Assembly: GCA_963666115.2 (NCBI GenBank)
Contig: CAXXET010000007.1
Span: 32,001 to 96,000, forward strand
Direction: 5' to 3'
From: Dehalococcoidia bacterium
GTDB taxonomy: Bacteria > Chloroflexota > Dehalococcoidia > UBA6926
Length of the DNA stretch: 64,000 nucleotides
Shown: piece by piece, positions 1 to 64,000 of the stretch
Layout: each line of letters opens with the position of its first letter
How positions within the stretch are numbered: position 1 is the first letter of the stretch
The notes under the pieces: model-generated
What the model was told of the DNA's origin: nothing
Database searches by the model: none
The model's input: only the letters and a program-made list of their open reading frames with translations
Translations under genes and position numbers: made by a program

Positions 1-635
1 CTGCCCGCGTAAATGATCGGCAAGCGCGATTCCGTGATCGCGTGAACCGCCTGGCGAAGGTTGTCGGGAGCGGGCGCAATGCGCGAGACGGGCGCGGGAT
101 CGCGCAGTTGTATCTCTTCCCGCTCAACACCGGCTTCCGGCGGCAGCTCCACCAGCACGGGACGGGGACGGCCGGCGCGCATCTGGCGAAAGGCCTCCGT
201 CATGGCGTTCGGTATGTCGCGGGGGCGCAGAACCTGCCTGCGCCACTTCGTGACGGGGCGCACGGTTTCCATCTGATCGACAACCTCGTGCACGGCCCCG
301 AGGTCTTTGCCAATCAGCGCGCGCGGTATCTGCCCCACGATGGCCAAGACCGGCGATGATCGCGCGTACGCTGTCGCCAGCCCGGAGGCGCCGTTGTAGA
401 GGCCCGCGCCCGGGACAAGCAGCGCGACACCGGGCTTGCCGGACACGCGGGCATACCCGTCCGCCATGTGCACGGCGCCCTGCTCATGCCGCGTTGTAAC
501 CAGCCGGATGGAGGGTTCATCCCGCATAGCCGCGACGATGCCGGACATGTGGATGCCGGGGATGCCGAAGACAACCTCGACGCCCTCCCGAACAAGTGAG
601 GCAACAAGCGCTTCGCCGCCGGTCATCGTTGCCAT
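1..635 (-). CDS. Thiamine pyrophosphate-binding protein (acetolactate synthase-like), 3' end outside window
   Basis: Own translation from ATG 635: MATMTGGEALVASLVREGVEVVFGIPGIH...TTRHEQGAVHMADGYARVSGKPG, a typical TPP enzyme N-terminus; not in ORF track. Confidence 0.9.
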   Translation of the reverse strand, partial: MATMTGGEALVASLVREGVEVVFGIPGIHMSGIVAAMRDEPSIRLVTTRHEQGAVHMADGYARVSGKPGVALLVPGAGLYNGASGLATAYARSSPVLAIVGQIPRALIGKDLGAVHEVVDQMETVRPVTKWRRQVLRPRDIPNAMTEAFRQMRAGRPRPVLVELPPEAGVEREEIQLRDPAPVSRIAPAPDNLRQAVHAITESRLPIIYAG

Positions 636-643
636 GGACGACC

Positions 644-1849
644 CTAACGCGGCAGGCCGAGACCCCGCTGGGCAATCAAGCCCGGCGCGAGCAGGATGCC
701 GCCGCCGCCCGCGTAACCCGTCACCATGGAGAGGGCGTAGTTCGTGCCGTACATGCCATTGTCAGGAGACCGCCCCTCGCCCTGCAGCAGCGCGCGGTAC
801 GGGCCCATGATCTGCGCCAGCGCCGGCCAGAAATTAAACTTCGCCATCATCGAGGAGTACAGGTTGGCAATCAGGCTTTCCGATTGCGGCACTTCGCCCT
901 TGGATTGGAGCCAGATCAGGCGCAGGGACAGCATCCGCCCCGTCTCGACACGAATGCGGAGATCGGCAAGCTGATGACGGACGAGAGGGTCGTTCAGCAC
1001 CGGCTCGCCGTTGAACTTGAGGTTCTTCGCCATGTCGAGGAACTTCTCCAGCACGGCGACGTTCCTCGCGCCCGTGCCGCCCGCACGCTCGAAGTTGAGC
1101 GTCGTCATGGCCGCGTACCAGCCCCGGTTGACCTCGCCAATGACCTGCCGCTTGGGAACGCGAACTTCGTCCATGAAGACCTCATTCCAGCGGCGGCGGC
1201 CAAACATGTCATAGAGCGGCCGGAGCGTGATGCCGGGCATCTGGCCCCCGTCATCGTCCTTGAGTTGCATGATCAGGTACGTGATGCCGCGGTGCTTGGG
1301 CGCGGAGGGGTCCGTGCGGGTCAGCACGTGATACCAGTTGGCGTAATGAGAGCCGGACGACCATATCTTCTGGCCTGTCACAACGAAATCGTCGCCGTCC
1401 TCGACCGCCCGCGTTGTCAGGCTTGCGAGGTCCGTGCCGGCGTTCGGCTCGGAAAATCCCTGCGCCCAGTCGATGTCGTTGGTCGCCATCTTGGGGAGGA
1501 ACTCGTTCTTGATGGACTCTTCAGCGTGGTACATCATCGCGCCGGTGATGTTGGCGCTGGGGCTGCCCTGTGGCGCGCCCGCGTACGCAAGCTCATCGGC
1601 GTAAATAACCTGCCGGGACAGCGGAATGCCCTGCCCGCCGTACTCCTTCGGCCACGCCATCGTCCAGTAGCCCTTGTCGACGAGCTTCTTCTGGAAGGCC
1701 TTGGCGTCCTCGCGGTACTCCGCGCTGTCAAAGTCGTAACCGAAGACGTTGAGGTCCGTGTTGTAATCCTTGGGGTCCCATTCCCGCCGAACGAACTCCC
1801 GGATTTCCTGCCGAAACGCCTCATCCTCAGGTGCAAATGTGAAATCCAT
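644..1849 (-). CDS. Acyl-CoA dehydrogenase (FadE-like)
   Basis: QGFSEPNAGTDLASL, GQKIWSS, NEVFMDEVRVP, TTLNFER, RGLGLPR. Confidence 0.92.
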   Translation of the reverse strand: MDFTFAPEDEAFRQEIREFVRREWDPKDYNTDLNVFGYDFDSAEYREDAKAFQKKLVDKGYWTMAWPKEYGGQGIPLSRQVIYADELAYAGAPQGSPSANITGAMMYHAEESIKNEFLPKMATNDIDWAQGFSEPNAGTDLASLTTRAVEDGDDFVVTGQKIWSSGSHYANWYHVLTRTDPSAPKHRGITYLIMQLKDDDGGQMPGITLRPLYDMFGRRRWNEVFMDEVRVPKRQVIGEVNRGWYAAMTTLNFERAGGTGARNVAVLEKFLDMAKNLKFNGEPVLNDPLVRHQLADLRIRVETGRMLSLRLIWLQSKGEVPQSESLIANLYSSMMAKFNFWPALAQIMGPYRALLQGEGRSPDNGMYGTNYALSMVTGYAGGGGILLAPGLIAQRGLGLPR

Positions 1850-1912
1850 TACTGCCTGCCTCTCCTTAAATCAGTCAACGTCAGCATACCACGCAAGGCG
1901 GATTCTAGAGGA

Positions 1913-3100
1913 TTATCGCGGTAGTCCCAGTGCCCGCTGGGCGATGATGTTCTTTTGAACTTCCCGCGTGCCGCCGCCGATGCTGAGGCCCGTCGCGAGG
2001 ATGGAGTTCACGCCCATGAAGCGGCCCGCCGGCGCCCACTTGTCCTCCGGGCGCAGTTGACCGTAGTCGTCCAGGATGGACGCGATGCCGCGGTAGATGC
2101 CCTGGTGGAGCGCGTCGCCCCACAGCTTGGTTTGCGAGGACTCCTTGACGGGAATCTCGCCCCGCGTCTGCATCCACGCCACCCGGTAGGAAATCATGCG
2201 CGCCACTTCGATCTGGAGGCGCATATCCGCGAGGATGTGCCGCACCCGAACGTCATTGAGCAACGGCTCGCCGTTTACCTTTGCCTCTCTGGCGTATTCG
2301 ATGAACTCCTCAAGGGTGCGCAGCATCCGCGCAGGCCCGCCGATGTTCGACCGCTCAAAGGACAGGTGCGTCATGGTGGCGTACCAGCCCCGGTTGACTT
2401 CTCCCACCATGTTGCGCTTAGGCACGCGAACCTCATCCATGAAGACCTCGCTCCAGCGGCGGCGTCCGAGCATGTCATACAGTGGACGGAGAATGATGCC
2501 GGGCGACTTCATATCGATGATGAGATAGGTGAGGCCACGATGCTTGGCGGCCTTAGGATCAGTGCGGACAAGCGCCTGCCCGTAGTCCGCCATCTCAGCC
2601 ATCGACGTCCATATCTTCTGGCCGGTCACGACGAAATCATCGCCGTCCTCGACCGCGCGCGTCTGGACGCTGGCCAAATCGGAGCCCGCGCCGGGCTCGG
2701 AGAGGAGTCGGCAGAACTCGATCTCCGCCGTTGCATAGTGGGGCAGCAACTCATCACGGTGCCATTCATTGCCGTGGAACATGAGGACGGGGCCGACGAG
2801 GTCGCTCGCGCCGGAGGCCGGCGCGCCCCAGTAGGCCATTTCCTCCCTGTAGATGAGCTGGCGCGAGATGGGCGCGCCCTGCCCGCCGAACTGCTCGGGC
2901 CAGTGCAGCGTCCACCAACCCTTGTCGGCCAGCTTTAGCTGCCATTCCTTGACCAGGTCTATCGCCTCATGCGTGTGGAGGTCATAGGACGCGATGGACG
3001 CGCCAACGGAGTCGTAGCCCTTGGCGTCCCACTCTGTGGTGACGAAGTCACGGACTTCCTGGCGAAACGCCTCATCTTCCGGTGAGAATCGAAAATCCAT
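1913..3100 (-). CDS. Acyl-CoA dehydrogenase (FadE-like)
   Basis: Start moved to MDFRFSPED (GAGGAGG RBS); SEPGAGSDLAS, GQKIWTS, GGTREVQKNIIAQRALGLPR. Confidence 0.92.
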   Translation of the reverse strand: MDFRFSPEDEAFRQEVRDFVTTEWDAKGYDSVGASIASYDLHTHEAIDLVKEWQLKLADKGWWTLHWPEQFGGQGAPISRQLIYREEMAYWGAPASGASDLVGPVLMFHGNEWHRDELLPHYATAEIEFCRLLSEPGAGSDLASVQTRAVEDGDDFVVTGQKIWTSMAEMADYGQALVRTDPKAAKHRGLTYLIIDMKSPGIILRPLYDMLGRRRWSEVFMDEVRVPKRNMVGEVNRGWYATMTHLSFERSNIGGPARMLRTLEEFIEYAREAKVNGEPLLNDVRVRHILADMRLQIEVARMISYRVAWMQTRGEIPVKESSQTKLWGDALHQGIYRGIASILDDYGQLRPEDKWAPAGRFMGVNSILATGLSIGGGTREVQKNIIAQRALGLPR

Positions 3101-3113
3101 GGCCCTGACCTCC

Positions 3114-3350
3114 TCAAAGTGAGACGGAGAGACAGGTGACGGTGCGCAGAATACCCCCAATCGTGTGGATACGGCTCGCAACGAGGCTGCCGACTGTATT
3201 CAGGTCTTCTGCTTCGATCGTCGCGATGACATCGTACGGGCCCGTGACCGCATCAACGGATGTCATCTCTGGAACCTTCTTGAGTTCATTGACGACATCC
3301 TGCGTCTTGCCGACGGAAGTCTCTACCAGTATGAAAGCGCGAGTGGCCAC
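3114..3350 (-). CDS. Lrp/AsnC ligand-binding (RAM) domain protein
   Basis: AFILVETSVGK...VTGPYDVIA...GILRTVTC; GTG start inferred. Confidence 0.85.
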   Translation of the reverse strand: MATRAFILVETSVGKTQDVVNELKKVPEMTSVDAVTGPYDVIATIEAEDLNTVGSLVASRIHTIGGILRTVTCLSVSL

Positions 3351-3438
3351 GTTAACCCCCCAGAATTCCCTACCTGCCAAAGCCGTCAAAGGCGGCTTAT
3401 TCTAGGCGCGGACGGGCGAAAGTGTCAATCGCGGCTGC

Positions 3439-4398
3439 CTACGACGATGCCCCGTCGAAGCGGCCCTTGAAATACTCCGCCACCGCCTGCAGGAACGCCT
3501 CGGGATGGGCCTCAAAGGCCCGGCTGTGGCCATCCCCGGGGAAGCGGATCAATTCGGATTGGGCATGAGTGGCGGCATCCGCGATACGCTCCGAATGTTC
3601 AATCGGTATCCGGTCGTCGTCCTCGCTGTGAGTGAACAGTATCGGGAAATCGAGTTGATCCACGAATTCCTCTGGCTTGAGGTCCGAGAGGCGTATGCCG
3701 TAGCGTACTCTCGCGACGACCTCCATGCCCGGGCGGAGCGCGCCGACGCTCCACGCCGGCAGCGGTGTCCGGTCGGCGACCTCCGCCGCGAACAGGTCAT
3801 TGATGTTCGCAAAGGCGCTGTCGATGACCAGGGCCTGTAGCCGCGGCTCCTCAGTCGCGGCGAGCAACGCCGCGACGCCTCCCAACGACCACCCCAGCAC
3901 GCCGATGCGCTCAGGCGGCACGCCGAAACGACTAGTGGCGGTGTCCATCGCGCCAAGCACGTCGTAGCGTTCGTAGTAGCCGGCTGACGTGATCTCCCCG
4001 CCCGACTGCCCATGCGCGCGCAGATCGAAGAGGAGCAGTGAGAAACCTTCATCACGCAGGTCGCGCACAAAAGGCATGTAAGCCTCCGGTTCGCGGGCGC
4101 GGTTTGAATCAAGTCCGTGAACCACGATGATCGCGGAGGGTTCGCCGGCTTCATCACGCGCGGCGGGAATCCACCACCCCCGCAATGTGATCGGCTCGTC
4201 ATCCGCCCGTTCTTCAATCATGCGCGGCATGAAGCCTACATCCACGAAGTTCATGCCGTAGTCGCCGGGGTTGGCCTCTACAGACTCGCGTTCTGCCACC
4301 ACCGCGGCGGACACCATCATCCACCCGATGATCAGGTAGACGGCAACCAACAGCCCCAGCGCCGCAACTGCAGCCCGGCGCGCCAGAATCAGGTTCAT
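3439..4398 (-). CDS. Membrane-anchored alpha/beta hydrolase
   Basis: N-terminal TM segment, VHG, DLRAHGQSGG, GWSLGG nucleophile elbow, late D and H. Confidence 0.88.
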   Translation of the reverse strand: MNLILARRAAVAALGLLVAVYLIIGWMMVSAAVVAERESVEANPGDYGMNFVDVGFMPRMIEERADDEPITLRGWWIPAARDEAGEPSAIIVVHGLDSNRAREPEAYMPFVRDLRDEGFSLLLFDLRAHGQSGGEITSAGYYERYDVLGAMDTATSRFGVPPERIGVLGWSLGGVAALLAATEEPRLQALVIDSAFANINDLFAAEVADRTPLPAWSVGALRPGMEVVARVRYGIRLSDLKPEEFVDQLDFPILFTHSEDDDRIPIEHSERIADAATHAQSELIRFPGDGHSRAFEAHPEAFLQAVAEYFKGRFDGASS

Positions 4399-5708
4399 CC
4401 GGCAGCAGGCCCAACGTCGCCGGAAAGGCCGTCCTCACCCAGCAGCTCAACGCGCGTTTCGTCGCCCGCCTCAAGCCGTGTCACGTCCTCCGGGCAGATC
4501 GCCAGGCCGTTGGCCCGCGCCATCGCCGTCAGGATATTGGACCCCTGCGGGCCGGACAGGCGCGCGTGCATCCGCCCGTCGTCACCGCGATACACGTGGG
4601 CGCGGGCGTATACGCGGCGGCCATCCTCATTCTCAATTGGGTCATCGAGCACGGCCATGAGCGACGGGGAGTCCCAGGAGGCATGCCCCATCATCTTGTT
4701 CAACGCCGGACGCGCCAACATGTGAAACACGACCATTGCGCTTACGGGGTTGCCGGGCAGGCCGAGATGCGGCACGTCACGCCCCCACGGTTCCTCCGCC
4801 CCGCCGCGCAGGATGCCAAACACGACGGGTTTTCCCGGGCGCATCCGCACGGCCCACACGCGCAGGTCGCCAAGCGACTGCAATACCTCTTTGACAAGGT
4901 CGTAGTAACCCACGGAGACGCCTGCGGATGTGATGAGGAAATCGGCGTCCCGCGCTCGTGCCACGTGGTCGCGAACCGACTCCTCCGTATCGCGCGCAAT
5001 GCCCAGCGGGCGGGCGATGCCGCCCATCTGCTGGACGAGGCCCTGCACCGTATATGTGTTGATGTCATAGATGTGTCCTACACTTAGTTCTTCACCGGGC
5101 GAGGCAATCTCATTGCCGGACGCCAGTATCGCCACAACGGGGCGTGGATGAACGGGAACGCTTGCCATGCCGACGGACGCAAGCACGCCAAGCCGCGCGG
5201 GAGTCAATTGCGTGCCCTTTGTCAGCACCGTGTCGCCTGCCTGCACGTCCTCACCTGCGGCGCGTATTGACATGCCCAATCGTGGAGAGGCGTATATCCC
5301 GATGGCGTCAAGCGGCAGCCCCTTTTCCCTGCGGCTTTCCTCGTCCGTGTCCTCGAAGCGGACGATGGTGTCCGCGCCGGGCGGGATTGGGGCGCCCGTC
5401 ATGATGCGCACGGCGGCGCCCGGCGTGACGGCGGGTTCGGGCGGCGATCCCGCCGCGATCTCGCCAATGACGGGCAGCGCCATGGGTGAGTCCTGGCGCG
5501 CGCCCGCCACGTCCTCTGAACGGACAGCGTAGCCGTCCATCGCGGAGTTCGGCAGCGGCGGTATGGAGACGGCGGAGCGAACGTCCTCAGACAGGACAAG
5601 CCCGTTGGCGTCGGCAAGGGGAACGCGCGCAGGCGTCAATGGCCGGACGTCGGCCAGAACGCGCTCAAGCGCCTCTTCAACAAGGATCATCCCGGTCTGT
5701 GTCGTCAT
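4395..5708 (-). CDS. moeA: Molybdopterin molybdotransferase
   Basis: NSAMDGYAV, RIMTGAPIP, MRPGKP, GLPGNPVSA. Confidence 0.95.
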   Translation of the reverse strand: MTTQTGMILVEEALERVLADVRPLTPARVPLADANGLVLSEDVRSAVSIPPLPNSAMDGYAVRSEDVAGARQDSPMALPVIGEIAAGSPPEPAVTPGAAVRIMTGAPIPPGADTIVRFEDTDEESRREKGLPLDAIGIYASPRLGMSIRAAGEDVQAGDTVLTKGTQLTPARLGVLASVGMASVPVHPRPVVAILASGNEIASPGEELSVGHIYDINTYTVQGLVQQMGGIARPLGIARDTEESVRDHVARARDADFLITSAGVSVGYYDLVKEVLQSLGDLRVWAVRMRPGKPVVFGILRGGAEEPWGRDVPHLGLPGNPVSAMVVFHMLARPALNKMMGHASWDSPSLMAVLDDPIENEDGRRVYARAHVYRGDDGRMHARLSGPQGSNILTAMARANGLAICPEDVTRLEAGDETRVELLGEDGLSGDVGPAAG

Positions 5709-5747
5709 GCCGTCTACTCGCGCCTCTCATCGCATGGGCGCTTGCCA

Positions 5748-8210
5748 TCATGCCTGGGAGCGAAGCGCCGCGCCCGTCTCTCGTTGCAGTTTATCCAACA
5801 ACTGCGCCTCTGCCACGTCTACCTCAGTATCCGTCAATGTGCGCGTCGGTGACTGCCATACAAGCGAAAAGGCGAGAGACTTCTTCCCGTCCGGCACTTG
5901 CGGCCCGTGATAGACGTCCACGAGGGAAGCTCGCACGACGGACGGAAAGTCGCGGATGATGTCCCCCACCATCCCTGCAGGCGCGCCCTCGTCGATAATC
6001 AACGACAACTCCCGCAGCACGCCGGGGTAGCGGGAGACGGACTGCCACGTCCGCTCGGCCTCGCGGCGATGGTCGAGGGCGGCGTGCAGATCAATCTCGT
6101 AAAGGACGACACGCGGTGCGCGAATATCGAGCGCCGCCAGCGTATCCGGGTGAACCTCGCCGATAGTCCCGAAAGGCCGTCCGCCGTCCTCCGGCAGGAT
6201 ATGAGCCGTGCGCCCATGCGCCAGGATGCGGTCCTCGGCGGGTTCGTAGCGTGCGCGGACACCAATCGCGCCAAGCAGGCTCTCGACAAGTCCCTTCGCG
6301 TCGAAGAAGTCCATCTCGTCGGTGGCGGCCTCGTTGCCGCCGATCCATGAACGATTCGCCCGCATTCCCGCCATCACGCCGGTGACGTATGTCCGCTCCT
6401 CCGGCTGGTGGCGCGGGCCGTGCGGCAGGTACGCCTGCCCGATTTCGAAGAGCCGGTACGATTCCCTGCCAATGCCGCGTTCATTGTTCGCAAGCGTTCG
6501 CAGCAGGCTGCCCCGCAGCGTGGTTCTCAGATACTCCTGGTCGGGCGACATGCGATTCCAGACGCGCAGGGGGTCCTGCGGCGCGTCGCCGGGGATTGTG
6601 GTCTGCAGCAAATCCATCGGCACCAGTGGATAGGAAATCGTTTCCCGGTTGCCAAGCCGCACGAGAGCATCGCGCACGTCGTCCTTGATCTGCGTTATGG
6701 GCTCCGGCAGGTCAGGCTCGCCGGTGGCCGGCAACAGTGTGACCGGCACGGCGTCATAGCCGACGATCCGTGCCACCTCCTCGATCAGGTCGTCCGGTAT
6801 CCCGATGTCCGTCCGCCAGTGCGGCATGACCGCGTCGATAGTGTATTCACCGTCTGCCCTGTCCGTGGCCGTCACCTCAAAGCCGAGCGAACGCAGCGTC
6901 CGCTCCGATACCTCACGCCCCGGGTCGCTGCCCATCACCTGCTTCATGCGCTCCGATGTCATGGTCACAACCCCAGGATCGCGGCGGTCCGGCCAATCGT
7001 CCGCGATACCCCTGGCAGCAGTCCCGCCGCAGAGTTCAACCAGCATCTTGGCGGCCCGGCGGAGGCCGATGGGCGGCAGGGTAATCGGCAGATTGCGCTC
7101 GAAGCGCTGGGATGCCTCCGTGCCCCGCTTGCCGCCCACCTCGATGCGCCGCCGCTGCACCGTGCGGCGTGTGCTGGCGAAGCCAAATGACGCAGACTCC
7201 AGGATGATGTCTGTCGTGGAATCCGAGACTTCCGAGTTCTCACCACCCATGATGCCGCCCAGGCCGACCGGGCCGTTCTCATCCGCGATGACAAGGTCTT
7301 CTGTGGAAAGCGTGTGGACGCGCCCGTCCAGCGTCATGAGCGGCTCATCCGGCGTCGCGCGCCGCACGATGAGTTTGCCGCCCGCAATGGTGTCGCGGTC
7401 GAATGCGTGGAGCGGCTGCCCAATCTCCAGCATGACGTAGTTCGTGATGTCGACCACGTTGGAGATGGGCCGCACACCGGCGGACTTCAGCCGCAGCTGC
7501 ATCCAGCCCGGCGCAGGGCCGACGGTCACGCCCGTGACCAGTGCCGATGTATAGCGCGGCGCAAACTCCGGCGCGCGCAGGTCAACAAGGTCCGTCGTTG
7601 TTATCGGGTCTCCGTCCTCGGCGTACTCCAGTGAGGGCACGCGCACCGGATTGCCGGTAAGCGCCCCCACCTCCCACGCAACGCCCATCATGGACAGGCA
7701 GTCAGGCCGGTTGGCCGTAACTTCAACGTCCAGGATGACGTCGCCCAGGTAGTCCTCCAGAGGAGTGCCGGGCACGGCATCATCCGGCAGGACAAGGATG
7801 CCTTCATGGTCATCGCCAAGCGCAAGTTCTCGCTCGGAGCAGATCATCCCCTCCGAGACGACGCCGCGAATCTTCGCCGCCTTCAGCGTCTCCCGGTTGC
7901 CCGTCTCCGGGTGTGTCAGTGTGGCTCCGACGCGGGCGAGAACGATCTTCTGACCGCCCTCCACGTTCGGCGCCCCGCAGATGACCTCCAGTTGCTCCGA
8001 GCCTGTATCGACGGTGGCCAGCTTGAGACGATCCGCGTTCGGGTGCGGGCCAAGCCGCTCAACGTGGCCGACGAGGATGTTGTCCCAATCCCCCCCGACG
8101 CGCTCGATGGAGCCCACCTCGAGGCCGGCCATCGTCAGCCGATGCGCCAGCTCCTCCGGCGTCAGGTCAAAATCGACGTATTCTCTTAGCCACTTGAGCG
8201 ACACGCGCAT
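5748..8210 (-). CDS. pheT: Phenylalanine-tRNA ligase beta subunit
   Basis: MRVSLKWL, HPNADRL, CGAPNV, NRPDCLS, DLIEEVARIVGY, C-terminal FDX-ACB domain. Confidence 0.97.
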   Translation of the reverse strand: MRVSLKWLREYVDFDLTPEELAHRLTMAGLEVGSIERVGGDWDNILVGHVERLGPHPNADRLKLATVDTGSEQLEVICGAPNVEGGQKIVLARVGATLTHPETGNRETLKAAKIRGVVSEGMICSERELALGDDHEGILVLPDDAVPGTPLEDYLGDVILDVEVTANRPDCLSMMGVAWEVGALTGNPVRVPSLEYAEDGDPITTTDLVDLRAPEFAPRYTSALVTGVTVGPAPGWMQLRLKSAGVRPISNVVDITNYVMLEIGQPLHAFDRDTIAGGKLIVRRATPDEPLMTLDGRVHTLSTEDLVIADENGPVGLGGIMGGENSEVSDSTTDIILESASFGFASTRRTVQRRRIEVGGKRGTEASQRFERNLPITLPPIGLRRAAKMLVELCGGTAARGIADDWPDRRDPGVVTMTSERMKQVMGSDPGREVSERTLRSLGFEVTATDRADGEYTIDAVMPHWRTDIGIPDDLIEEVARIVGYDAVPVTLLPATGEPDLPEPITQIKDDVRDALVRLGNRETISYPLVPMDLLQTTIPGDAPQDPLRVWNRMSPDQEYLRTTLRGSLLRTLANNERGIGRESYRLFEIGQAYLPHGPRHQPEERTYVTGVMAGMRANRSWIGGNEAATDEMDFFDAKGLVESLLGAIGVRARYEPAEDRILAHGRTAHILPEDGGRPFGTIGEVHPDTLAALDIRAPRVVLYEIDLHAALDHRREAERTWQSVSRYPGVLRELSLIIDEGAPAGMVGDIIRDFPSVVRASLVDVYHGPQVPDGKKSLAFSLVWQSPTRTLTDTEVDVAEAQLLDKLQRETGAALRSQA

Positions 8211-8219
8211 CGCGTCGTC

Positions 8220-8528
8220 CTATTCCGTTCGCTCCGTATCGTCAGCCGTTTCAGTTCCGTCGTCGCCACCGTGGTCCTGCCCCTGCTGCGCGATGGACTC
8301 GGCAGTTGCGAGGTCGCTCGGCCCCGCCGCCATGTGCCTCATCGTAAGGCGGAAGCGCGGCGGCTTGTTTGAGGTTGACCGCACAAGGTACACGTTCCCG
8401 CACGCATGACAGTGAAACCGGTGCGGCACCAGGTTCGACGGCAACCGGCTATGCCCTTCATAGTAGACGAGGGCATTGCAGCTGGGGCAATTCTGCCGGG
8501 TGGGGACGGGACCGCCGAGCGTGGTCAT
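8220..8528 (-). CDS. Hypothetical zinc-ribbon protein (CPSC...CHAC) with acidic tail
   Basis: Two CxxC motifs; co-oriented and tightly packed between pheS and pheT. Confidence 0.6.
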   Translation of the reverse strand: MTTLGGPVPTRQNCPSCNALVYYEGHSRLPSNLVPHRFHCHACGNVYLVRSTSNKPPRFRLTMRHMAAGPSDLATAESIAQQGQDHGGDDGTETADDTERTE

Positions 8529-8555
8529 GCCGTATGCGCGCCCCCGGCCAGCGAA

Positions 8556-8816
8556 CTATGCCTCGCGCAGCGAGACAAGAGTGTCCTGCTCCGTATCCTG
8601 GATTTCACGGACGACCCCCATTCCCTCGGCAACCGACATCGGGCCAAGCATATCGCGCTGCGCGTCGCGCAGTCTGTCGGCCAGTTCCATGAAGTGGACG
8701 CGCCGGTCCGTGTCAATCGACCTCTCGGCCGCCGAACCCACGCACCCCAACAGTATGCCGAACTCCTCCGGCGACAGCGAAAGCGCGACCTTTACCTGTT
8801 CTGCCCGTTCAGTCAT
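8556..8816 (-). CDS. Hypothetical protein, 86 aa
   Basis: Strong GGAGGAGG RBS; in pheS-pheT operon. Confidence 0.7.
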   Translation of the reverse strand: MTERAEQVKVALSLSPEEFGILLGCVGSAAERSIDTDRRVHFMELADRLRDAQRDMLGPMSVAEGMGVVREIQDTEQDTLVSLREA

Positions 8817-8873
8817 CTCAACCTCCTCCGATTCTCGGATTCCCTCTCTGCGTCCCGCGCTGTTCCCACCAAC

Positions 8874-9926
8874 CTAGAACTGCTCCAAAAAGCTCAGATC
8901 GTTGGCGTAGAAATGCCGTATATCGTCGATGCCGTGCCGGAGCATCGCTATCCGTTCCGGCCCCATCCCAAAGGCGAAGCCCGTGTACTCATCAGGGTCA
9001 TAGCCGACACGCCGCAGGACCTCCGGGTGAACCATGCCGGCGCCCATGATCTCAATCCAGCCGGTTTGGCTGCAGATGCGGCAGCCATCCTCGTCACAAG
9101 CGAAGCAGTCGATGGCCATGTCAACTCCTGGCTCAACAAAGGGGAAGAAGTCACAGCGAAAGCGGACGCGGCGGTCTGGGCCGAACATGCGCCGCGCAAA
9201 CGCGTACAACGTGCCTTTGAGGTCTGCGAACGTGATGCCGCGGTCAACGGCGAGGCCCTCAACCTGGAAGAAGACGGATTCGTGGGAGGCGTCCGTCGCC
9301 TCGTGCCGGAACACGCGACCCGGAACGAGCACGCGGATCGGCGGCTCCTGCGCCTCCATGATCCGCACCTGCATCGGCGACGTGTGCGTTCGCAGCAGCA
9401 GCGGCCTCTTGCCGTCATCATCCTCGATGTCGAGCCACAGGGTGTCCCATTGATCACGGGCCGGGTGGTCTGCCGGAATGTTCAGCGCCTCGAAGTTGTA
9501 GTAGTCCCACTCGACCTCGGGCCCCTCGATGACGCGAAAACCCATCGGCTTGAACGCGTCGATGATCTCGCGCATCGTCTGGGTTGTGGGGTGCAGCCCG
9601 CCGGAGGGGACTTGGCGTCCCGGCAGCGTCACGTCAATGGCCTCTGCCGACAGCCTTTGCGACACGCTCGCGTGCTCAAGCACGGCGCGGCGCTCCTCAT
9701 ACGCGCTTTCAAGGGCAGAGCGAACGCGATTGGCAAGCTGCCCCGCCTCGCGGCGATCCTCAATGGGGAGCGTCGGCAACTGCTCCAGCAGCTTGGGAAG
9801 ACGACCTTGACGACGCCCCTGCCACGCCACACGCCATTGTTCAAGCGCATCCCTGTCCGAGATGCGCCCAAGCTCAGCGAGCGCGCTGCTCTCAGCGTCA
9901 GCAAGTTCGTCGGTGAGTGTGGACAT
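8874..9926 (-). CDS. pheS: Phenylalanine-tRNA ligase alpha subunit
   Basis: HPARDQWDT, LRTHTSPMQ, FFPFVEPG, GFAFGMGPERIAML. Confidence 0.98.
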   Translation of the reverse strand: MSTLTDELADAESSALAELGRISDRDALEQWRVAWQGRRQGRLPKLLEQLPTLPIEDRREAGQLANRVRSALESAYEERRAVLEHASVSQRLSAEAIDVTLPGRQVPSGGLHPTTQTMREIIDAFKPMGFRVIEGPEVEWDYYNFEALNIPADHPARDQWDTLWLDIEDDDGKRPLLLRTHTSPMQVRIMEAQEPPIRVLVPGRVFRHEATDASHESVFFQVEGLAVDRGITFADLKGTLYAFARRMFGPDRRVRFRCDFFPFVEPGVDMAIDCFACDEDGCRICSQTGWIEIMGAGMVHPEVLRRVGYDPDEYTGFAFGMGPERIAMLRHGIDDIRHFYANDLSFLEQF

Positions 9927-10004
9927 GTTCCCCGCGCCTATGTGACTGTCCGTACTCGATAACCGGAATCAAAAACGCCCGTCCCCTGACGGACAACAGC
10001 AGTG

Positions 10005-10034
10005 ATTATACCGCCTCCCCTATTGAGCGGTCAA
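10005..10034 (-). promoter_or_regulatory. Sigma70-type promoter of pheS operon
   Basis: Minus strand TTGACC-N18-TATAAT about 80 nt upstream of pheS. Confidence 0.7.
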
Positions 10035-10078
10035 CCTGAGCCGCGTCTCGCGCCGTCAGCGGGACACGCGATGCCGCC

Positions 10079-10597
10079 TTACCCGGCGTCCCCGTCACCA
10101 CCCACGGTCAGGGGAGGAAAGCCGTCGCCCAGGGCGAGCATGCGCGCCTCTGTCCGGGCGAAAATCCCGAACTCCTCCGGCGTCATCCCGGAGTGCCGGA
10201 TGAGCGCCTTGAGCGCGCCCCGCTTGATCATCTCCACGCCCGGCACCCCCGGCGCGACCAAAACAGGCGGGCGCTCGTCCTCAAACGCGCTCTGCTGCTG
10301 ATCGCCGATGTCCACCTGGACCTCGACCGTCTCGCACGTCAGCGGCAGGTCGTCGTCAGCGCGCGCCGCGAGAATCTCGTAGAGCTCATCGCCCACATAA
10401 TCCACCGAATCCGCGGGCGGCGGCATATCGTCCTCAGCCCACGCCGTCAACGATTGCCCGATGGCCGCCTCGATACCCGCGAAAGCCTCCTCCCGCGTCT
10501 CACCCTGCGCCACACACCCCGGCAGCGCCGGACAATGCACAGAGAACCCCCCGGCAAGTTCAGGCTCGATGATGACCGTGTACTGCGCCAACGCCAT
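10079..10597 (-). CDS. HicB-family antitoxin with HicA-like C-terminal extension
   Basis: YTVIIEPELAGGFSVHCPALPGCVAQGETREEA is the HicB core; tail IKRGALKALIRHSGMTPEEF; start moved to MALAQY. Confidence 0.8.
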   Translation of the reverse strand: MALAQYTVIIEPELAGGFSVHCPALPGCVAQGETREEAFAGIEAAIGQSLTAWAEDDMPPPADSVDYVGDELYEILAARADDDLPLTCETVEVQVDIGDQQQSAFEDERPPVLVAPGVPGVEMIKRGALKALIRHSGMTPEEFGIFARTEARMLALGDGFPPLTVGGDGDAG

Positions 10598-10712
10598 AAC
10601 GCATTCATTGTAGCCGCCGCGCGGCATAGACAGGCGCGGTATCGTGTCCGTAGACGAAATGACTCCCGGCTCGCCGGGATATGACGAGACAGTGCAGAGA
10701 GGCGGACACGTC

Positions 10713-13079
10713 ATGGCGAGGCGCGCACGGATGCTGTGGCTCACGGCGGGCTGCCTCCTCGCGCTTGCGACAGCCTCAGCCTGCGATTCTGACCCGCCGT
10801 CTACGCCCCAGATGAGAGATTCAATCCTGCCTCTGCCATCCATACAGGTGCTCGCGCCGACGGCAACCGCGACGGCTACGCCAACTCCAACACCGGTTCC
10901 AACAGCAACCTTCACGCCCCGGCCAACGCCAACTCCATCACCAACTCCGACGCCAACACCCGCGCCGGAGGAGAAGGGGTACGTGCCGGCGCCCCAAGAA
11001 CCGTGCACTCCTTCCACACATGGCGATCTCCATTACCATGGAGAACTGAGTCTTGAGGAGCACGTCAGTTTTCATTATCGCAGCCGACATAACTATACAC
11101 CGGGCTTCAGATACCGCTTTGACGTAACCTATCATGAATCCCATCAACATTTTGTCCACTGGGCTGAAGATGGTTCCCGTTTGGTCTTCGATATCGACGA
11201 TACAATCTGGGCCCTTGACGCCGAATCCGGACACCTGGCAGAGCTTGTCGACACCGACACAGATTATGACAATCTCGACAGATCACACAGGAGAAGCTTC
11301 GATCGACAACCATTTGGAGCCCGTATGGCATACGGATTCTATGCCGATGTCTCTCCGGATGGTTCTCAGATCGTCTACTCTACCTGCGAGTATCCGCTGA
11401 CAGAATGGGATGAAGAAGCACAGGGAATGGCGGCGCAGGGTTATGAACTCGCAATGATCGGCGCCGACGGCACCAGTAAACTCCGGTTGACGGACAATGA
11501 TTCCTTTGAGCACTACCCGGCATGGTCGCCGGACGGAACGAAGATCGCCTTCCTGGTGAACGACGGCTCACATGATTATCAGGACGCCGCCCAACTCGCG
11601 ATCTTGTCTCTGCCGACTGGACACGTTCGCCTTCTGCCACAGCCGTCTCGCCTCGCGCTAAGCCCACCGGCATGGTCGCCCGATGGGCAGCACCTGGCCG
11701 TTGCCGTCAACGAGGGAGAAGTAGTGGGATGGTCTGAATCGTATGTCCGCGCGCTCTACGTGGTTCGCGCAGACGGCTCGGCGGTGCACAGGATTGGGCC
11801 GGCTACAACGCCTGCCACATGGTCCCCGGACGGTCGTTACCTTGCATTTGGACTGACGGAGGTCACTGAAGAGGACGGGTCATATACGGGCCTTTACACC
11901 GTTCGGCGGGATGGCATGGATATGCGTCGACTCTGGGACAGGGAAATCGCTGATTTTCGCCAGGACTGGAATTGGGATGATCCGTCGATACGCAATGGCC
12001 AAATATCAAACGTGGTGTGGTCGCCGGACGGTTCCGAGATACTCTTCGTCTCTGAGGGCGTGCATGTTATCCGACCGGACGGCAATGGGCTGCGCACACT
12101 GTCCGGTGGCTCCATGAGGTCCACTCGCGCTGCATGGTCACCGGATGGACAGCGAATCGTGACTCACCACCCGAACTACCAGATTATCTCCGTGGAACTC
12201 GACGGGTCGGACATGCGAACCCTAATGGAGATACCCGTCAGTACCGAGACATGCTCCAACGGTTCTTCGGTCTACCGCCGGGGGTGGTGGGAAGAACCTA
12301 ACCCCAACAATTGCTTTACGCTGTTGACCGTCCGGAATCACTTTGCCGACCGAGGTATCTTCCTGCCATGGAGCACTTCCGTCCACATGTTCGCATGGCC
12401 CGGCGTCTCACTCATCGAAACCTATGACGATTACGGTGGCGGCGGTGTCTCGGGGCTTGATCTTCGGGACAAAGGGCTCACCGGCTCCATCCCGGTCGAG
12501 ATATTTGAACTGTCGCCTCTCTACGGGCTGGATCTGGGGAACAACGACCTTGAGGGAGAAATCCCGCCGTCATTGGGGGCTCTCACCTATCTATGGGAGC
12601 TGGACCTCAGTGGCAACAGGCTTGAGGGGGAAATCCCTGCGTCGTTGGGCAATCTCACTGATCTAAGGGAGCTGGACCTCAGTGGGAACAGACTTGGGGG
12701 GGAAATCCCTGCGTCATTGGGCAATCTCGCCGGTCTGTTGACGCTGGACCTCAGTGGCAACAGGCTTGGCGGGGAGATTCCCTTAGCGCTCGGCAGTCTT
12801 GTAGATTTGCTTGAGTTGGACATCTCAAACAATCGATTGACCGGCAAGATTCCGCCGGAATTGGGCAACCTCGGAAAGGGTGCCTGGAATGACTACTATT
12901 TTTTGCGTAAACTAAACCTTTCGTTTAACGAACTATACGGAACCTTGCCACCCGAGCTGGCGCCCCTTAACCCTGCTAGCCTAAGCCTTGAGGGCAACAA
13001 CTTCGTCGGGTGTGTCCCGCTTAAACTAGGCCAGCAATGGGTAGAGGCAAGCGGCCTCGAATACTGCGAGCCGGGATGA
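10713..13079 (+). CDS. Lipoprotein with Pro/Thr linker, TolB-like PD40 beta-propeller and plant-type LRRs
   Basis: Signal ending ASAC, TPTP stalk, repeated WSPDG, LDLSGNRLxGEIPxSLGNL repeats. Confidence 0.88.
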   Translation: MARRARMLWLTAGCLLALATASACDSDPPSTPQMRDSILPLPSIQVLAPTATATATPTPTPVPTATFTPRPTPTPSPTPTPTPAPEEKGYVPAPQEPCTPSTHGDLHYHGELSLEEHVSFHYRSRHNYTPGFRYRFDVTYHESHQHFVHWAEDGSRLVFDIDDTIWALDAESGHLAELVDTDTDYDNLDRSHRRSFDRQPFGARMAYGFYADVSPDGSQIVYSTCEYPLTEWDEEAQGMAAQGYELAMIGADGTSKLRLTDNDSFEHYPAWSPDGTKIAFLVNDGSHDYQDAAQLAILSLPTGHVRLLPQPSRLALSPPAWSPDGQHLAVAVNEGEVVGWSESYVRALYVVRADGSAVHRIGPATTPATWSPDGRYLAFGLTEVTEEDGSYTGLYTVRRDGMDMRRLWDREIADFRQDWNWDDPSIRNGQISNVVWSPDGSEILFVSEGVHVIRPDGNGLRTLSGGSMRSTRAAWSPDGQRIVTHHPNYQIISVELDGSDMRTLMEIPVSTETCSNGSSVYRRGWWEEPNPNNCFTLLTVRNHFADRGIFLPWSTSVHMFAWPGVSLIETYDDYGGGGVSGLDLRDKGLTGSIPVEIFELSPLYGLDLGNNDLEGEIPPSLGALTYLWELDLSGNRLEGEIPASLGNLTDLRELDLSGNRLGGEIPASLGNLAGLLTLDLSGNRLGGEIPLALGSLVDLLELDISNNRLTGKIPPELGNLGKGAWNDYYFLRKLNLSFNELYGTLPPELAPLNPASLSLEGNNFVGCVPLKLGQQWVEASGLEYCEPG
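12524..12870 (+). repeat. 72-bp tandem repeats encoding LRR units
   Basis: GCTGGACCTCAGTGG recurs near 12599, 12671 and 12743. Confidence 0.85.
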
Positions 13080-13171
13080 CGAAGATCGTCGATTAACATC
13101 GACCCTCTGCGATTCAGTCTCAACTGTGGCACGTGGTTCATTTTGGGCGCGTCGGCGGATAGTCTGTCTGT

Positions 13172-14482
13172 ATGGATGCAAGGCCGAAAACGCCCGCGCC
13201 GCCCCGGGGAGGACGGCGCTTCTACTATGGGTGGGTGATTGTGGCGACGATGTTCATCGTCTCCGTCGCCCAGACGGCCCAGTACAACCCGGCCATCAGC
13301 GTCTTCGTCAAACCCATCACCCAGGAGTTCGGGTGGAGCCGCACGACGTTCTCGACCGCGATCGGCATTGGTGGAATCGTCGGCGCCGGCCTCGCCGTGA
13401 TCATCGGGCCGATCCTAGACAGGCGCGGCCCGCGCATACCGACCCTGATCGCGTTCATGCTGCTGGGCGGGGTTGTGATGTCCTTGAGCCAGATATCCGA
13501 AGTCTGGCAGTTCTACACGATCATCATCACGAACCGGGCACTGAATACAGGCTTCCTGTCCATCGTTGCGGGCGTCGTCGTCTCCAAGTGGTTCATCCGG
13601 CGGCGCGGGCGCGCAATGTCGTTCTCCATCACCGGCATCCGCTTTGGCCAGGCGATCTTCCCGCCCTACGCAACGTTCTTCGTTCTGCGATCTGGCTGGC
13701 AGAGTGCCGCGATTGCCCTCGGCGCGTTGGTATGGGCGATGACCCTCGTGCCGGTTGCGCTGTTCCTGCGGCGGCAGCCGGAGGACATGGGGCTGCGGCC
13801 CGACGGCGACACCCCTGTAGATGAGGACGACGACGGATTCGATTCGCCCCAATCATATGCCGCGACCGAAGAGGCGTCATTCACGCTGTCGCAGGCGCTG
13901 CGCACGCGCGCGTTCTACCTAATCCTGTTCGCCACGAGCGCCCTTGCCTTCAACATCGGCGGCATCAACTTCAACCTCTTCCCGTACATGACCGACCAGG
14001 GGATGTCGGAGGCTCAAGCCGCGATGATCCTGACGGCGTGGTCGCTGGTGGGCGCGACAGGGTCGCTGATCGTGGGATTCGTGGCAGAGCGGATGCACGT
14101 GCGGTTCGTGATGGCCCTGGCTTTCTCGTTCGCGACGGCGGGCGTCGGGCTGCTCATCATCACGGATGACGTGCCGACGGCGCTCGTGTTCTCGCTCGTG
14201 CATGGCCTGTCGTTCGGCTCGCTGCCCATGCTGATGAACCTGGTATGGGCGGACTACTACGGCAGGCGGCACCAGGGGGCGATACGCGGGTTTACCACGC
14301 CGTTCCAGGTCATCGTGCAGGCGGGCGGGCCCATCATCGGCACGCTGTCGTACGATTTCATCGACACATACCTGCCGGCGTTCATCTTGTTCGCCGCGCT
14401 CTATCTGCTCAGCGCCCTCGCGATGCTGCTGGCGCGGCCGGCGCCGCATCCGGACGCTGTGGCAACTCGGAGCGAGGTGTGA
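13172..14482 (+). CDS. MFS transporter
   Basis: YYGWVIV start, GPILDRRGPR motif A, about 12 hydrophobic segments. Confidence 0.92.
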   Translation: MDARPKTPAPPRGGRRFYYGWVIVATMFIVSVAQTAQYNPAISVFVKPITQEFGWSRTTFSTAIGIGGIVGAGLAVIIGPILDRRGPRIPTLIAFMLLGGVVMSLSQISEVWQFYTIIITNRALNTGFLSIVAGVVVSKWFIRRRGRAMSFSITGIRFGQAIFPPYATFFVLRSGWQSAAIALGALVWAMTLVPVALFLRRQPEDMGLRPDGDTPVDEDDDGFDSPQSYAATEEASFTLSQALRTRAFYLILFATSALAFNIGGINFNLFPYMTDQGMSEAQAAMILTAWSLVGATGSLIVGFVAERMHVRFVMALAFSFATAGVGLLIITDDVPTALVFSLVHGLSFGSLPMLMNLVWADYYGRRHQGAIRGFTTPFQVIVQAGGPIIGTLSYDFIDTYLPAFILFAALYLLSALAMLLARPAPHPDAVATRSEV

Positions 14483-14597
14483 GGATGGGAATATCTGCGG
14501 CTTGCTTAGGCATGGCGCACGTATCTACTCTTGGGAGTGAGCAAAGTCATGCCGGGGGCGGAAACGCGACCCGGCCAACCAGGGGACTAGTGGGGAC

Positions 14598-17186
14598 ATG
14601 ACAACAAACATTGACGGACGGTTCACCCTTCTGCCACGGTCGGTTAGGCCGTCGCACTACAAGCTGGAACTGACGCCGGACCTGGAAAATGCCGCATTTA
14701 CGGGGTCCGCGTCCATCGACGTGCTTGTGACGGAAATCACACAGCAGGTCGTCCTAAACGCCACCGAACTCGAATTAGGCTCCGCAGCGTTCACCCCGCG
14801 CGGCGGAGAGACCTCGGAATCAACTGGCATCATATATGACGAGGACAGCGAGACTGCCACGATCAGTTTTGCGGAGGCGCTGCCCGTCGGTACGGGGACG
14901 CTTGAGATTTCTTTCACAGGGACGCTGAACGATCAACTGCACGGGTTTTACCTGAGCACGTTCCGCGACAAGGACGGCGTCGAGCGGCGGATGGCGGCAA
15001 CGCAGTTCGAGGCGTCGGACGCGCGGCGATGCTTCCCCTGCTGGGACGAGCCGGCAATCAAGGCGACGTTCCAGGTTGACCTGATCGTTCCCGAGGGGTT
15101 TTCGGCGATTTCAAACACGCTGGAGTCCGCGCCGGAGCCGGTGGACGGCGGCAGGCAGCGGGTCAGCTTCCCGACCACACCGATCATGTCCACCTACCTG
15201 CTCGCGTTCATCGTGGGGGAGATGGAGTATATCGAGGCGCGGTCGGCCAACGGCACGCTCCACCGCGTGTGGGCGACCGTGGGGCAGGCGGAGCTGGGGC
15301 GGTTCGCGCTGGAAACGTCGGTGCGCGTGCTGGACTACTACAACGACTACTTCGGCGTGGATTACCCGCTGGAGAAGCTGGACCACATTGCGCTGGCGGA
15401 CTTCGCCGCGGGGGCGATGGAGAACTGGGGGGCGGTGACGTACCGCGAGGTGGCGCTGCTCTTCGATCCGGCGAGTTCGTCGCCCGGCACACGGCAGCGC
15501 ATCGTGGAGATCGTCGCGCACGAGATGGCACATATGTGGTTCGGCGACCTCGTGACGATGGCGTGGTGGAACGATCTGTGGCTGAACGAGAGTTTCGCGT
15601 CGTGGATGGCGGCAAAGGCTGCCGACACGCTCTTCCCGGACTGGGCGATCTGGACGCAGTTCATCGCCACGGACGTCGCGCCCGGCATGAGCCTGGACGG
15701 GCTGGAGAACTCGCACCCCATCGAGTCCGAGGTGCGGAATCCGAACGAGGTCAGCCAGCTCTTCGACGCGATCAGCTACGAGAAGGGCGCGTCCATTATG
15801 CGGATGCTGGAGCAGCACATTGGCCCCGAGTCTTTCCGCAGCGGGCTGAACGACTACATGGCCGCGTTCGCCTATTCCAACGCGGAGGGCGCAGACCTGT
15901 GGCGGGCGATGGCCGATGCCTCCGGCCAGGACATCGTGGGCATGATGGACTCCTGGATCAAGCAGGTTGGCTATCCCGTCGTGACGGCGGAGACGACCCG
16001 CAGCGACGCGGGCGCGACCGTCTCGCTGACACAGCGCCGGTTCCTCTACTCAGGGCCGAGCGACGATGAGACCCTATGGCACGTGCCCGCGCGCGTCACG
16101 ACGCAGGGAAGCGCGGATGAGGCGCGGGCCCTGTTCACGGGGCGGACGGAATCCATCGACGTTCCGGCGGCAACGGCAGACGGCTGGATCAAGGTGAACG
16201 CCGGCGGCACGGGGTTCTATCGCGTCGGCTATCAGCAGGATGAGCTGGACCGGCTGATCGCGGCGGTGCGGACGGGCGAACTGTCCGCGCCGGACCGCCT
16301 GACGCTGCTGGAGGACACGTACGCGCTGTCCCGCGCCCGCCATATCCCGGCCCGCAACTACCTCGAACTCGCGCAGGCATACGCGGACGATGAGGACTAC
16401 AGCATCTGGGCGGCGATGGCATCCCAGCTCGGCGCAATCGAGGCGCTGTCACGCAACGAGCCGTACCTGGAACGCTACCAGGAGTTCGCCCGCGGGCTGA
16501 CTCAAACAGTCGCCGGCAAGGTCGGTTGGGACCAGCCAGAGAATGAGGCGCATCTGCGGACGCTGCTCCGGGCAGTCGCGCTGAGCGCGGCGGGCGGCTT
16601 CGGCGATGAGGCAGTGCTGTCGGAGGCGGCGGCGCGGTTCGGGCGGTTCCTGGAGGATGAGTCATCGCTGCGGCCGGACCTGCGCGCGGTGGTGTACAAC
16701 CTGACGGCGGAGCAGGGCGACGATGAGATGTTCGAGACGATGGCGCGGCTGGAGCGGGAGTTCGACCTGCAGGAGGAGAAGGTGCGGATGCAGATGGCGC
16801 TGACGCAGTTCAGCCGGCCGGAGCTCCTGGAGCGGGCGCTCGCGATGTCCGTCGACCAGGAGCAGATACGGGTGCAGGACGCGCCGCGCATCCTGATGGG
16901 CGTGGGCGGCAACCTCCGGGGCCTGAGCCTGGCGTGGGAGTTCATGAAGAGCAACTGGCCGGAGATCGAGCGACGCTACGCGGGGGGCGGATTCGCCATC
17001 ATGCGGCTAGTCTCCATCACAGGCGCATTCGCCACGGAGGAAGCAGCCCAGGAAGTCCGCGACTTCTTCGATGCCCACCCCACCCCGTCCGCCACACGCG
17101 CCATCCAGCAATCCCTGGAGCGCATAGAACTAAACCGCCTCTGGCTGGAACGCAACCGCACAGAGTTGGCCAAGTGGCTGGGGTAG
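14598..17186 (+). CDS. M1 family aminopeptidase with ERAP1-like C-terminus
   Basis: GAMEN, HEMAHMW-x-LNE zinc motif, AISYEKG. Confidence 0.95.
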   Translation: MTTNIDGRFTLLPRSVRPSHYKLELTPDLENAAFTGSASIDVLVTEITQQVVLNATELELGSAAFTPRGGETSESTGIIYDEDSETATISFAEALPVGTGTLEISFTGTLNDQLHGFYLSTFRDKDGVERRMAATQFEASDARRCFPCWDEPAIKATFQVDLIVPEGFSAISNTLESAPEPVDGGRQRVSFPTTPIMSTYLLAFIVGEMEYIEARSANGTLHRVWATVGQAELGRFALETSVRVLDYYNDYFGVDYPLEKLDHIALADFAAGAMENWGAVTYREVALLFDPASSSPGTRQRIVEIVAHEMAHMWFGDLVTMAWWNDLWLNESFASWMAAKAADTLFPDWAIWTQFIATDVAPGMSLDGLENSHPIESEVRNPNEVSQLFDAISYEKGASIMRMLEQHIGPESFRSGLNDYMAAFAYSNAEGADLWRAMADASGQDIVGMMDSWIKQVGYPVVTAETTRSDAGATVSLTQRRFLYSGPSDDETLWHVPARVTTQGSADEARALFTGRTESIDVPAATADGWIKVNAGGTGFYRVGYQQDELDRLIAAVRTGELSAPDRLTLLEDTYALSRARHIPARNYLELAQAYADDEDYSIWAAMASQLGAIEALSRNEPYLERYQEFARGLTQTVAGKVGWDQPENEAHLRTLLRAVALSAAGGFGDEAVLSEAAARFGRFLEDESSLRPDLRAVVYNLTAEQGDDEMFETMARLEREFDLQEEKVRMQMALTQFSRPELLERALAMSVDQEQIRVQDAPRILMGVGGNLRGLSLAWEFMKSNWPEIERRYAGGGFAIMRLVSITGAFATEEAAQEVRDFFDAHPTPSATRAIQQSLERIELNRLWLERNRTELAKWLG

Positions 17187-17191
17187 GCCGG

Positions 17192-17347
17192 CTATTTGCT
17201 GGGCTTTGGAGCCGTGGACTGACGTCCTGGAGGCTTGCCCGTCAGCGGAGGAGGCGGGGGGAATTTCTTGGGGCTGGTCGTCTTCGTACCGGGCAAGGCC
17301 GTTGCCGCGTCCTTGCCCTTGTTACCTGACCCAGTTTGCTTAGCCAT
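17192..17347 (-). CDS. Small Lys/Pro-rich hypothetical protein
   Basis: MAKQTGSGNKGK...KKFPPPPP; GAGG upstream; directly follows the 219-aa gene. Confidence 0.4.
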   Translation of the reverse strand: MAKQTGSGNKGKDAATALPGTKTTSPKKFPPPPPLTGKPPGRQSTAPKPSK

Positions 17348-17380
17348 CACGTCTTGCCTCGCCGTCCGTCTGGCGTTCAC

Positions 17381-18040
17381 TTAAGCCTGCTCTCCAACAT
17401 CATACATGGTCGTTGCTGCCCAGCCCTCTCCGGCTCCGGTATCCCTTTCTCTGTGCTCGTTGTAGAAATACGTGTAGAGGAGCACAGTCTGGCTCTCCCA
17501 GCCTTCAATGACGAACTCGAATGTCTCCGCATGCTGCTCCCCGGGTTCGACTATTAGCTCCTTGTCACCCCACACACGATTTGTCCTCGCGATGGTACGC
17601 CACTGATAACTGGGATCATCCTCGTTATCCAACCCTCCGCTATAGATAGCCTCCGCTTCCTCATCAGAAATTGGAGCAACTTCCTGGATGATTGCCAAGC
17701 CTCGCCGCAACTCCACGTGGACCCTAGAGCTATTCTTCAGGATTACCGTAACCTCAATGTGGACATAACTGTCGCTCAACTGGCGGTGGCTAACCTTGTG
17801 GGCGATGGTCAGATGGGGTTGAAACGTCCTGAAAATCTGGAATCGCCTGTCCGCTACGTATGCGCCTGCCCCTATCGCAACAGCAGCAACGATACCCTGA
17901 ACAAAGAGCGCGTAATCCCGCAGCCTTTCCCCGTAGGGATAAATGTCCTCCGACACAAGAGTAGCCAGGAAGACCAGCAAACCCAAGGCTGTTATCGACA
18001 GCGCGATAAACAGTGCTGCTCTGAAGCGGAGAGTATTCAC
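17381..18040 (-). CDS. Hypothetical membrane protein with two N-terminal TM segments
   Basis: Two hydrophobic stretches then a beta-rich soluble domain; visibly more AT-rich than flanks. Confidence 0.7.
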   Translation of the reverse strand: MNTLRFRAALFIALSITALGLLVFLATLVSEDIYPYGERLRDYALFVQGIVAAVAIGAGAYVADRRFQIFRTFQPHLTIAHKVSHRQLSDSYVHIEVTVILKNSSRVHVELRRGLAIIQEVAPISDEEAEAIYSGGLDNEDDPSYQWRTIARTNRVWGDKELIVEPGEQHAETFEFVIEGWESQTVLLYTYFYNEHRERDTGAGEGWAATTMYDVGEQA

Positions 18041-18052
18041 AGTCTGTGCCTC

Positions 18053-18214
18053 TTACACCATTCGTTGGGGGCGGCGGTGGCGGGGGGCGCGGGGGAAGGT
18101 GGTATCTCTGACCTCCCAATCTTTGCTAGCAAGGTCAGCCATATAGTCGCCTAGAGTGCCAGAGTAGCCCCGACGCTCACGGGCCGCATCCAGGATTTCC
18201 TTCATTGTTTCCAT
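18053..18214 (-). CDS. Small hypothetical protein
   Basis: METMKEILDAARERRG...; AAGGA upstream. Confidence 0.4.
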   Translation of the reverse strand: METMKEILDAARERRGYSGTLGDYMADLASKDWEVRDTTFPRAPRHRRPQRMV

Positions 18215-18386
18215 TTCCGAAGTGTCCTTTCGCCCCAGTGATTGCGTGGCCAACACAGGTGTGCCGTTTGTCTCTCAACGGTGTCTGTCACGCGCCTTTT
18301 GAGCAGAATAGCACATTCGTGCGCATTGCGCCAGAGAGCCCAACTGCGCAATGGAGAAGGGGGCAGTTGGCGCAATCGGCTGTTGT

Positions 18387-18537
18387 ATTCTTCGCTGCGC
18401 TCAGAATGACGGTTCGAGGACGTTACTGGGTTTGGCTGCACTCCAAGTTGTAGATTCCCGCGTGCGCGGGAATGACGGGTGAGTGCGGGCGGGTATGCGG
18501 TGGGGGTTCACCCTTCGACTGGGCTCAGGGTGAACGG
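18387..18537. repeat. Cluster of three REP-like palindromes
   Basis: ATTCTTCGCTGCGCTCAGAATGAC (18387-18410), GATTCCCGCGTGCGCGGGAATGAC (18453-18476), GTTCACCCT..AGGGTGAAC (18506-18535). Confidence 0.85.
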
Positions 18538-18565
18538 GAGGGGTGGGTCTGGCTGAGCGGCCGGC

Positions 18566-18802
18566 TTAGGGTGGGGAGGTATAGATGCGCCGGGTGGGTT
18601 CGGCGGCGAAGGCGAAGCAGGCGAGGAGGTCCAGGCGGGTGAGTTGGGGGTAGCGCTCATAGAGTTGTTCCTCGGATTTCCTTTCGGCCAGAAACTCCAA
18701 GACATCGTGGAGGGTGATGTTCTTGCCGATGAGCACAGGCTGTGGATGCCCGTCTACTTTCTCGATAGCTATGTAGTCCCAGTAGTTGTCAGCTTCGCCC
18801 AT
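18566..18802 (-). CDS. DUF433 family protein (divergent)
   Basis: PQPVLIGKNITLHDVLEFLA...YPQLTRLDLLACFAFAA. Confidence 0.8.
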   Translation of the reverse strand: MGEADNYWDYIAIEKVDGHPQPVLIGKNITLHDVLEFLAERKSEEQLYERYPQLTRLDLLACFAFAAEPTRRIYTSPP

Positions 18803-18817
18803 AACGTCGGTCTAACT

Positions 18818-18925
18818 TTAGTGGCCCGCTCGGCCCATTAGGTGAAGGTGGGAGGAGTCCGGATACAACTCTCTCAGAAGATACACCAGGTCAGGCGACA
18901 GATTTTGATCGAACAGGAGTCGCGC
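18818..18925 (-). pseudogene. Truncated DUF5615-type PIN toxin remnant
   Basis: Own translation ARLLFDQNLSPDLVYLLRELYPDSSHLHLMGRAGH*; GCG at expected start codon, stop after 35 codons. Confidence 0.75.
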
Positions 18926-19157
18926 TTGGCCAATCCCACATGGTTCGCTTGCCTACACGCGCTGCGAAATCACAGCAGGCGCTGATGTCATCACGCGTCA
19001 GGTACGGGAAATCGCCCAGAACCTCTTCGATGGTCATGCCGCCTGCGAGGTACTCAAACACGTCGTAGACGGTCAGCCGCATTTTGCGGATGCACGGCTG
19101 GCCGCTGCGCTTGCCCGGCTCAAACGTGATGTAGTCTTCGTATTTGACGGCGCCCAT
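18891..19157 (-). CDS. DUF433 family antitoxin
   Basis: ITFEPGKRSGQPCIRKMRLTVYDV..GMTIEEVLGDFPYLTRDDISAC. Confidence 0.92.
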   Translation of the reverse strand: MGAVKYEDYITFEPGKRSGQPCIRKMRLTVYDVFEYLAGGMTIEEVLGDFPYLTRDDISACCDFAARVGKRTMWDWPSATPVRSKSVA

Positions 19158-19214
19158 GATGCTCCTCCGAATACTATCCCCATTGTACCCGCATTGGAGA
19201 AGTGCCGGGGAGTA

Positions 19215-19679
19215 TCAGGGGGTAGTGGCCCAGCGGGCCAGGGCCTTGTCCAGCGAGGTTATTTCGGTGACTGAGGTGTAGTAGTAGTCCTGCCAGCCTT
19301 TTTCAGGCAGGCCGGTGAAGAGCATCAGGTTGAGCGGGTAGTTCTCGCTGTCCGTGGCGCGGCGGAAATCGTCCCGGAACAGGAACGTCGGCTTCTTGAG
19401 CGCGATGGCCATTCCGAGTTCGACCATGACGCCCTCGTCCGGGGGGACGCCGTTGACGATGGCGAATGTGGCATCGCTCTCGACGACGTCCTCGTAGTCC
19501 TTTTGCCCCACCTGGTAGGCCCATCCCTCCTGGGTGACGTCGACCTGGTTATTCCGCGCGAAGGGCTCCCAGACCTCCAGCCCCAATTCTTGCAGGGCAG
19601 CGATTATCGGCGGCAGCAGCAGGGCGCGCTGCTGCTCAGAAAAACCGTAGGGATTTGCCAGGTAGATCGTCTTCGCCAT
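19215..19679 (-). CDS. Nucleoside 2-deoxyribosyltransferase family protein
   Basis: IYLANP, PDEGVMVELGMAIALKKP, NLML. Confidence 0.88.
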   Translation of the reverse strand: MAKTIYLANPYGFSEQQRALLLPPIIAALQELGLEVWEPFARNNQVDVTQEGWAYQVGQKDYEDVVESDATFAIVNGVPPDEGVMVELGMAIALKKPTFLFRDDFRRATDSENYPLNLMLFTGLPEKGWQDYYYTSVTEITSLDKALARWATTP

Positions 19680-19688
19680 GGCGGGGGC

Positions 19689-20864
19689 TTATCGTCTGAG
19701 CGGTTGGCGGGCGCGGTAGGTTCCGACGCGCCAGAGCCATTCCATAGGGCCGAATCGGTATCGGGCCAGCCACGCGGGCGACCACCACAGCTGGATCAGC
19801 CAGACGCCCAGCACGAAGACAAGGACCGTCGCGCGGCCTATCTCGACATCGGCGAGCAGCCAAGTCAGGACCAGGACGCCGAGGACGGTCTGCGAGAGGT
19901 AGTTGGTCAGGGCCATGCGGCCGACGGCGATGAATCGGTCCTTGAGCCACATCAGCCCGCTCGTCCGCTGCCACAGAATGATGAGGCTCATGTACCCAAG
20001 CGAGGCGGGGATGGTGCCGAACGTGTTGGGAATCTCGCCGATGAACGAAACCTCGCGGCCATAGTCGGCCGCATGCGTGATGACGACGCCAACCGTGGCA
20101 AGCGACAACCCGACGGCAAGTCCGCCAATCGCCATCCTCCGGTAGAACCGATCGGAGAGGGCGCCCTGCATGAACCCCGTCCGGTACAGCCCGGCGCCTG
20201 CGAGAATCAGGCCGAGCGCGCGCATGAAGTAGGCGAAGACTACCAGGCCGGAAATGGCGTCATAGTCGTTCCCCGATGGCGTAACTCCGGCCTCGGGCTG
20301 TGTCCAGATGCCGGCGAGCGACACGTCCGTCGTGTCGACCCAGCCCTGGAGCATGAGGGACGGGATCACGGATGCCAGATAGATGATCACGCCGAGCACG
20401 ACCATGGCGCGGGACGGCAGCTTTCTGAGCAGCAGGAGGACGAATGCGGAGAGCGCATACGCCGTTAGGACATCCCCCTCCCAGATGAACATGTGAATGA
20501 TGCCCATGACGAGCAGCAGGATATTGCGCCACGCGTTCAGCAGGGTTGGGCGCTTTTCACGCCGCGCCACCCGTTCGATGAACAGGAAGATGCCCGCGCC
20601 AAACAGCAGCGAGAAGATGCCCATGAACTTCTGGTCGACCAGTATCTCACCGAGGATGGCGACGGCCATGTCGAGGCCGGTATCAGAGCCTCCCGCGCTG
20701 ATGTTGCGATACGGCACCATGCCGTAGGCAAAGGAGACGGCGTTCATCAGCAGGATCCCGAGGACGGCGACGCCGCGAATCAGGTCGAGGCTGAGGATGC
20801 GGTCCGATTCCGCGACGGGGCCGCGCGCGGCAGCGGGTTGGTCACTCACGGGTTGGTCACTCAT
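19689..20864 (-). CDS. DUF418 family membrane protein
   Basis: LDLIRGVAVLGILLMN, FSLLFGAG, VGRMALTNYLSQ, FGPMEWLWR. Confidence 0.9.
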   Translation of the reverse strand: MSDQPVSDQPAAARGPVAESDRILSLDLIRGVAVLGILLMNAVSFAYGMVPYRNISAGGSDTGLDMAVAILGEILVDQKFMGIFSLLFGAGIFLFIERVARREKRPTLLNAWRNILLLVMGIIHMFIWEGDVLTAYALSAFVLLLLRKLPSRAMVVLGVIIYLASVIPSLMLQGWVDTTDVSLAGIWTQPEAGVTPSGNDYDAISGLVVFAYFMRALGLILAGAGLYRTGFMQGALSDRFYRRMAIGGLAVGLSLATVGVVITHAADYGREVSFIGEIPNTFGTIPASLGYMSLIILWQRTSGLMWLKDRFIAVGRMALTNYLSQTVLGVLVLTWLLADVEIGRATVLVFVLGVWLIQLWWSPAWLARYRFGPMEWLWRVGTYRARQPLRR

Positions 20865-20873
20865 GGGCAAAGG

Positions 20874-22307
20874 CTAGTGGGCGTAGATGGCGAGGCGGCC
20901 CTTGGCGAGGGAATCGCCGACGTGTTCCTTGATGGTTTGGAGCATATCGAAATCATCTTCGCCGACAAAGGTGACGGCCTTGCCTGCGTTGCCGATGCGG
21001 CCCGTGCGGCCGATGCGGTGGATGTATTCCTCTAGGTTGCCGGGCATATCGTAGTTGATGACGTGGGAGATTTCGGGAATGTCCAGCCCCGCGCGACGCG
21101 ACGTTCGTAGCGACCAGCACCTTGAGTTCGCCGGAGCGAAACGCGCGCGCATGACGGCCTCGCGCTGGTTCTGCCTCATGCCGCCGTGGATTGGCTCAAC
21201 GCGAATCCGCGCGCGTTGGAGACGCCGCGACAACCGATCCACGCCGACCTGTGTCCGGCAAAAGATCAGCGTCTTTTCACCCTCAAGGTCGGTGCGGAGA
21301 ACCTCTTCCAGGCCGGCCAGCTTGTCCTCAGAGGCCACCTCATAGTAGATCTGCTCGATCGTGTCGGCAGCCTCGGACTCTTCGCCGATGCCGATGTGAA
21401 TGGGGTCGCGCAGGAATCGCTCGATCATGCGCCGGATGAAGAACGGGACGGTGGCGGAAAACAGCGCTGTCTGGCGTGAGCGCGGGGTGGCGCGGAGGAT
21501 GCGGATCATGTCCTCGGCAAAGCCGATATCCAGCATCTGGTCGGCCTCATCGAGGATAGCGATGCGGACGTTGTTCAGCTTGAGCGTGCCGCGCTGCATG
21601 TGGTCCTGGACGCGGCCGGGGGTGCCGACGATGATCTGCGGGGTTTCGCGGAGGGCCTTCAACTGCACGTCGATCTTCTGGCCGCCGTAGAGCGTGACGA
21701 CCTTGATGCCGCGATGCTTTCGCGAGGCGGCGCAGTTCACCGGTCACCTGCACTGCGAGTTCCCGTGTCGGCGCCAGCACGATGCCCTGCACCTCGCGGC
21801 GCGTCGGGTCAAGCAGCTCAATCATCGGGATGCCGAACGCGGTTGTCTTGCCGGTGCCCGTCTGGGGCGCGCCCGACGACGTCCCTGCCCTCAAACATGA
21901 CGGGGATGGCCTCCACCTGGATGGGCGTGGGGTTCTCGTAGCCCATGTCATCGAGCGCCCGTCGAATCGGCTCGGACACAGCGACTGTCCCGAAGGTCTT
22001 GTCACGCTCGAACGGGCCCCGCTTGCACCTCAATGCGCGGGGCGGGCTTTCGCCGGCGGGCGGGGGGATCACTCGCACCATTCACGGACTGTTGCTCAGT
22101 TCGACGATCTGCCGGCGTGGGCTTGTCCTTGCGGCGGCGTCGAGGCCGCCTGCGCGAGGGGGCGCCGTCAGGATGCTCTATCGTCCGGGTTTCTTGTGGC
22201 GCCGGCGGCGCGGCGGAGATGTCCGGTCTGGTGGGAGGCGGGAGGGTAACGGTGGAAGCCGTTGAGGAGGTGGAGGCCGTCGAGCGGCCTAGCAGTTTTC
22301 GAAGCAC
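20874..22307 (-). pseudogene. DEAD-box RNA helicase split by about 5 frameshifts (probably sequencing errors)
   Basis: PTPIQ, QTGTGKT, PTRELA, LDEAD, SAT and HRIGRTGR lie in different frames; shifts near 22020, 21870, 21720 and 21150-21090. Confidence 0.85.
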
Positions 22308-22316
22308 AAAATCTCC

Positions 22317-23090
22317 TTATTCACACGCCTGGTCAAGTCCAGGCAGGTTGCGCTGTCCAGCCAAATAGTAAGCCTGCTGACACTCCTCGTCGGAAGCAAA
22401 GCAAACAAGCGCGAAATACCAGTTCTCACTTGTAGTGCCATCATCTTGGTGATACTTGCCAGTAAGCTCGTAGGCAGCAAATGGGAGTATGTCGGCAAGC
22501 GCCGCTGGCGGGGAGAGTGGGGCTATCCATTCGGTGCTGATGTCGATAATCCCAGGATTCGGCAGAGCGCCGCTCTGCCGTGTGAAGGTACCCAGATCAT
22601 CACCCTGTCGGTAACATTCATCCTTCCAGAAGCCACGGCGGAGAGTCGCCTCACGAGCGTGCCAACTGAATTCCACGTCAACCCTTCCATCGGGAAATGG
22701 ATTTCGCCACCCCCCCCCAAAATCTGGTAGGAAGAGGTGATCGCCAGGACGAACAAAGCCCGCGCCATTTGCAAAGCCCCAAGGCTCAAAATTTAACCAT
22801 TGCCAAGCCGTAGCGGTTGGGATAGGCGTTGCTGTTACGACGATCACTTGAGGGGTCGGAACGGGTGCTGGCGTCGCCGCTACGATGATCACTTGAGGGG
22901 TTGGCGTGGAGGCTGGCGTCGCCGTGATTACAATGACGTTCGGCGTAGGCGTCGGGGCCGCCTCACTGGGCATTGGTGTGCTCACCGGCGCGGCAATATC
23001 CGTTGGAATAGCGTCGACACGCGTACACGCCATGGCAAGAATGGCCGCCGTGGCAGATAAGCCGACGAACATAACCGATGTTCGCATCAC
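22317..23090 (-). CDS. Hypothetical lipoprotein with 15-aa Pro/Thr repeats
   Basis: Signal ending LAMAC; TPTP(N/Q)VIxxxATP three times (45-bp period, GATCACTTGAGGGG at 22842 and 22887). Confidence 0.75.
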   Translation of the reverse strand: MMRTSVMFVGLSATAAILAMACTRVDAIPTDIAAPVSTPMPSEAAPTPTPNVIVITATPASTPTPQVIIVAATPAPVPTPQVIVVTATPIPTATAWQWLNFEPWGFANGAGFVRPGDHLFLPDFGGGWRNPFPDGRVDVEFSWHAREATLRRGFWKDECYRQGDDLGTFTRQSGALPNPGIIDISTEWIAPLSPPAALADILPFAAYELTGKYHQDDGTTSENWYFALVCFASDEECQQAYYLAGQRNLPGLDQACE

Positions 23091-23176
23091 TCCCTCAGCA
23101 GCCCCGGGCCCACACCTCGTGCCCAGACAGACTCCGCCGATGCCATTGACACCAAGCCATGTTTTCTTGGCTGCGC

Positions 23177-23530
23177 CTAAAATCGGTTGGCACTGTGGTT
23201 CCTGAAGCAGTCTGAGCAGTAGACGGGCCGGTCGCCGCGCGGCTGAAAGGGCACCTCCGCCTGCTTGCCGCAGTCTGCGCAGATGACGGAATACATGCGG
23301 CGCTCCCGCCTTTCAAAGTTGCCGGCGGGCACCTGCCCCGAGGTTGGCCCGCCCGATGTGTACGTGCCGCCGACGTAGCCGCCCTCGCGGTCGCGCTTGC
23401 GGGCCGCGCGGCACTCCGGGCATCGGGTCGGCTCTCGTGTGAATCCCTTGCTGGCGTAAAACTCCTGCTCGCCTGCCGTGAAGACAAATTCCGTCGAGCA
23501 GTCACGACACGTGAGTGTCTTATCGGCCAT
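23177..23530 (-). CDS. Zinc-ribbon / CxxC-x17-CxxC domain protein
   Basis: MADKTLTCRDC...FTAGEQEFY..PTRCPECR; CADCGKQAEVPFQPRGDRPVYCSDCF. Confidence 0.92.
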   Translation of the reverse strand: MADKTLTCRDCSTEFVFTAGEQEFYASKGFTREPTRCPECRAARKRDREGGYVGGTYTSGGPTSGQVPAGNFERRERRMYSVICADCGKQAEVPFQPRGDRPVYCSDCFRNHSANRF

Positions 23531-23739
23531 CGTCATCCCGTCTGTCTCCTTCTGCGCTGTCCTGTCCGACGACCACGATTCGCGCGTGATCACCAGTCGG
23601 GGCCTCTCGCCCATGGGACTTGCCGTAAAGGCTGCCCCGACATTCAGCGCCCAAGGATGCTGCGGCGTTCTCCGGCCGACTACGTGGTTGGTGCAAGCGA
23701 TTGTGCGGTCGATAGTGTCCAAACACACCTGTCAGGTGA

Positions 23740-23748
23740 ATTATAGCA
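23740..23748 (-). promoter_or_regulatory. Extended -10 promoter for zinc-ribbon gene
   Basis: Minus strand TGcTATAAT about 210 nt upstream of start. Confidence 0.6.
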
Positions 23749-23866
23749 GATTGAGACAGCGGCTATTCGCGCGGGCGTCGTGGGGGGGGGCTGTCTTGCC
23801 CGCGCGGGCGTCATTCACTAAGCTTGACGGCGAGGCACGGCGCGTTGACGCGGGAGGGGGCACGCA

Positions 23867-25084
23867 ATGGATTTTCGATTTTCAGCCGAGGACGAGGCGC
23901 TCCGACAAGAGGCGATGGAATTCACGCGGCGTGAGTGGGACGCCAAGGGAATGGGCGACGGCCAGGGCATCTACTACGCCCTTTCCTGGGACCATGAGAA
24001 CCATGAGCTTGAGTCCATGATCAACGGCTTCGAGAAGAAGCTGGCCAACAAGGGCTGGTGGACGATGCACTGGCCGACGGAATACGGCGGCAAGGGCGCG
24101 GGCATCGAGACGCAGATGGCGTACCGGGAGGCGATGGTCTACGCGGGCGCGCCGGCCACGCTGGGCGGGGGACTGGTGGCGCCGGTCCTGATGGTGCACG
24201 GGACGGACGAGCAGAAGGAGTATTTCCTGCCGCGCATCGCCAACGCGGACATCTCGTACATCTCACAGGGTTTCTCCGAGCCGGACTCCGGTTCGGACCT
24301 CGCAAGCCTGCAGACGCGCGCCGTGCGCGACGGGGACGACTACGTCATCAACGGCCAGAAGATCTGGAGCACGTACAAGGCCAAGTTCATCCACATCCTG
24401 GTGCGGACGGATCCGGAGCAGCCCAAGCACCGCGGCATCACGTACCTGCTGGCGCGGCTGAAGGACGAGGACGGGAACTATCTGCCCGGCATCAAGGTGA
24501 ACGCGATCCCCGACGCGCTGGGACGGCATCGGTGGGACGAGGTGTTCTTCGAGGACTGGCGGGTGCCGTCCAACAACATCATCGGTGAGGAGAATCGCGG
24601 CTGGTACGCGGCGATGACGACGCTGAGCTTCGAGCGGTCGAACATCGAGGGGCCGGCGATGCTGATTCGCATCATGGAGGACTTTATCGACTACGCGCGG
24701 AACGTGCGGCAGCACGGAGACAGCCCGCTGGACAACCCCGTCGTGAGGCACCAGATTGCCAACCTTCGGCTGGAGATCGAGGCGATGCGGATGCTGTCGT
24801 ACCGCGTGGGCTGGATGCAAAGCCAGGGCGAGATTCCGGTGCGCGAGGCGTCCATGACCAAGTTCTGGGGCGACGAGATCACGCAGAAGGTGTACCGCTA
24901 CTTCTCCCGCGTGCTGGGCGATTACGGGCAGGTGCTGCCGACGACGGAGCTGCCGCTCAGACTGCCCGTGGATGGGTTCCTGAACTCCAATGCGACCAGC
25001 ACAATCGGCATCAGCATCGCAGGCGGCACAACCGAGGTCCAGAAAAACATCATCGCCCAACGCGGCCTGGGCCTGCCACGGTAG
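23867..25084 (+). CDS. Acyl-CoA dehydrogenase (FadE-like)
   Basis: QGFSEPDSGSDLASL, GQKIWS, TTLSFER, GGTTEVQKNIIAQRGLGLPR. Confidence 0.92.
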   Translation: MDFRFSAEDEALRQEAMEFTRREWDAKGMGDGQGIYYALSWDHENHELESMINGFEKKLANKGWWTMHWPTEYGGKGAGIETQMAYREAMVYAGAPATLGGGLVAPVLMVHGTDEQKEYFLPRIANADISYISQGFSEPDSGSDLASLQTRAVRDGDDYVINGQKIWSTYKAKFIHILVRTDPEQPKHRGITYLLARLKDEDGNYLPGIKVNAIPDALGRHRWDEVFFEDWRVPSNNIIGEENRGWYAAMTTLSFERSNIEGPAMLIRIMEDFIDYARNVRQHGDSPLDNPVVRHQIANLRLEIEAMRMLSYRVGWMQSQGEIPVREASMTKFWGDEITQKVYRYFSRVLGDYGQVLPTTELPLRLPVDGFLNSNATSTIGISIAGGTTEVQKNIIAQRGLGLPR

Positions 25085-25109
25085 CGGGGCGGAAGGCTTC
25101 CACTCCAGA

Positions 25110-26000
25110 CTAGGCTTTAGCCAAGCGAACAGTGCGCGTGTTCTCCAGCCGCTCTCCTGCCGTCTTGATGGCCGCAGGGTTGTCGTCTATCCCTATCCAG
25201 CGGCGGTTGAGACTCCCTGCGGCGACGAGGGTGGTGCCGGAGCCGCAGAAGGGGTCCAGGACGAGATCGCCCTCGTTTGTGCTGGCGGAGATGATGCGCT
25301 CGTAGAGGGCTAATGGTTTCTGCGTCGGGTAGCCGGTGCGCTCCTTCGCCATGTTGTTGAGCGAGGGAATGTCCCAGACGTCCGTGGCTCCTTTCATTTG
25401 GCCTTTCAGTCTTTGGGACGTGGCCGGCGTCTGCGGCTTGTTGAACGTGTACCTGTCCGATTTGGTGTAGAAGAGAATCACGTCGTGCTTGCTGGAGTAG
25501 CGCCTGGGAGATGAGCCGCCGAGGCCATAGCTCCAGATAATCTCGTTGCGGAAGTTGGCGACGCCGAACACCGCATCCAGGAGCTGTTTCAAATAGTGGC
25601 TGGACGTGGGATCGCAATGGACATATATGCTGCCGTCACTCTTGAGCACGCGCCGCATCTCCACCAACCGCACGGCCATAAAGCAGAGAAACGCTGCCAT
25701 GTCATCGCCGTAAGTTGCCCGCGACGCCTCGATGACGCTCAAGGCCGCAGGGCAGGCATCGGCAAGTATCGCCGCCCATTCAGGGTCCACGTCGCGCTCC
25801 CATTGCCAGCGGTCTTTAAATTGGGCGTTGGCGGCGGGGCGTTCGGAGTCGGTGCGTATCTCGCGGCCCTTGTTGAACGGGGGATCAGTGGCGATCAGGT
25901 GGATAGATTCCGATTCCAGGGAGCGCAAGACTGGCAGATTATCGCCTTGGTGGAGGATGTTGGCCTGGATAGCCTTAGTTGACTCGCGCAGGGCTTTCAT
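25110..26000 (-). CDS. Site-specific DNA methyltransferase (N6-A/N4-C, beta order)
   Basis: DPPF catalytic motif precedes YPTQKP and LDPFCGSGTT SAM motif. Confidence 0.92.
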   Translation of the reverse strand: MKALRESTKAIQANILHQGDNLPVLRSLESESIHLIATDPPFNKGREIRTDSERPAANAQFKDRWQWERDVDPEWAAILADACPAALSVIEASRATYGDDMAAFLCFMAVRLVEMRRVLKSDGSIYVHCDPTSSHYLKQLLDAVFGVANFRNEIIWSYGLGGSSPRRYSSKHDVILFYTKSDRYTFNKPQTPATSQRLKGQMKGATDVWDIPSLNNMAKERTGYPTQKPLALYERIISASTNEGDLVLDPFCGSGTTLVAAGSLNRRWIGIDDNPAAIKTAGERLENTRTVRLAKA

Positions 26001-26229
26001 TCATCACCCGCGCATGGAGGACATCATGGGAGGTGACTGCACGGATCTGGTTGGGCGTAACAGTTGCGATCGCCGTGGTGGCTCCATTCACTCCCACGAA
26101 CTCAAGCACATAGGCTTCGGCCCTAGGATGTACGTGAATCACTACACCGACGTCCCCGGGCAACATCATTCCCCCGTCGTCGTCCTTGACGGGTTCCGTG
26201 AGAATGACTCGCGAGTGTTCCTTGTACAT
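25975..26229 (-). CDS. DUF4926 family protein
   Basis: EHSRVILT...GDVGVVIHVH...AYVLEF..G.TTAIATV. Confidence 0.8.
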   Translation of the reverse strand: MYKEHSRVILTEPVKDDDGGMMLPGDVGVVIHVHPRAEAYVLEFVGVNGATTAIATVTPNQIRAVTSHDVLHARVMNESPARVN

Positions 26230-26238
26230 GATGCACCA

Positions 26239-26571
26239 TTAGACAGCATGCGCAGTGATTAGTCTAGGGAAGTCTGTTCCGACGTCAAACTGCCAGACAG
26301 TCTGAACAAGATGCTCGCTGCCATCTGGCAAGCGCATATTGCCTTCAACTGTGTACCTCGTTCCCCAGGGGGTCTCCTGCATCTTTATGACCGAGTGTTC
26401 CTGGCCATGCCTGAATAGCGCGTCAACAAGCTCATTAGGTTGCTCTCGCCTAAAGCCATGATCCGTAAAGAACTTGGCCTTGGGGGCTCCGTCCGGATGG
26501 TCAAGCGCCAGCAAATAGTCGCTCGATTTTTCCCAGGGAACTACCGCACGCTCACGCTCGGGTAAATTCAA
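26239..26571 (-). CDS. DUF6883-like protein (putative toxin/nuclease domain)
   Basis: LP..ERAVVP.EK..DYLL..HPDG..KAKFF..GF; VQTVW....PRLITA. Confidence 0.75.
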   Translation of the reverse strand: MNLPERERAVVPWEKSSDYLLALDHPDGAPKAKFFTDHGFRREQPNELVDALFRHGQEHSVIKMQETPWGTRYTVEGNMRLPDGSEHLVQTVWQFDVGTDFPRLITAHAV

Positions 26572-26583
26572 TGCACGACCCTG

Positions 26584-27981
26584 CTAAAACGCCGGGCCCT
26601 CCGAGAGAGGAAATGGCATCTGAACGTCCGGGTATTTCTCCTGGAGGTGCTTCCATGCCCGATGCGCCAACTCCTCGCCGCGTTGCAGAATGTCGTCCTC
26701 ATCGACATGCAGCAGCTTGCGGTCGCGCATCACCCAGTTGCCCGCCACCATGACCGACTCCACGTCGGACGCCTGCCCGTTGTTGACGAAGTCGGATATG
26801 ACGCGCAGGACCGGCACCATGTGGGCGCGGCGCAGATCTGAGATGAAGAGGTCTGCCTGCTTGCCTACCTCAAGCGAGCCGAGCGTCTCATCCATGCCCA
26901 TGATGCGCGCGCCGCCGATGGTGGCCCAGTCCATCAACTTTTCAGGGGACGGGCTGAACGGGTCATCACGCCGAACACGCTCGACAAAGTAGCCGGTTCG
27001 GACGGCCTCCACCATATCCTCGGCCATGTTGTCCGTGCCAATCCCGATCACGGCGCCGGCCTCTTCAAGGTCCAGCGCGGGCGCCGCCGCGCCGCGGCGG
27101 GCGGCGATAGCAGGGTTGTTGGAGATTCCCGTGCCGTGCCGCCCAAGCGCCTGTATCTCGGATTCGACGATCTCGCGGCAGTGCGCCACAACGAGGCGCG
27201 GGCCCAAAAATTCATTCTGCTCCAGGTAGTGCGTAGGCAGCACGCCCCACGCCGCCATGACGCCCGCCACCTCCTGCTTGCTCTGGGAGAGGTGGATGGT
27301 GTAGCCGACGCCGCGCTCTTCCGCCAATTCGCGCGAGCGGCGCAGCATGGCCGGAGAGACGGAATCGGTCGTTGACGGCGAGAAATAGACGGTCAACCGA
27401 CCGTCCGCCTTGCCGTGCCACGCCTCATAGACATCGACTGCGCGCTGGTAGGCTTGCTCTGCCAGTTCTTCGGAGAAGTCTGCGGATGACTTGAGGAGGG
27501 TTCCGGCGCTGATGACGTTGTAGTTGACGTCCGTCATGGATTCGGTAAGAACGAATCGCGCGCCGGTGTCGGCCAACTGCTGCGCGTAGTTGGATATACC
27601 CCTGCCCTGCTCGAAGAACGTGGTCGTGCCGCTGCGGATGCCCTCGATTGCGCCGAGCAGCGCGAATACCTGCATCTCCTCGGCGGACAGCATGGCCGCA
27701 ACCTGCTCCGGGAAACGGAGCGGGGAGGGGAAGCCCAGGTCTTCCAGGATGCCCCTGCTCAACGTCGCGGTCAGGTGCGTATGGCAATTGAAAAAGCCGG
27801 GGAATACCGCCTTGCCGCGCGCCGAAATCATCTCGGCGTTTGGGTGGGCGCTGACGACCTCGTCAGTCGGGCCGACGGCGGCAATGTTGCCGTCATCGCC
27901 GATGGCAATCGCGCCATCGTGGATGATACGGCCTTCTGGGTCGGACGTAACGATGATGGTGTTGTGAATTACGGTTGCCAT
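26584..27981 (-). CDS. Metal-dependent amidohydrolase (MTA/SAH deaminase-like)
   Basis: PGFFNCHTH, IHLSQ, VAHC, GTDN, GSLEVGKQAD. Confidence 0.9.
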   Translation of the reverse strand: MATVIHNTIIVTSDPEGRIIHDGAIAIGDDGNIAAVGPTDEVVSAHPNAEMISARGKAVFPGFFNCHTHLTATLSRGILEDLGFPSPLRFPEQVAAMLSAEEMQVFALLGAIEGIRSGTTTFFEQGRGISNYAQQLADTGARFVLTESMTDVNYNVISAGTLLKSSADFSEELAEQAYQRAVDVYEAWHGKADGRLTVYFSPSTTDSVSPAMLRRSRELAEERGVGYTIHLSQSKQEVAGVMAAWGVLPTHYLEQNEFLGPRLVVAHCREIVESEIQALGRHGTGISNNPAIAARRGAAAPALDLEEAGAVIGIGTDNMAEDMVEAVRTGYFVERVRRDDPFSPSPEKLMDWATIGGARIMGMDETLGSLEVGKQADLFISDLRRAHMVPVLRVISDFVNNGQASDVESVMVAGNWVMRDRKLLHVDEDDILQRGEELAHRAWKHLQEKYPDVQMPFPLSEGPAF

Positions 27982-27993
27982 TGCTGTTCCCTC

Positions 27994-29832
27994 CTAGCTC
28001 TGCGCGAGCAGGCGCGCGGCCGCCTCGATGTGGGCGGCGTCGATGCCTGCGGCGGACAGCAGGTCCGCGGGCTTGCCGGAGCCCGGCATCCCCTGCACTG
28101 CCAGCTTGATAACGCGCGGCGGCGACGCAAGGCCGCCCAGCGCCGCAAGCACGGCGTCGCCGATTCCGCCCTCTGCCCAATGGTCTTCAACGGTCAGGAG
28201 CGTGCCCGTGTCATTCGCGGCGGCTTCAAGGGTCGCCGCGTCAATGGGTTTGACCGAGTAGAGGTCAATGAGCCGAACGTTGATGCCGTCGGCTGCCATT
28301 GCATCAACGGCCTTGAGCGACTCATGGACGGTGATGCCTGCTGCCACGATCGTGAGCTTGTCATCGTCTGAGGATCGGAGCACGCGGGAGCCGCCCACGC
28401 GGAATATCTCATCAGGCTCGTAGAGAATGGGCGTCGCTTCACGTGTTGTCCGGATGTAGGAGATGCCGTCAATATCGGCCATTGCCGCGACAAGCTGCGC
28501 CGCCTGGTTGCCGTCCGAGGGGTAGAGCACCGTGCTCCCGTGAATGGCGCGCATCATGGCGATGTCCTCAAGGGCCATCTGCGACGGGCCGTCTTCTCCG
28601 ATGGAGACGCCCGCGTGAGAGCCGGACAGCCGGATGTTGGCGCGGCTGACGGACGCCATGCGGATGAAGTCATACGCCCGGGTCAGGAACGCGGCAAAGG
28701 TGGACACGTACGGCGTCCAACCCCGCACCTGCATCCCAACGGCGGCCGCAACCGCCTGCTGCTCCGCGATATAGCACTCGAAGAACCGGTCGGGGTGCGC
28801 CTTGCCAAAGATGTCCGCGTGCGTGGAATTGCTCACCTCTCCATCCAGCGCCACAACGTCCCCTCTGCGTCCTCCAACCGCTGCCAGCGCATCGCCGTAG
28901 GCGCGTCGTGTCGCCATGCGTGAGCCAACCTCGTATTTCGGGAGTCCGCCGCTTGGCGTGACACGAAAGACGTTGGCCTCAACCGAATTGGCGGGCATCT
29001 GCACTGTCACGGTCGCGCCGGTGCCGCCTCCAAGCTCCGTGATGGCGGTTTCCGCGTCCGCGATGGGCCTGCCATGAAAGCCGTCCTTGTTCTCAACCGC
29101 CGACGCGCCGCGTCCCTTCATGGTTCTGGCAATGACGGCAGTCGGACGGCCTTCGGTGGCAACGGCCTCCTGGAAAGCGGCGTTGACGGCGTCAACGTCA
29201 TGGCCGTCGATCTCGACGGTATGCCAGCCGAACGCCTGCAGGCGGGCTGCGTACGCGCCGGTATCCCACCCGTACATGGTCTCGCCGCGCTGCCCCAGCC
29301 GGTTCACGTCGATGATGGCAGTCAGGTTGTCCAGGTTCCAAAAGGCGGCGTGCTCAACCGCCTCCCACATGGAACCCTCCGCCATCTCGCTGTCGCCGCA
29401 GAAGACCCACACGCGGTACGGCAGCTTATCGAGCCGCTTGCCCGCCAATGCGATGCCAACGGCAATCGGCAGCCCCTGCCCAAGCGAGCCCGTGGCCACG
29501 TCGATGGTTGGGAGATTGGGAACGGGGTGCCCCTCGAGGCGGCTGCCCGCCGTGCGATAGGTCAGGAACTCCTCTTCATCGATGACGCCAGCAGCTTTCA
29601 ACATGCTGTAGATCAGCGGCGAGGCATGTCCCTTGGAAAAGACGAGGTGATCGTTGTTGGGGGCATCGGGGCGTTCAAGGTCGTACCGGAGATAATCGCT
29701 CAGCAGGACTGACGCCAGGTCAGCCGACGACATGCTGGACGTCGGATGGCCGGAACTCGCCTGCGCGGCCACGCGCACGGAATCAACCCTGAGCTGTTGC
29801 GCGAGACTCTCCCACGCTGCGACATCACCCAT
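27994..29832 (-). CDS. tkt: Transketolase (single chain)
   Basis: SGHPTSS, SKGHASP, TGSLGQG, GDSE..EG, YIAEQ, GEDGPSQ. Confidence 0.93.
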   Translation of the reverse strand: MGDVAAWESLAQQLRVDSVRVAAQASSGHPTSSMSSADLASVLLSDYLRYDLERPDAPNNDHLVFSKGHASPLIYSMLKAAGVIDEEEFLTYRTAGSRLEGHPVPNLPTIDVATGSLGQGLPIAVGIALAGKRLDKLPYRVWVFCGDSEMAEGSMWEAVEHAAFWNLDNLTAIIDVNRLGQRGETMYGWDTGAYAARLQAFGWHTVEIDGHDVDAVNAAFQEAVATEGRPTAVIARTMKGRGASAVENKDGFHGRPIADAETAITELGGGTGATVTVQMPANSVEANVFRVTPSGGLPKYEVGSRMATRRAYGDALAAVGGRRGDVVALDGEVSNSTHADIFGKAHPDRFFECYIAEQQAVAAAVGMQVRGWTPYVSTFAAFLTRAYDFIRMASVSRANIRLSGSHAGVSIGEDGPSQMALEDIAMMRAIHGSTVLYPSDGNQAAQLVAAMADIDGISYIRTTREATPILYEPDEIFRVGGSRVLRSSDDDKLTIVAAGITVHESLKAVDAMAADGINVRLIDLYSVKPIDAATLEAAANDTGTLLTVEDHWAEGGIGDAVLAALGGLASPPRVIKLAVQGMPGSGKPADLLSAAGIDAAHIEAAARLLAQS

Positions 29833-29959
29833 TGAACCGCCCCTCCTTCGCCTCACCTGCCCTACCCGTCATCATCAACTTTTTTGTGCCTCGTATCAAT
29901 GATGACTGGCTGAGAATTGACCCTCAACCGCCGCGACGCCGATAATGCGCCCATATCCC

Positions 29960-31042
29960 ATGGCCGTACGCACTGTTCAGGGCAGGACGCCCACCATCCA
30001 TCCCACCGCGTGGATCGCCGAGAACGCCTATCTGATGGGCGACGTTGAGGTTCACGAGGGCGCGAGCATTTGGCCGGGCGCGGTGCTGCGCGCGGAGGGC
30101 GGACGCATCATCGTTCGCCGCAACGCCGCCGTCCTGGAACGCGCCGTCGTTCACGGCGGCGGAGTCGGCGCAATCTCCGGCACGACGGAGATCGCCGAGG
30201 GCGCGCACGTCGGCGTCGGCGCGATGGTGCATTCTATGGGCGTCGGACGGTTCACCCGCGTCGGCGACAACGCAACAGTGCTCGAAGCGGCAGCGGTCGG
30301 CGAGTGGTGCTGGATCGAACCCCGCGCCGTCGTCCTGCCCCGCGCCGTCATTCCGCACAATTCCCGCGTCTCCGGCATCCCCGGCGTCGCAATCAGGACA
30401 ATCAACGACTGGGAGCAGCGCATCCTCTCCGTGCAGGGCCACAACACGAACGCCCGCGCGGCGCAGCATCGCGCTGCCGAGGCTGATGGAGGCTCATCGA
30501 TGATCCGACCTTTCAATGGAAAAACGCCGAAGATTCACCCCACCGCGTGGGTGAGCGAGGCGGCATATATCGTCGGGGACGTGGAGATTGGCGAGCAATG
30601 CACCATCTTCCCCGGCGCGGTGATTCGCGGCGACATGGGCAAGATCGTCATCGGTGACCGCACCAACGTGCAGGACAACGCCGTCGTCCACGCGAACGGC
30701 GACATCACGATCGGCACGGACAATACACTCGGCCACGCCATAACGTTTCACGGGCGCAAGCTCGGCGACCACTGCCTGATTGGGAACAACTCGACGGTGT
30801 CGGAGGGCGTGGAGATCGGCGATTTCTGCGTGGTGGCGGCGGGCGGCGCCGTCGCGCCGTACGCAATCATCCCCGATGACTCATTCGCGGCCGGCGTGCC
30901 GGCGGAGGTTCTGTGGCAGACGGAGCCGGCGCGCCGCGCGCAGATGGCGGAAAGCGGCGGCCAGTACTACGCCCGCCTCGCCGCCGCCTACCAGGCAGAC
31001 GGCCTCGGCTCGTGGCCCCCTGGAGAAAACCCGCCAGGGTAG
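29960..31042 (+). CDS. Tandem gamma-carbonic-anhydrase-like hexapeptide-repeat protein (two domains)
   Basis: Two P.IHPTAW..E.AY..GDVE starts; second has RGD, TNVQD and three His. Confidence 0.85.
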   Translation: MAVRTVQGRTPTIHPTAWIAENAYLMGDVEVHEGASIWPGAVLRAEGGRIIVRRNAAVLERAVVHGGGVGAISGTTEIAEGAHVGVGAMVHSMGVGRFTRVGDNATVLEAAAVGEWCWIEPRAVVLPRAVIPHNSRVSGIPGVAIRTINDWEQRILSVQGHNTNARAAQHRAAEADGGSSMIRPFNGKTPKIHPTAWVSEAAYIVGDVEIGEQCTIFPGAVIRGDMGKIVIGDRTNVQDNAVVHANGDITIGTDNTLGHAITFHGRKLGDHCLIGNNSTVSEGVEIGDFCVVAAGGAVAPYAIIPDDSFAAGVPAEVLWQTEPARRAQMAESGGQYYARLAAAYQADGLGSWPPGENPPG

Positions 31043-31049
31043 GCGCTCC

Positions 31050-31739
31050 TCAGTCCGGCAGCGCGCTTTCCGCCAGCCGCCTAATCGCCGCTATCCGTTC
31101 CCCCACCGCCTCCGCGCGCCCATACACCGCCGTGCCCGCCACCAGCAGCCGCGCCCCTGCCCTCGCCACCCGCGCCGCCGTGCTCTCGTTGATGCCGCCG
31201 TCTACTTCCAGTTCAACGTCCGCGCCGCGCTCGTCGATGAGTTTCCGCATCTGCGCGATTTTTAATTCCATTTCGGGTATGTACGGCTGTCCGCCGTAGC
31301 CCGGCTCCACCGTCATCACCAGCGCGACGGCGATCTGATCCAACAGCGGCTCAATCACGTCGATAGGCGTTCCGGGTTTCACGGCCACCCCCGCCTTCGC
31401 GCCCGTCTCCCGCACCGCCGCCACCGTCCCCGCCAGGTCCGCGCACGCCTCCGCATGAACAACGATGATGTCGGCGCCCGCCGCGGCGATGTCCGCAGCC
31501 TGTCGCCCCGGCTCCTCCACCATCATGTGAACGTCCAGCGGAATGCCGTCCGCGTAGGGTTTGATTGCGGCGATCATCTGCGCGCCGAACGTGATCGGCG
31601 GCACGAACCGGCCGTCCATCACGTCCACGTGGATATAGTCCGCGCCGCCCTGCGCCGCCGCTGCCACCTCCTCGCCAAGCCGCGCAAAGTCCGCCGCAAG
31701 GATCGACGGCGCAATCTTGATGCGGTCGTGATGCGACAT
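31050..31739 (-). CDS. rpe: Ribulose-phosphate 3-epimerase
   Basis: IAPSILAADF, HVDVMDG, MTVEPGYGGQ, EVDGGI. Confidence 0.97.
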   Translation of the reverse strand: MSHHDRIKIAPSILAADFARLGEEVAAAAQGGADYIHVDVMDGRFVPPITFGAQMIAAIKPYADGIPLDVHMMVEEPGRQAADIAAAGADIIVVHAEACADLAGTVAAVRETGAKAGVAVKPGTPIDVIEPLLDQIAVALVMTVEPGYGGQPYIPEMELKIAQMRKLIDERGADVELEVDGGINESTAARVARAGARLLVAGTAVYGRAEAVGERIAAIRRLAESALPD

Positions 31740-31747
31740 TCAGGCGG

Positions 31748-33108
31748 TCAGCTTTCGTCCGATTCAAGCCGTGAGCGGGCGGCTGCGATAGCCTCACGAA
31801 CGCGATTGGGCGCCGTCCCGCCCGCCACGTCCCGCTTGGCAATGGCGGATTCGACGGTTATGTCCATGACATCATCGCCGAAGTGAGGCGACGCGCGCCG
31901 GTAATCATCGAGCGTCAGATCGCGCAGCTCCCTCCCGTCCGCTATCGCCCCCTCCACCAGGTCATGCACAATGCCGTGCGCCTCCCGGAACGGCACGCCC
32001 TTTACAGCCAGATAATCCGCCAACTCCGTCGCAAGCAGGAAACCGCTTTCAGCCGCGCCGCGCATCCTGTCCGCCCGGAACTCCAGAGTGGGAACCATCC
32101 CCGCCATCATCTCCAGGCTGCCGAGCAAGGTATCCGCCGCATCAAACAAAGGCTCCTTGTCCTCCTGCAAGTCACGGTTATAGGCAAGTGGCAGCGCCTT
32201 GACGGCTGTGAGGAGCGAAACAAGGCTGCCAAGCACACGCCCCGTCTTGCCGCGCACCAGCTCCGCAATGTCCGGGTTGCGTTTCTGCGGCATGATGCTG
32301 GAACCGGAGGCGTAATCCGAACCGACACGGACGAAGCCGAACTCATCCGACGACCACAGGATGATCTCCTCTGCAAGGCGGGAAAGATGCGTCATCGTCA
32401 GCGCGGCGGCGGACAGGAACTCGATGATATAGTCGCGGTCCGCCACGGCGTCCATGCTGTTGCGGCTGACGGCGTCAAAGCCCAGGTCAGCCGCCAGCGC
32501 CCCGCGGTCGATGGGATACGCCGTCCCCGTCAACGCCGCGCTGCCGAGCGGCATCACGTCCGCCCGTGTGAGCGCGTCGCGCATCCGTCCCGCGTCGCGT
32601 TCCGCCATCTCCACGTAGGCCAGCAGGTGGTGGGCAAGCAGCACGGGCTGCGCGCGTTGGAGATGCGTATACCCCGGCAGGATGACGTCGATTCCCGCCT
32701 CCGCCTGCTCGATGAGGGCGCGGCGGTACTCATTCAGGCGGCGCAGTGCGCCCTCGATCACGTCCTTGACGTAGAGGCGCGTATCCGTCGCAACCTGGTC
32801 GTTGCGGGAGCGGCCCGTGTGGAGTTTGCCGCCGACGGGCCCGATCAGCTCGATCAGCCGCCGCTCGATATTGAAGTGGATGTCCTCCAACTCCAACCTG
32901 AACGGGAATGACCCGTCCTCCAACTCCGACGTGATTGCCTCCAGACCACCCAGGATCGCCCGCGTCCTCGGTCGTCATCCAACACGCCCGCCCGCCCAAG
33001 CGCGCGCGCCCACGCCTCTGAGCCGTGCGCGTCATACGCCGCCAACCGTTTATCAAACGGCAGCGAGGCCAGGAAATCCGCCGGGTTCGTGCTGAATTGA
33101 TCCGCCAT
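31748..33108 (-). CDS. argH: Argininosuccinate lyase, frameshifted near N-terminus
   Basis: LHTGRSRNDQV, GYTHLQRAQP, GSSIMPQKRNPD; N-terminal SLPFDKRL in another frame. Confidence 0.92.
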
Positions 33109-33162
33109 ACATACAGGATACGGCCACGGAGCGCCGAATGCCGCGACCTCTCGAATCGTGTC

Positions 33163-33327
33163 ATGATTCTGTGCTACGGTGACGCATGCGTTCCGCCCCT
33201 CGACGTGGATCAGATGGACGAGAGCGAACTGGCCACGCTCGGCGACGAGGCCGCCAAGCTCTTCGGCTGCCCCGACTCCGGCGAAACCATCGAGGTGTTG
33301 ACGCTCCCCGCAGTCGTCCGACAGTAG
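33163..33327 (+). CDS. Small acidic hypothetical protein, 54 aa
   Basis: GC3-rich codons; fills the argG-argH gap on the opposite strand. Confidence 0.35.
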   Translation: MILCYGDACVPPLDVDQMDESELATLGDEAAKLFGCPDSGETIEVLTLPAVVRQ

Positions 33328-33378
33328 GCTATCCGCGAGTTGATCATGGTATTGAGGGCAGCAATGCCCTGATAGCTG

Positions 33379-34580
33379 CTATTCCTCCGGCCGCACCCGC
33401 GCCTGCGTGCGGATGGGCAGGCCCCAGAGGTGGATGAAGCCGGGCGAGGCCGATTGGTCAAACACATCGCCCTCGTCGTAGGTGGCCAAAGCATGCTGGT
33501 ACAGCGCGTAGTCGCTCTTGCGGCCCACCACCGTCGCGTGCCCCTTGTGGAGCTTGACGCGCACCGCGCCCGTGACCGCCCGCTGGCTGCTGTCGACATA
33601 CGCCTGCAGGTCCTCCCGCAGCTGGCTGAACCAGAGTCCGTCGTACACCAACTGCGCGTACTCGCGGGACACATTCTCGCCGAACCGCACCTGGTCCTTC
33701 GTGAGAACCATGCCCTCCAACGCCTTGTGCGCGTTGAGCAGGATCGTCGCCGCCGGCGCCTCCATATATCTCACGTGATTTGATGCCGACCAAGCGGTCT
33801 TCAATGTGGTCGATGCGCCCGACGCCGTGCTCGCCGCCAATCCTTTGAGAGGGTTTCCACAAGATCGACAGGCTCCATCTCCGCGCCGTCCAGCGCGATG
33901 GGGACGCCCTGCTCAAACTGCACTTCAACGTAGCGCGGCCTCATCCGGCGCCTCATGCGGGCGCGACCGTCCCACTCGTAGGCGTTCTCCGGCGGCTCGC
34001 GCCACGCGTCCTCCAGCGCCCCCGCCTCGATGCTGCGCCCCCAGAGGTTGTCGTCGGTGGAATAGGGCTTTTCGAGAGTGGAGGGCACGGGGATTTCATG
34101 CTCGCGGGCGTAGGCGATCTCTTCGACGCGGGTCATGCCCCACTCGCGGGCAGGAGCCACCACCTTGAGATCAGGGGCGAGCGCGCCGACGGACACGTCG
34201 AGCCGCACCTGGTCGTTGCCCTTGCCGGTGCAGCCGTGGGCGACGGCGGTTGCGCCCTCCTGCCGCGCGGCCTCCACCATGAGGCGGGCGATTAGCGGCC
34301 TGCCCAGCGCCGTGGCGACGGGATAGACGCCCTGGTAAAGCGCATTGGCCTTGAGGGCGGGAAAGACGAACTCGCGGATGAACTCGTCGCGCACGTCGGC
34401 GATATGCGCCCCGACCGCGCCGGATTCAAGCGCCCTCTGCCGGATCTCATCCAGGTTGTCGACGTTGCCCAGGTTAGCCGTCAGGGTAACCACGTCATAG
34501 CCGTAGTTCTCCTGGATCCACCGCACCGCAACGGACGTATCAAGCCCACCGCTATAGGCAAGTACAAGTTTCTCAGGCAT
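33379..34580 (-). CDS. argG: Argininosuccinate synthase with several frameshifts
   Basis: [48 protein letters not shown] spread over three frames (33750-33970). Confidence 0.92.
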
Positions 34581-34597
34581 GCGGCGCGGCCCTTGCG

Positions 34598-34960
34598 TCA
34601 TTCCCGCGACTCGACGTAGGACAACATGCGGTGGACAAATAGGTGGACGAGCGGGCGGTCGCCTTCGACCTCGTAGTCTTCCATTTCATCATGGTAGAAA
34701 TTCTTGTGGAACTTCTCCGCCGCCGCGAAGCCGCCCGCAAAGAACACCTCGTCGATCTCACCGGCCACTCGCTGCACAACGTTCTTCATGGCCCGGTGGG
34801 AGCGGCATTCCCAGCCGTGCTTTTCCGCCGCGGCCATGATGGCGTGTGTGGCGGCGCCCCACAGCTTCTCGGACGCCTGTAGATGATCCCCTGCCCCGAA
34901 CTCCTCATCAGACGCGGTTAGGAAATCCAGGGCCGTTTGGGCGTGCTCAGACTGATTCAT
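34598..34960 (-). CDS. PaREP1 family (HEPN-like) protein
   Basis: GDHLQASEKLWGAA..., SH, AEKFHKNFY. Confidence 0.8.
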   Translation of the reverse strand: MNQSEHAQTALDFLTASDEEFGAGDHLQASEKLWGAATHAIMAAAEKHGWECRSHRAMKNVVQRVAGEIDEVFFAGGFAAAEKFHKNFYHDEMEDYEVEGDRPLVHLFVHRMLSYVESRE

Positions 34961-34993
34961 AGCGTCATTGTAGCAAGGACGCGGAGAGGCGGG

Positions 34994-35182
34994 CTATTTC
35001 GCCGCTTTGCCGAGCGTGCGGATGCAGCGGGTGCACATGCGAACCCGGGTGCGGACGCCGTTGGCATCATACTGCGAGACGCGCTGCATGTTGACGTTCC
35101 AGCGTCGGCGCGTCTTGCGGTTCGAGTGGCTGACACGGTTGCCGAATTGGGGGCCGCGGTCACAGAACTTACACTTTGCCAT
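34994..35182 (-). CDS. rpmB: 50S ribosomal protein L28 (zinc-binding form)
   Basis: MAKCKFC..P.FGNRVSHSNRKTRRRW..N...CTRC. Confidence 0.96.
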   Translation of the reverse strand: MAKCKFCDRGPQFGNRVSHSNRKTRRRWNVNMQRVSQYDANGVRTRVRMCTRCIRTLGKAAK

Positions 35183-35307
35183 GGTTGCTAATCAACTATC
35201 GTTTTCGGGATGATTCTCGCGCGCCCGCAGGGGCGGCTACACCGTTACTGCACGAGGTCGTATGCTACCAGAGTCAGGGATGTGAGGCAACACGGTGGGG
35301 GTGTGCG

Positions 35308-36927
35308 ATGACAACGGACACAGGCGCGCTGGACGGGCAAGGGCTGCTTGCGGCGTTGGCGGGCGGGGCGGAGTGGCTGCAGGCGAACGTGGACGCCGTG
35401 AACGCGCTGAACGTGTATCCCGTGCCGGACGGCGACACGGGCACGAACATGATGCTCACGCTCCAGACGGCGCTGCGTGACGCAAATGAGAACCCCGGCG
35501 ACGGCACCGTCGGCGCGATTGCGGCGGTCATCGGACAGGGTGCGCTGCGCGGGGCGCGCGGCAACAGCGGCGTCATCCTGTCGCAGTACCTGAAGGGCCT
35601 TGCGCAGGGCCTCGACGGCGTCGAAACGATGGACGGCCCCGCGCTCGCCAGGGGCTTGCAGGCTGCGTCCGGCGCGGCGTACAGCGCCATGAGCAAGCCT
35701 GTCGAGGGCACGATGCTGACCGTCGGGCGCGAGGCGGGCGAGGCGGCAAACGCGAGCGGCTCCGCAGACGTTATCGAGACGCTGCGGGCGGCGGCAGATG
35801 AGGCTGACGCGTCAACCGCGCGCACGCCGGAACTGCTGCCCGTGCTGGCGAGCGCGGGCGTCGTTGATTCCGGCGGACAGGGCATCGCAGTGCTGTTGCG
35901 CGGCGCGCTCGCGCGGCTCACGGGAGAAGACCCCGGCCCGGCCCTCGAAGCGCCGACAATCGCAACCATCGATCCAAGTCTCTACTCAGGCGAGGAGGGC
36001 GAGGCGTGGGGCTATTGCACGGAGTTCGTGCTGATCGAACCCTCCTCCAACATGGACAGCATCCGCGCGACGATGGCGTTGTTCGGCGAGTCCGAGTCCA
36101 TCGTTGAGGGCGACAACCTGGTGCGTGTCCATCTGCATACGTCCGAGCCGGAGACCGTGCTGGCCGAGGCCGAGGGGATGGGGCGGCTGGAGCAGGTTTC
36201 CATCCGTGACATGGACCAGCAGCACCAGCAGTTCCTGGCGGGGCACGGGGAGGACATCGAGAACGTGGCCTGCGGCGTCGTGTCCGTGGCCGCCGGGCCC
36301 GGTTTCGTGCGAATCATGCGGGGTCTTGGGGCAGGTTCGATCATCTGGGGCGGACAGTCCATGAACCCGTCCGCCGAGGAGATCGCGGAGGCCGTGGAAT
36401 CCATCCCCGCGCCGGACATCATCATCCTGCCTAACAACAAGAACATCGCGGCGACCGCAGAGGTCTCGCGTGACCTCATCCACACCAAGACAATCACGGT
36501 GCTCCCAACGGAGTCCGTTCAGCAGGGCATCGCCGCGCTGCTCACATACTCCGCCACCGATTCGGTAGAGAACAACCTGGAGGGGATGCGGGGCGCGGTC
36601 GATGAACTGCGCTGGGCTGAGGTGACCTACGCGGTGCGAGACGGCCAATCCGGCGACGTTGCCTATACGGCTGAGCAGCCGATCGGCCTGCTGGAGGGCG
36701 AGTTGGTCGTGTCAGGCGAGACGCCGGAGGCGGTAGCGCAGTCGCTGGTCGAGCGGATCGCGCCGGTGGGTGAGCACCTCGTAACCATCTACTATGGGGC
36801 GGGCGTGACGGAGGAGCAGGCAGAGTCGGCGGCGGAGGCCGTGCGGGCGGTCTGTTCGGATGAGGTGGAGGTTGAGGTCCAGGGCGGAGGCCAGCCGCTG
36901 TATCCGTACTTGATCTCGGTGGAATAG
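35308..36927 (+). CDS. DAK2 domain protein (fatty acid kinase catalytic subunit-like)
   Basis: LNVYPVPDGDTGTNM, GARGNSGVILSQ, GGQSMNPS, LPNNKNI. Confidence 0.93.
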   Translation: MTTDTGALDGQGLLAALAGGAEWLQANVDAVNALNVYPVPDGDTGTNMMLTLQTALRDANENPGDGTVGAIAAVIGQGALRGARGNSGVILSQYLKGLAQGLDGVETMDGPALARGLQAASGAAYSAMSKPVEGTMLTVGREAGEAANASGSADVIETLRAAADEADASTARTPELLPVLASAGVVDSGGQGIAVLLRGALARLTGEDPGPALEAPTIATIDPSLYSGEEGEAWGYCTEFVLIEPSSNMDSIRATMALFGESESIVEGDNLVRVHLHTSEPETVLAEAEGMGRLEQVSIRDMDQQHQQFLAGHGEDIENVACGVVSVAAGPGFVRIMRGLGAGSIIWGGQSMNPSAEEIAEAVESIPAPDIIILPNNKNIAATAEVSRDLIHTKTITVLPTESVQQGIAALLTYSATDSVENNLEGMRGAVDELRWAEVTYAVRDGQSGDVAYTAEQPIGLLEGELVVSGETPEAVAQSLVERIAPVGEHLVTIYYGAGVTEEQAESAAEAVRAVCSDEVEVEVQGGGQPLYPYLISVE

Positions 36928-36974
36928 AGCCCTGCGCAAACGGGAGGGCGGCTGTGGTGGGCAGCGGATAGGAC

Positions 36975-38261
36975 ATGGCAGTTCAATCGCGGTCGTCGAT
37001 CGGGAAATTGAATCCGCGCCGCGTGTTCTACGGGTGGTGGATCGTCCTGTCCGGCTTCCTGCTGATGCTGTTCTCGACAGGCGTCGGCTTTTATGGCTTC
37101 TCGGCCTTCGTCAACCCCATTGCGGACTCAATTGCGGGCGGCAGCCGCACAGTCGTGGCGGCGGCGGTGTCTATTCAGCGGGCCGAATCGGGAATCCTGG
37201 GGCCGATCATGGGGTTCCTCGTCGACCGGATCGGCCCGCGACTTATCCTCATCGCGGGATTCGTGATCGGCGGAACGGGATTCATCCTCGTGTCGCTGAC
37301 GCAGAATGTTGTCCAGTTCTACGCGGCGTACATGTTTCTGGCGCTCGGACTGGGCGCCGGGTCATTCCTGATCGTCAGCGCGGCGGTCACAAACTGGTTC
37401 AACCGCATGCGTGGCCGCGCGCTGGGTTTCCTCTTCCTCGGGCCGGGCTTTGCGGGTTTCCTCGTGCTGGGCATCGTGGTGTTGATCGAGGAGTTCGGCT
37501 GGCGATACACCCTGGCCGGCATTGGCGTGGCGATGTGGATCATTTGCATTCCCCTCGCGATGATCATCCGCCGCGCGCCGGAGGCATACGGCCAGAGGCC
37601 GGACGGTGATCCGCCCGCCGAAGATTCGACAGGCGCGCCCGTCGCGCTCACCGGGGGAGGCGTGCCGGTCGGTGAGGCATCGCTGATTGGAATCGGCAGC
37701 GTCCTGCGAAGCGTCAGCTACTACCAGTACGTGTTTGCGCTTGGGATGCAGCAAATGGGATTCTCCGCGCTGGTCATCTTCCAGGTTCCGGCGCTCCAAA
37801 CCTTCGGGTTATCTGCAAAAGAGGCTGGGCTGGCAGTCCTGATCTGGACCGTTGGGGGGCTGCCGGGGCGGCTTGCCTCCGGCTTCCTTGCGGACAAGTT
37901 CGACAAGCGGCTGGTGCTGGCCGCAGCGTTCATCATGCAACTCGTTGGCTTGTTCTTCTTCTTGACGACGACCAACCTGAGCTGGGCAATCCTGTACGGC
38001 GTCACGCACGGCATCGGCTGGGGGATGACAACGCCATCGCGGCTCGCATTGCAGGGCGAACTCTGGGGGCGCGCCATCTTCGGTCGTCTGATGGGAATAC
38101 AAACGGGGACATCCGCAATCGGTTCAATACTCTCCCCGATATTCGTCGGCTGGTGGTTCGACACATACGACGACTACAAGATGCCGATTCTGCTGCTGTT
38201 CATGCCGCTGTTCCTCTGCATTGTGCTGGTGCTGACGTTGAAGAGGCCGAACCGGGCGTAG
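36975..38261 (+). CDS. MFS transporter
   Basis: FYGWWIV, GFLVDRIGPR, about 12 TM segments; same subfamily as 13172..14482. Confidence 0.9.
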   Translation: MAVQSRSSIGKLNPRRVFYGWWIVLSGFLLMLFSTGVGFYGFSAFVNPIADSIAGGSRTVVAAAVSIQRAESGILGPIMGFLVDRIGPRLILIAGFVIGGTGFILVSLTQNVVQFYAAYMFLALGLGAGSFLIVSAAVTNWFNRMRGRALGFLFLGPGFAGFLVLGIVVLIEEFGWRYTLAGIGVAMWIICIPLAMIIRRAPEAYGQRPDGDPPAEDSTGAPVALTGGGVPVGEASLIGIGSVLRSVSYYQYVFALGMQQMGFSALVIFQVPALQTFGLSAKEAGLAVLIWTVGGLPGRLASGFLADKFDKRLVLAAAFIMQLVGLFFFLTTTNLSWAILYGVTHGIGWGMTTPSRLALQGELWGRAIFGRLMGIQTGTSAIGSILSPIFVGWWFDTYDDYKMPILLLFMPLFLCIVLVLTLKRPNRA

Positions 38262-38269
38262 AATGCGGC

Positions 38270-39388
38270 ATGGGTGAGTGGCCGCGCCCGTGGCGCTATA
38301 TCTTCCACGCGGATATGGACGCGTTTTTCGCGTCCGTCGCGCAGCGCGATGATCCAAGCCTGCGCGGCAAACCCATCGTGGTGGGCGGACCGCCGGAATC
38401 GCGCGGCGTCGTGGCGGCGGCGTCATATGAAGCGCGCAAGCTGGGGGCGCGGTCAGCGATGCCGATGGCAACAGCGCTGCGCCTCAGCCCGGACATCATT
38501 CGTGTCGGGCATCGTCCCGGCGGATACGGCAACATCTCGCGGCAGGTAATGACCATCCTGCGCCGCGTAACACCGCACGTGCAGCAACTCTCCGTCGATG
38601 AAGCCTACGTGGACGTCACGGATGTTGCGGGGCCGGACATGCTGGAGCCGCTCGGCAAGGAAATCAAGAGGCGCGTGCGGCGCGCGACGGGCCTGGCCGT
38701 GACCATCGGCGGCGGCGTGAACAGGACCGTCGCCAAGGTGGCGTCGCAGGTGGGCAAGCCGGACGGCCTGCTGATCGTGCCGCCGGCGACAGAGGATGAG
38801 TTCCTCGCGCCGCTGAACGTGTCGCTGCTGAGCGGTGTCGGCCCGGTGACGCTCCGCGCGTTGAATGCGCGCGGCATCCGCACGATGGGAGACCTCGCGG
38901 CGGCAGAGGACGACTGGCTCGCCAGGGAGTTTGGGACGCGCGGGGCCTGGCTGAAGGAAAGGTCGCTGGGCAGGGGGTCATCTGAACTCGAATTCGAGGA
39001 TGAGCGGCAGGTCAAGTCGATCAGCAGCGAGACGACGATGCGGACGGACACGGACGACGGTGAGACGCTTCTCGGCATCATCCATGAACAGGCGGCGGAC
39101 GTGGTCCGGCAGATGCAGGGCAAGGGCCTGCGGGCGCGGACGGTTCGCCTGAAGCTGCGGCTGGCGGATTTCACGACGTTTACGCGGCAGCAGTCCCTGC
39201 CCCGCCCCACGGACGATGAGGCGGCAATCCTGGGCGTCGCGGATGAGATTTTGCGGCGTGAACTGGCGCCGGGGCGGGAGTTCCGGCTGATCGGCGTGGC
39301 GGTGGCGTCCCTGGAGCCTGCGCTGGATCAACCGGATGCAGCGGAGAAGGGACCGGCGGCCGGGGGGCAGATACGGTTGGGAATCTGA
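38270..39388 (+). CDS. dinB: DNA polymerase IV
   Basis: HADMDAFFASV, AASYEAR, SVDEAY, KPDG. Confidence 0.93.
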   Translation: MGEWPRPWRYIFHADMDAFFASVAQRDDPSLRGKPIVVGGPPESRGVVAAASYEARKLGARSAMPMATALRLSPDIIRVGHRPGGYGNISRQVMTILRRVTPHVQQLSVDEAYVDVTDVAGPDMLEPLGKEIKRRVRRATGLAVTIGGGVNRTVAKVASQVGKPDGLLIVPPATEDEFLAPLNVSLLSGVGPVTLRALNARGIRTMGDLAAAEDDWLAREFGTRGAWLKERSLGRGSSELEFEDERQVKSISSETTMRTDTDDGETLLGIIHEQAADVVRQMQGKGLRARTVRLKLRLADFTTFTRQQSLPRPTDDEAAILGVADEILRRELAPGREFRLIGVAVASLEPALDQPDAAEKGPAAGGQIRLGI

Positions 39389-39437
39389 TTTCGCGGTATG
39401 ATTCATTGAACTCATCAACCGGGGAGGGGAAGTCATC

Positions 39438-41682
39438 GTGACACAACTTGCGTCATACAACATCGTCGGCCACGCGACACCGCGCGCGGAGGGCCCGGAC
39501 AAGGTGACGGGCAGCGGCATCTACGGGATGGACCGCGCACTGCCGGGGATGCTCTGGTGCAAGATTCTCCGCAGCCCTTTCGCCCACGCGCGCATCGTCA
39601 GCATCGATGCCAGCGAGGCAGCGGCGCTGCCCGGCGTCCACATGGTGCTGACCGGCAAGGATTTGGAGGGCGTGCGCACGAACCGCGCGCCCATCAAGGA
39701 CGAGCCTGCGCTGTGCTGGGACACGGTGCTGTACGTGGGCGACAAGGTGGCCGCCGTCGTGGCGGATGACGAGGATGTTGCCGAACGCGCGCTTGAGCTT
39801 ATCCAGGTGGAATACGAGGAGCTGCCCCCGGTGCTGTCGGCGCGGGAGGCGGCTCAGCCGGACGCTCCTATCCTGCATCCGGATTTTGCCAACTACATCG
39901 GTGTGAAGGACGCGCCGGAGACGCCGACCAACGTTGTCGTGGCGCTGGATCGCGGGCGGGGCGACGTGGACGCGGGGTTTGCGGAGGCGGACGTCATCGT
40001 CGAGGAGACGTACACGACGCCGCACCAGCACCAGGCGTATTTGGAGCCGCACTCCGTTCTGATTGACGTTGAAGAGGACGGCACGGCGCAGATATGGATG
40101 TCGTGCCAGTTGCCGGCGGCGAATTTCAATGAGCTGGTGCGGGTGCTCGACCTGCCGGCGGAGAAGATCGTCATCAATTCCTCGTACATCGGCGGGTCCT
40201 TCGGCGGCAAGACGGACGCGGTGGGCGTCTACATCATGTATGAGTTCGCCAAGCGCACAGGCCGTCCAATCAAGCTTGTATTCGACTATTCAGAGGAGTT
40301 GATGGCGTCCAACCCGCGCCATCCGTCTGAAATCACGATCAGAGCGGGCGTAAAGCGCGACGGGACGATCACCGCGTGGCAGGCAGACGCATACCTGGCC
40401 TTCGGGGCGTACGTATCCTACGCGCCCGTTCCGAACGGGCTGCGGGGCGTGTTCGAGATGGGCGGCGCCTACCGCTGCGAGAACATCGCCATGTCCATCA
40501 CGCACACGTACGCCAACCTGGTGCCGTGCGGTTTCGCGCGAGCGCCCGGGATGCCGCAGGGACTGTGGGCGGGAGAGTCGCACATCGACCTTTGCGCCCG
40601 CGCAATCGGCATGGACCCGGCGGAGTTTCGCACGCGCAACATCCTGCACGAGGGCGAGCCGCTGATGAACGGGGATGAGTACCAGGCCCTGCGCGCCGAC
40701 ACAACCCTTGAGGAGGCGCTGCGGGCGGCGGATTATTCCGGCAACAGGCCGGCAAACGTCGGGATCGGCATCGGCACCGGCCACCACTCGCAGGGCGGCG
40801 GCGCGGCGGCGTGCCAGGTGACGATCACGGCGGACGGCGCGATCACCGCGCACTTCTCCACGTTCGATACGGGCGGCGGCACGTTCACGATCATCGCCCA
40901 GGTTGTGGCGGAGCAGCTTGGCGTATCGCCGCAGGATGTCGAGGCGCTTTCGTTCCCAAGCAACCAGCTTGGGCCGCTGCAGGGCATTGGCGGCAGCCGA
41001 GGCGCGCGCGTGACGAGCCACAGTGGGGCACATGGCGGCATCGGATACGGCGGACAAGCTCCGACGTTTGGCGGCGGAGTTTCAGGGCTGGGACGAGGAG
41101 CGCCTGACGCTGAACGGCGGCAACGTTGTGAATGAGAGCGGCGAGAGCATCGAATTCGGGCAGATAGCCGCTCGGACTGGAGAGCCTATCGTCACGCGCG
41201 TCGATATCCAGGAGGGCACAAGCCCTTACACTGCCTTCGGCACGCAGATCGCAGAGGTAGAGGTCGATCCGGAAACGGGCGATTTCGAGGTGCTCAAGAT
41301 CACCGCCGTCCATGAGACCGGGCGCGTACTGAACCCGGTCGCGTTCTATGGGCAGCTCGAGGGCGGCGTCGTATACGGCTTTGGCGAGACGGTGATGACG
41401 GAGACGGTCTACGACGAATCGGGCCGCGTCACAAACCCCTCGTTCGCAGACATGAAGCTACCCACAGTCCGTGATTTGCCGGAGTTGAACGAAATCGTAC
41501 TGGAATCGGACGTGGGCGACGGCCCGTACGCGGTGCGCGGAATCGGCGAGCACACCAACATCATGACCGCGCCGGCCATCGCCAACGCCATCGAGGACGC
41601 GGTAGGAGTCCGCATAACAACCCTCCCAATCACCGCAGAAAAGGTCTACGCGGCCCTCCAAGAAAAGCGCAACGGAGGCTAG
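39438..41682 (+). CDS. Xanthine dehydrogenase/CoxL family molybdopterin subunit, one frameshift near 41018
   Basis: KVTG, RSPFAHARI, GGSFGGK; C-terminal EVEVDPETG, GQLEGG and GIGE in a second frame. Confidence 0.9.
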
Positions 41683-41748
41683 GCACGCGAGGACGCCACG
41701 CGACTTGTCCAGCGCGGAGTTCGCTCGAAGCGTCAGGATGAGCGGCGG

Positions 41749-44235
41749 CTACTCCATCACCCGCAGGGTGGCGGGCAGATCCGCGCGGCGAAGCTTGCGC
41801 ATAGTCAGCAACGGCGCCAGCCCGACAGCGACAACACCCAGGATGACAACCGTCGCCACAGACATCGCCGAGAACGTGATGATGAGGCCCAGTTCCGGCG
41901 ATGTTCTCGGCAGCAGCACTTCCGTGATGTAGAGCAGCAGCCCAAAGCCGAGAACCGCCCCGACAACCGTCGCAAACGCCCCCAGGATCGCGCTCTCGAT
42001 GACAGCCATGCGCAGAACGGTTCGGTACGGCACGCCGAACGCTGCCATCGTCGCGTGCTCCCTGCGCCGCTCATCCATCGCGATGCTCGCCGTGTTGTAG
42101 GCGATCAGGATGGCCAGCAGCAGGGGCACGATCTGCATGAGTCGCATGACGCTGATGAACTGGTTCAGGAGCTCCTCCGTCAGGTTCGCCTCTTCCGCAA
42201 CGGTGGCAACGGACACGACGCCGCTTATTGGGAACAGCTCTTCCTTGATGTCCACCACCGCCGTTCCCGGGTGCGCCACTGCGGTGATGCGGTTGGTCAG
42301 GCCCCGGTACATTCAGCAGGTCCAAATGGCGGTTGTCCATGTAAACCGAGGTTCGCAGGTAATGGGGATGGATGGCGAGAACCGGCAGCGCAGTATCCCT
42401 TAAGGAGAAAGACGTAAGGCCCTCCCGAACCGGATGCGTAAGCACCACGGAATCGCCGACACCGACCCCAAGGTCCGCCGCCGCCTTCTTCGCCAGGACC
42501 ATGCCCCGCGTTTCGGCATTGAGGGAGCCCTCAACGGCAGTGGGCGCCCATATCTCGCTGCCGAAGTCCATGAACCTGAGAAGCACGTCGAACTCCTCAT
42601 CTGTATCCGGGGCTGAGAGGGATGAGAAGACACGCAGCCCGGGTTCGATCATGGCTATCGTCTCGGCGCTGCGGATTTCCTCAACCACCGTCGAATCGAC
42701 AGGCACAGGCAGAACGAGATCGACTTCCAGGCGGTCCGCCGATGTGCTCAGCGCTTCATCTCGGCCTTGCCGCAGTGTCTCCAAATAGGAATCGAGCACT
42801 CCGACCAGCAAGACGGTGACGGCAACAGCTGCGGCAATTCCCATGATGGTCAGGAAAGCGCGGCGCGGCGCGCGCGCCACGTTCCTGAACGGCAGCTGCG
42901 CGAACGTGCTGCCCGGCGCCGGCAGGCGCGACATGATCGGGGCCAGTCCGCCTGCCGCGCGCCGCCAGGTGGCCCGTGCGGATCGCGTCGATTGGATTGA
43001 CGCCAACTGCTCGCCACACCGGATAGGCGACGGCGACGAACAGGACGAGCAGCCCCACGAGCGTCACCGTGCCAAAAATCGCGAACTGGAACGGCGACAG
43101 CCAGATCGGCAGGGGCATGAACTCGTTGAGCACTCCCTTCAGCATCTGGGCAAGAAGCCAGCCAACGATGAGGCCAAAAAATAATGCCGGCGACGGCGAT
43201 TTGCCCGCCCACGATGAACGGCCTGAGAGCGATCTGCCTGGGCGTGACACCCAACGCCATCGCGACGCCGATCTCCCGTCGCTGGGTCTCGACCATCCGT
43301 GACGTGAGGTTGAACGCGGCAAAGACCGCCCCGATGAAGAGGGCAAAGGCGATGATGTTGGTCGTCTGCTGATCGCTCTCCACGTCCTCCGTGATCGCGC
43401 GGTAGGCCGGATCGTCCATGTCTTCCGCCACGTGGAACCCGACACGGGGCAGCGCGCCGCCAATGGCCTGCTCCAGTTCGCCGATGATGCGGTCGCGGGA
43501 GGCGTCATCGCTGATGCGGATCAGGGCCTCGTCTACCACCCCGGGACGGTCGGCAATGTCCTGGACGGTTTCGAGGGAGGCGAACACGACGGCGTAGCTG
43601 GCATGGGCAAAGAACCCGCCGCCCTCCGTCAGCACGATGAAATACTCCGGCGCCAGGACGTGACCAACGTAGTTGACCGTGTGGCCGCCGGCAATGAGCG
43701 CCTCGCCCTGCGGCGGCAGGTTATACGCCAGAGCGAATTTGTGCTCCAGCAGCACGGTCAATTCGCCGGCGTCCGGCGGCCCCAGTTCGCGGCCCTCCGT
43801 CAGATGCAGGCGATTGACGGAGATGCCGGCGGGGTCGCTAAAGTCCATTCCGATCAAGAGGCCGGGCACGAGCACGGTCTCGGTTCGCGTACTGCCGTCG
43901 TCTTCGTCTTCAACTTCGTATGCGGCCTTGACTTGGGTTGGAACGGACAAACGCTCCTCTACGCCCTCGATGACGCTCGCGGACGGGATAGATTGAATAG
44001 CCTCGGTCAACTGCCCCTGGGGAACGAAGCTGTTGTCGCTGAGGTCCACCCGCAGGTCGTACATGCGCGTGGCCTCGAAGCTGGCCTCGTTGGAGGCGAT
44101 GCGCCACGCCGTCATGCTGTTGAACGCGGCAAAGCTGCCGGTGCCAAGCCCGATGACCAGGGCGATGGTGACGACCTGGACCCAGCGCGCCCGCAGATCG
44201 CGCAGTGACCAGGTCAGCAGGAGGCGCGGCGTCAT
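41749..44235 (-). CDS. FtsX/MacB-type ABC permease with about 3 frameshifts
   Basis: QRREIGVAMALG and ERRREHATMAAFG halves; frame changes near 43180, 42960 and 42310. Confidence 0.85.
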
Positions 44236-44253
44236 CGGCGTGAGCTTTGGCGG

Positions 44254-44967
44254 CTACCAGCGGAGGTCGGAGATGGCGGCGCGTCCGCCCTCCGGCGGGC
44301 CGTCATGGACGATGCTGCCGCTGCTCAGCTCGATGACCCTGTCCGCCATGCGGGAGATTTCCCTGTTATGCGTGACAACAAGGACGGTCTTGCCCTCGCC
44401 GGATTGCCGCTGCAGGAGTTCCAATATCTGCGCGCCGGTCGTGAAATCCAGTTCGCCGGTCGGCTCGTCCGCAAGGACAACAGGATTGCCGGTGGCGAGG
44501 GCGCGGGCAATGGCGACGCGCTGCTGCTCGCCGCCGGAGAGTTCATGCGGGAAATGGGCAACACGCTCGCCCAAGCCGACGTCCGCGAGCACGTCGACGG
44601 CGCTGCGTCCATCACCGTTCCGCTTCTCGGCGGCGTCGATGCCAAACTGGACGTTCTCGCGGGCGGTGAGGCCGGGGAACAGGTTGAAGCTCTGGAAGAT
44701 GAAGCTGACCTTCGAGCGGCGATAGGCGAAGAGTTGGCCCTTTGACGCGCCGGTAACCTCCTGCCCGCCGACGGTGATGCTGCCCTCGGTCGGGGTATCC
44801 AACGCGCCGATCATGTTCAGCAGGGTGGTCTTGCCGCTGCCGGAGGGGCCCAAAACAACAACGAATTCGCCCTCGTTGATTGTCAGATCGACTTTCTCAA
44901 GGGCGGTGACGGTGATGGCGCCGATTTCGTAGCGCTTGGCAATCCCATTCAGTTCAATCACGGCCAT
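44254..44967 (-). CDS. ABC transporter ATP-binding protein (LolD-like)
   Basis: GPSGSGKTT, LSGGEQQRV, ADEPTG, VTH. Confidence 0.95.
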   Translation of the reverse strand: MAVIELNGIAKRYEIGAITVTALEKVDLTINEGEFVVVLGPSGSGKTTLLNMIGALDTPTEGSITVGGQEVTGASKGQLFAYRRSKVSFIFQSFNLFPGLTARENVQFGIDAAEKRNGDGRSAVDVLADVGLGERVAHFPHELSGGEQQRVAIARALATGNPVVLADEPTGELDFTTGAQILELLQRQSGEGKTVLVVTHNREISRMADRVIELSSGSIVHDGPPEGGRAAISDLRW

Positions 44968-45049
44968 ATCCTCGTGTGCTTGCAGCTTGCCGCATTATAC
45001 CGCCGTTCGCCGCCACGACAGGCCGCGCGGAGCCGGGGCTTGCATTATG

Positions 45050-45089
45050 AAACGCACGTGCTATTCTATATGGTATAGAACACACGTGC
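45050..45089 (+). promoter_or_regulatory. Two LexA(SOS)-like boxes overlapping a promoter
   Basis: AAAC-GCAC-GTGC (45050-45061) and GAAC-ACAC-GTGC (45078-45089); TTGCAT...TGcTATTCT. Confidence 0.55.
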
Positions 45090-45110
45090 GGTACATGAAG
45101 GGAGGCAACG

Positions 45111-45281
45111 ATGACCACCACCGCAGCAGTTCAGCCACGCGATGCAGCGCCCGCGAGCGGAGCGGCCCCAAAGAACCCGGTTGTGTACGGCCCGGCGCGC
45201 TACCGGCGCGAGGTCCGGTGGGGCCTGCGGCCCACCCCGTCCCCGGCGGAGCGCCGCCAAATGAGGCCGCGCCTGCGTTGA
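45111..45281 (+). CDS. Unannotated 56-aa basic protein
   Basis: AAGGGAGG RBS then MTTTAAVQPRDAAPASGAAPKNPVVYGPARYRREVRWGLRPTPSPAERRQMRPRLR*. Confidence 0.6.
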   Translation: MTTTAAVQPRDAAPASGAAPKNPVVYGPARYRREVRWGLRPTPSPAERRQMRPRLR

Positions 45282-45340
45282 CAGGCTGACCGCGACTTGC
45301 CATTCTGCCAATAGCGTCATGATGGGCGCGGGAGGTAGAT

Positions 45341-46210
45341 GTGACAACTGCATCGCAAGGCGCTGTCCAGGTAGTGACAGACAGCACGTCCGACATCCGG
45401 CAGGAGGACGCGGCAGGAGCAGGACTGACCGTTGTCCCCGCGTACGTCTTCTTCGGCGATCAGGAGTTCCGTGACGGCGTGAATCTCAGCAGTTCAGAGT
45501 TCTATCGACGCCTCCAACAGAAGTCGATTACGCCCAAGACGGCGCAGCCCTCGCCGCAGGACTTCGCGGACGCGTTCTCGCAGTTGGCGCCCAACGGCCC
45601 GATCCTTGCCCTCACGGTTTCCTCCAAGGTGAGCGGAACGTATAACTCGGCGCTCATCGCCCGCGACATGGTTCTCAAGGATCATCCGAACGCCGCCATT
45701 GAGGTGGTGGATTCCCTGCTGGCCTCAATGGGTCTGGGCATGGTGGCGCGCGCCACGGCGGAAAAGGCGCGCGAAGGCGTCGGCATCGAGGAACTCGCGG
45801 AGTGGGCGCGCGACACGGCGAGCAGGACGCGCATCTTCTTCGCGGTGGATACGCTGGAGTATCTTGCGCGGGGCGGCCGGATCGGCCAGGCGCAGCGATT
45901 CCTCGGCGGCCTGTTGAGCATCAAGCCGGTGCTCGCGCTCCAGGACGGCGAGATTCATCCCATGGAGCGGGCGCGCTCACGCGCAAAGGCGCACGCCCTG
46001 TTGGAGTCGTATATCGCAGGCGCCGGACGGCCGGAGCAGCTCGCATTCGGAACCACAACGGATCACGACCGGGCGCGCGAACTGGCGGACCGGGCGCAGG
46101 AGCGCATACGGCTGGACGACGTGCCCGTCTACACCATCGGCACCGCGGTCGGCACGTACGTCGGGCCGGGCTGCATTGGCGTCGCGTTCACCGAGCGGCG
46201 CCCGGACTAA
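45341..46210 (+). CDS. DegV family fatty-acid-binding protein
   Basis: VTDSTSD, PKTAQPSP, SSKVSGTYNSA, TLEYLARGGRIG. Confidence 0.95.
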   Translation: MTTASQGAVQVVTDSTSDIRQEDAAGAGLTVVPAYVFFGDQEFRDGVNLSSSEFYRRLQQKSITPKTAQPSPQDFADAFSQLAPNGPILALTVSSKVSGTYNSALIARDMVLKDHPNAAIEVVDSLLASMGLGMVARATAEKAREGVGIEELAEWARDTASRTRIFFAVDTLEYLARGGRIGQAQRFLGGLLSIKPVLALQDGEIHPMERARSRAKAHALLESYIAGAGRPEQLAFGTTTDHDRARELADRAQERIRLDDVPVYTIGTAVGTYVGPGCIGVAFTERRPD

Positions 46211-46223
46211 CGGGAATCGAACA

Positions 46224-48836
46224 ATGACCCAGGGCCGCATGCCTGACGGCCCCCCGCGAAAGCCGCCAACCGAGCCGCCGTCCACGGCGGCGCAGGATGA
46301 TCGCGTGGCGCGCAAGGTGGAGACCATCCGCCACGTGCTGCGGCTGGAACGCGACCAGAACCACGCGAACCGCGCCGTCATTGGCGGCCTGGACGCATTC
46401 CTTGAACGCTGGATTGAAGACCCGGACATCAAGCGGACGCTGGAAGACTCGGGCATCGGCCTGCCGGGTTATGAGGAACTGCCACCGGACGGCCGCGCCG
46501 CGTGGGTGCGAGAAACGCTGCAACGACTCCCCGATTCCGCCGCGCCGCCCAGCGTCGAACGCCGCCAGCAGGCCCCGCCGCGCATGGACGTGCCGCCCGA
46601 CCCGGGGTGGAATCGGATTGAAGAAGTTGCAACCACTCGCTCCGGAGCGGATCATCGGTCCCCTGCTGAGAGGCTCGCGCCTCCCCCGCCAAAGAAGCGC
46701 GCGCCGCCCCGCCACAGCCCGAAAGCCACGCCCGTCACTTCCCTCGATGAGCCGCTGGGCGCGCCGTCTCGCATGAAAGCTGGCCTCCGAAAGCTGGGGG
46801 TTGAGACGTATCGCGACGCGCTGTGGGCGTTCCCGCGGCGGTACGTGCCGGTCTCGCCGGTTGCCCACCTGGCCTACGGCGAACAGACGGCGCTTTCCGT
46901 GCGCGTGGAGAAGCAGAGCGGGGGCAACTTCACGGCGCGGCGGCAGGTGATACGGGTTGAGGCGGCGGTGAGCGACGCGACGGGGCAGTTAACCGCCGTG
47001 TGGTTCGGCAGCCCCTGGGTGGCCAGGAATCTCAAGAAAGGGTCGCGCCTGCTACTCATTGGGCGGCTTGGCGAGTACCGCAACCGCGCCCAATTTCACG
47101 TTGAGACGTATGAGCACCTGCGGACGGACGAGACCATGGCGGCAGGCGACCTGGTGCCCATCTACCGGCTCACCAAGGGCGTGTCGCAAAGCGGGATGAG
47201 GCGTCTCATCGGCCCGGCGACGGAACGCGCCCTGCCCCTCGTGGAGGAGTTCTTGCCGGATGACGTCATGCGGGCGGCGAGACTGCCCGGTCTGCGGGAT
47301 GCGCTGGGGCTGATCCACCACCCCGCAGACCTGTCGGACGATGAGCGGGCGCGGCGGCGGCTGGCGTTCGACGAACTCTTCTTGCTCCAACTTGGCCTGC
47401 TTGAGCGGCGCAGGCAGCAGCAGCGCGAACTCGGCGCGCCGATCCCGCGCAATAACGAGGCCGTGAGCAACGTGTTGAGCGCCCTGCCTTTCACTCTGAC
47501 GGCAGACCAGGAGCGCGTCATCGAGGAGATTCTCAACGATATCGGCGGCAGCGCGCCCATGATGCGGCTCCTCCAGGGCGATGTGGGCAGCGGCAAGACG
47601 GTTGTCGCAGCGCTGGCGCTCGTGACCGCAGCGGCAAACGGCTTTCAGGGCGCGTTGATGGCGCCGACGGAGGTGCTTGCGGAACAGCATTTTCGGACGC
47701 TCACCAGTGTTTTCAGCTACGGGCAGCGGGAGGCGAACGGCAACAACCCCATTCACGGGTTCAGCGGCATCCTGCCGGACAGGCCGCTCCGCATCGCGCG
47801 GTTGACGGGGAGCATGGCGGCGGGCGCAAAGGCGCAGCTCCATGAACTCATCGCGCGGGGCGACGTGGACATCGTCATCGGCACCCACGCCCTCATCCAG
47901 GAGGGTGTCGCGTTCAACAACCTAGGCCTTGCCGTGGTGGATGAGCAGCACCGTTTCGGCGTCGAACAGCGGGCCTCGCTCCGCAACAAGGGGTTCGCCC
48001 CGCACCTGCTCGTGATGACCGCAACGCCCATTCCGCGAACGATGGCGCTTGCCGTCTACGGCGATTTGGACGTTTCGACGATCCATGAGATGCCGCCGGG
48101 CAGGCCGCCCATCAGGACCGCCATCGTCCCGCCGCATGAGCGCGAGCGGGCATACGGATTCATCCGCAAGGAGGCGGGAGAGGGCCGCCAATCGTTCATC
48201 ATCTGCCCGCTTGTGGAGGAGTCCGAGGCCGTCGCCGCCAAGGCCGCCGTGGCAGAGCATGAGCGCCTTTCACGGGAGGTTTTCCCCGATCTGAACATCG
48301 GGCTGCTGCACGGCAGAATGCGCCCTAAAGAGAAGGAGCGCGTCATGGAGGAACTGCATGGCGGCGGGATTGACGTGCTCGTCTCGACGGCGGTCGTTGA
48401 GGTGGGCATCGACGTGCCGAACGCAACTGTGATGATGATAGACGGCGCAGACCGCTTCGGCCTATCGCAGCTACACCAGTACCGGGGCCGTGTAGGGCGC
48501 GGCACGGAGCGGAGCTACTGCATCCTCGTGTCGGAGTCGGATACAGAGGAGGTCAACAAGCGGCTGGCGGTGATGGAGGAGACGAGCGACGGATTCAGGG
48601 TGGCGGAGGCCGACCTGAAGCTGCGCGGCCCGGGGGAACTGCTCGGCACGCGGCAGAGCGGCCTGCCGGACCTGCAGGTCGCCACGTTCGATGATCTGGC
48701 GCTCATCGAGGAGGCGCGTGGTCATGCGCTTGCCATTGCCAAGGACGACCCGGAGCTTGCGGCGGGCGCGCACGCGCCCCTGCGCGAGCAATTGCGGCGA
48801 TTCTGGGACCGGGCAAGCGACGTTGACGGCGGCTAG
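46224..48836 (+). CDS. recG: ATP-dependent DNA helicase RecG with N-terminal extension
   Basis: RLLQGDVGSGKT, DEQHRFGV, MTATPIPR, QYRGRVGRG, DLKLRGPG. Confidence 0.96.
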   Translation: MTQGRMPDGPPRKPPTEPPSTAAQDDRVARKVETIRHVLRLERDQNHANRAVIGGLDAFLERWIEDPDIKRTLEDSGIGLPGYEELPPDGRAAWVRETLQRLPDSAAPPSVERRQQAPPRMDVPPDPGWNRIEEVATTRSGADHRSPAERLAPPPPKKRAPPRHSPKATPVTSLDEPLGAPSRMKAGLRKLGVETYRDALWAFPRRYVPVSPVAHLAYGEQTALSVRVEKQSGGNFTARRQVIRVEAAVSDATGQLTAVWFGSPWVARNLKKGSRLLLIGRLGEYRNRAQFHVETYEHLRTDETMAAGDLVPIYRLTKGVSQSGMRRLIGPATERALPLVEEFLPDDVMRAARLPGLRDALGLIHHPADLSDDERARRRLAFDELFLLQLGLLERRRQQQRELGAPIPRNNEAVSNVLSALPFTLTADQERVIEEILNDIGGSAPMMRLLQGDVGSGKTVVAALALVTAAANGFQGALMAPTEVLAEQHFRTLTSVFSYGQREANGNNPIHGFSGILPDRPLRIARLTGSMAAGAKAQLHELIARGDVDIVIGTHALIQEGVAFNNLGLAVVDEQHRFGVEQRASLRNKGFAPHLLVMTATPIPRTMALAVYGDLDVSTIHEMPPGRPPIRTAIVPPHERERAYGFIRKEAGEGRQSFIICPLVEESEAVAAKAAVAEHERLSREVFPDLNIGLLHGRMRPKEKERVMEELHGGGIDVLVSTAVVEVGIDVPNATVMMIDGADRFGLSQLHQYRGRVGRGTERSYCILVSESDTEEVNKRLAVMEETSDGFRVAEADLKLRGPGELLGTRQSGLPDLQVATFDDLALIEEARGHALAIAKDDPELAAGAHAPLREQLRRFWDRASDVDGG

Positions 48837-48856
48837 ATGGCATACTTGAAGTTCCC

Positions 48857-50521
48857 ATGATCAAGGACACGATTGCCGACATGCTCTCCGAGGCGCTGCG
48901 CCGCGCGCAGGCCGACGGCGCGCTGCCCGCCCTGGAGCGCCTGGACCCCGCCGTTGAGCGGCCCCAAAACCAGGAGCACGGCGACTACGCCTCCAGCCTG
49001 CCGCTCAAGATGGCGCGGTCGGCGCGGATGCCCCCGCTGGCCATCGCGGAAATCCTGCGGGAGCGCCTGCCGGAGCAAGAGGAGGTCGCGTCCGTCACCG
49101 TCGCGCCGCCCGGCTTCGTCAATTTCGGCCTGGACAGCCGCTGGATCATGCGGCAGGTGGGGACGATTCTCGCCGAGGGAGACCGCTTCGGACACGGGAG
49201 CAGCGGGGCAGGCGTCACCGCGCAGGTCGAGTTCGTCAGCGTGAACCCCACGGGCCCCGTCCACGTCGGCCACGGGCGCGGCGCGGTACAGGGCAGCGCC
49301 GTCGCCAACATCCTGGAGGCATCCGGCTACACCGTGCAGCGCGAATACTACGTGAACGACGCCGGCAGCCAGATGGACAATTTCTTCGAGTCGCTGCACG
49401 CGCGGTATCTGCAGGCGCTTGGCAGGGACGCGGAGTTCCCGACCGAGGGCTACCACGGCGCCTATCTCGTGGAACTCGGCCAGGAGTTGGCGTCCGAGCA
49501 CGGCGATCAGTTCGCGGACAGCGAGGACGGCGCCCGCGAGCTCGGGGAAATCGGCATGGCGCGGATGATTGATTCAATCCGCGAAGACCTCGAACGCATC
49601 GACGTTCAATTCGACCGCTGGTTCAGCGAACGCTCCCTCTTTGCCGACGGAACCTATGAAAAGGCGCTCTCTGAAGTGTCAAACAACGGCTACACGGCTG
49701 AGCGCGAGGGCGCGGTGTGGTTCACCGGCACTGACCTGGGAGACGAGCGCGACAGCGTCCTCGTGCGGCAGACGGGCGCGCCAACGTATTTCGCCTCGGA
49801 CATCGCCTACCACTACGACAAGTTCCTGGGCCGCAGCTTTGACCGCGTCGTCAACGTATGGGGCGCGGACCACCAGGGACACGTCCCGCGCATGAAAGCC
49901 GTCGTCAAGGCGCTGGGCGTCGACCCGGACCGCCTGCAATTCATCCTCGTCCAGCTCGTCACCCTCAAGCGCGGCGATGAGGTCGTGCGGGTATCCAAGC
50001 GCACGGGCGACATCATCACGCTCGCGGAGGTCATCAGCGAGGTTGGCCCGGATGCCTGCCGCTACTTCTTCTTGGCGCGGTCGGCTGACTCGCAGATGGA
50101 TTTCGATCTCGAACTCGCCAAGAAAGAGGCGCCGGACAACCCCGTCTACTACATCCAGTACGCCTTTGCCCGCATCTCATCCATCCTCCGCAACGCGCGG
50201 CAGGACGGCATCGACCCGGACGATATGTCGCAGGACGCCGACTTCAACGCGCTCACGGAGGAGGCAGAACTCCGGCTAACGCGCTCCATGCTGCGCTTCC
50301 CCGAGGTGGTGGAACTGTCGGCGCGCACCCTGGAGCCGCACCACCTGCCGCACTACGCCTATGAACTCGCCACGGACTTTCATGATTTCTACACGAAACA
50401 CCGCGTGCTGGGCGAGGAGCCGCGCGTCACACTGGCGCGCCTTCGCCTCACGCAGGCGGCGGGAACGGTGCTCAGAAACGCCCTGACCCTAATGGGCATG
50501 ACTGCCCCGGAGCAGATGTAG
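48857..50521 (+). CDS. argS: Arginine-tRNA ligase
   Basis: VEFVSVNPTGPVHVGH, WGADHQG, SKRTG, NPVYYIQYA. Confidence 0.97.
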   Translation: MIKDTIADMLSEALRRAQADGALPALERLDPAVERPQNQEHGDYASSLPLKMARSARMPPLAIAEILRERLPEQEEVASVTVAPPGFVNFGLDSRWIMRQVGTILAEGDRFGHGSSGAGVTAQVEFVSVNPTGPVHVGHGRGAVQGSAVANILEASGYTVQREYYVNDAGSQMDNFFESLHARYLQALGRDAEFPTEGYHGAYLVELGQELASEHGDQFADSEDGARELGEIGMARMIDSIREDLERIDVQFDRWFSERSLFADGTYEKALSEVSNNGYTAEREGAVWFTGTDLGDERDSVLVRQTGAPTYFASDIAYHYDKFLGRSFDRVVNVWGADHQGHVPRMKAVVKALGVDPDRLQFILVQLVTLKRGDEVVRVSKRTGDIITLAEVISEVGPDACRYFFLARSADSQMDFDLELAKKEAPDNPVYYIQYAFARISSILRNARQDGIDPDDMSQDADFNALTEEAELRLTRSMLRFPEVVELSARTLEPHHLPHYAYELATDFHDFYTKHRVLGEEPRVTLARLRLTQAAGTVLRNALTLMGMTAPEQM

Positions 50522-50629
50522 CCCCCCAACCGTGCATAACTAGGTATTGACCCCTGACTGCAAGCGGTTCATTATCGTCTAGTGCTAATAGTAGCTAATA
50601 GCCATGCAGATTGGGGAGGAGGCTGGCTA

Positions 50630-52396
50630 ATGACGAATCGGATAACATTCCTGTTGCTCGCGCTCGCGGCGGCAGCGTTCCTTGTGTTCGCCGCGGCGTG
50701 CGGAACAACGGCGGAGGACGACGAGCCTGACACGTCGGCAGACACGCCCGCCGAGGACACGTCCATGGACGACGACGCGGACGATGACATGGGCGGCGAC
50801 GTGATGACACATTCCATAAGCGGCGTGCCGGTTGATCCGAACGCGCGCTACGGCGGGAAGCTGATCATCGCGACGACGTCCGAAGGCCCGACGTTCAGCA
50901 ACTGGGAGGAGGCAGCCGGGAGCGCGCCGCATTACGGCCACCCGGTGGGCAACATGCTCGTCTCCAAGCAGGACTGGGGCAACAAGGAGAACTTCATCAA
51001 CGGGGACTACTGGACCATCGTTCCCGACCTTGCCAGCGACTGGGAGCAGGCGACGGACGGCCTGACGTGGACGTTCACCCTGCGTGACGGCATCCAATTC
51101 TCCGATGGCGTCCCCTTCACGTGCGCGGACATCGAGTTTGCGTATGACACGCTCCGCACGGGCGACGGGCTGCTCCGCAACCCGCGCTCCGCCCACTTCG
51201 CGTCCCTTACCGACACATCGTGCGCGGACGACCTGACGGCAGTCTTCCACCTGGAGCGCCCCAAGCCCTCGCTGCTTGAGGTGATCGGGCTGCCCTACCA
51301 CGTCGTCAAGCCCAGCCACCTCTATGCCGATGACATGAATCGGATGCGCGAGGAGCCGCCAATCGGGACCGGCCCGTTCGTTGTCGGAGACTGGATTCCC
51401 GGCGAGAAGATGGTCATGGAGCGCAAGACTGACTACTGGGATCAGCCGTTCCCGTACCTGGACTCCATTGAGATCCTGATTCTCAACAACCAGGCGCAGG
51501 TCGCCGGCCTCCGCTCCGGCCGCATCCACATCGGTGGCAGCGCGGGCGGATGGAACGGCGCCAATGCGAACACGCTGCTGCGCGAGTGCGACATCTGCCA
51601 GAAGTGGGCGTCCGCCGTCCACCCCGGCATGATGTTCTCCGTCATCCCGAACTTCAACCGCGAGCCGTGGAACACGCAGCCCGTGCGCGACGCCATTAGC
51701 CTGGCCATCGATCGCAACCGCCTCATCAAGCTCGGATACAACGACTGGATCGCCCCGGGAACCGGCGGCCCGTTCCTCCCCGGCAGCTACTTCGCGCTGC
51801 CTGAGGATCGGCTGAAGGCCATCACGGGCCACGATTACAGCGATCCCGCCGCGAACAAGGATCGCGCGCGCCAGATCCTGGCGGACGCCGGCTATGAGCC
51901 GGGCGAGCTGCAGGCCACGATGATCTACGCGCCGTTCTACGGGGTGTACGCGCCAACCGTGCTTGAGGACCTGAACGAGGTCGGAATCGCCGTCGAAAGC
52001 GGTGAGATGGAAACCGGCAACTACTACACCCGGATGAACGCCGGCGACTTCGACCTGGGCGGCCACGCGGGATGGATCGGCGGGTTTGACCCGGACTTCA
52101 TCCTGTATGAGTACTTCTACTCCGGTTCCGGCCGGAACTACGGGCAGTACTCCAACCCCGAGCTGGACGACCTGATCGACGCGCAGTCCGTGGAGCTCGA
52201 CCCTGAGCGGCGGCGCGAGTTGGCGTGGCAGGCGGGCGAGATCATCCTGCGCGACCAGGTTCGCACACTCGGCGGCTTCCAGTTGGCCATTCCCGTCTTC
52301 TCCGATCGGGTAGCAGGCGTGATGCCGACAGTCCCCTCACAGTCCTACGGCAACTTCTACCGCCACGCCCACACGTACCTGCTGGAGGACGAGTAG
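50630..52396 (+). CDS. ABC substrate-binding lipoprotein, family 5
   Basis: Lipobox AAAC, PDLASDW, FTLRDGIQFSDG, PIGTGPF, PYLD. Confidence 0.92.
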   Translation: MTNRITFLLLALAAAAFLVFAAACGTTAEDDEPDTSADTPAEDTSMDDDADDDMGGDVMTHSISGVPVDPNARYGGKLIIATTSEGPTFSNWEEAAGSAPHYGHPVGNMLVSKQDWGNKENFINGDYWTIVPDLASDWEQATDGLTWTFTLRDGIQFSDGVPFTCADIEFAYDTLRTGDGLLRNPRSAHFASLTDTSCADDLTAVFHLERPKPSLLEVIGLPYHVVKPSHLYADDMNRMREEPPIGTGPFVVGDWIPGEKMVMERKTDYWDQPFPYLDSIEILILNNQAQVAGLRSGRIHIGGSAGGWNGANANTLLRECDICQKWASAVHPGMMFSVIPNFNREPWNTQPVRDAISLAIDRNRLIKLGYNDWIAPGTGGPFLPGSYFALPEDRLKAITGHDYSDPAANKDRARQILADAGYEPGELQATMIYAPFYGVYAPTVLEDLNEVGIAVESGEMETGNYYTRMNAGDFDLGGHAGWIGGFDPDFILYEYFYSGSGRNYGQYSNPELDDLIDAQSVELDPERRRELAWQAGEIILRDQVRTLGGFQLAIPVFSDRVAGVMPTVPSQSYGNFYRHAHTYLLEDE

Positions 52397-52429
52397 GCAG
52401 GCCTGACGGGCTAACCAAGCCACAATCAG

Positions 52430-52458
52430 GGGGCGGATTCCGCAAGGGAATCCGCCCC
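52430..52458 (+). terminator. GC-rich hairpin after SBP gene
   Basis: GGGGCGGATTCC-GCAAG-GGAATCCGCCCC; weak U tract. Confidence 0.6.
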
Positions 52459-52485
52459 CTCTCCGTCACCCCCGCGCTCCCCATT

Positions 52486-52510
52486 CCGTCATTCCCGCGC
52501 ACGCGGGAAC
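52486..52510. repeat. REP/dRS3-like palindrome
   Basis: CCGTCATTCCCGCGCACGCGGGAAC, near-exact reverse complement of the 18453 copy. Confidence 0.85.
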
Positions 52511-52546
52511 CCCGCCCCGCCCCTTTCGGAGTAGGATAGATACAGA

Positions 52547-52623
52547 GCGCCCGTAGCTCAGCGGAACAGAGCATCGGTCTTCGGAACCGAGGGTCGCGGG
52601 TTCGAATCCTGCCGGGCGCGCCA
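52547..52623 (+). tRNA. tRNA-Arg(UCG)
   Basis: GCGCCCG/CGGGCGC acceptor stem, TCGGT-CTTCGGA-ACCGA anticodon arm, GGTTCGAATCC, encoded CCA. Confidence 0.95.
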
Positions 52624-52686
52624 GTATCCTGCCCTCACAGATACACCGGCGATCAGGCCACCGAGCGGATGGGGAGGAAAGGTCAA

Positions 52687-53034
52687 ATGGTAGAGTCGGC
52701 CCAGCAGGATGACGTGCAATCGGAGGCGTACATTCTGCTGACCGGAGTCGTTGAGCGCGAGGACGATCAATACGTTTCACTCTGCCCGGAACTTGGCGTA
52801 ACCAGTTGCGGCGACACCGTCGAAGACGCCTTTGCGATGCTTGCGGATGCCATAGCCCTCCATTTGGAAGGACTCGTCGAGATCGGCACCCTCGATGATG
52901 TCCTGCGAGAACAGAACATCAGGATCGAGCTGGAGCCCCCACCTTTTGAGTACCGCCCCAGGCTTCCCGTCCCCGAACAAGCAGGGGCGAATGGCCGCAT
53001 ATACCAGTTTTATCGGACACCGCTGCCAGCGTGA
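52687..53034 (+). CDS. HicB-family antitoxin
   Basis: VEREDDQYVSLCPELGVTSCGDTVEDAFAMLADAIALHLE. Confidence 0.88.
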   Translation: MVESAQQDDVQSEAYILLTGVVEREDDQYVSLCPELGVTSCGDTVEDAFAMLADAIALHLEGLVEIGTLDDVLREQNIRIELEPPPFEYRPRLPVPEQAGANGRIYQFYRTPLPA

Positions 53035-53209
53035 CGACGATGGCGTCAAGTCGGTGGGCGCACCTCTGCACCACCCATCGCGCGATGGCGAGTCCGGGCT
53101 ACACGTGGGTGCGCATCGGACGCCAAAAGGGATTCGAATAGCGACAGACATAGCCTAGTCGTGTCACAATGAAGGTGGCGACGCTAAGGGATAGTGCCGG
53201 GGTGAGAGA

Positions 53210-54985
53210 TTGAAGACGGAGACTATTGGCTTCAAGACGCTAGTCGATCATGCCGCATCGGGTAAGTTCAGGCTTCCTGAGTTTCAACGAGATTGGAAGT
53301 GGACGCGGGCGAAGGTCATGCGCCTTTACGATTCGGTCCGAAAGAACTACCCGATCGGGGCATTCCTGACGCTTGAGGCCTCGAACCGCCTCAATCTGTC
53401 TCCTCGCCTCTTCGAGGGCGTTGCTCAGGAAAAGGATTCAATAGGATCCTATGTGCTCGACGGCCAGCAGCGCATTACCGCTGGTCTAACGCTTTACAGA
53501 GGGCTTGGATCATCACACTATTTCTTGAATCTAGCCTATTTGTGGGAAAGGGCAGTCGAAGTAGCCCCTGATATTGCCGATCCAGACGTCCCCACTCCCG
53601 AGCATTCCAAGGAAGGCTTGCGCGCTCTGGCAGAGGACCTCGACGAGGACGACAAGTACCTCGTTGCGCGACGCCGCTACAACAATCCAATCGACCTTGT
53701 CGACTCGCATCTGCTATGGACTGCCGCACTCGCGGACAACGATCTGTTTGGGGACGCAAAGGAGCGGTATCTGAAGCAACACCCGAATCGTCGCAAGTTT
53801 TTGGAGAGATTCATTGACACATATTTCAAGATTGGGCCTCCGCCTACCGTTCCGCTGACAGAACTCGACGAGGGAATGCCGATCGAGGCGATAACTCGCG
53901 TGTTCGCCACGCTCAACACTTCTGGCCAGCGACTGACTCCTGTTGAGATTGTTGTTGCGGTTCTCTATTCGCATGGAATTCACCTCCGACAAGACATAGA
54001 TGAATTCAAGGAACTATCGGCTTACTATCGGCACATAGACGCCAATGGTGAATTACTCTTGCAAACGGTGGCGCTGCTGGAACGTGAGAATCCCAAGAGG
54101 TCTTTGTTGCCGAAGACGATAACGCAGATCAATTACAGAAAGCGAAAGAATGATGCGATTGACGCGCTAGACAGGGTCGGGGAATTTCTGACGAATCGCC
54201 TTGGGGCCGGACTAGACCACACGGGACAGTTGATTCCATATCCTGCAATTCTCCCTCCACTCGGCATTGCGCTCGCCAAAGTTGAATCCGTCTACAGTGG
54301 TCCCAGCCACGAGAAGGCAAGATGGCATGACCGGCTTGAGCGATGGTTTGTAGGTACGGTCATCAGCCAACGTTATACAGAGGCGCAGCCGACAACGCAG
54401 GCAAGAGATGAACGGGAACTGTCGGAGTGGATTGATTCGAACGGAGCGAACGAGCCTTCCTGGCTGAAGAACGTTCGCGTAGGCTCCTTGGACACGATCA
54501 AGCCCTCCAGCGCAATCGGTAAACTCATTTCGATGCTGATTAGTAGGAGGCAGCCTAAGGATCCCCTGAACAAGGAGCCTGTCGGGGGAACTGGCGCCGC
54601 CATTGTCTCAGCGCATGGTCACCACATCTTTCCCAAGGCTTTCGTGGCTGACTTCCTAGGCAATGGTGGAAGGGCACCTGATTCCGACTTGTCTCTGAAC
54701 GTGATGCCTATCACGGGCGATACGAACCGAAGATGGGCTAAGATGAACCCTTCTGATCAGGTGAAGGACGTTCGGGATAATTGGCCAAACGAGTTGACCG
54801 CCCTATTTGACACCTCATTCATTGATGCTGAGTGCTTGGAACTGATGCAACGACAAGATAAGACTCAGGGCGACTATCTTGAGTTCATCAGCAAGCGGGG
54901 CAAGGTGATACAGAACCACCTCGCATCTGAATGGGATTTCCTGCTCGACTCGGCCCAAATGGAAGATGACGAGGAGGCCGAGTAA
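53210..54985 (+). CDS. DUF262 plus HNH-like (GmrSD-type) protein
   Basis: LPEFQRDWKW, LDGQQR, VFATLNTSGQRLT, C-terminal HHIFPK...N; more AT-rich than backbone. Confidence 0.85.
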   Translation: MKTETIGFKTLVDHAASGKFRLPEFQRDWKWTRAKVMRLYDSVRKNYPIGAFLTLEASNRLNLSPRLFEGVAQEKDSIGSYVLDGQQRITAGLTLYRGLGSSHYFLNLAYLWERAVEVAPDIADPDVPTPEHSKEGLRALAEDLDEDDKYLVARRRYNNPIDLVDSHLLWTAALADNDLFGDAKERYLKQHPNRRKFLERFIDTYFKIGPPPTVPLTELDEGMPIEAITRVFATLNTSGQRLTPVEIVVAVLYSHGIHLRQDIDEFKELSAYYRHIDANGELLLQTVALLERENPKRSLLPKTITQINYRKRKNDAIDALDRVGEFLTNRLGAGLDHTGQLIPYPAILPPLGIALAKVESVYSGPSHEKARWHDRLERWFVGTVISQRYTEAQPTTQARDERELSEWIDSNGANEPSWLKNVRVGSLDTIKPSSAIGKLISMLISRRQPKDPLNKEPVGGTGAAIVSAHGHHIFPKAFVADFLGNGGRAPDSDLSLNVMPITGDTNRRWAKMNPSDQVKDVRDNWPNELTALFDTSFIDAECLELMQRQDKTQGDYLEFISKRGKVIQNHLASEWDFLLDSAQMEDDEEAE

Positions 54986-55107
54986 GCCACTCAGCCCAAT
55001 CCCCTACACTGGTCTGGACGCCTACGGAAGCGCCAGAATACAATCGCCGCGCCGGTCATGCCGGTGACGGAGCGGGTAATAAGCTAAGGCGGTTCGCTGG
55101 AGACAAC

Positions 55108-55656
55108 ATGGGAGTGGCACGGGCAAGCATAAGGACAAGGCTGAAGGAGATTCTCGCGACGCGGGATTACCGAGTGCCGTCCGACGGCCAGTTTGACGGG
55201 GCGGAGGCACCTCGGTCGTATCTGCTACACCTCCTGCGCGAACTGAAGGCGTCGCCGCAGGCGCTCCCTGATGCAGGCGCGTGGAAGGTGGTTTTTACGG
55301 ACGGAGCGAGTAAGCCAGTGCTGTTTGACATGGAGCCAGCCCCGGGGGACGTCATTCCGCATGAGGCCGCCTCGCAAGACGACCTGATCAATGAGTTCGC
55401 CCCGAAGGCCGCTTATCTGGTCCTCGTTCGCGGGTCATGGAATGGGCAGGCGCGGCTGGTATCCTATGATTCGGCAGAGTTCCTTTGGGAACCGAGAGTT
55501 ACGCAGCTAACCCAACTTATCGAGGATGGAACCATCGTCGTTGATGCTGGCGCGTCTTCCGGGGATGATGGCAGGACGCGAGACCACAGCACGAAGTTCT
55601 ACATAGGGCCGGATGACCTTCATTCGCTCTACTCCAAGAATGAGGTGGTGCAGTAG
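55108..55656 (+). CDS. Degenerate MvaI/BcnI-like restriction endonuclease homologue
   Basis: PDAGAW, LF..EP.P and C-terminal RDHSTKFYI..DL..LY resemble the family; recognition by eye. Confidence 0.45.
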   Translation: MGVARASIRTRLKEILATRDYRVPSDGQFDGAEAPRSYLLHLLRELKASPQALPDAGAWKVVFTDGASKPVLFDMEPAPGDVIPHEAASQDDLINEFAPKAAYLVLVRGSWNGQARLVSYDSAEFLWEPRVTQLTQLIEDGTIVVDAGASSGDDGRTRDHSTKFYIGPDDLHSLYSKNEVVQ

Positions 55657-55730
55657 GCAAATCCCCGCACCGTCAATACCACCGCCCCTCACACCGCCAC
55701 CCGCTCCAGGCGTGGAATACTCAGCGGGGC

Positions 55731-56423
55731 CTACGCGGCGCGGAGTCGGGATTCCCAGTCAAGCGCGGCCTCAACCTGTTTCATCGTTATGCCATAGTCG
55801 TCAGGCATGGATTCCTTTGAGTCGCCCCCTGCGACTGAGCCATAGACGGCGCTTGTCGGCACCCGTGTTCCCGCGATGCACGGAGAGCCAAACTGTATCT
55901 TGGGATTCAATCTGATCTCTTCCTGTGGCTGCCACCATTTCGCGTGCTCGGTTTCATCATCGAATACAAGGCCGTGAAGAGGGATAATGTACTCCCGCAA
56001 CATCTCAAACGCCGCCTGGCCATATCGGCTTGCTGCTATCAAGCGGTCGGCCCATTCGGAATATATGTCACCGGCGCCATGCCACAGAGTTGCCGTGGCG
56101 AACGACTTTAGCGCGCCCGTATAATCTCGCAGCCACTCCTCCCCTTCACGTATGGCGGGCCACGTCACGCCAGCCGCTCGCAGAGCAGCTATGACCCGCA
56201 TCGACACCAGGTCCTCAAAATCGATCAGCACATTTCCCGCCGGAGCGCCTCTCCAACCTGGATCGGCTACGCCGGTTCGAATCCAGCGGCGCACTTTGCC
56301 AGCGTCAATGTTGACGGATTCCGCCCGCGGCATCGTCACAGAGATAATTCCCGCCGCCTCCGGCGCGGTGTAGATACCCGCGAATGGTTCCAACTGCGGC
56401 CGCTCCTTTACCGCCGTTGCCAT
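55731..56423 (-). CDS. HTH-DUF433 antitoxin (VapB45-like)
   Basis: GIYTAPEAA, F.DL..RVI..LR, NPKIQFGSPCIAGTRVPT. Confidence 0.85.
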   Translation of the reverse strand: MATAVKERPQLEPFAGIYTAPEAAGIISVTMPRAESVNIDAGKVRRWIRTGVADPGWRGAPAGNVLIDFEDLVSMRVIAALRAAGVTWPAIREGEEWLRDYTGALKSFATATLWHGAGDIYSEWADRLIAASRYGQAAFEMLREYIIPLHGLVFDDETEHAKWWQPQEEIRLNPKIQFGSPCIAGTRVPTSAVYGSVAGGDSKESMPDDYGITMKQVEAALDWESRLRAA

Positions 56424-56569
56424 GGCTCCCTCCACGATCCAAACTCTCAATGCGAGACGTTATTAGCGTAACGCTTTTGCCGCAGGGTGTGTACGCTCCG
56501 CCAATCCACCCACCCCACCCCCAATCCCCTATACTGTCTGAACGGAACATCACAAGGGAGACTCTGAGC

Positions 56570-57445
56570 ATGGCTACCACGACAAGAACGACAACGACTG
56601 CGAACGGGGCGGCGGCGAACGGAATCATTGAAGCCCCCCGCACGCTCACCCCCCAGCAGGTGCAGCGGTTCAGCCGCCACATCATCATGCCGCAGGTCGG
56701 CAGCATCGGGCAGCGCAAGCTGATGGACGCGAGCGTGCTGCTCGTCGGCGCGGGCGGGCTTGGCTCCCCGCTCGCCATGTACCTGGCCGCCGCCGGCGTC
56801 GGCAAGATCGGCATCGTCGATTTCGATGACGTCGACATCACCAACCTGCACCGCCAGCTCCTGCACGGCCATGACGACATCGGCCGCCCCAAGGTCGATT
56901 CCGCCGAGGACACCATCCGCGAGATCAACCCGGACGCGGAGATCGTCAAGATCGCCAGGCACATCAACTCCGAGAACGCCATGGAGATCGCCGAAGAGTT
57001 CGACATCCTCATCGACGGCACGGACAACTTCCCCACGCGCTACCTCATCAATGACCTGGGCGTGCTGATGGACAAGCCCGTCGTCCACGGCTCCATCTTC
57101 ATGTTTGACGGCCAGGTGACCACGTTCCTGCCCGCGCAGGGCTGCTACCGCTGCCTGTACCCCGCGCCGCCGCCCCCCGGCATGGTACCCTCCTGCGCCG
57201 AAGCGGGCGTGCTGGGCGTCCTGCCCGGCATCATCGGCTCCCTCATGGCGACGGAGGCCATCAAGCTGATCCTGGACGTCGGCAAGCCGCTCGTGAACCG
57301 GCTGCTCATGGTCGACGCGCTCGATATGGACATGCGAACCGTCAAGATTCGCAAGGACCCCAACTGCCCCGCCTGCGGCGAGAACCCAACGGTCACGGAG
57401 CTCATCGACTACGAAGCCTTCTGCGGCATGCCCGCGTTCGAGTAG
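56570..57445 (+). CDS. moeB: MoeB/ThiF adenylyltransferase without rhodanese domain
   Basis: RFSRHII, GAGGLGSP, TNLHRQ, CYRC, SCAEAGVLG, CPAC. Confidence 0.92.
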   Translation: MATTTRTTTTANGAAANGIIEAPRTLTPQQVQRFSRHIIMPQVGSIGQRKLMDASVLLVGAGGLGSPLAMYLAAAGVGKIGIVDFDDVDITNLHRQLLHGHDDIGRPKVDSAEDTIREINPDAEIVKIARHINSENAMEIAEEFDILIDGTDNFPTRYLINDLGVLMDKPVVHGSIFMFDGQVTTFLPAQGCYRCLYPAPPPPGMVPSCAEAGVLGVLPGIIGSLMATEAIKLILDVGKPLVNRLLMVDALDMDMRTVKIRKDPNCPACGENPTVTELIDYEAFCGMPAFE

Positions 57446-57480
57446 GCGCCCCTTGTCATCCTGAACACGGAGAGAAGGAC

Positions 57481-58059
57481 ATGGCCACAACACAGCAGGA
57501 ACTGACTGTCATGGGCACCCGCCCCATCACGGCGGACGAGCTGCTGACGATGCACTCGGAAGGCAAGCGCGGAGAACTGATCCGGGGGGTGTTCTGTCCA
57601 ACTATGCCGACATTTGAGGAGCACGGAGCCATCGTTGCCAAACTCGTGATGCTGTTGGGAACGGTGGTATTGCCCAACAAGCTGGGCCGACTCATGGCGT
57701 CCGATTCCGGCGTGCAGCTTGAATGGGACCCCGATACCGTGCGTGAGCCCGACATCGCTTTCATCACGGAGGAGCGCCGCCCGCAGGGGACAGTCGTCCG
57801 CAGGTACACGGAAATCCCGCCCGACCTCGTCATCGAGGTCGCCTCATCGAGCGATTCAACCAACGCCGTAACAGACAAGGCGCGCATGTGGGTCGGCGCC
57901 GGCGTGCGCCTGGTATGGGTAATCTGGCCGGAAACGCGAATGATCGACGTGCATCGCCCCGGCGAACAGACCACCACCCTGCGTGAAACAGACACGCTAA
58001 CCGGCTCAGACGTCCTCCCCCAATTCACCTGCCTCGTGAAGGACATTTTTGAGGTGTAG
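57481..58059 (+). CDS. Uma2 family endonuclease
   Basis: ELIRG, H, VREPDIAF, PDLVIEVAS, GVRLVWVIWP. Confidence 0.92.
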   Translation: MATTQQELTVMGTRPITADELLTMHSEGKRGELIRGVFCPTMPTFEEHGAIVAKLVMLLGTVVLPNKLGRLMASDSGVQLEWDPDTVREPDIAFITEERRPQGTVVRRYTEIPPDLVIEVASSSDSTNAVTDKARMWVGAGVRLVWVIWPETRMIDVHRPGEQTTTLRETDTLTGSDVLPQFTCLVKDIFEV

Positions 58060-58098
58060 GGGGAGGAGAGCGACGGCAAGAGCCTTGCCCCTCCACCT

Positions 58099-58125
58099 CC
58101 GTCATTCCCGCGAAAGCGGGAATCT
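58099..58125. repeat. REP/dRS3-like palindrome
   Basis: CCGTCATTCCCGCGAAAGCGGGAATCT. Confidence 0.88.
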
Positions 58126-58247
58126 AGTGCACAGTTCGCCAGCCTCTTGATTGAATGGGCGCAAACACGCTATGATACGAACGTATGCACGATAATTCTA
58201 CAGTTCCAAGAGCGATGCGCGGCGGCGCTCAGGAGAAAAAGCTCATA

Positions 58248-60110
58248 ATGCCTACAGATGACTCATCGGACGCCCCGGCCCAGCTTGATGGGCTAATAGA
58301 CGAGTTCAATGCCCTCGATCTTGATGTCAGTGGAGCAGATACTTACCTTGCGGTATCAGATCTGCTGAGGAGGGAATCCAAGTCAGCCCACGAGCGCGGC
58401 GCGGCGCAACTAGGCCATGCCCTAGGGCTACTTCAAGCTATATGCGACCTCACACATAGCCCTGACAATAGTGCCCAACCCTTTGGCCAGATGGTAGTTC
58501 TGACTGTCGACGAAATCACTGTTCTTGAGGGTTTGCTTGACCATGTACGGGCACCGCTTGTAAAGGGGCGCCTTGCCGACGTCCTGTGGATTCAAAGCCA
58601 ACCGCGTAAGCACGAATTCGCGCTCGCTGCCATTGACGCCTATATTGAAGTGCCGATCACGAGCGATTCTTGGTTCGGACATCAAGGCGACAATTGGCAC
58701 CGGGCCGCGGTTCTGTGTCGCCTTCTGGGACAAGTTGCTGCAGACAGAGAATTACAGTTAGAGCGATCTCTGCTTGACGTCGTCGCGAATGCCAAGACTG
58801 AAGACAAGTATTTGGCTGCTGGCGTCGCCGATGTCTTGGACGCTCAAGGACTCGGTAAGAGTGAGGCGCAGAACATCGCCGCTCAACTGGAGGCATTGGC
58901 ACACCAGTTTGCCGGAGCAAGAGATTTCACTCGCTGCTTTGATTACTATCAGGAAGCGGCGAAATGGTTCGACCGGGCAGGCGAAAATCAAAAAGCCATT
59001 GAAATGACCATCGCGCAGGCAGAATCGTGCGTCATGGATGCCGAGGCCATTCTTGAGTCCGATGACTCTAGCCATATGAACGCAGCTATCTTCGTTGAGA
59101 ACGCGGTACAAATACTCCGGACGGTGCCCAGGGCAAGTAGGACGACATTGGACATTGACAAGAGGATACGTGAGCTTCGATTGCGTCTTGCTCAGTACAA
59201 TCAGGAGGCTGTGAATGAACTGAAGACGGTCAGTTTCGAATCGAATATCACGAAGCTTGTCAACAAGGCCCGAGACGCTGTAAAGGGGCGCTCTTTGCTA
59301 GGCGCTTTGGAGGCATTTGGCAGGCTCAGCCCGTTTCGAGTTCACGACCTGCAACGGCAAGCAAGCGAGATAATTGAAGAGTCTCCTCTACACGTGCTAC
59401 TCCCCCGCATCACCTATAGCGGTGACGGCAGGGTGAGCCATGTGTCTCCTGGGCTAACAATCGGCGATCCTGATAGCCGTGAACAGGCAGTAAAAGATCA
59501 GATGCTGCGTCTATATGGACAGGCATACGTCGCGGGTAGTGTGACGATTAGCATAAGGCCTGCCCTTGAGGTGCTGCATCTCGAACACAGGATTCGAGAG
59601 CAAGATTTTTTTACCTTGACCCGGAAATCTCCCATAGTTCCTATCGGGCGGGAGCGTTTGTTTGCAAAGGCTTTGTGGTCGGGATACTGCGGTGACTACG
59701 CAACAGCAGTCCACCTGCTTACTTCTCAGATGGAGCATCTTGTTCGTTCTCGCTTGAAGTCCGCTCGTGTAGTAACTACACTCCTTGACCCTACTGGGGT
59801 TGGAACAGAGAAGAGTCTTAATGCTCTGATGGATATGCAGGAAACCGAAGACCTGTTCGAGCCAGATTTGGCTTTCGAGATTCGAGCCATATTCTGTGAA
59901 TCGTTGGGCGGAAACCTGCGCAACGACGTCGCTCATGGACTTCTTGACGACCAGGAGAGCCAGGGTTACTGGTCTGTTTACGCATGGTGGCTAGTCTTGA
60001 AGCTGGTCTTCGGAAGCTACAGGGATGCCCTTATAGCAAGCCGGCAAGCAGCCGATTTAGAGGCTGAATCGGCTAACGCTGACGACGCACCCTCGTCAGA
60101 CGGAAAGTAG
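58248..60110 (+). CDS. DUF4209-like protein with C-terminal HEPN-type RxxxxH
   Basis: RLADVLW N-terminus; QMEHLVR...GGNLRNDVAHGL; more AT-rich. Confidence 0.75.
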   Translation: MPTDDSSDAPAQLDGLIDEFNALDLDVSGADTYLAVSDLLRRESKSAHERGAAQLGHALGLLQAICDLTHSPDNSAQPFGQMVVLTVDEITVLEGLLDHVRAPLVKGRLADVLWIQSQPRKHEFALAAIDAYIEVPITSDSWFGHQGDNWHRAAVLCRLLGQVAADRELQLERSLLDVVANAKTEDKYLAAGVADVLDAQGLGKSEAQNIAAQLEALAHQFAGARDFTRCFDYYQEAAKWFDRAGENQKAIEMTIAQAESCVMDAEAILESDDSSHMNAAIFVENAVQILRTVPRASRTTLDIDKRIRELRLRLAQYNQEAVNELKTVSFESNITKLVNKARDAVKGRSLLGALEAFGRLSPFRVHDLQRQASEIIEESPLHVLLPRITYSGDGRVSHVSPGLTIGDPDSREQAVKDQMLRLYGQAYVAGSVTISIRPALEVLHLEHRIREQDFFTLTRKSPIVPIGRERLFAKALWSGYCGDYATAVHLLTSQMEHLVRSRLKSARVVTTLLDPTGVGTEKSLNALMDMQETEDLFEPDLAFEIRAIFCESLGGNLRNDVAHGLLDDQESQGYWSVYAWWLVLKLVFGSYRDALIASRQAADLEAESANADDAPSSDGK

Positions 60111-60188
60111 GCTGTAGGCATCAACTACACTCCTAGTCGGCACCGTGTCCATCTCGACTGTATCGCAAGCCACCCTCGCTCTGCTAAA

Positions 60189-61478
60189 GTGTGGTACCGT
60201 CTTCATGATCAGGATTTCGATATGTGGCATGTAATCACAGAAGAGGATATCAAGTGCACAGAGTGCCCCCACACCATCCCACGTGGGGCGCTGTGCTTGT
60301 CACAGATGCCTCCCTTAATGCCAGATGACTTCAAGCGCAAGAAGTACGAGAATTTCTGCATCGACTGCACTGAATGCGATGCTGGCAAGCCTAGCTGCTA
60401 CGCTCGCCGGCTGAATCACTGGCACACCAGGGATGTGACCAGAGAGTCCCTCGCTTGTGCTCATTGTGGGCTGACGATACCACGATGGACATGGACAGCT
60501 TCTCAGAAAATCTACGCTTGGCCTCAACCCGAAATGGACTCTGACTCGGATCACGGTTCAGACCATTTCTACGGCGCAGCACCCGGAGTATCGACCGGGG
60601 CATCCCTTAGACCGCAACCTGCTGACTGGCATAATCTCAGCCCCGAGATGCAGCGACGATTCCAGAGAGGAGGGTTGGGTCGTGGCCTCGGCATTCGTTC
60701 TCGAAAGATGGCGCAGCGACTGTACGAGAAAGAGGTTCCTGCCCCTGTGCGAAACATGGGAGAGGCTGCCGTCAAGGATTTTCTGGACGGAAAGGATTTC
60801 AGCCACATTAGGTCAGTAGCCAATGATCCCTCAATGGCCAAGGCGCCGAGCAACGTAATCCTAGAAGATGCGGGGAAAAACAGAGCGCGAGGCAGTGCAA
60901 ATATGCCAAAGGCCGATCGTGCCGCCGCGAATCAAGCGAGACGTCCATCCGGGTTCAGAGCGGGAGGCAAGGCGGCGCTCAAGGGAGGTAGCAAGGCGGG
61001 AATCATTTCGGCAGCGCTAGAGGCTGTTGTATCGATTCCTGAGAATATCCTCCACTACAGGCGTGGCAGAAAATCTCGCCAACAAGCTGCCAAGGACGCG
61101 GGATTTGATACGGCCAAGGCGGGCGCCTTTGGGGTTGGGGTATGGGGGCTTTCAACAGGTGCACAAGCGATTGGAGTTGGGATACCACTCGGCCCTTTCG
61201 GGGTTCCACTTCAAATCGCTGGAGTCACTCTGATCGCTGGGACGGCCGCCTACCGCATTCACAAGGCATGGCAACACGACCTGCCATTGGACGAGTACAG
61301 GATATTCTTCTGCAAGGACACAGATTGCAAGGATCAGTTTGCCGAGAACCTCAGCAGAATCCCTGAGGAAAGCGCCGATCCGAAATTCCCGTGGCTCACG
61401 AAGGCAGTGACCATAGGTTTGGCTGCGGTCACTGTGCTAGCCATCAGCGGGCTCGTAGCTTGGAGCCTGCTGACATAG
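60189..61478 (+). CDS. Hypothetical Cys-rich / HNH-like / membrane protein
   Basis: Several CxxC motifs; DFSHIRS...SNVILED..KNRARG; Gly-rich hydrophobic segments and a terminal TM segment. Confidence 0.65.
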   Translation: MWYRLHDQDFDMWHVITEEDIKCTECPHTIPRGALCLSQMPPLMPDDFKRKKYENFCIDCTECDAGKPSCYARRLNHWHTRDVTRESLACAHCGLTIPRWTWTASQKIYAWPQPEMDSDSDHGSDHFYGAAPGVSTGASLRPQPADWHNLSPEMQRRFQRGGLGRGLGIRSRKMAQRLYEKEVPAPVRNMGEAAVKDFLDGKDFSHIRSVANDPSMAKAPSNVILEDAGKNRARGSANMPKADRAAANQARRPSGFRAGGKAALKGGSKAGIISAALEAVVSIPENILHYRRGRKSRQQAAKDAGFDTAKAGAFGVGVWGLSTGAQAIGVGIPLGPFGVPLQIAGVTLIAGTAAYRIHKAWQHDLPLDEYRIFFCKDTDCKDQFAENLSRIPEESADPKFPWLTKAVTIGLAAVTVLAISGLVAWSLLT

Positions 61479-61566
61479 GTGCTTAGTTTGTTGCCCTGGT
61501 TAGCGTAACTATCCCGTCACATTGCCCCCGCCTGCGCGGGGGATTCGGAAGCGTAAATCGGTAGCT

Positions 61567-61812
61567 CTAGCTGTCCCACGATGCCTTTTCTTCCGCCAAA
61601 TAGGCGTCCACCTCTTCGGCTGACTGGAACAGGCGGCGCTCAGGGCCGCTGTTGAGAATCTCCATGATTGAGCGGCCTGCGGGCTTCGACTCCGGCTCGG
61701 ATTCGTGCCGCACGACAATTTCGACCGTCTGGCCGACCGGCAGCTCCGCGTCCGCCACCTCGATCCTGCCGCCCGGCAGGACTTCCGCCTTTAGGTGTAC
61801 TTCTCGCAGCAT
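61567..61812 (-). CDS. Small antitoxin-like protein of the type usually preceding a PIN toxin
   Basis: VLPGGRIEV...LPVGQTVEIVV; FQSAEEVDAYLAEEKASWD. Confidence 0.7.
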   Translation of the reverse strand: MLREVHLKAEVLPGGRIEVADAELPVGQTVEIVVRHESEPESKPAGRSIMEILNSGPERRLFQSAEEVDAYLAEEKASWDS

Positions 61813-61896
61813 CTCTGATGACCCTCCGGCTGCCATTGTAGTCGGTTTGGACCGCTCATCCCCACCCCGCCGTCCGCAACACGATAAACTAGACAC

Positions 61897-62832
61897 ATGA
61901 CCGGCAGCATACTGGACACTATCGGCAACACGCCCCTCGTTGAGCTCAAGCGGCTTCAGCCCAAGCCGGGCGTCCGCCTTTTTGCCAAGCTGGAGGGGCA
62001 GAACCCCACCGGCAGCGTGAAGGACCGCATCGCCCTCCTCATGGTGGAGAACGCCGAGGCGGACCGCACGCTCGGCGACGGCCGCATCATCCTCGAACCC
62101 TCCAGCGGCAACACCGGCGTCTCCCTCGCCATGGTCGCCCGCTACAAGGGCTACGACGTGACCGTCGTCCTGCCGGACAACGTCACCGAAGAGCGGCAGA
62201 CGCTGATCGAGTCATTCGGCGCGAACGTCGTGTTCAGCGAGGGCCGTCACGGCACCAATGGCGCGATCGAAGTCGCGCAGCAGATGGCGAACGACGAGCC
62301 TGACAAGTACGTGATGTTGTACCAGTACGGCAACGAGGCCAATCCGCGCGCGCACTACGACGGCACGGGCGAGGAGATCATCCGTCAGCTGCCGGAGGTG
62401 GACACGTTCGTCGCGGGGCTTGGCACGGGCGGCACGCTCACCGGCGTCGGGCGGCGTCTCAAGGAGCACAACCCGGACGCGCGAATAATAGCAGTCGTGC
62501 CGCACCCGGAGGAGCGCATCCAGGGCCTGCGTTCGCTCGAGGACGGGTTCATCCCGCCGATCCTGGATACGACCGTGCTGGACGGCCAGTTCATCATCAC
62601 GTCGCGTGAATCATTCGAGAAGACGCGGGAACTGTTGCAGACGGAGAGCATCTTCGCGGGCATCTCATCCGGCGCGGTGCTGGCGTGCGCGCAGCGGCTG
62701 GCGGAGCGGATGGACAGCGGCAACATCGTCTGCCTGTTCGCGGACGGCGGCTGGAAGTACCTGTCAACGGGGCTGTGGACGCGCCCGCTCGATGAGATCG
62801 ACGCGGAGATGGGGCGCAAGATCTGGTGGTAG
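61897..62832 (+). CDS. cysM: PLP-dependent cysteine synthase (CysM-like)
   Basis: IGNTPLV, NPTGSVKDR, SSGNTG, GTGGT, ADGGWKYLSTG. Confidence 0.88.
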   Translation: MTGSILDTIGNTPLVELKRLQPKPGVRLFAKLEGQNPTGSVKDRIALLMVENAEADRTLGDGRIILEPSSGNTGVSLAMVARYKGYDVTVVLPDNVTEERQTLIESFGANVVFSEGRHGTNGAIEVAQQMANDEPDKYVMLYQYGNEANPRAHYDGTGEEIIRQLPEVDTFVAGLGTGGTLTGVGRRLKEHNPDARIIAVVPHPEERIQGLRSLEDGFIPPILDTTVLDGQFIITSRESFEKTRELLQTESIFAGISSGAVLACAQRLAERMDSGNIVCLFADGGWKYLSTGLWTRPLDEIDAEMGRKIWW

Positions 62833-63398
62833 CCGACGACGGCGGCCCGTCACAGAGCACGAACGCGCCGAGCAGATTCGGCAGGCAGTTCGTGCCATTC
62901 GCCGCGGTCACGCTGGCCGTCTACATCGCCGACCAGGCGACCAAGCTGCTGATCGTCAGCAATCTGCGCCTGTATGAGTCGGTCCTTGACACGGGCCTGC
63001 TGCGGCTGACCTACGTGACGAACAGCGGCAGCGCGTTCGGCCTGCTGCGCGGCCAGACGGAGTTCCTCGTCCTGGTCAGCCTGATCGGCGTTCTGGGCGT
63101 CATCTTCTACTACCGCGCCAACGGACGCGAAAGCGCGCTGCTCCGGTACTCCCTGGCCCTGTTGCTGGGCGGGGCGCTGGGGAACCTGACAGACCGCCTC
63201 GTGCGCGGCGCAGTCGTCGATTTCATCAGCGTGCGCGTGTGGAGCGACTACTACTTCCCGACGTTCAACGTGGCGGATTCCGCGCTGACCATCGGCCTGT
63301 TCGCGCTGGCTTTCTACGTGCTGAGGAATCGGGCGACGGAGAAGAAGCGGGAGGCGGAGGATGGCGAGGGAGCTGATTCTTCGCTGCGCTCAGAATGA
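62826..63398 (+). CDS. lspA: Lipoprotein signal peptidase II
   Basis: DQATK, NSGSAFG, GALGNLTDR, VVDF, FNVADS. Confidence 0.95.
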   Translation: MVADDGGPSQSTNAPSRFGRQFVPFAAVTLAVYIADQATKLLIVSNLRLYESVLDTGLLRLTYVTNSGSAFGLLRGQTEFLVLVSLIGVLGVIFYYRANGRESALLRYSLALLLGGALGNLTDRLVRGAVVDFISVRVWSDYYFPTFNVADSALTIGLFALAFYVLRNRATEKKREAEDGEGADSSLRSE

Positions 63399-63467
63399 CA
63401 CACGAAATAAGGGGCAGGATTCCTATGGACTGTCATTCTGAACGGAGCGCAGCGGAGTGAAGAATCT
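63375..63467. repeat. Inverted pair of REP-like palindromes
   Basis: GATTCTTCGCTGCGCTCAGAATGACA (24-nt core identical to the 18387 copy) and TGTCATTCTGAACGGAGCGCAGCGGAGTGAAGAATCT. Confidence 0.85.
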
Positions 63468-64000
63468 AGTTACCCAACTGACGGTTCCCGCTGAGCCGGC
63501 GGAGCGGCGGCTGGATCGGTTCCTGGCCGCGGCGCTCGGCGATGATGTCTCGCGGTCCCTGATTGGGCGTCTGATCCAGGATGGGCGCGTCACGGTCAAC
63601 GGTGAAATCCCCCGCAAGCGCGGCCATGCCGTCGAAGCGGGCGACGTGATTGAGATTGCGGGCGATATTTCAACTGACGCCGGTGACGACCTGCAGCCGG
63701 AGCGCGCCACCCTGCATGTCCTCTATGAGGACGATGCCCTGCTCGCCATCGACAAGCCGCCCGGCATCGCCGTCCATCCCGGCCCCGGCCACACAACGGG
63801 AACCATCGTGAACGCCCTGTTGGGGCGCGAGGGCCCGCTGTCCACGATTGGCGGCGACGACAGGCCGGGCATCGTCCATCGGCTGGACAAGGATACCTCC
63901 GGCGTGATGCTCGTCGCCAAGAACGACGCGGCGCACGCGGCGCTGTCGCGGCAGTTCCAGTCTCGCAGCGTTGAAAAGGTGTACGCCGCCCTGCTGCGCG
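63457..64000 (+). CDS. RluA/RluD family pseudouridine synthase, 3' end outside window
   Basis: Own translation: RRLDRFL S4 domain, LYED, DKPPG, RPGIVHRLDKDTSG. Confidence 0.93.
   Translation, partial: MKNLVTQLTVPAEPAERRLDRFLAAALGDDVSRSLIGRLIQDGRVTVNGEIPRKRGHAVEAGDVIEIAGDISTDAGDDLQPERATLHVLYEDDALLAIDKPPGIAVHPGPGHTTGTIVNALLGREGPLSTIGGDDRPGIVHRLDKDTSGVMLVAKNDAAHAALSRQFQSRSVEKVYAALLR

What the first reader, a model, noticed from the sequence alone, without database searches (positions are those of the whole stretch)
18387..63467. GTCATT-headed palindrome family marks accessory-gene borders: possible integrase-independent cassette system
Seen: related palindromes at 18387, 18453, 18506, 34596 (half copy), about 41720 (degenerate), 52463/52486, 57455, 58099, about 61524, 63375 and 63431. 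The copies at 18454 and 58104 match ATTCCC-N8-GGGAAT exactly, and 52491 differs by one base. Most abut accessory genes (DUF433 pair, PaREP1, tRNA/HicB, Uma2, DUF4209, antitoxin). Known: ATTCCC-N8-GGGAAT is the Neisseria dRS3 consensus, targeted by a Piv/IS110-type recombinase. Inference: these repeats may be insertion or recombination sites for single genes, acted on by an enzyme encoded elsewhere in the genome.
Basis: partly seen in the sequence, partly recalled or inferred. Interest (0 to 1): 0.75.

Follow-up and report, generated by a model that had tools for sequence, protein, structure and literature searches.

The report
Ssn-type hairpin repeats, not gene cassettes
The palindromes are real copies of a small DNA hairpin repeat that fills the gaps between genes of this bacterium; the family was described in 2025 as the target of a tiny enzyme that cuts single-stranded DNA, so this is a new example of a known system and not a new way of inserting genes.

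Summary
The repeats are real. Genome-wide there are 246 full copies of three GTCATTC...GAATC hairpin subfamilies, against 0 in the reversed genome, and 208 of 246 lie outside called genes. The window holds 5, about the genome average.

They are the NTS/SRM repeats of the Ssn system (Chenal et al. 2025, PMC11893778). The copy at 58100-58127 equals the published NTS consensus. The genome has one 98-aa single-domain GIY-YIG gene on another contig, flanked by these hairpins on both sides. No RAYT or IS110 gene was found.

The cassette idea fails. Against a complete relative, repeats look enriched beside accessory genes only because those gaps are longer (length-stratified odds ratio 1.09, p 0.73). 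Of 153 strain-specific gene blocks, 115 have no repeat at either border.

Three details go beyond the paper's main text:
- The commonest subfamily escapes the published search motif.
- 5' half-copies stack upstream of full copies (71 of 246, against 6 with 3' halves).
- The GTC-head strand lies on the locally C-rich strand in 225 of 246 copies.

The last two also hold in relative G013 but not in another lineage, G034.

This scan has met Ssn/NTS repeats before on other DNA.

The parts
18386..18410 (-). Full copy, subfamily A (GTCATTCTGAGCG-CAG-CGAAGAAT type), 1 mismatch
   Evidence: sequence
18450..18477 (-). Full copy, subfamily B (dRS3 core, GCAC loop); matches the published SRM search motif
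   Evidence: DNA fold -8 kcal/mol, z -3.0
18506..18535 (-). Hairpin of a second family (D, GTTCACCCTGAGCC...GAAGGGTGAAC), variant with one extra base
   Evidence: DNA fold -8 kcal/mol, z -4.4
34597..34609 (+). Orphan 5' half-copy (head plus 5' arm only); its TCA is the stop codon of the PaREP1 gene on the minus strand
   Evidence: 71 such orphan heads genome-wide
52465..52476 (+). Degenerate 5' half-copy, 23 nt upstream of the next full copy
   Evidence: geometry as
52487..52514 (+). Full copy, subfamily B (3 mismatches), between a core solute-binding gene and tRNA-Arg; matches the published SRM motif
58100..58127 (+). Full copy, subfamily B, identical to the published NTS consensus CGTCATTCCCGCGMAVGCGGGAATCYRG; lies between the Uma2 gene and a 3.4-kb strain-specific stretch
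   Evidence: DNA fold -9 kcal/mol, z -4.8
61523..61548 (+). GC-rich hairpin of a separate small family (H, 10 copies); not GTCAT-headed
63375..63399 (-). Full copy, subfamily A, exact; overlaps the end of the lspA-like gene, in a core-core gap
63432..63466 (+). Long variant (E, 6 copies) of subfamily A
57455..57484 (+).
41720..41745 (-).

Best explanation
The GTCATTC-headed hairpins are Ssn-related motifs (SRM/NTS repeats). They are short intergenic DNA hairpins recognised, as single-stranded DNA and on one strand only, by a small single-domain GIY-YIG endonuclease of the Ssn family, which cuts a few bases 5' of the GTC head.

Shown here:
- The repeat family and its copy number.
- Its intergenic spread.
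- Its identity with the published NTS consensus.
- One intact 98-aa GIY-YIG gene (G000:C4:200673-200969) bracketed by the repeats.
- The same bracket at its homologs in other genomes.
- High gain and loss of 25-50 bp hairpin insertions between species.

Inferred by homology with Neisseria meningitidis SsnA, not tested here: that this protein binds and cuts these hairpins as ssDNA, and that the pair restricts or modulates incoming or exposed ssDNA.

The repeats behave as small self-spreading or slippage-prone elements scattered over all intergenic DNA. They are not borders of gene cassettes.
For: Repeat family:
- 246 full copies against 0 in the control, and 208 of 246 outside called genes.
- 150 of 1516 intergenic gaps carry one.
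- The copy at 58100-58127 equals the NTS consensus quoted.
- The published SRM motif hits 121 sites against a mean of 21.9 in 10 dinucleotide shuffles.

Nuclease gene:
- Only two GIY-YIG matches in the genome: a 677-aa open frame and a 98-aa ORF (Pfam E 5e-16).
- The small gene has a full copy plus half-copies upstream, and a 5-unit half-copy array plus a full copy downstream.
- In an alignment of 14 homologs, Y10, Y21, R31, H35, E68 and N87 are invariant. The Y-Y-E spacing is the same as the Y6/Y17/E64 residues whose mutation abolished SsnA cleavage.
- At 12 of 12 homolog loci in relatives, SRM-type hairpins bracket the gene. Diverged paralogs carry a changed head, CTCAT.

Co-occurrence outside the genus:
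- The 3 genomes with the gene have 8, 11 and 66 copies.
- The 9 without it have 0 to 14.

Homologs at 55-65% identity include a Sphingomonas liriopis locus. That species is listed with 577 SRM and ssnA present in the paper's Supplementary Data 4.
Against: - No biochemical test was possible.
- I could not align the protein directly with N. meningitidis SsnA or assign it to CDD cd10448.
- 8 of 18 genus genomes carry 49-99 copies but no homolog detectable with this query, including three single-contig genomes. The repeats therefore persist without this gene.
- Subfamily A, the commonest (90 of 246), does not fit the published SRM motif. It is a weak hairpin by standard DNA parameters (-2.1 kcal/mol, z -0.16).
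- One nuclease gene faces at least three subfamilies in this genome.
- Family D seems tied to a different small GIY-YIG gene that this genome lacks.
Confidence: 0.85

Rival explanations
1. Cassette system: the hairpins are insertion or recombination sites at which single accessory genes are gained and lost.
For: In the window, 4 of 6 repeat-bearing gaps touch a gene with no syntenic ortholog in G013. The 58100-61560 stretch, found in none of 21 genus genomes, starts at a B copy. The crude odds ratio for repeats beside accessory genes is 2.06, p 4e-5.
Against: - Density per kb is equal across gap classes, and the length-stratified odds ratio is 1.09, p 0.73.
- Of 153 strain-specific blocks, 115 have no repeat at either border and 5 have both, with 3.0 expected. 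Of 74 empty sites, 4 hold a repeat.
- 58 core-core gaps gained or lost a repeat without any gene change.
- The window's tRNA-Arg island lies 3' of the tRNA, whereas the repeat lies 5' of it.
Confidence: 0.04
2. REP-type elements mobilised by a RAYT (Y1 transposase), or target sites of an IS110/Piv recombinase.
For: General likeness: short intergenic palindromes with a conserved 5' head, enriched in convergent gaps (42 of 193, against 82 of 1084 tandem gaps). From memory, not from any call: IS110-type elements and filamentous phages insert at dRS3 in Neisseria.
Against: - No PF01797 and no PF01548 match in a genome scored 100% complete.
- The head is GTCAT, not GTAG.
- Neighbouring copies are direct, not inverted (50 against 2).
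Confidence: 0.03
3. RNA-level elements: intrinsic terminators or mRNA-stabilising hairpins.
For: Some preference for gene 3' ends: one copy per 1.0 kb in convergent gaps, per 1.5 kb in tandem gaps and per 2.1 kb in divergent gaps.
Against: - No orientation preference relative to transcription in tandem gaps (65 same, 51 opposite).
- No T run follows the hairpin (sequences).
- 26 divergent gaps carry copies.
- No Rfam family matches at gathering score.
- Orientation follows GC skew, not genes.
Confidence: 0.04
4. Mostly inert relics: the repeats spread in the past, and most copies are now acted on by nothing. Local replication slippage accounts for the half-copy arrays.
For: - 8 of 18 genus genomes keep 49-99 copies without a detectable homolog.
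- G013, which lacks a close homolog, has as high a share of exact copies (72 of 123) as G000 (139 of 246).
- G013 shows the same half-copy polarity, 31 against 4.
Against: - Only 13 repeat-bearing orthologous core-core gaps are shared, against 58 seen in G000 only and 35 in G013 only, at 88% median protein identity. That implies recent gain or loss.
- Many copies are still identical to consensus.
- The ssn ORF in G000 is intact, with all catalytic residues.
Confidence: 0.12

Closest known systems
NTS / Ssn-related motifs (SRM) with SsnA, the GIY-YIG site-specific ssDNA nuclease of Neisseria meningitidis (Chenal et al., Nat Commun 2025, PMC11893778; Results, Discussion and one Methods section read, Supplementary Data searched)
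   Same: - Identical head, core and 3' C (CGTCATTCCCGCG-loop-CGCGGGAATC).
- Hundreds of intergenic copies.
- A roughly 95-aa single-domain GIY-YIG gene bracketed by the repeats.
- The same catalytic Tyr-Tyr-Glu spacing.
   Different: - The host is an uncultured Dehalococcoidia-type genus (named from the record titles), not among the RefSeq genomes in which I found Chloroflexota rows.
- The commonest subfamily has G.A mismatches in the stem and escapes the published motif.
- Copies are nearly all in direct orientation, with stacked 5' half-copies and a 90% strand bias against GC skew. The paper's main text mentions none of these.
- No cleavage data exist here.
Neisseria dRS3 repeats, NIMEs and minimal mobile elements
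   Same: The ATTCCC-N8-GGGAAT core. Repeats cluster in mosaic intergenic arrays, and in places next to variable genes.
   Different: - No evidence here that the repeats mediate gene exchange.
- No IS110/Piv gene.
- The arrays here are made of hairpins and half-hairpins, not 50-150 bp RS units. That description of RS units is recalled from memory.
REP/BIME elements with RAYT, and the IS200/IS605 family (ssDNA hairpin-guided HUH transposases)
   Same: Short intergenic hairpins with a conserved 5' guide sequence, and an enzyme that reads the hairpin on one DNA strand. From memory: a replication-strand bias is known for IS200/IS605.
   Different: - The enzyme class is GIY-YIG, not HUH/Y1, which was tested and not found.
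- The head sequence differs.
- Copies are direct, not inverted pairs.

Membership tests
NTS / SRM repeats | Sequence fits the NTS consensus CGTCATTCCCGCGMAVGCGGGAATCYRG | tested here: met
   Window 58100-58127 fits at every position. 43 exact B copies genome-wide.
NTS / SRM repeats | Published degenerate SRM motif enriched over dinucleotide shuffles | tested here: met
   121 observed against a mean of 21.9 (range 15-31) in 10 shuffles. Subfamily A is not captured by the motif.
NTS / SRM repeats | Forms a DNA hairpin | tested here: inconclusive
   B copies fold at -7.5 to -9 kcal/mol, z -2.8 to -4.8. A and E copies are no better than shuffles under standard parameters.
NTS / SRM repeats | Many copies, rarely inside genes | tested here: met
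   246 copies, 38 of them more than half inside called genes, in a genome that is 85.5% coding by my crude gene caller.
NTS / SRM repeats | An ssnA homolog in the genome, itself flanked by the repeats | tested here: met
   G000:C4:200673-200969 has copies on both sides. 12 of 12 homolog loci in relatives are bracketed.
NTS / SRM repeats | Bound and cut as ssDNA, on one strand only, a few nt 5' of the head | not testable with these tools
   Needs protein and oligos.
Ssn nucleases (CDD cd10448) | Single-domain GIY-YIG protein of about 94 aa | tested here: met
   98 aa. PF01541 covers residues 8-79, and there is no other domain.
Ssn nucleases (CDD cd10448) | Catalytic Tyr, Tyr and Glu (Y6, Y17, E64 in Nm SsnA) | tested here: met
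   Y10, Y21 and E68 are invariant in 14 homologs, with the same spacing.
Ssn nucleases (CDD cd10448) | Assignment to cd10448, or tblastn E below 1e-10 to Nm SsnA | not testable with these tools
   No CDD library and no Neisseria sequence were on hand. There is only indirect support: 61% identity to a Sphingomonas liriopis locus, in a species listed as ssnA-positive.
dRS3 as IS110/Piv target | IS110/Piv-type recombinase present | tested here: not met
   No PF01548 match.
REP / RAYT | Y1 (HUH) transposase gene present | tested here: not met
   No PF01797 match; completeness 100.
REP / RAYT | Inverted pairs (REPIN/BIME) | tested here: not met
   Neighbouring copies lie on the same strand 50 times and on opposite strands 2 times.
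Integron-like or cassette system | Repeats bracket mobile genes, and empty sites keep one repeat | tested here: not met
   Both borders carry a repeat in 5 of 153 blocks (3.0 expected). 4 of 74 empty sites carry a repeat.
Integron-like or cassette system | Integron integrase nearby | not tested
   I ran no integrase search. None of the 52 window proteins scanned matched an integrase family.

The most novel reading that the evidence does not exclude
In this genus the spread or survival of Ssn-type hairpins is coupled to the replication strand.

- About 90% of copies of every subfamily have the cleavable GTC strand on the locally C-rich strand. If G-rich means leading, as is usual, that is the leading-strand template.
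- Copies carry polar tandem duplications that run from a few bases 5' of the head to the hairpin apex.

Both would be footprints of a strand-specific cut or stall where Ssn acts. They would make Ssn/SRM a GIY-YIG counterpart of the replication-coupled ssDNA systems IS200/IS605 and REP/RAYT.

A second small GIY-YIG gene bracketed by family-D hairpins in G013 hints at several nuclease-hairpin pairs that are lost and regained within one genus.
Probability: 0.25. Interest if true: 0.6.

Novelty: new member of a known kind. Interest (0 to 1): 0.33.

Why it matters
It settles what these conspicuous palindromes are. They are Ssn-type hairpin repeats with their small nuclease gene, here in an uncultured Chloroflexota lineage. 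It also removes a tempting but wrong 'new integron-like system' reading.

For people working on Ssn nucleases it offers three things:
- A natural panel of at least three co-resident hairpin variants, one outside the published search motif.
- Genomes that keep the repeats without the gene.
- Two strand-polar patterns, half-copy stacking and a 90% orientation bias. These could show on which replication strand the enzyme meets its sites, a point the 2025 paper leaves open for bacteria other than Neisseria.

Tried and rejected
- Rfam at gathering score on the window: only tRNA-Arg.
- Y1/RAYT and IS110 family searches in the genome: nothing.
- PDB by sequence with the 98-aa protein: nothing at E up to 0.01.
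- Full-text search for four of the repeat strings: one hit, a Neisseria pilus paper listed as containing the B string but not opened.
- Search for SsnA papers since 2024: only the 2025 paper.
- Search for dRS3 together with strand-bias terms: none of the 10 papers listed contained dRS3, so it does not show the bias is unpublished.
- Cassette and border tests: rejected.
- Nested insertion into hairpin loops, an earlier scan note on another genome, as the source of half-copies. It predicts equal 5' and 3' halves, but I see 71 against 6.
- Target availability as the cause of the strand bias. Intergenic C runs are themselves biased 579:224 (72%), which may contribute but is weaker than the 90% seen for repeats.
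- Generality of the strand bias. In the first 800 kb of G034 there is no bias (34 against 30) and there are no 5' halves (0 of 63). The rest of G034 could not be fetched, so this covers 64 of its 150 copies.
- Assigning leading and lagging strands. dnaA is not at a skew switch, and genes and tRNAs show no orientation bias against skew. The replication direction remains an assumption.
I used scripts instead.
Full report
**What is in the sequence.** ATTCCC-N8-GGGAAT is exact at 18454 and 58104 and one base off at 52491. Inside the window that pattern is not beyond chance: 4 matches at up to 2 mismatches against 2.19 expected.

The whole genome decides the matter. It has 2.07 Mb in 9 contigs, is 63.5% GC and is scored 100% complete.
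- A scan for GTCAT followed by a stem gave three dominant strings, all GTC-ATTC...GAAT-C:
  - A: 76 exact copies, with two G.A mismatches in the stem.
  - B: 43 exact copies plus 12 with another loop. This is the dRS3 core.
  - C: 22, 11 and 10 copies with three different loops.
- With up to 4 mismatches there are 246 full copies, against 0 in the reversed genome.
- The window holds 5 of them: 18386-18410, 18453-18476, 52488-52511, 58101-58124 and 63375-63399. The genome mean is about 7.6 per 64 kb.
- Other hairpin families share the same gaps:
  - D, 61 copies, with a GTTCA or GCTCA head. The window's 18506 is a variant of it.
  - E, 6 copies. This is the window's 63432.
  - H, 10 copies. This is the window's 61523.
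- 41720 and 57455 fit no model and do not fold.

So 10 of the 12 listed positions are real repeats, but they belong to at least five families.

**What it is.**
- Sequence match. A literature search on dRS3 led to Chenal et al. 2025 (PMC11893778). I read its Results, Discussion and one Methods section and searched its supplements.
  - The paper redefines about half of the Neisseria dRS3 copies as the oriented NTS, CGTCATTCCCGCGMAVGCGGGAATCYRG.
  - It defines wider Ssn-related motifs (SRM).
  - It shows that SsnA binds the hairpin as ssDNA only, on one strand, and cuts a few bases upstream. SsnA is a 94-aa single-domain GIY-YIG protein.
  - It reports that ssnA genes are typically flanked by their own repeats.
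  - Window 58100-58127 fits the NTS consensus at every position.
  - The published SRM motif hits 121 sites here, against a mean of 21.9 in 10 shuffles.
- The gene in this genome. There are only two GIY-YIG matches: a 677-aa open frame and a 98-aa ORF at C4:200673-200969.
  - The small gene has half-copies and a full C copy upstream. Downstream it has five 20-nt half-copy units and another full copy.
  - In an alignment of 14 homologs, Y10, Y21, R31, H35, E68 and N87 are invariant. The Y-Y-E spacing matches the residues whose mutation abolished SsnA cleavage.
- Homologs elsewhere. Relatives at 55-82% identity lie in Chloroflexota/Dehalococcoidia MAGs, Arenicellales, Sphingomonas and CPR bacteria.
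  - In most of these loci, GTCAT-headed hairpins stand on both sides with heads outward. Their stems differ by lineage.
  - All 12 homolog loci from relatives are bracketed. Two diverged paralogs have CTCAT heads.
- Rival enzymes. No Y1/RAYT gene and no IS110 gene was found.

I could not align the protein with the Neisseria one or run CDD, so membership in cd10448 rests on these indirect tests.

**Distribution among relatives.**
- The general pattern occurs in 18 of 18 genus genomes, usually with 41-148 copies.
- The ssn homolog occurs in 10 of 18. It was not found with this query in three single-contig genomes.
- Outside the genus, the 3 genomes with the gene have 8, 11 and 66 copies. The 9 without it have 0 to 14.
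- One genome, G027, has 27 matches to the gene, many with in-frame stops.

**Testing the cassette idea.**
- Method. I fetched the complete relative G013, 1.85 Mb, and compared it with a crude gene call of G000. That call has 1805 genes covering 85.5% of the genome. It yielded 1402 syntenic orthologs at a median 88% protein identity.
- Enrichment beside accessory genes. Gaps touching a non-syntenic gene carry a repeat in 75 of 517 cases. Core-core gaps do so in 76 of 999. The crude odds ratio is 2.06, p 4e-5.
  - Copies per kb of gap are 0.76, 0.62 and 0.73 for 0, 1 and 2 syntenic neighbours.
  - The length-stratified odds ratio is 1.09, p 0.73.
- Block borders. Of 153 G000-specific blocks, 115 have no repeat at either border, 33 have one and 5 have both, with 3.0 expected.
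  - Of 74 clean indels, 56 have none, 15 have one and 3 have both.
  - Only 4 of 74 empty sites in G013 hold a repeat.
- In the window:
  - The block 17186-19688 is absent from G013, and its repeats lie inside it, not at its edges.
  - The island 3' of tRNA-Arg (about 52650-56500) is absent from G011, and its repeat lies on the other side of the tRNA.
  - The stretch 58100-61560 is found in none of 21 genus genomes and does start at a B copy.
- Turnover. In 908 orthologous core-core gaps, 13 carry repeats in both genomes, 58 in G000 only and 35 in G013 only. Alignments show clean insertions of 25-50 bp that consist of the hairpin alone.

The repeats therefore come and go by themselves and do not carry genes.

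**How it most likely works.**
- By homology, the 98-aa nuclease should bind the GTC-strand hairpin in ssDNA and cut just 5' of it. In Neisseria this lowers integration of NTS-bearing transforming DNA.
- Whether the role here is restriction of ssDNA, control of recombination or plain selfish spread is not shown.
- The parts conserved across subfamilies A, B and C are the GTC head, the outer ATTC/GAAT pairs and the 3' C. These are the positions the paper found critical for cutting and binding. One enzyme could therefore serve several subfamilies. This is inference.

**Details beyond the paper's main text.**
- Subfamily A escapes the published motif and folds weakly.
- 5' half-copies, made of head plus 5' arm with an 18-22 nt period, stand directly upstream of 71 of 246 full copies. 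3' halves stand downstream of only 6.
  - G013 shows 31 against 4 of 123.
  - The unit runs from about 8 nt 5' of the head to the hairpin apex.
  - The paper's text has no 'tandem' and uses 'half' only for split oligos.
- Neighbouring copies are direct 50 times and inverted 2 times.
- The GTC strand lies on the locally C-rich strand in 225 of 246 copies in G000 and 110 of 123 in G013.
  - With skew taken from genes only, the figure is 222 of 246.
  - By subfamily it is A 84 of 90, B 85 of 100, C 56 of 56 and D 51 of 61.
  - Orientation flips where the skew flips.
  - Genes (884 against 921) and tRNAs (21 against 26) show no such bias.
  - The paper's main text does not mention lagging strand or GC skew.
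  - If the G-rich strand is the leading strand, as in most bacteria (abstract of PMC8941118, seen in the listing), the cleavable strand avoids the lagging-strand template. I could not verify the replication direction here.
- Limit on these patterns. In the first 800 kb of another Dehalococcoidia genome, G034, there is no bias (34 against 30) and there are no 5' halves (0 of 63). G034 has its own ssn and SRM variant. Both patterns are therefore features of this genus and not of the system in general. The remaining 1.5 Mb of G034 could not be fetched.
- G013 lacks a close ssn homolog. It has a different 98-aa GIY-YIG gene, 29% identical, bracketed by two family-D hairpins on each side.
  - A close homolog of that gene was found in no other of the 31 genomes searched.
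  - D hairpins occur in 14 of 18 genus genomes.

**Verdict.** This is a new member of a known kind, and the scan has met the same system before on other DNA.

Noticed in passing
G013 locus L093:720-1013 (minus strand): A second type of 98-aa single-domain GIY-YIG gene (Pfam E 4e-19, 29% identical to the G000 Ssn homolog), bracketed by two family-D hairpins on each side. A close homolog was found in no other of the 31 genomes searched, although D hairpins occur in 14 of 18 genus genomes and 61 times in G000.
   Followed up: partly
whole genome G000 and G013: GC-skew sign forms blocks of 50-300 kb. Hairpin orientation follows it in about 90% of copies, and intergenic C5+ runs away from repeats follow it 579:224. 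Genes and tRNAs show no orientation bias against it.
   Followed up: partly
window 52624-56500: Defence-type island directly 3' of tRNA-Arg: a HicB-like gene, a GmrSD_N protein (591 aa), an MvaI/BcnI-like gene and a DUF433-containing gene. It is absent from G011, where the tRNA abuts the ThiF-family gene. Some relatives carry a second partial tRNA copy.
   Followed up: partly
window 58185-61478: Two long ORFs (641 and 429 aa) in a stretch of about 53% GC. No DNA match to them was found in any of the 21 other genus genomes. They were not annotated further.
   Followed up: no
window 33379-34580 (minus strand): The argininosuccinate synthase gene is split by a frameshift. The N-terminal 259 aa and the C-terminal 128 aa are in different frames.
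   Followed up: no
G000:C3:14594-19100 (outside the window): At least 16 tandem units of 297 bp that each begin with a GTCATTCAAGTC-like string. They are unrelated to the hairpin family and look like a repetitive coding region.
   Followed up: no
G027 (same class), many contigs: 27 matches to the ssn protein in one 2.2-Mb genome, several with in-frame TAA or TAG stops, plus 66 B-type hairpins. The gene-bearing element seems to have multiplied and decayed there.
   Followed up: no
L017 (G007) and L018 (G014), about 1390-1880: Diverged ssn paralogs (47-48% identity) are bracketed by hairpins whose head is CTCAT instead of GTCAT. This is a possible co-variation of enzyme and cut-site head.
   Followed up: partly
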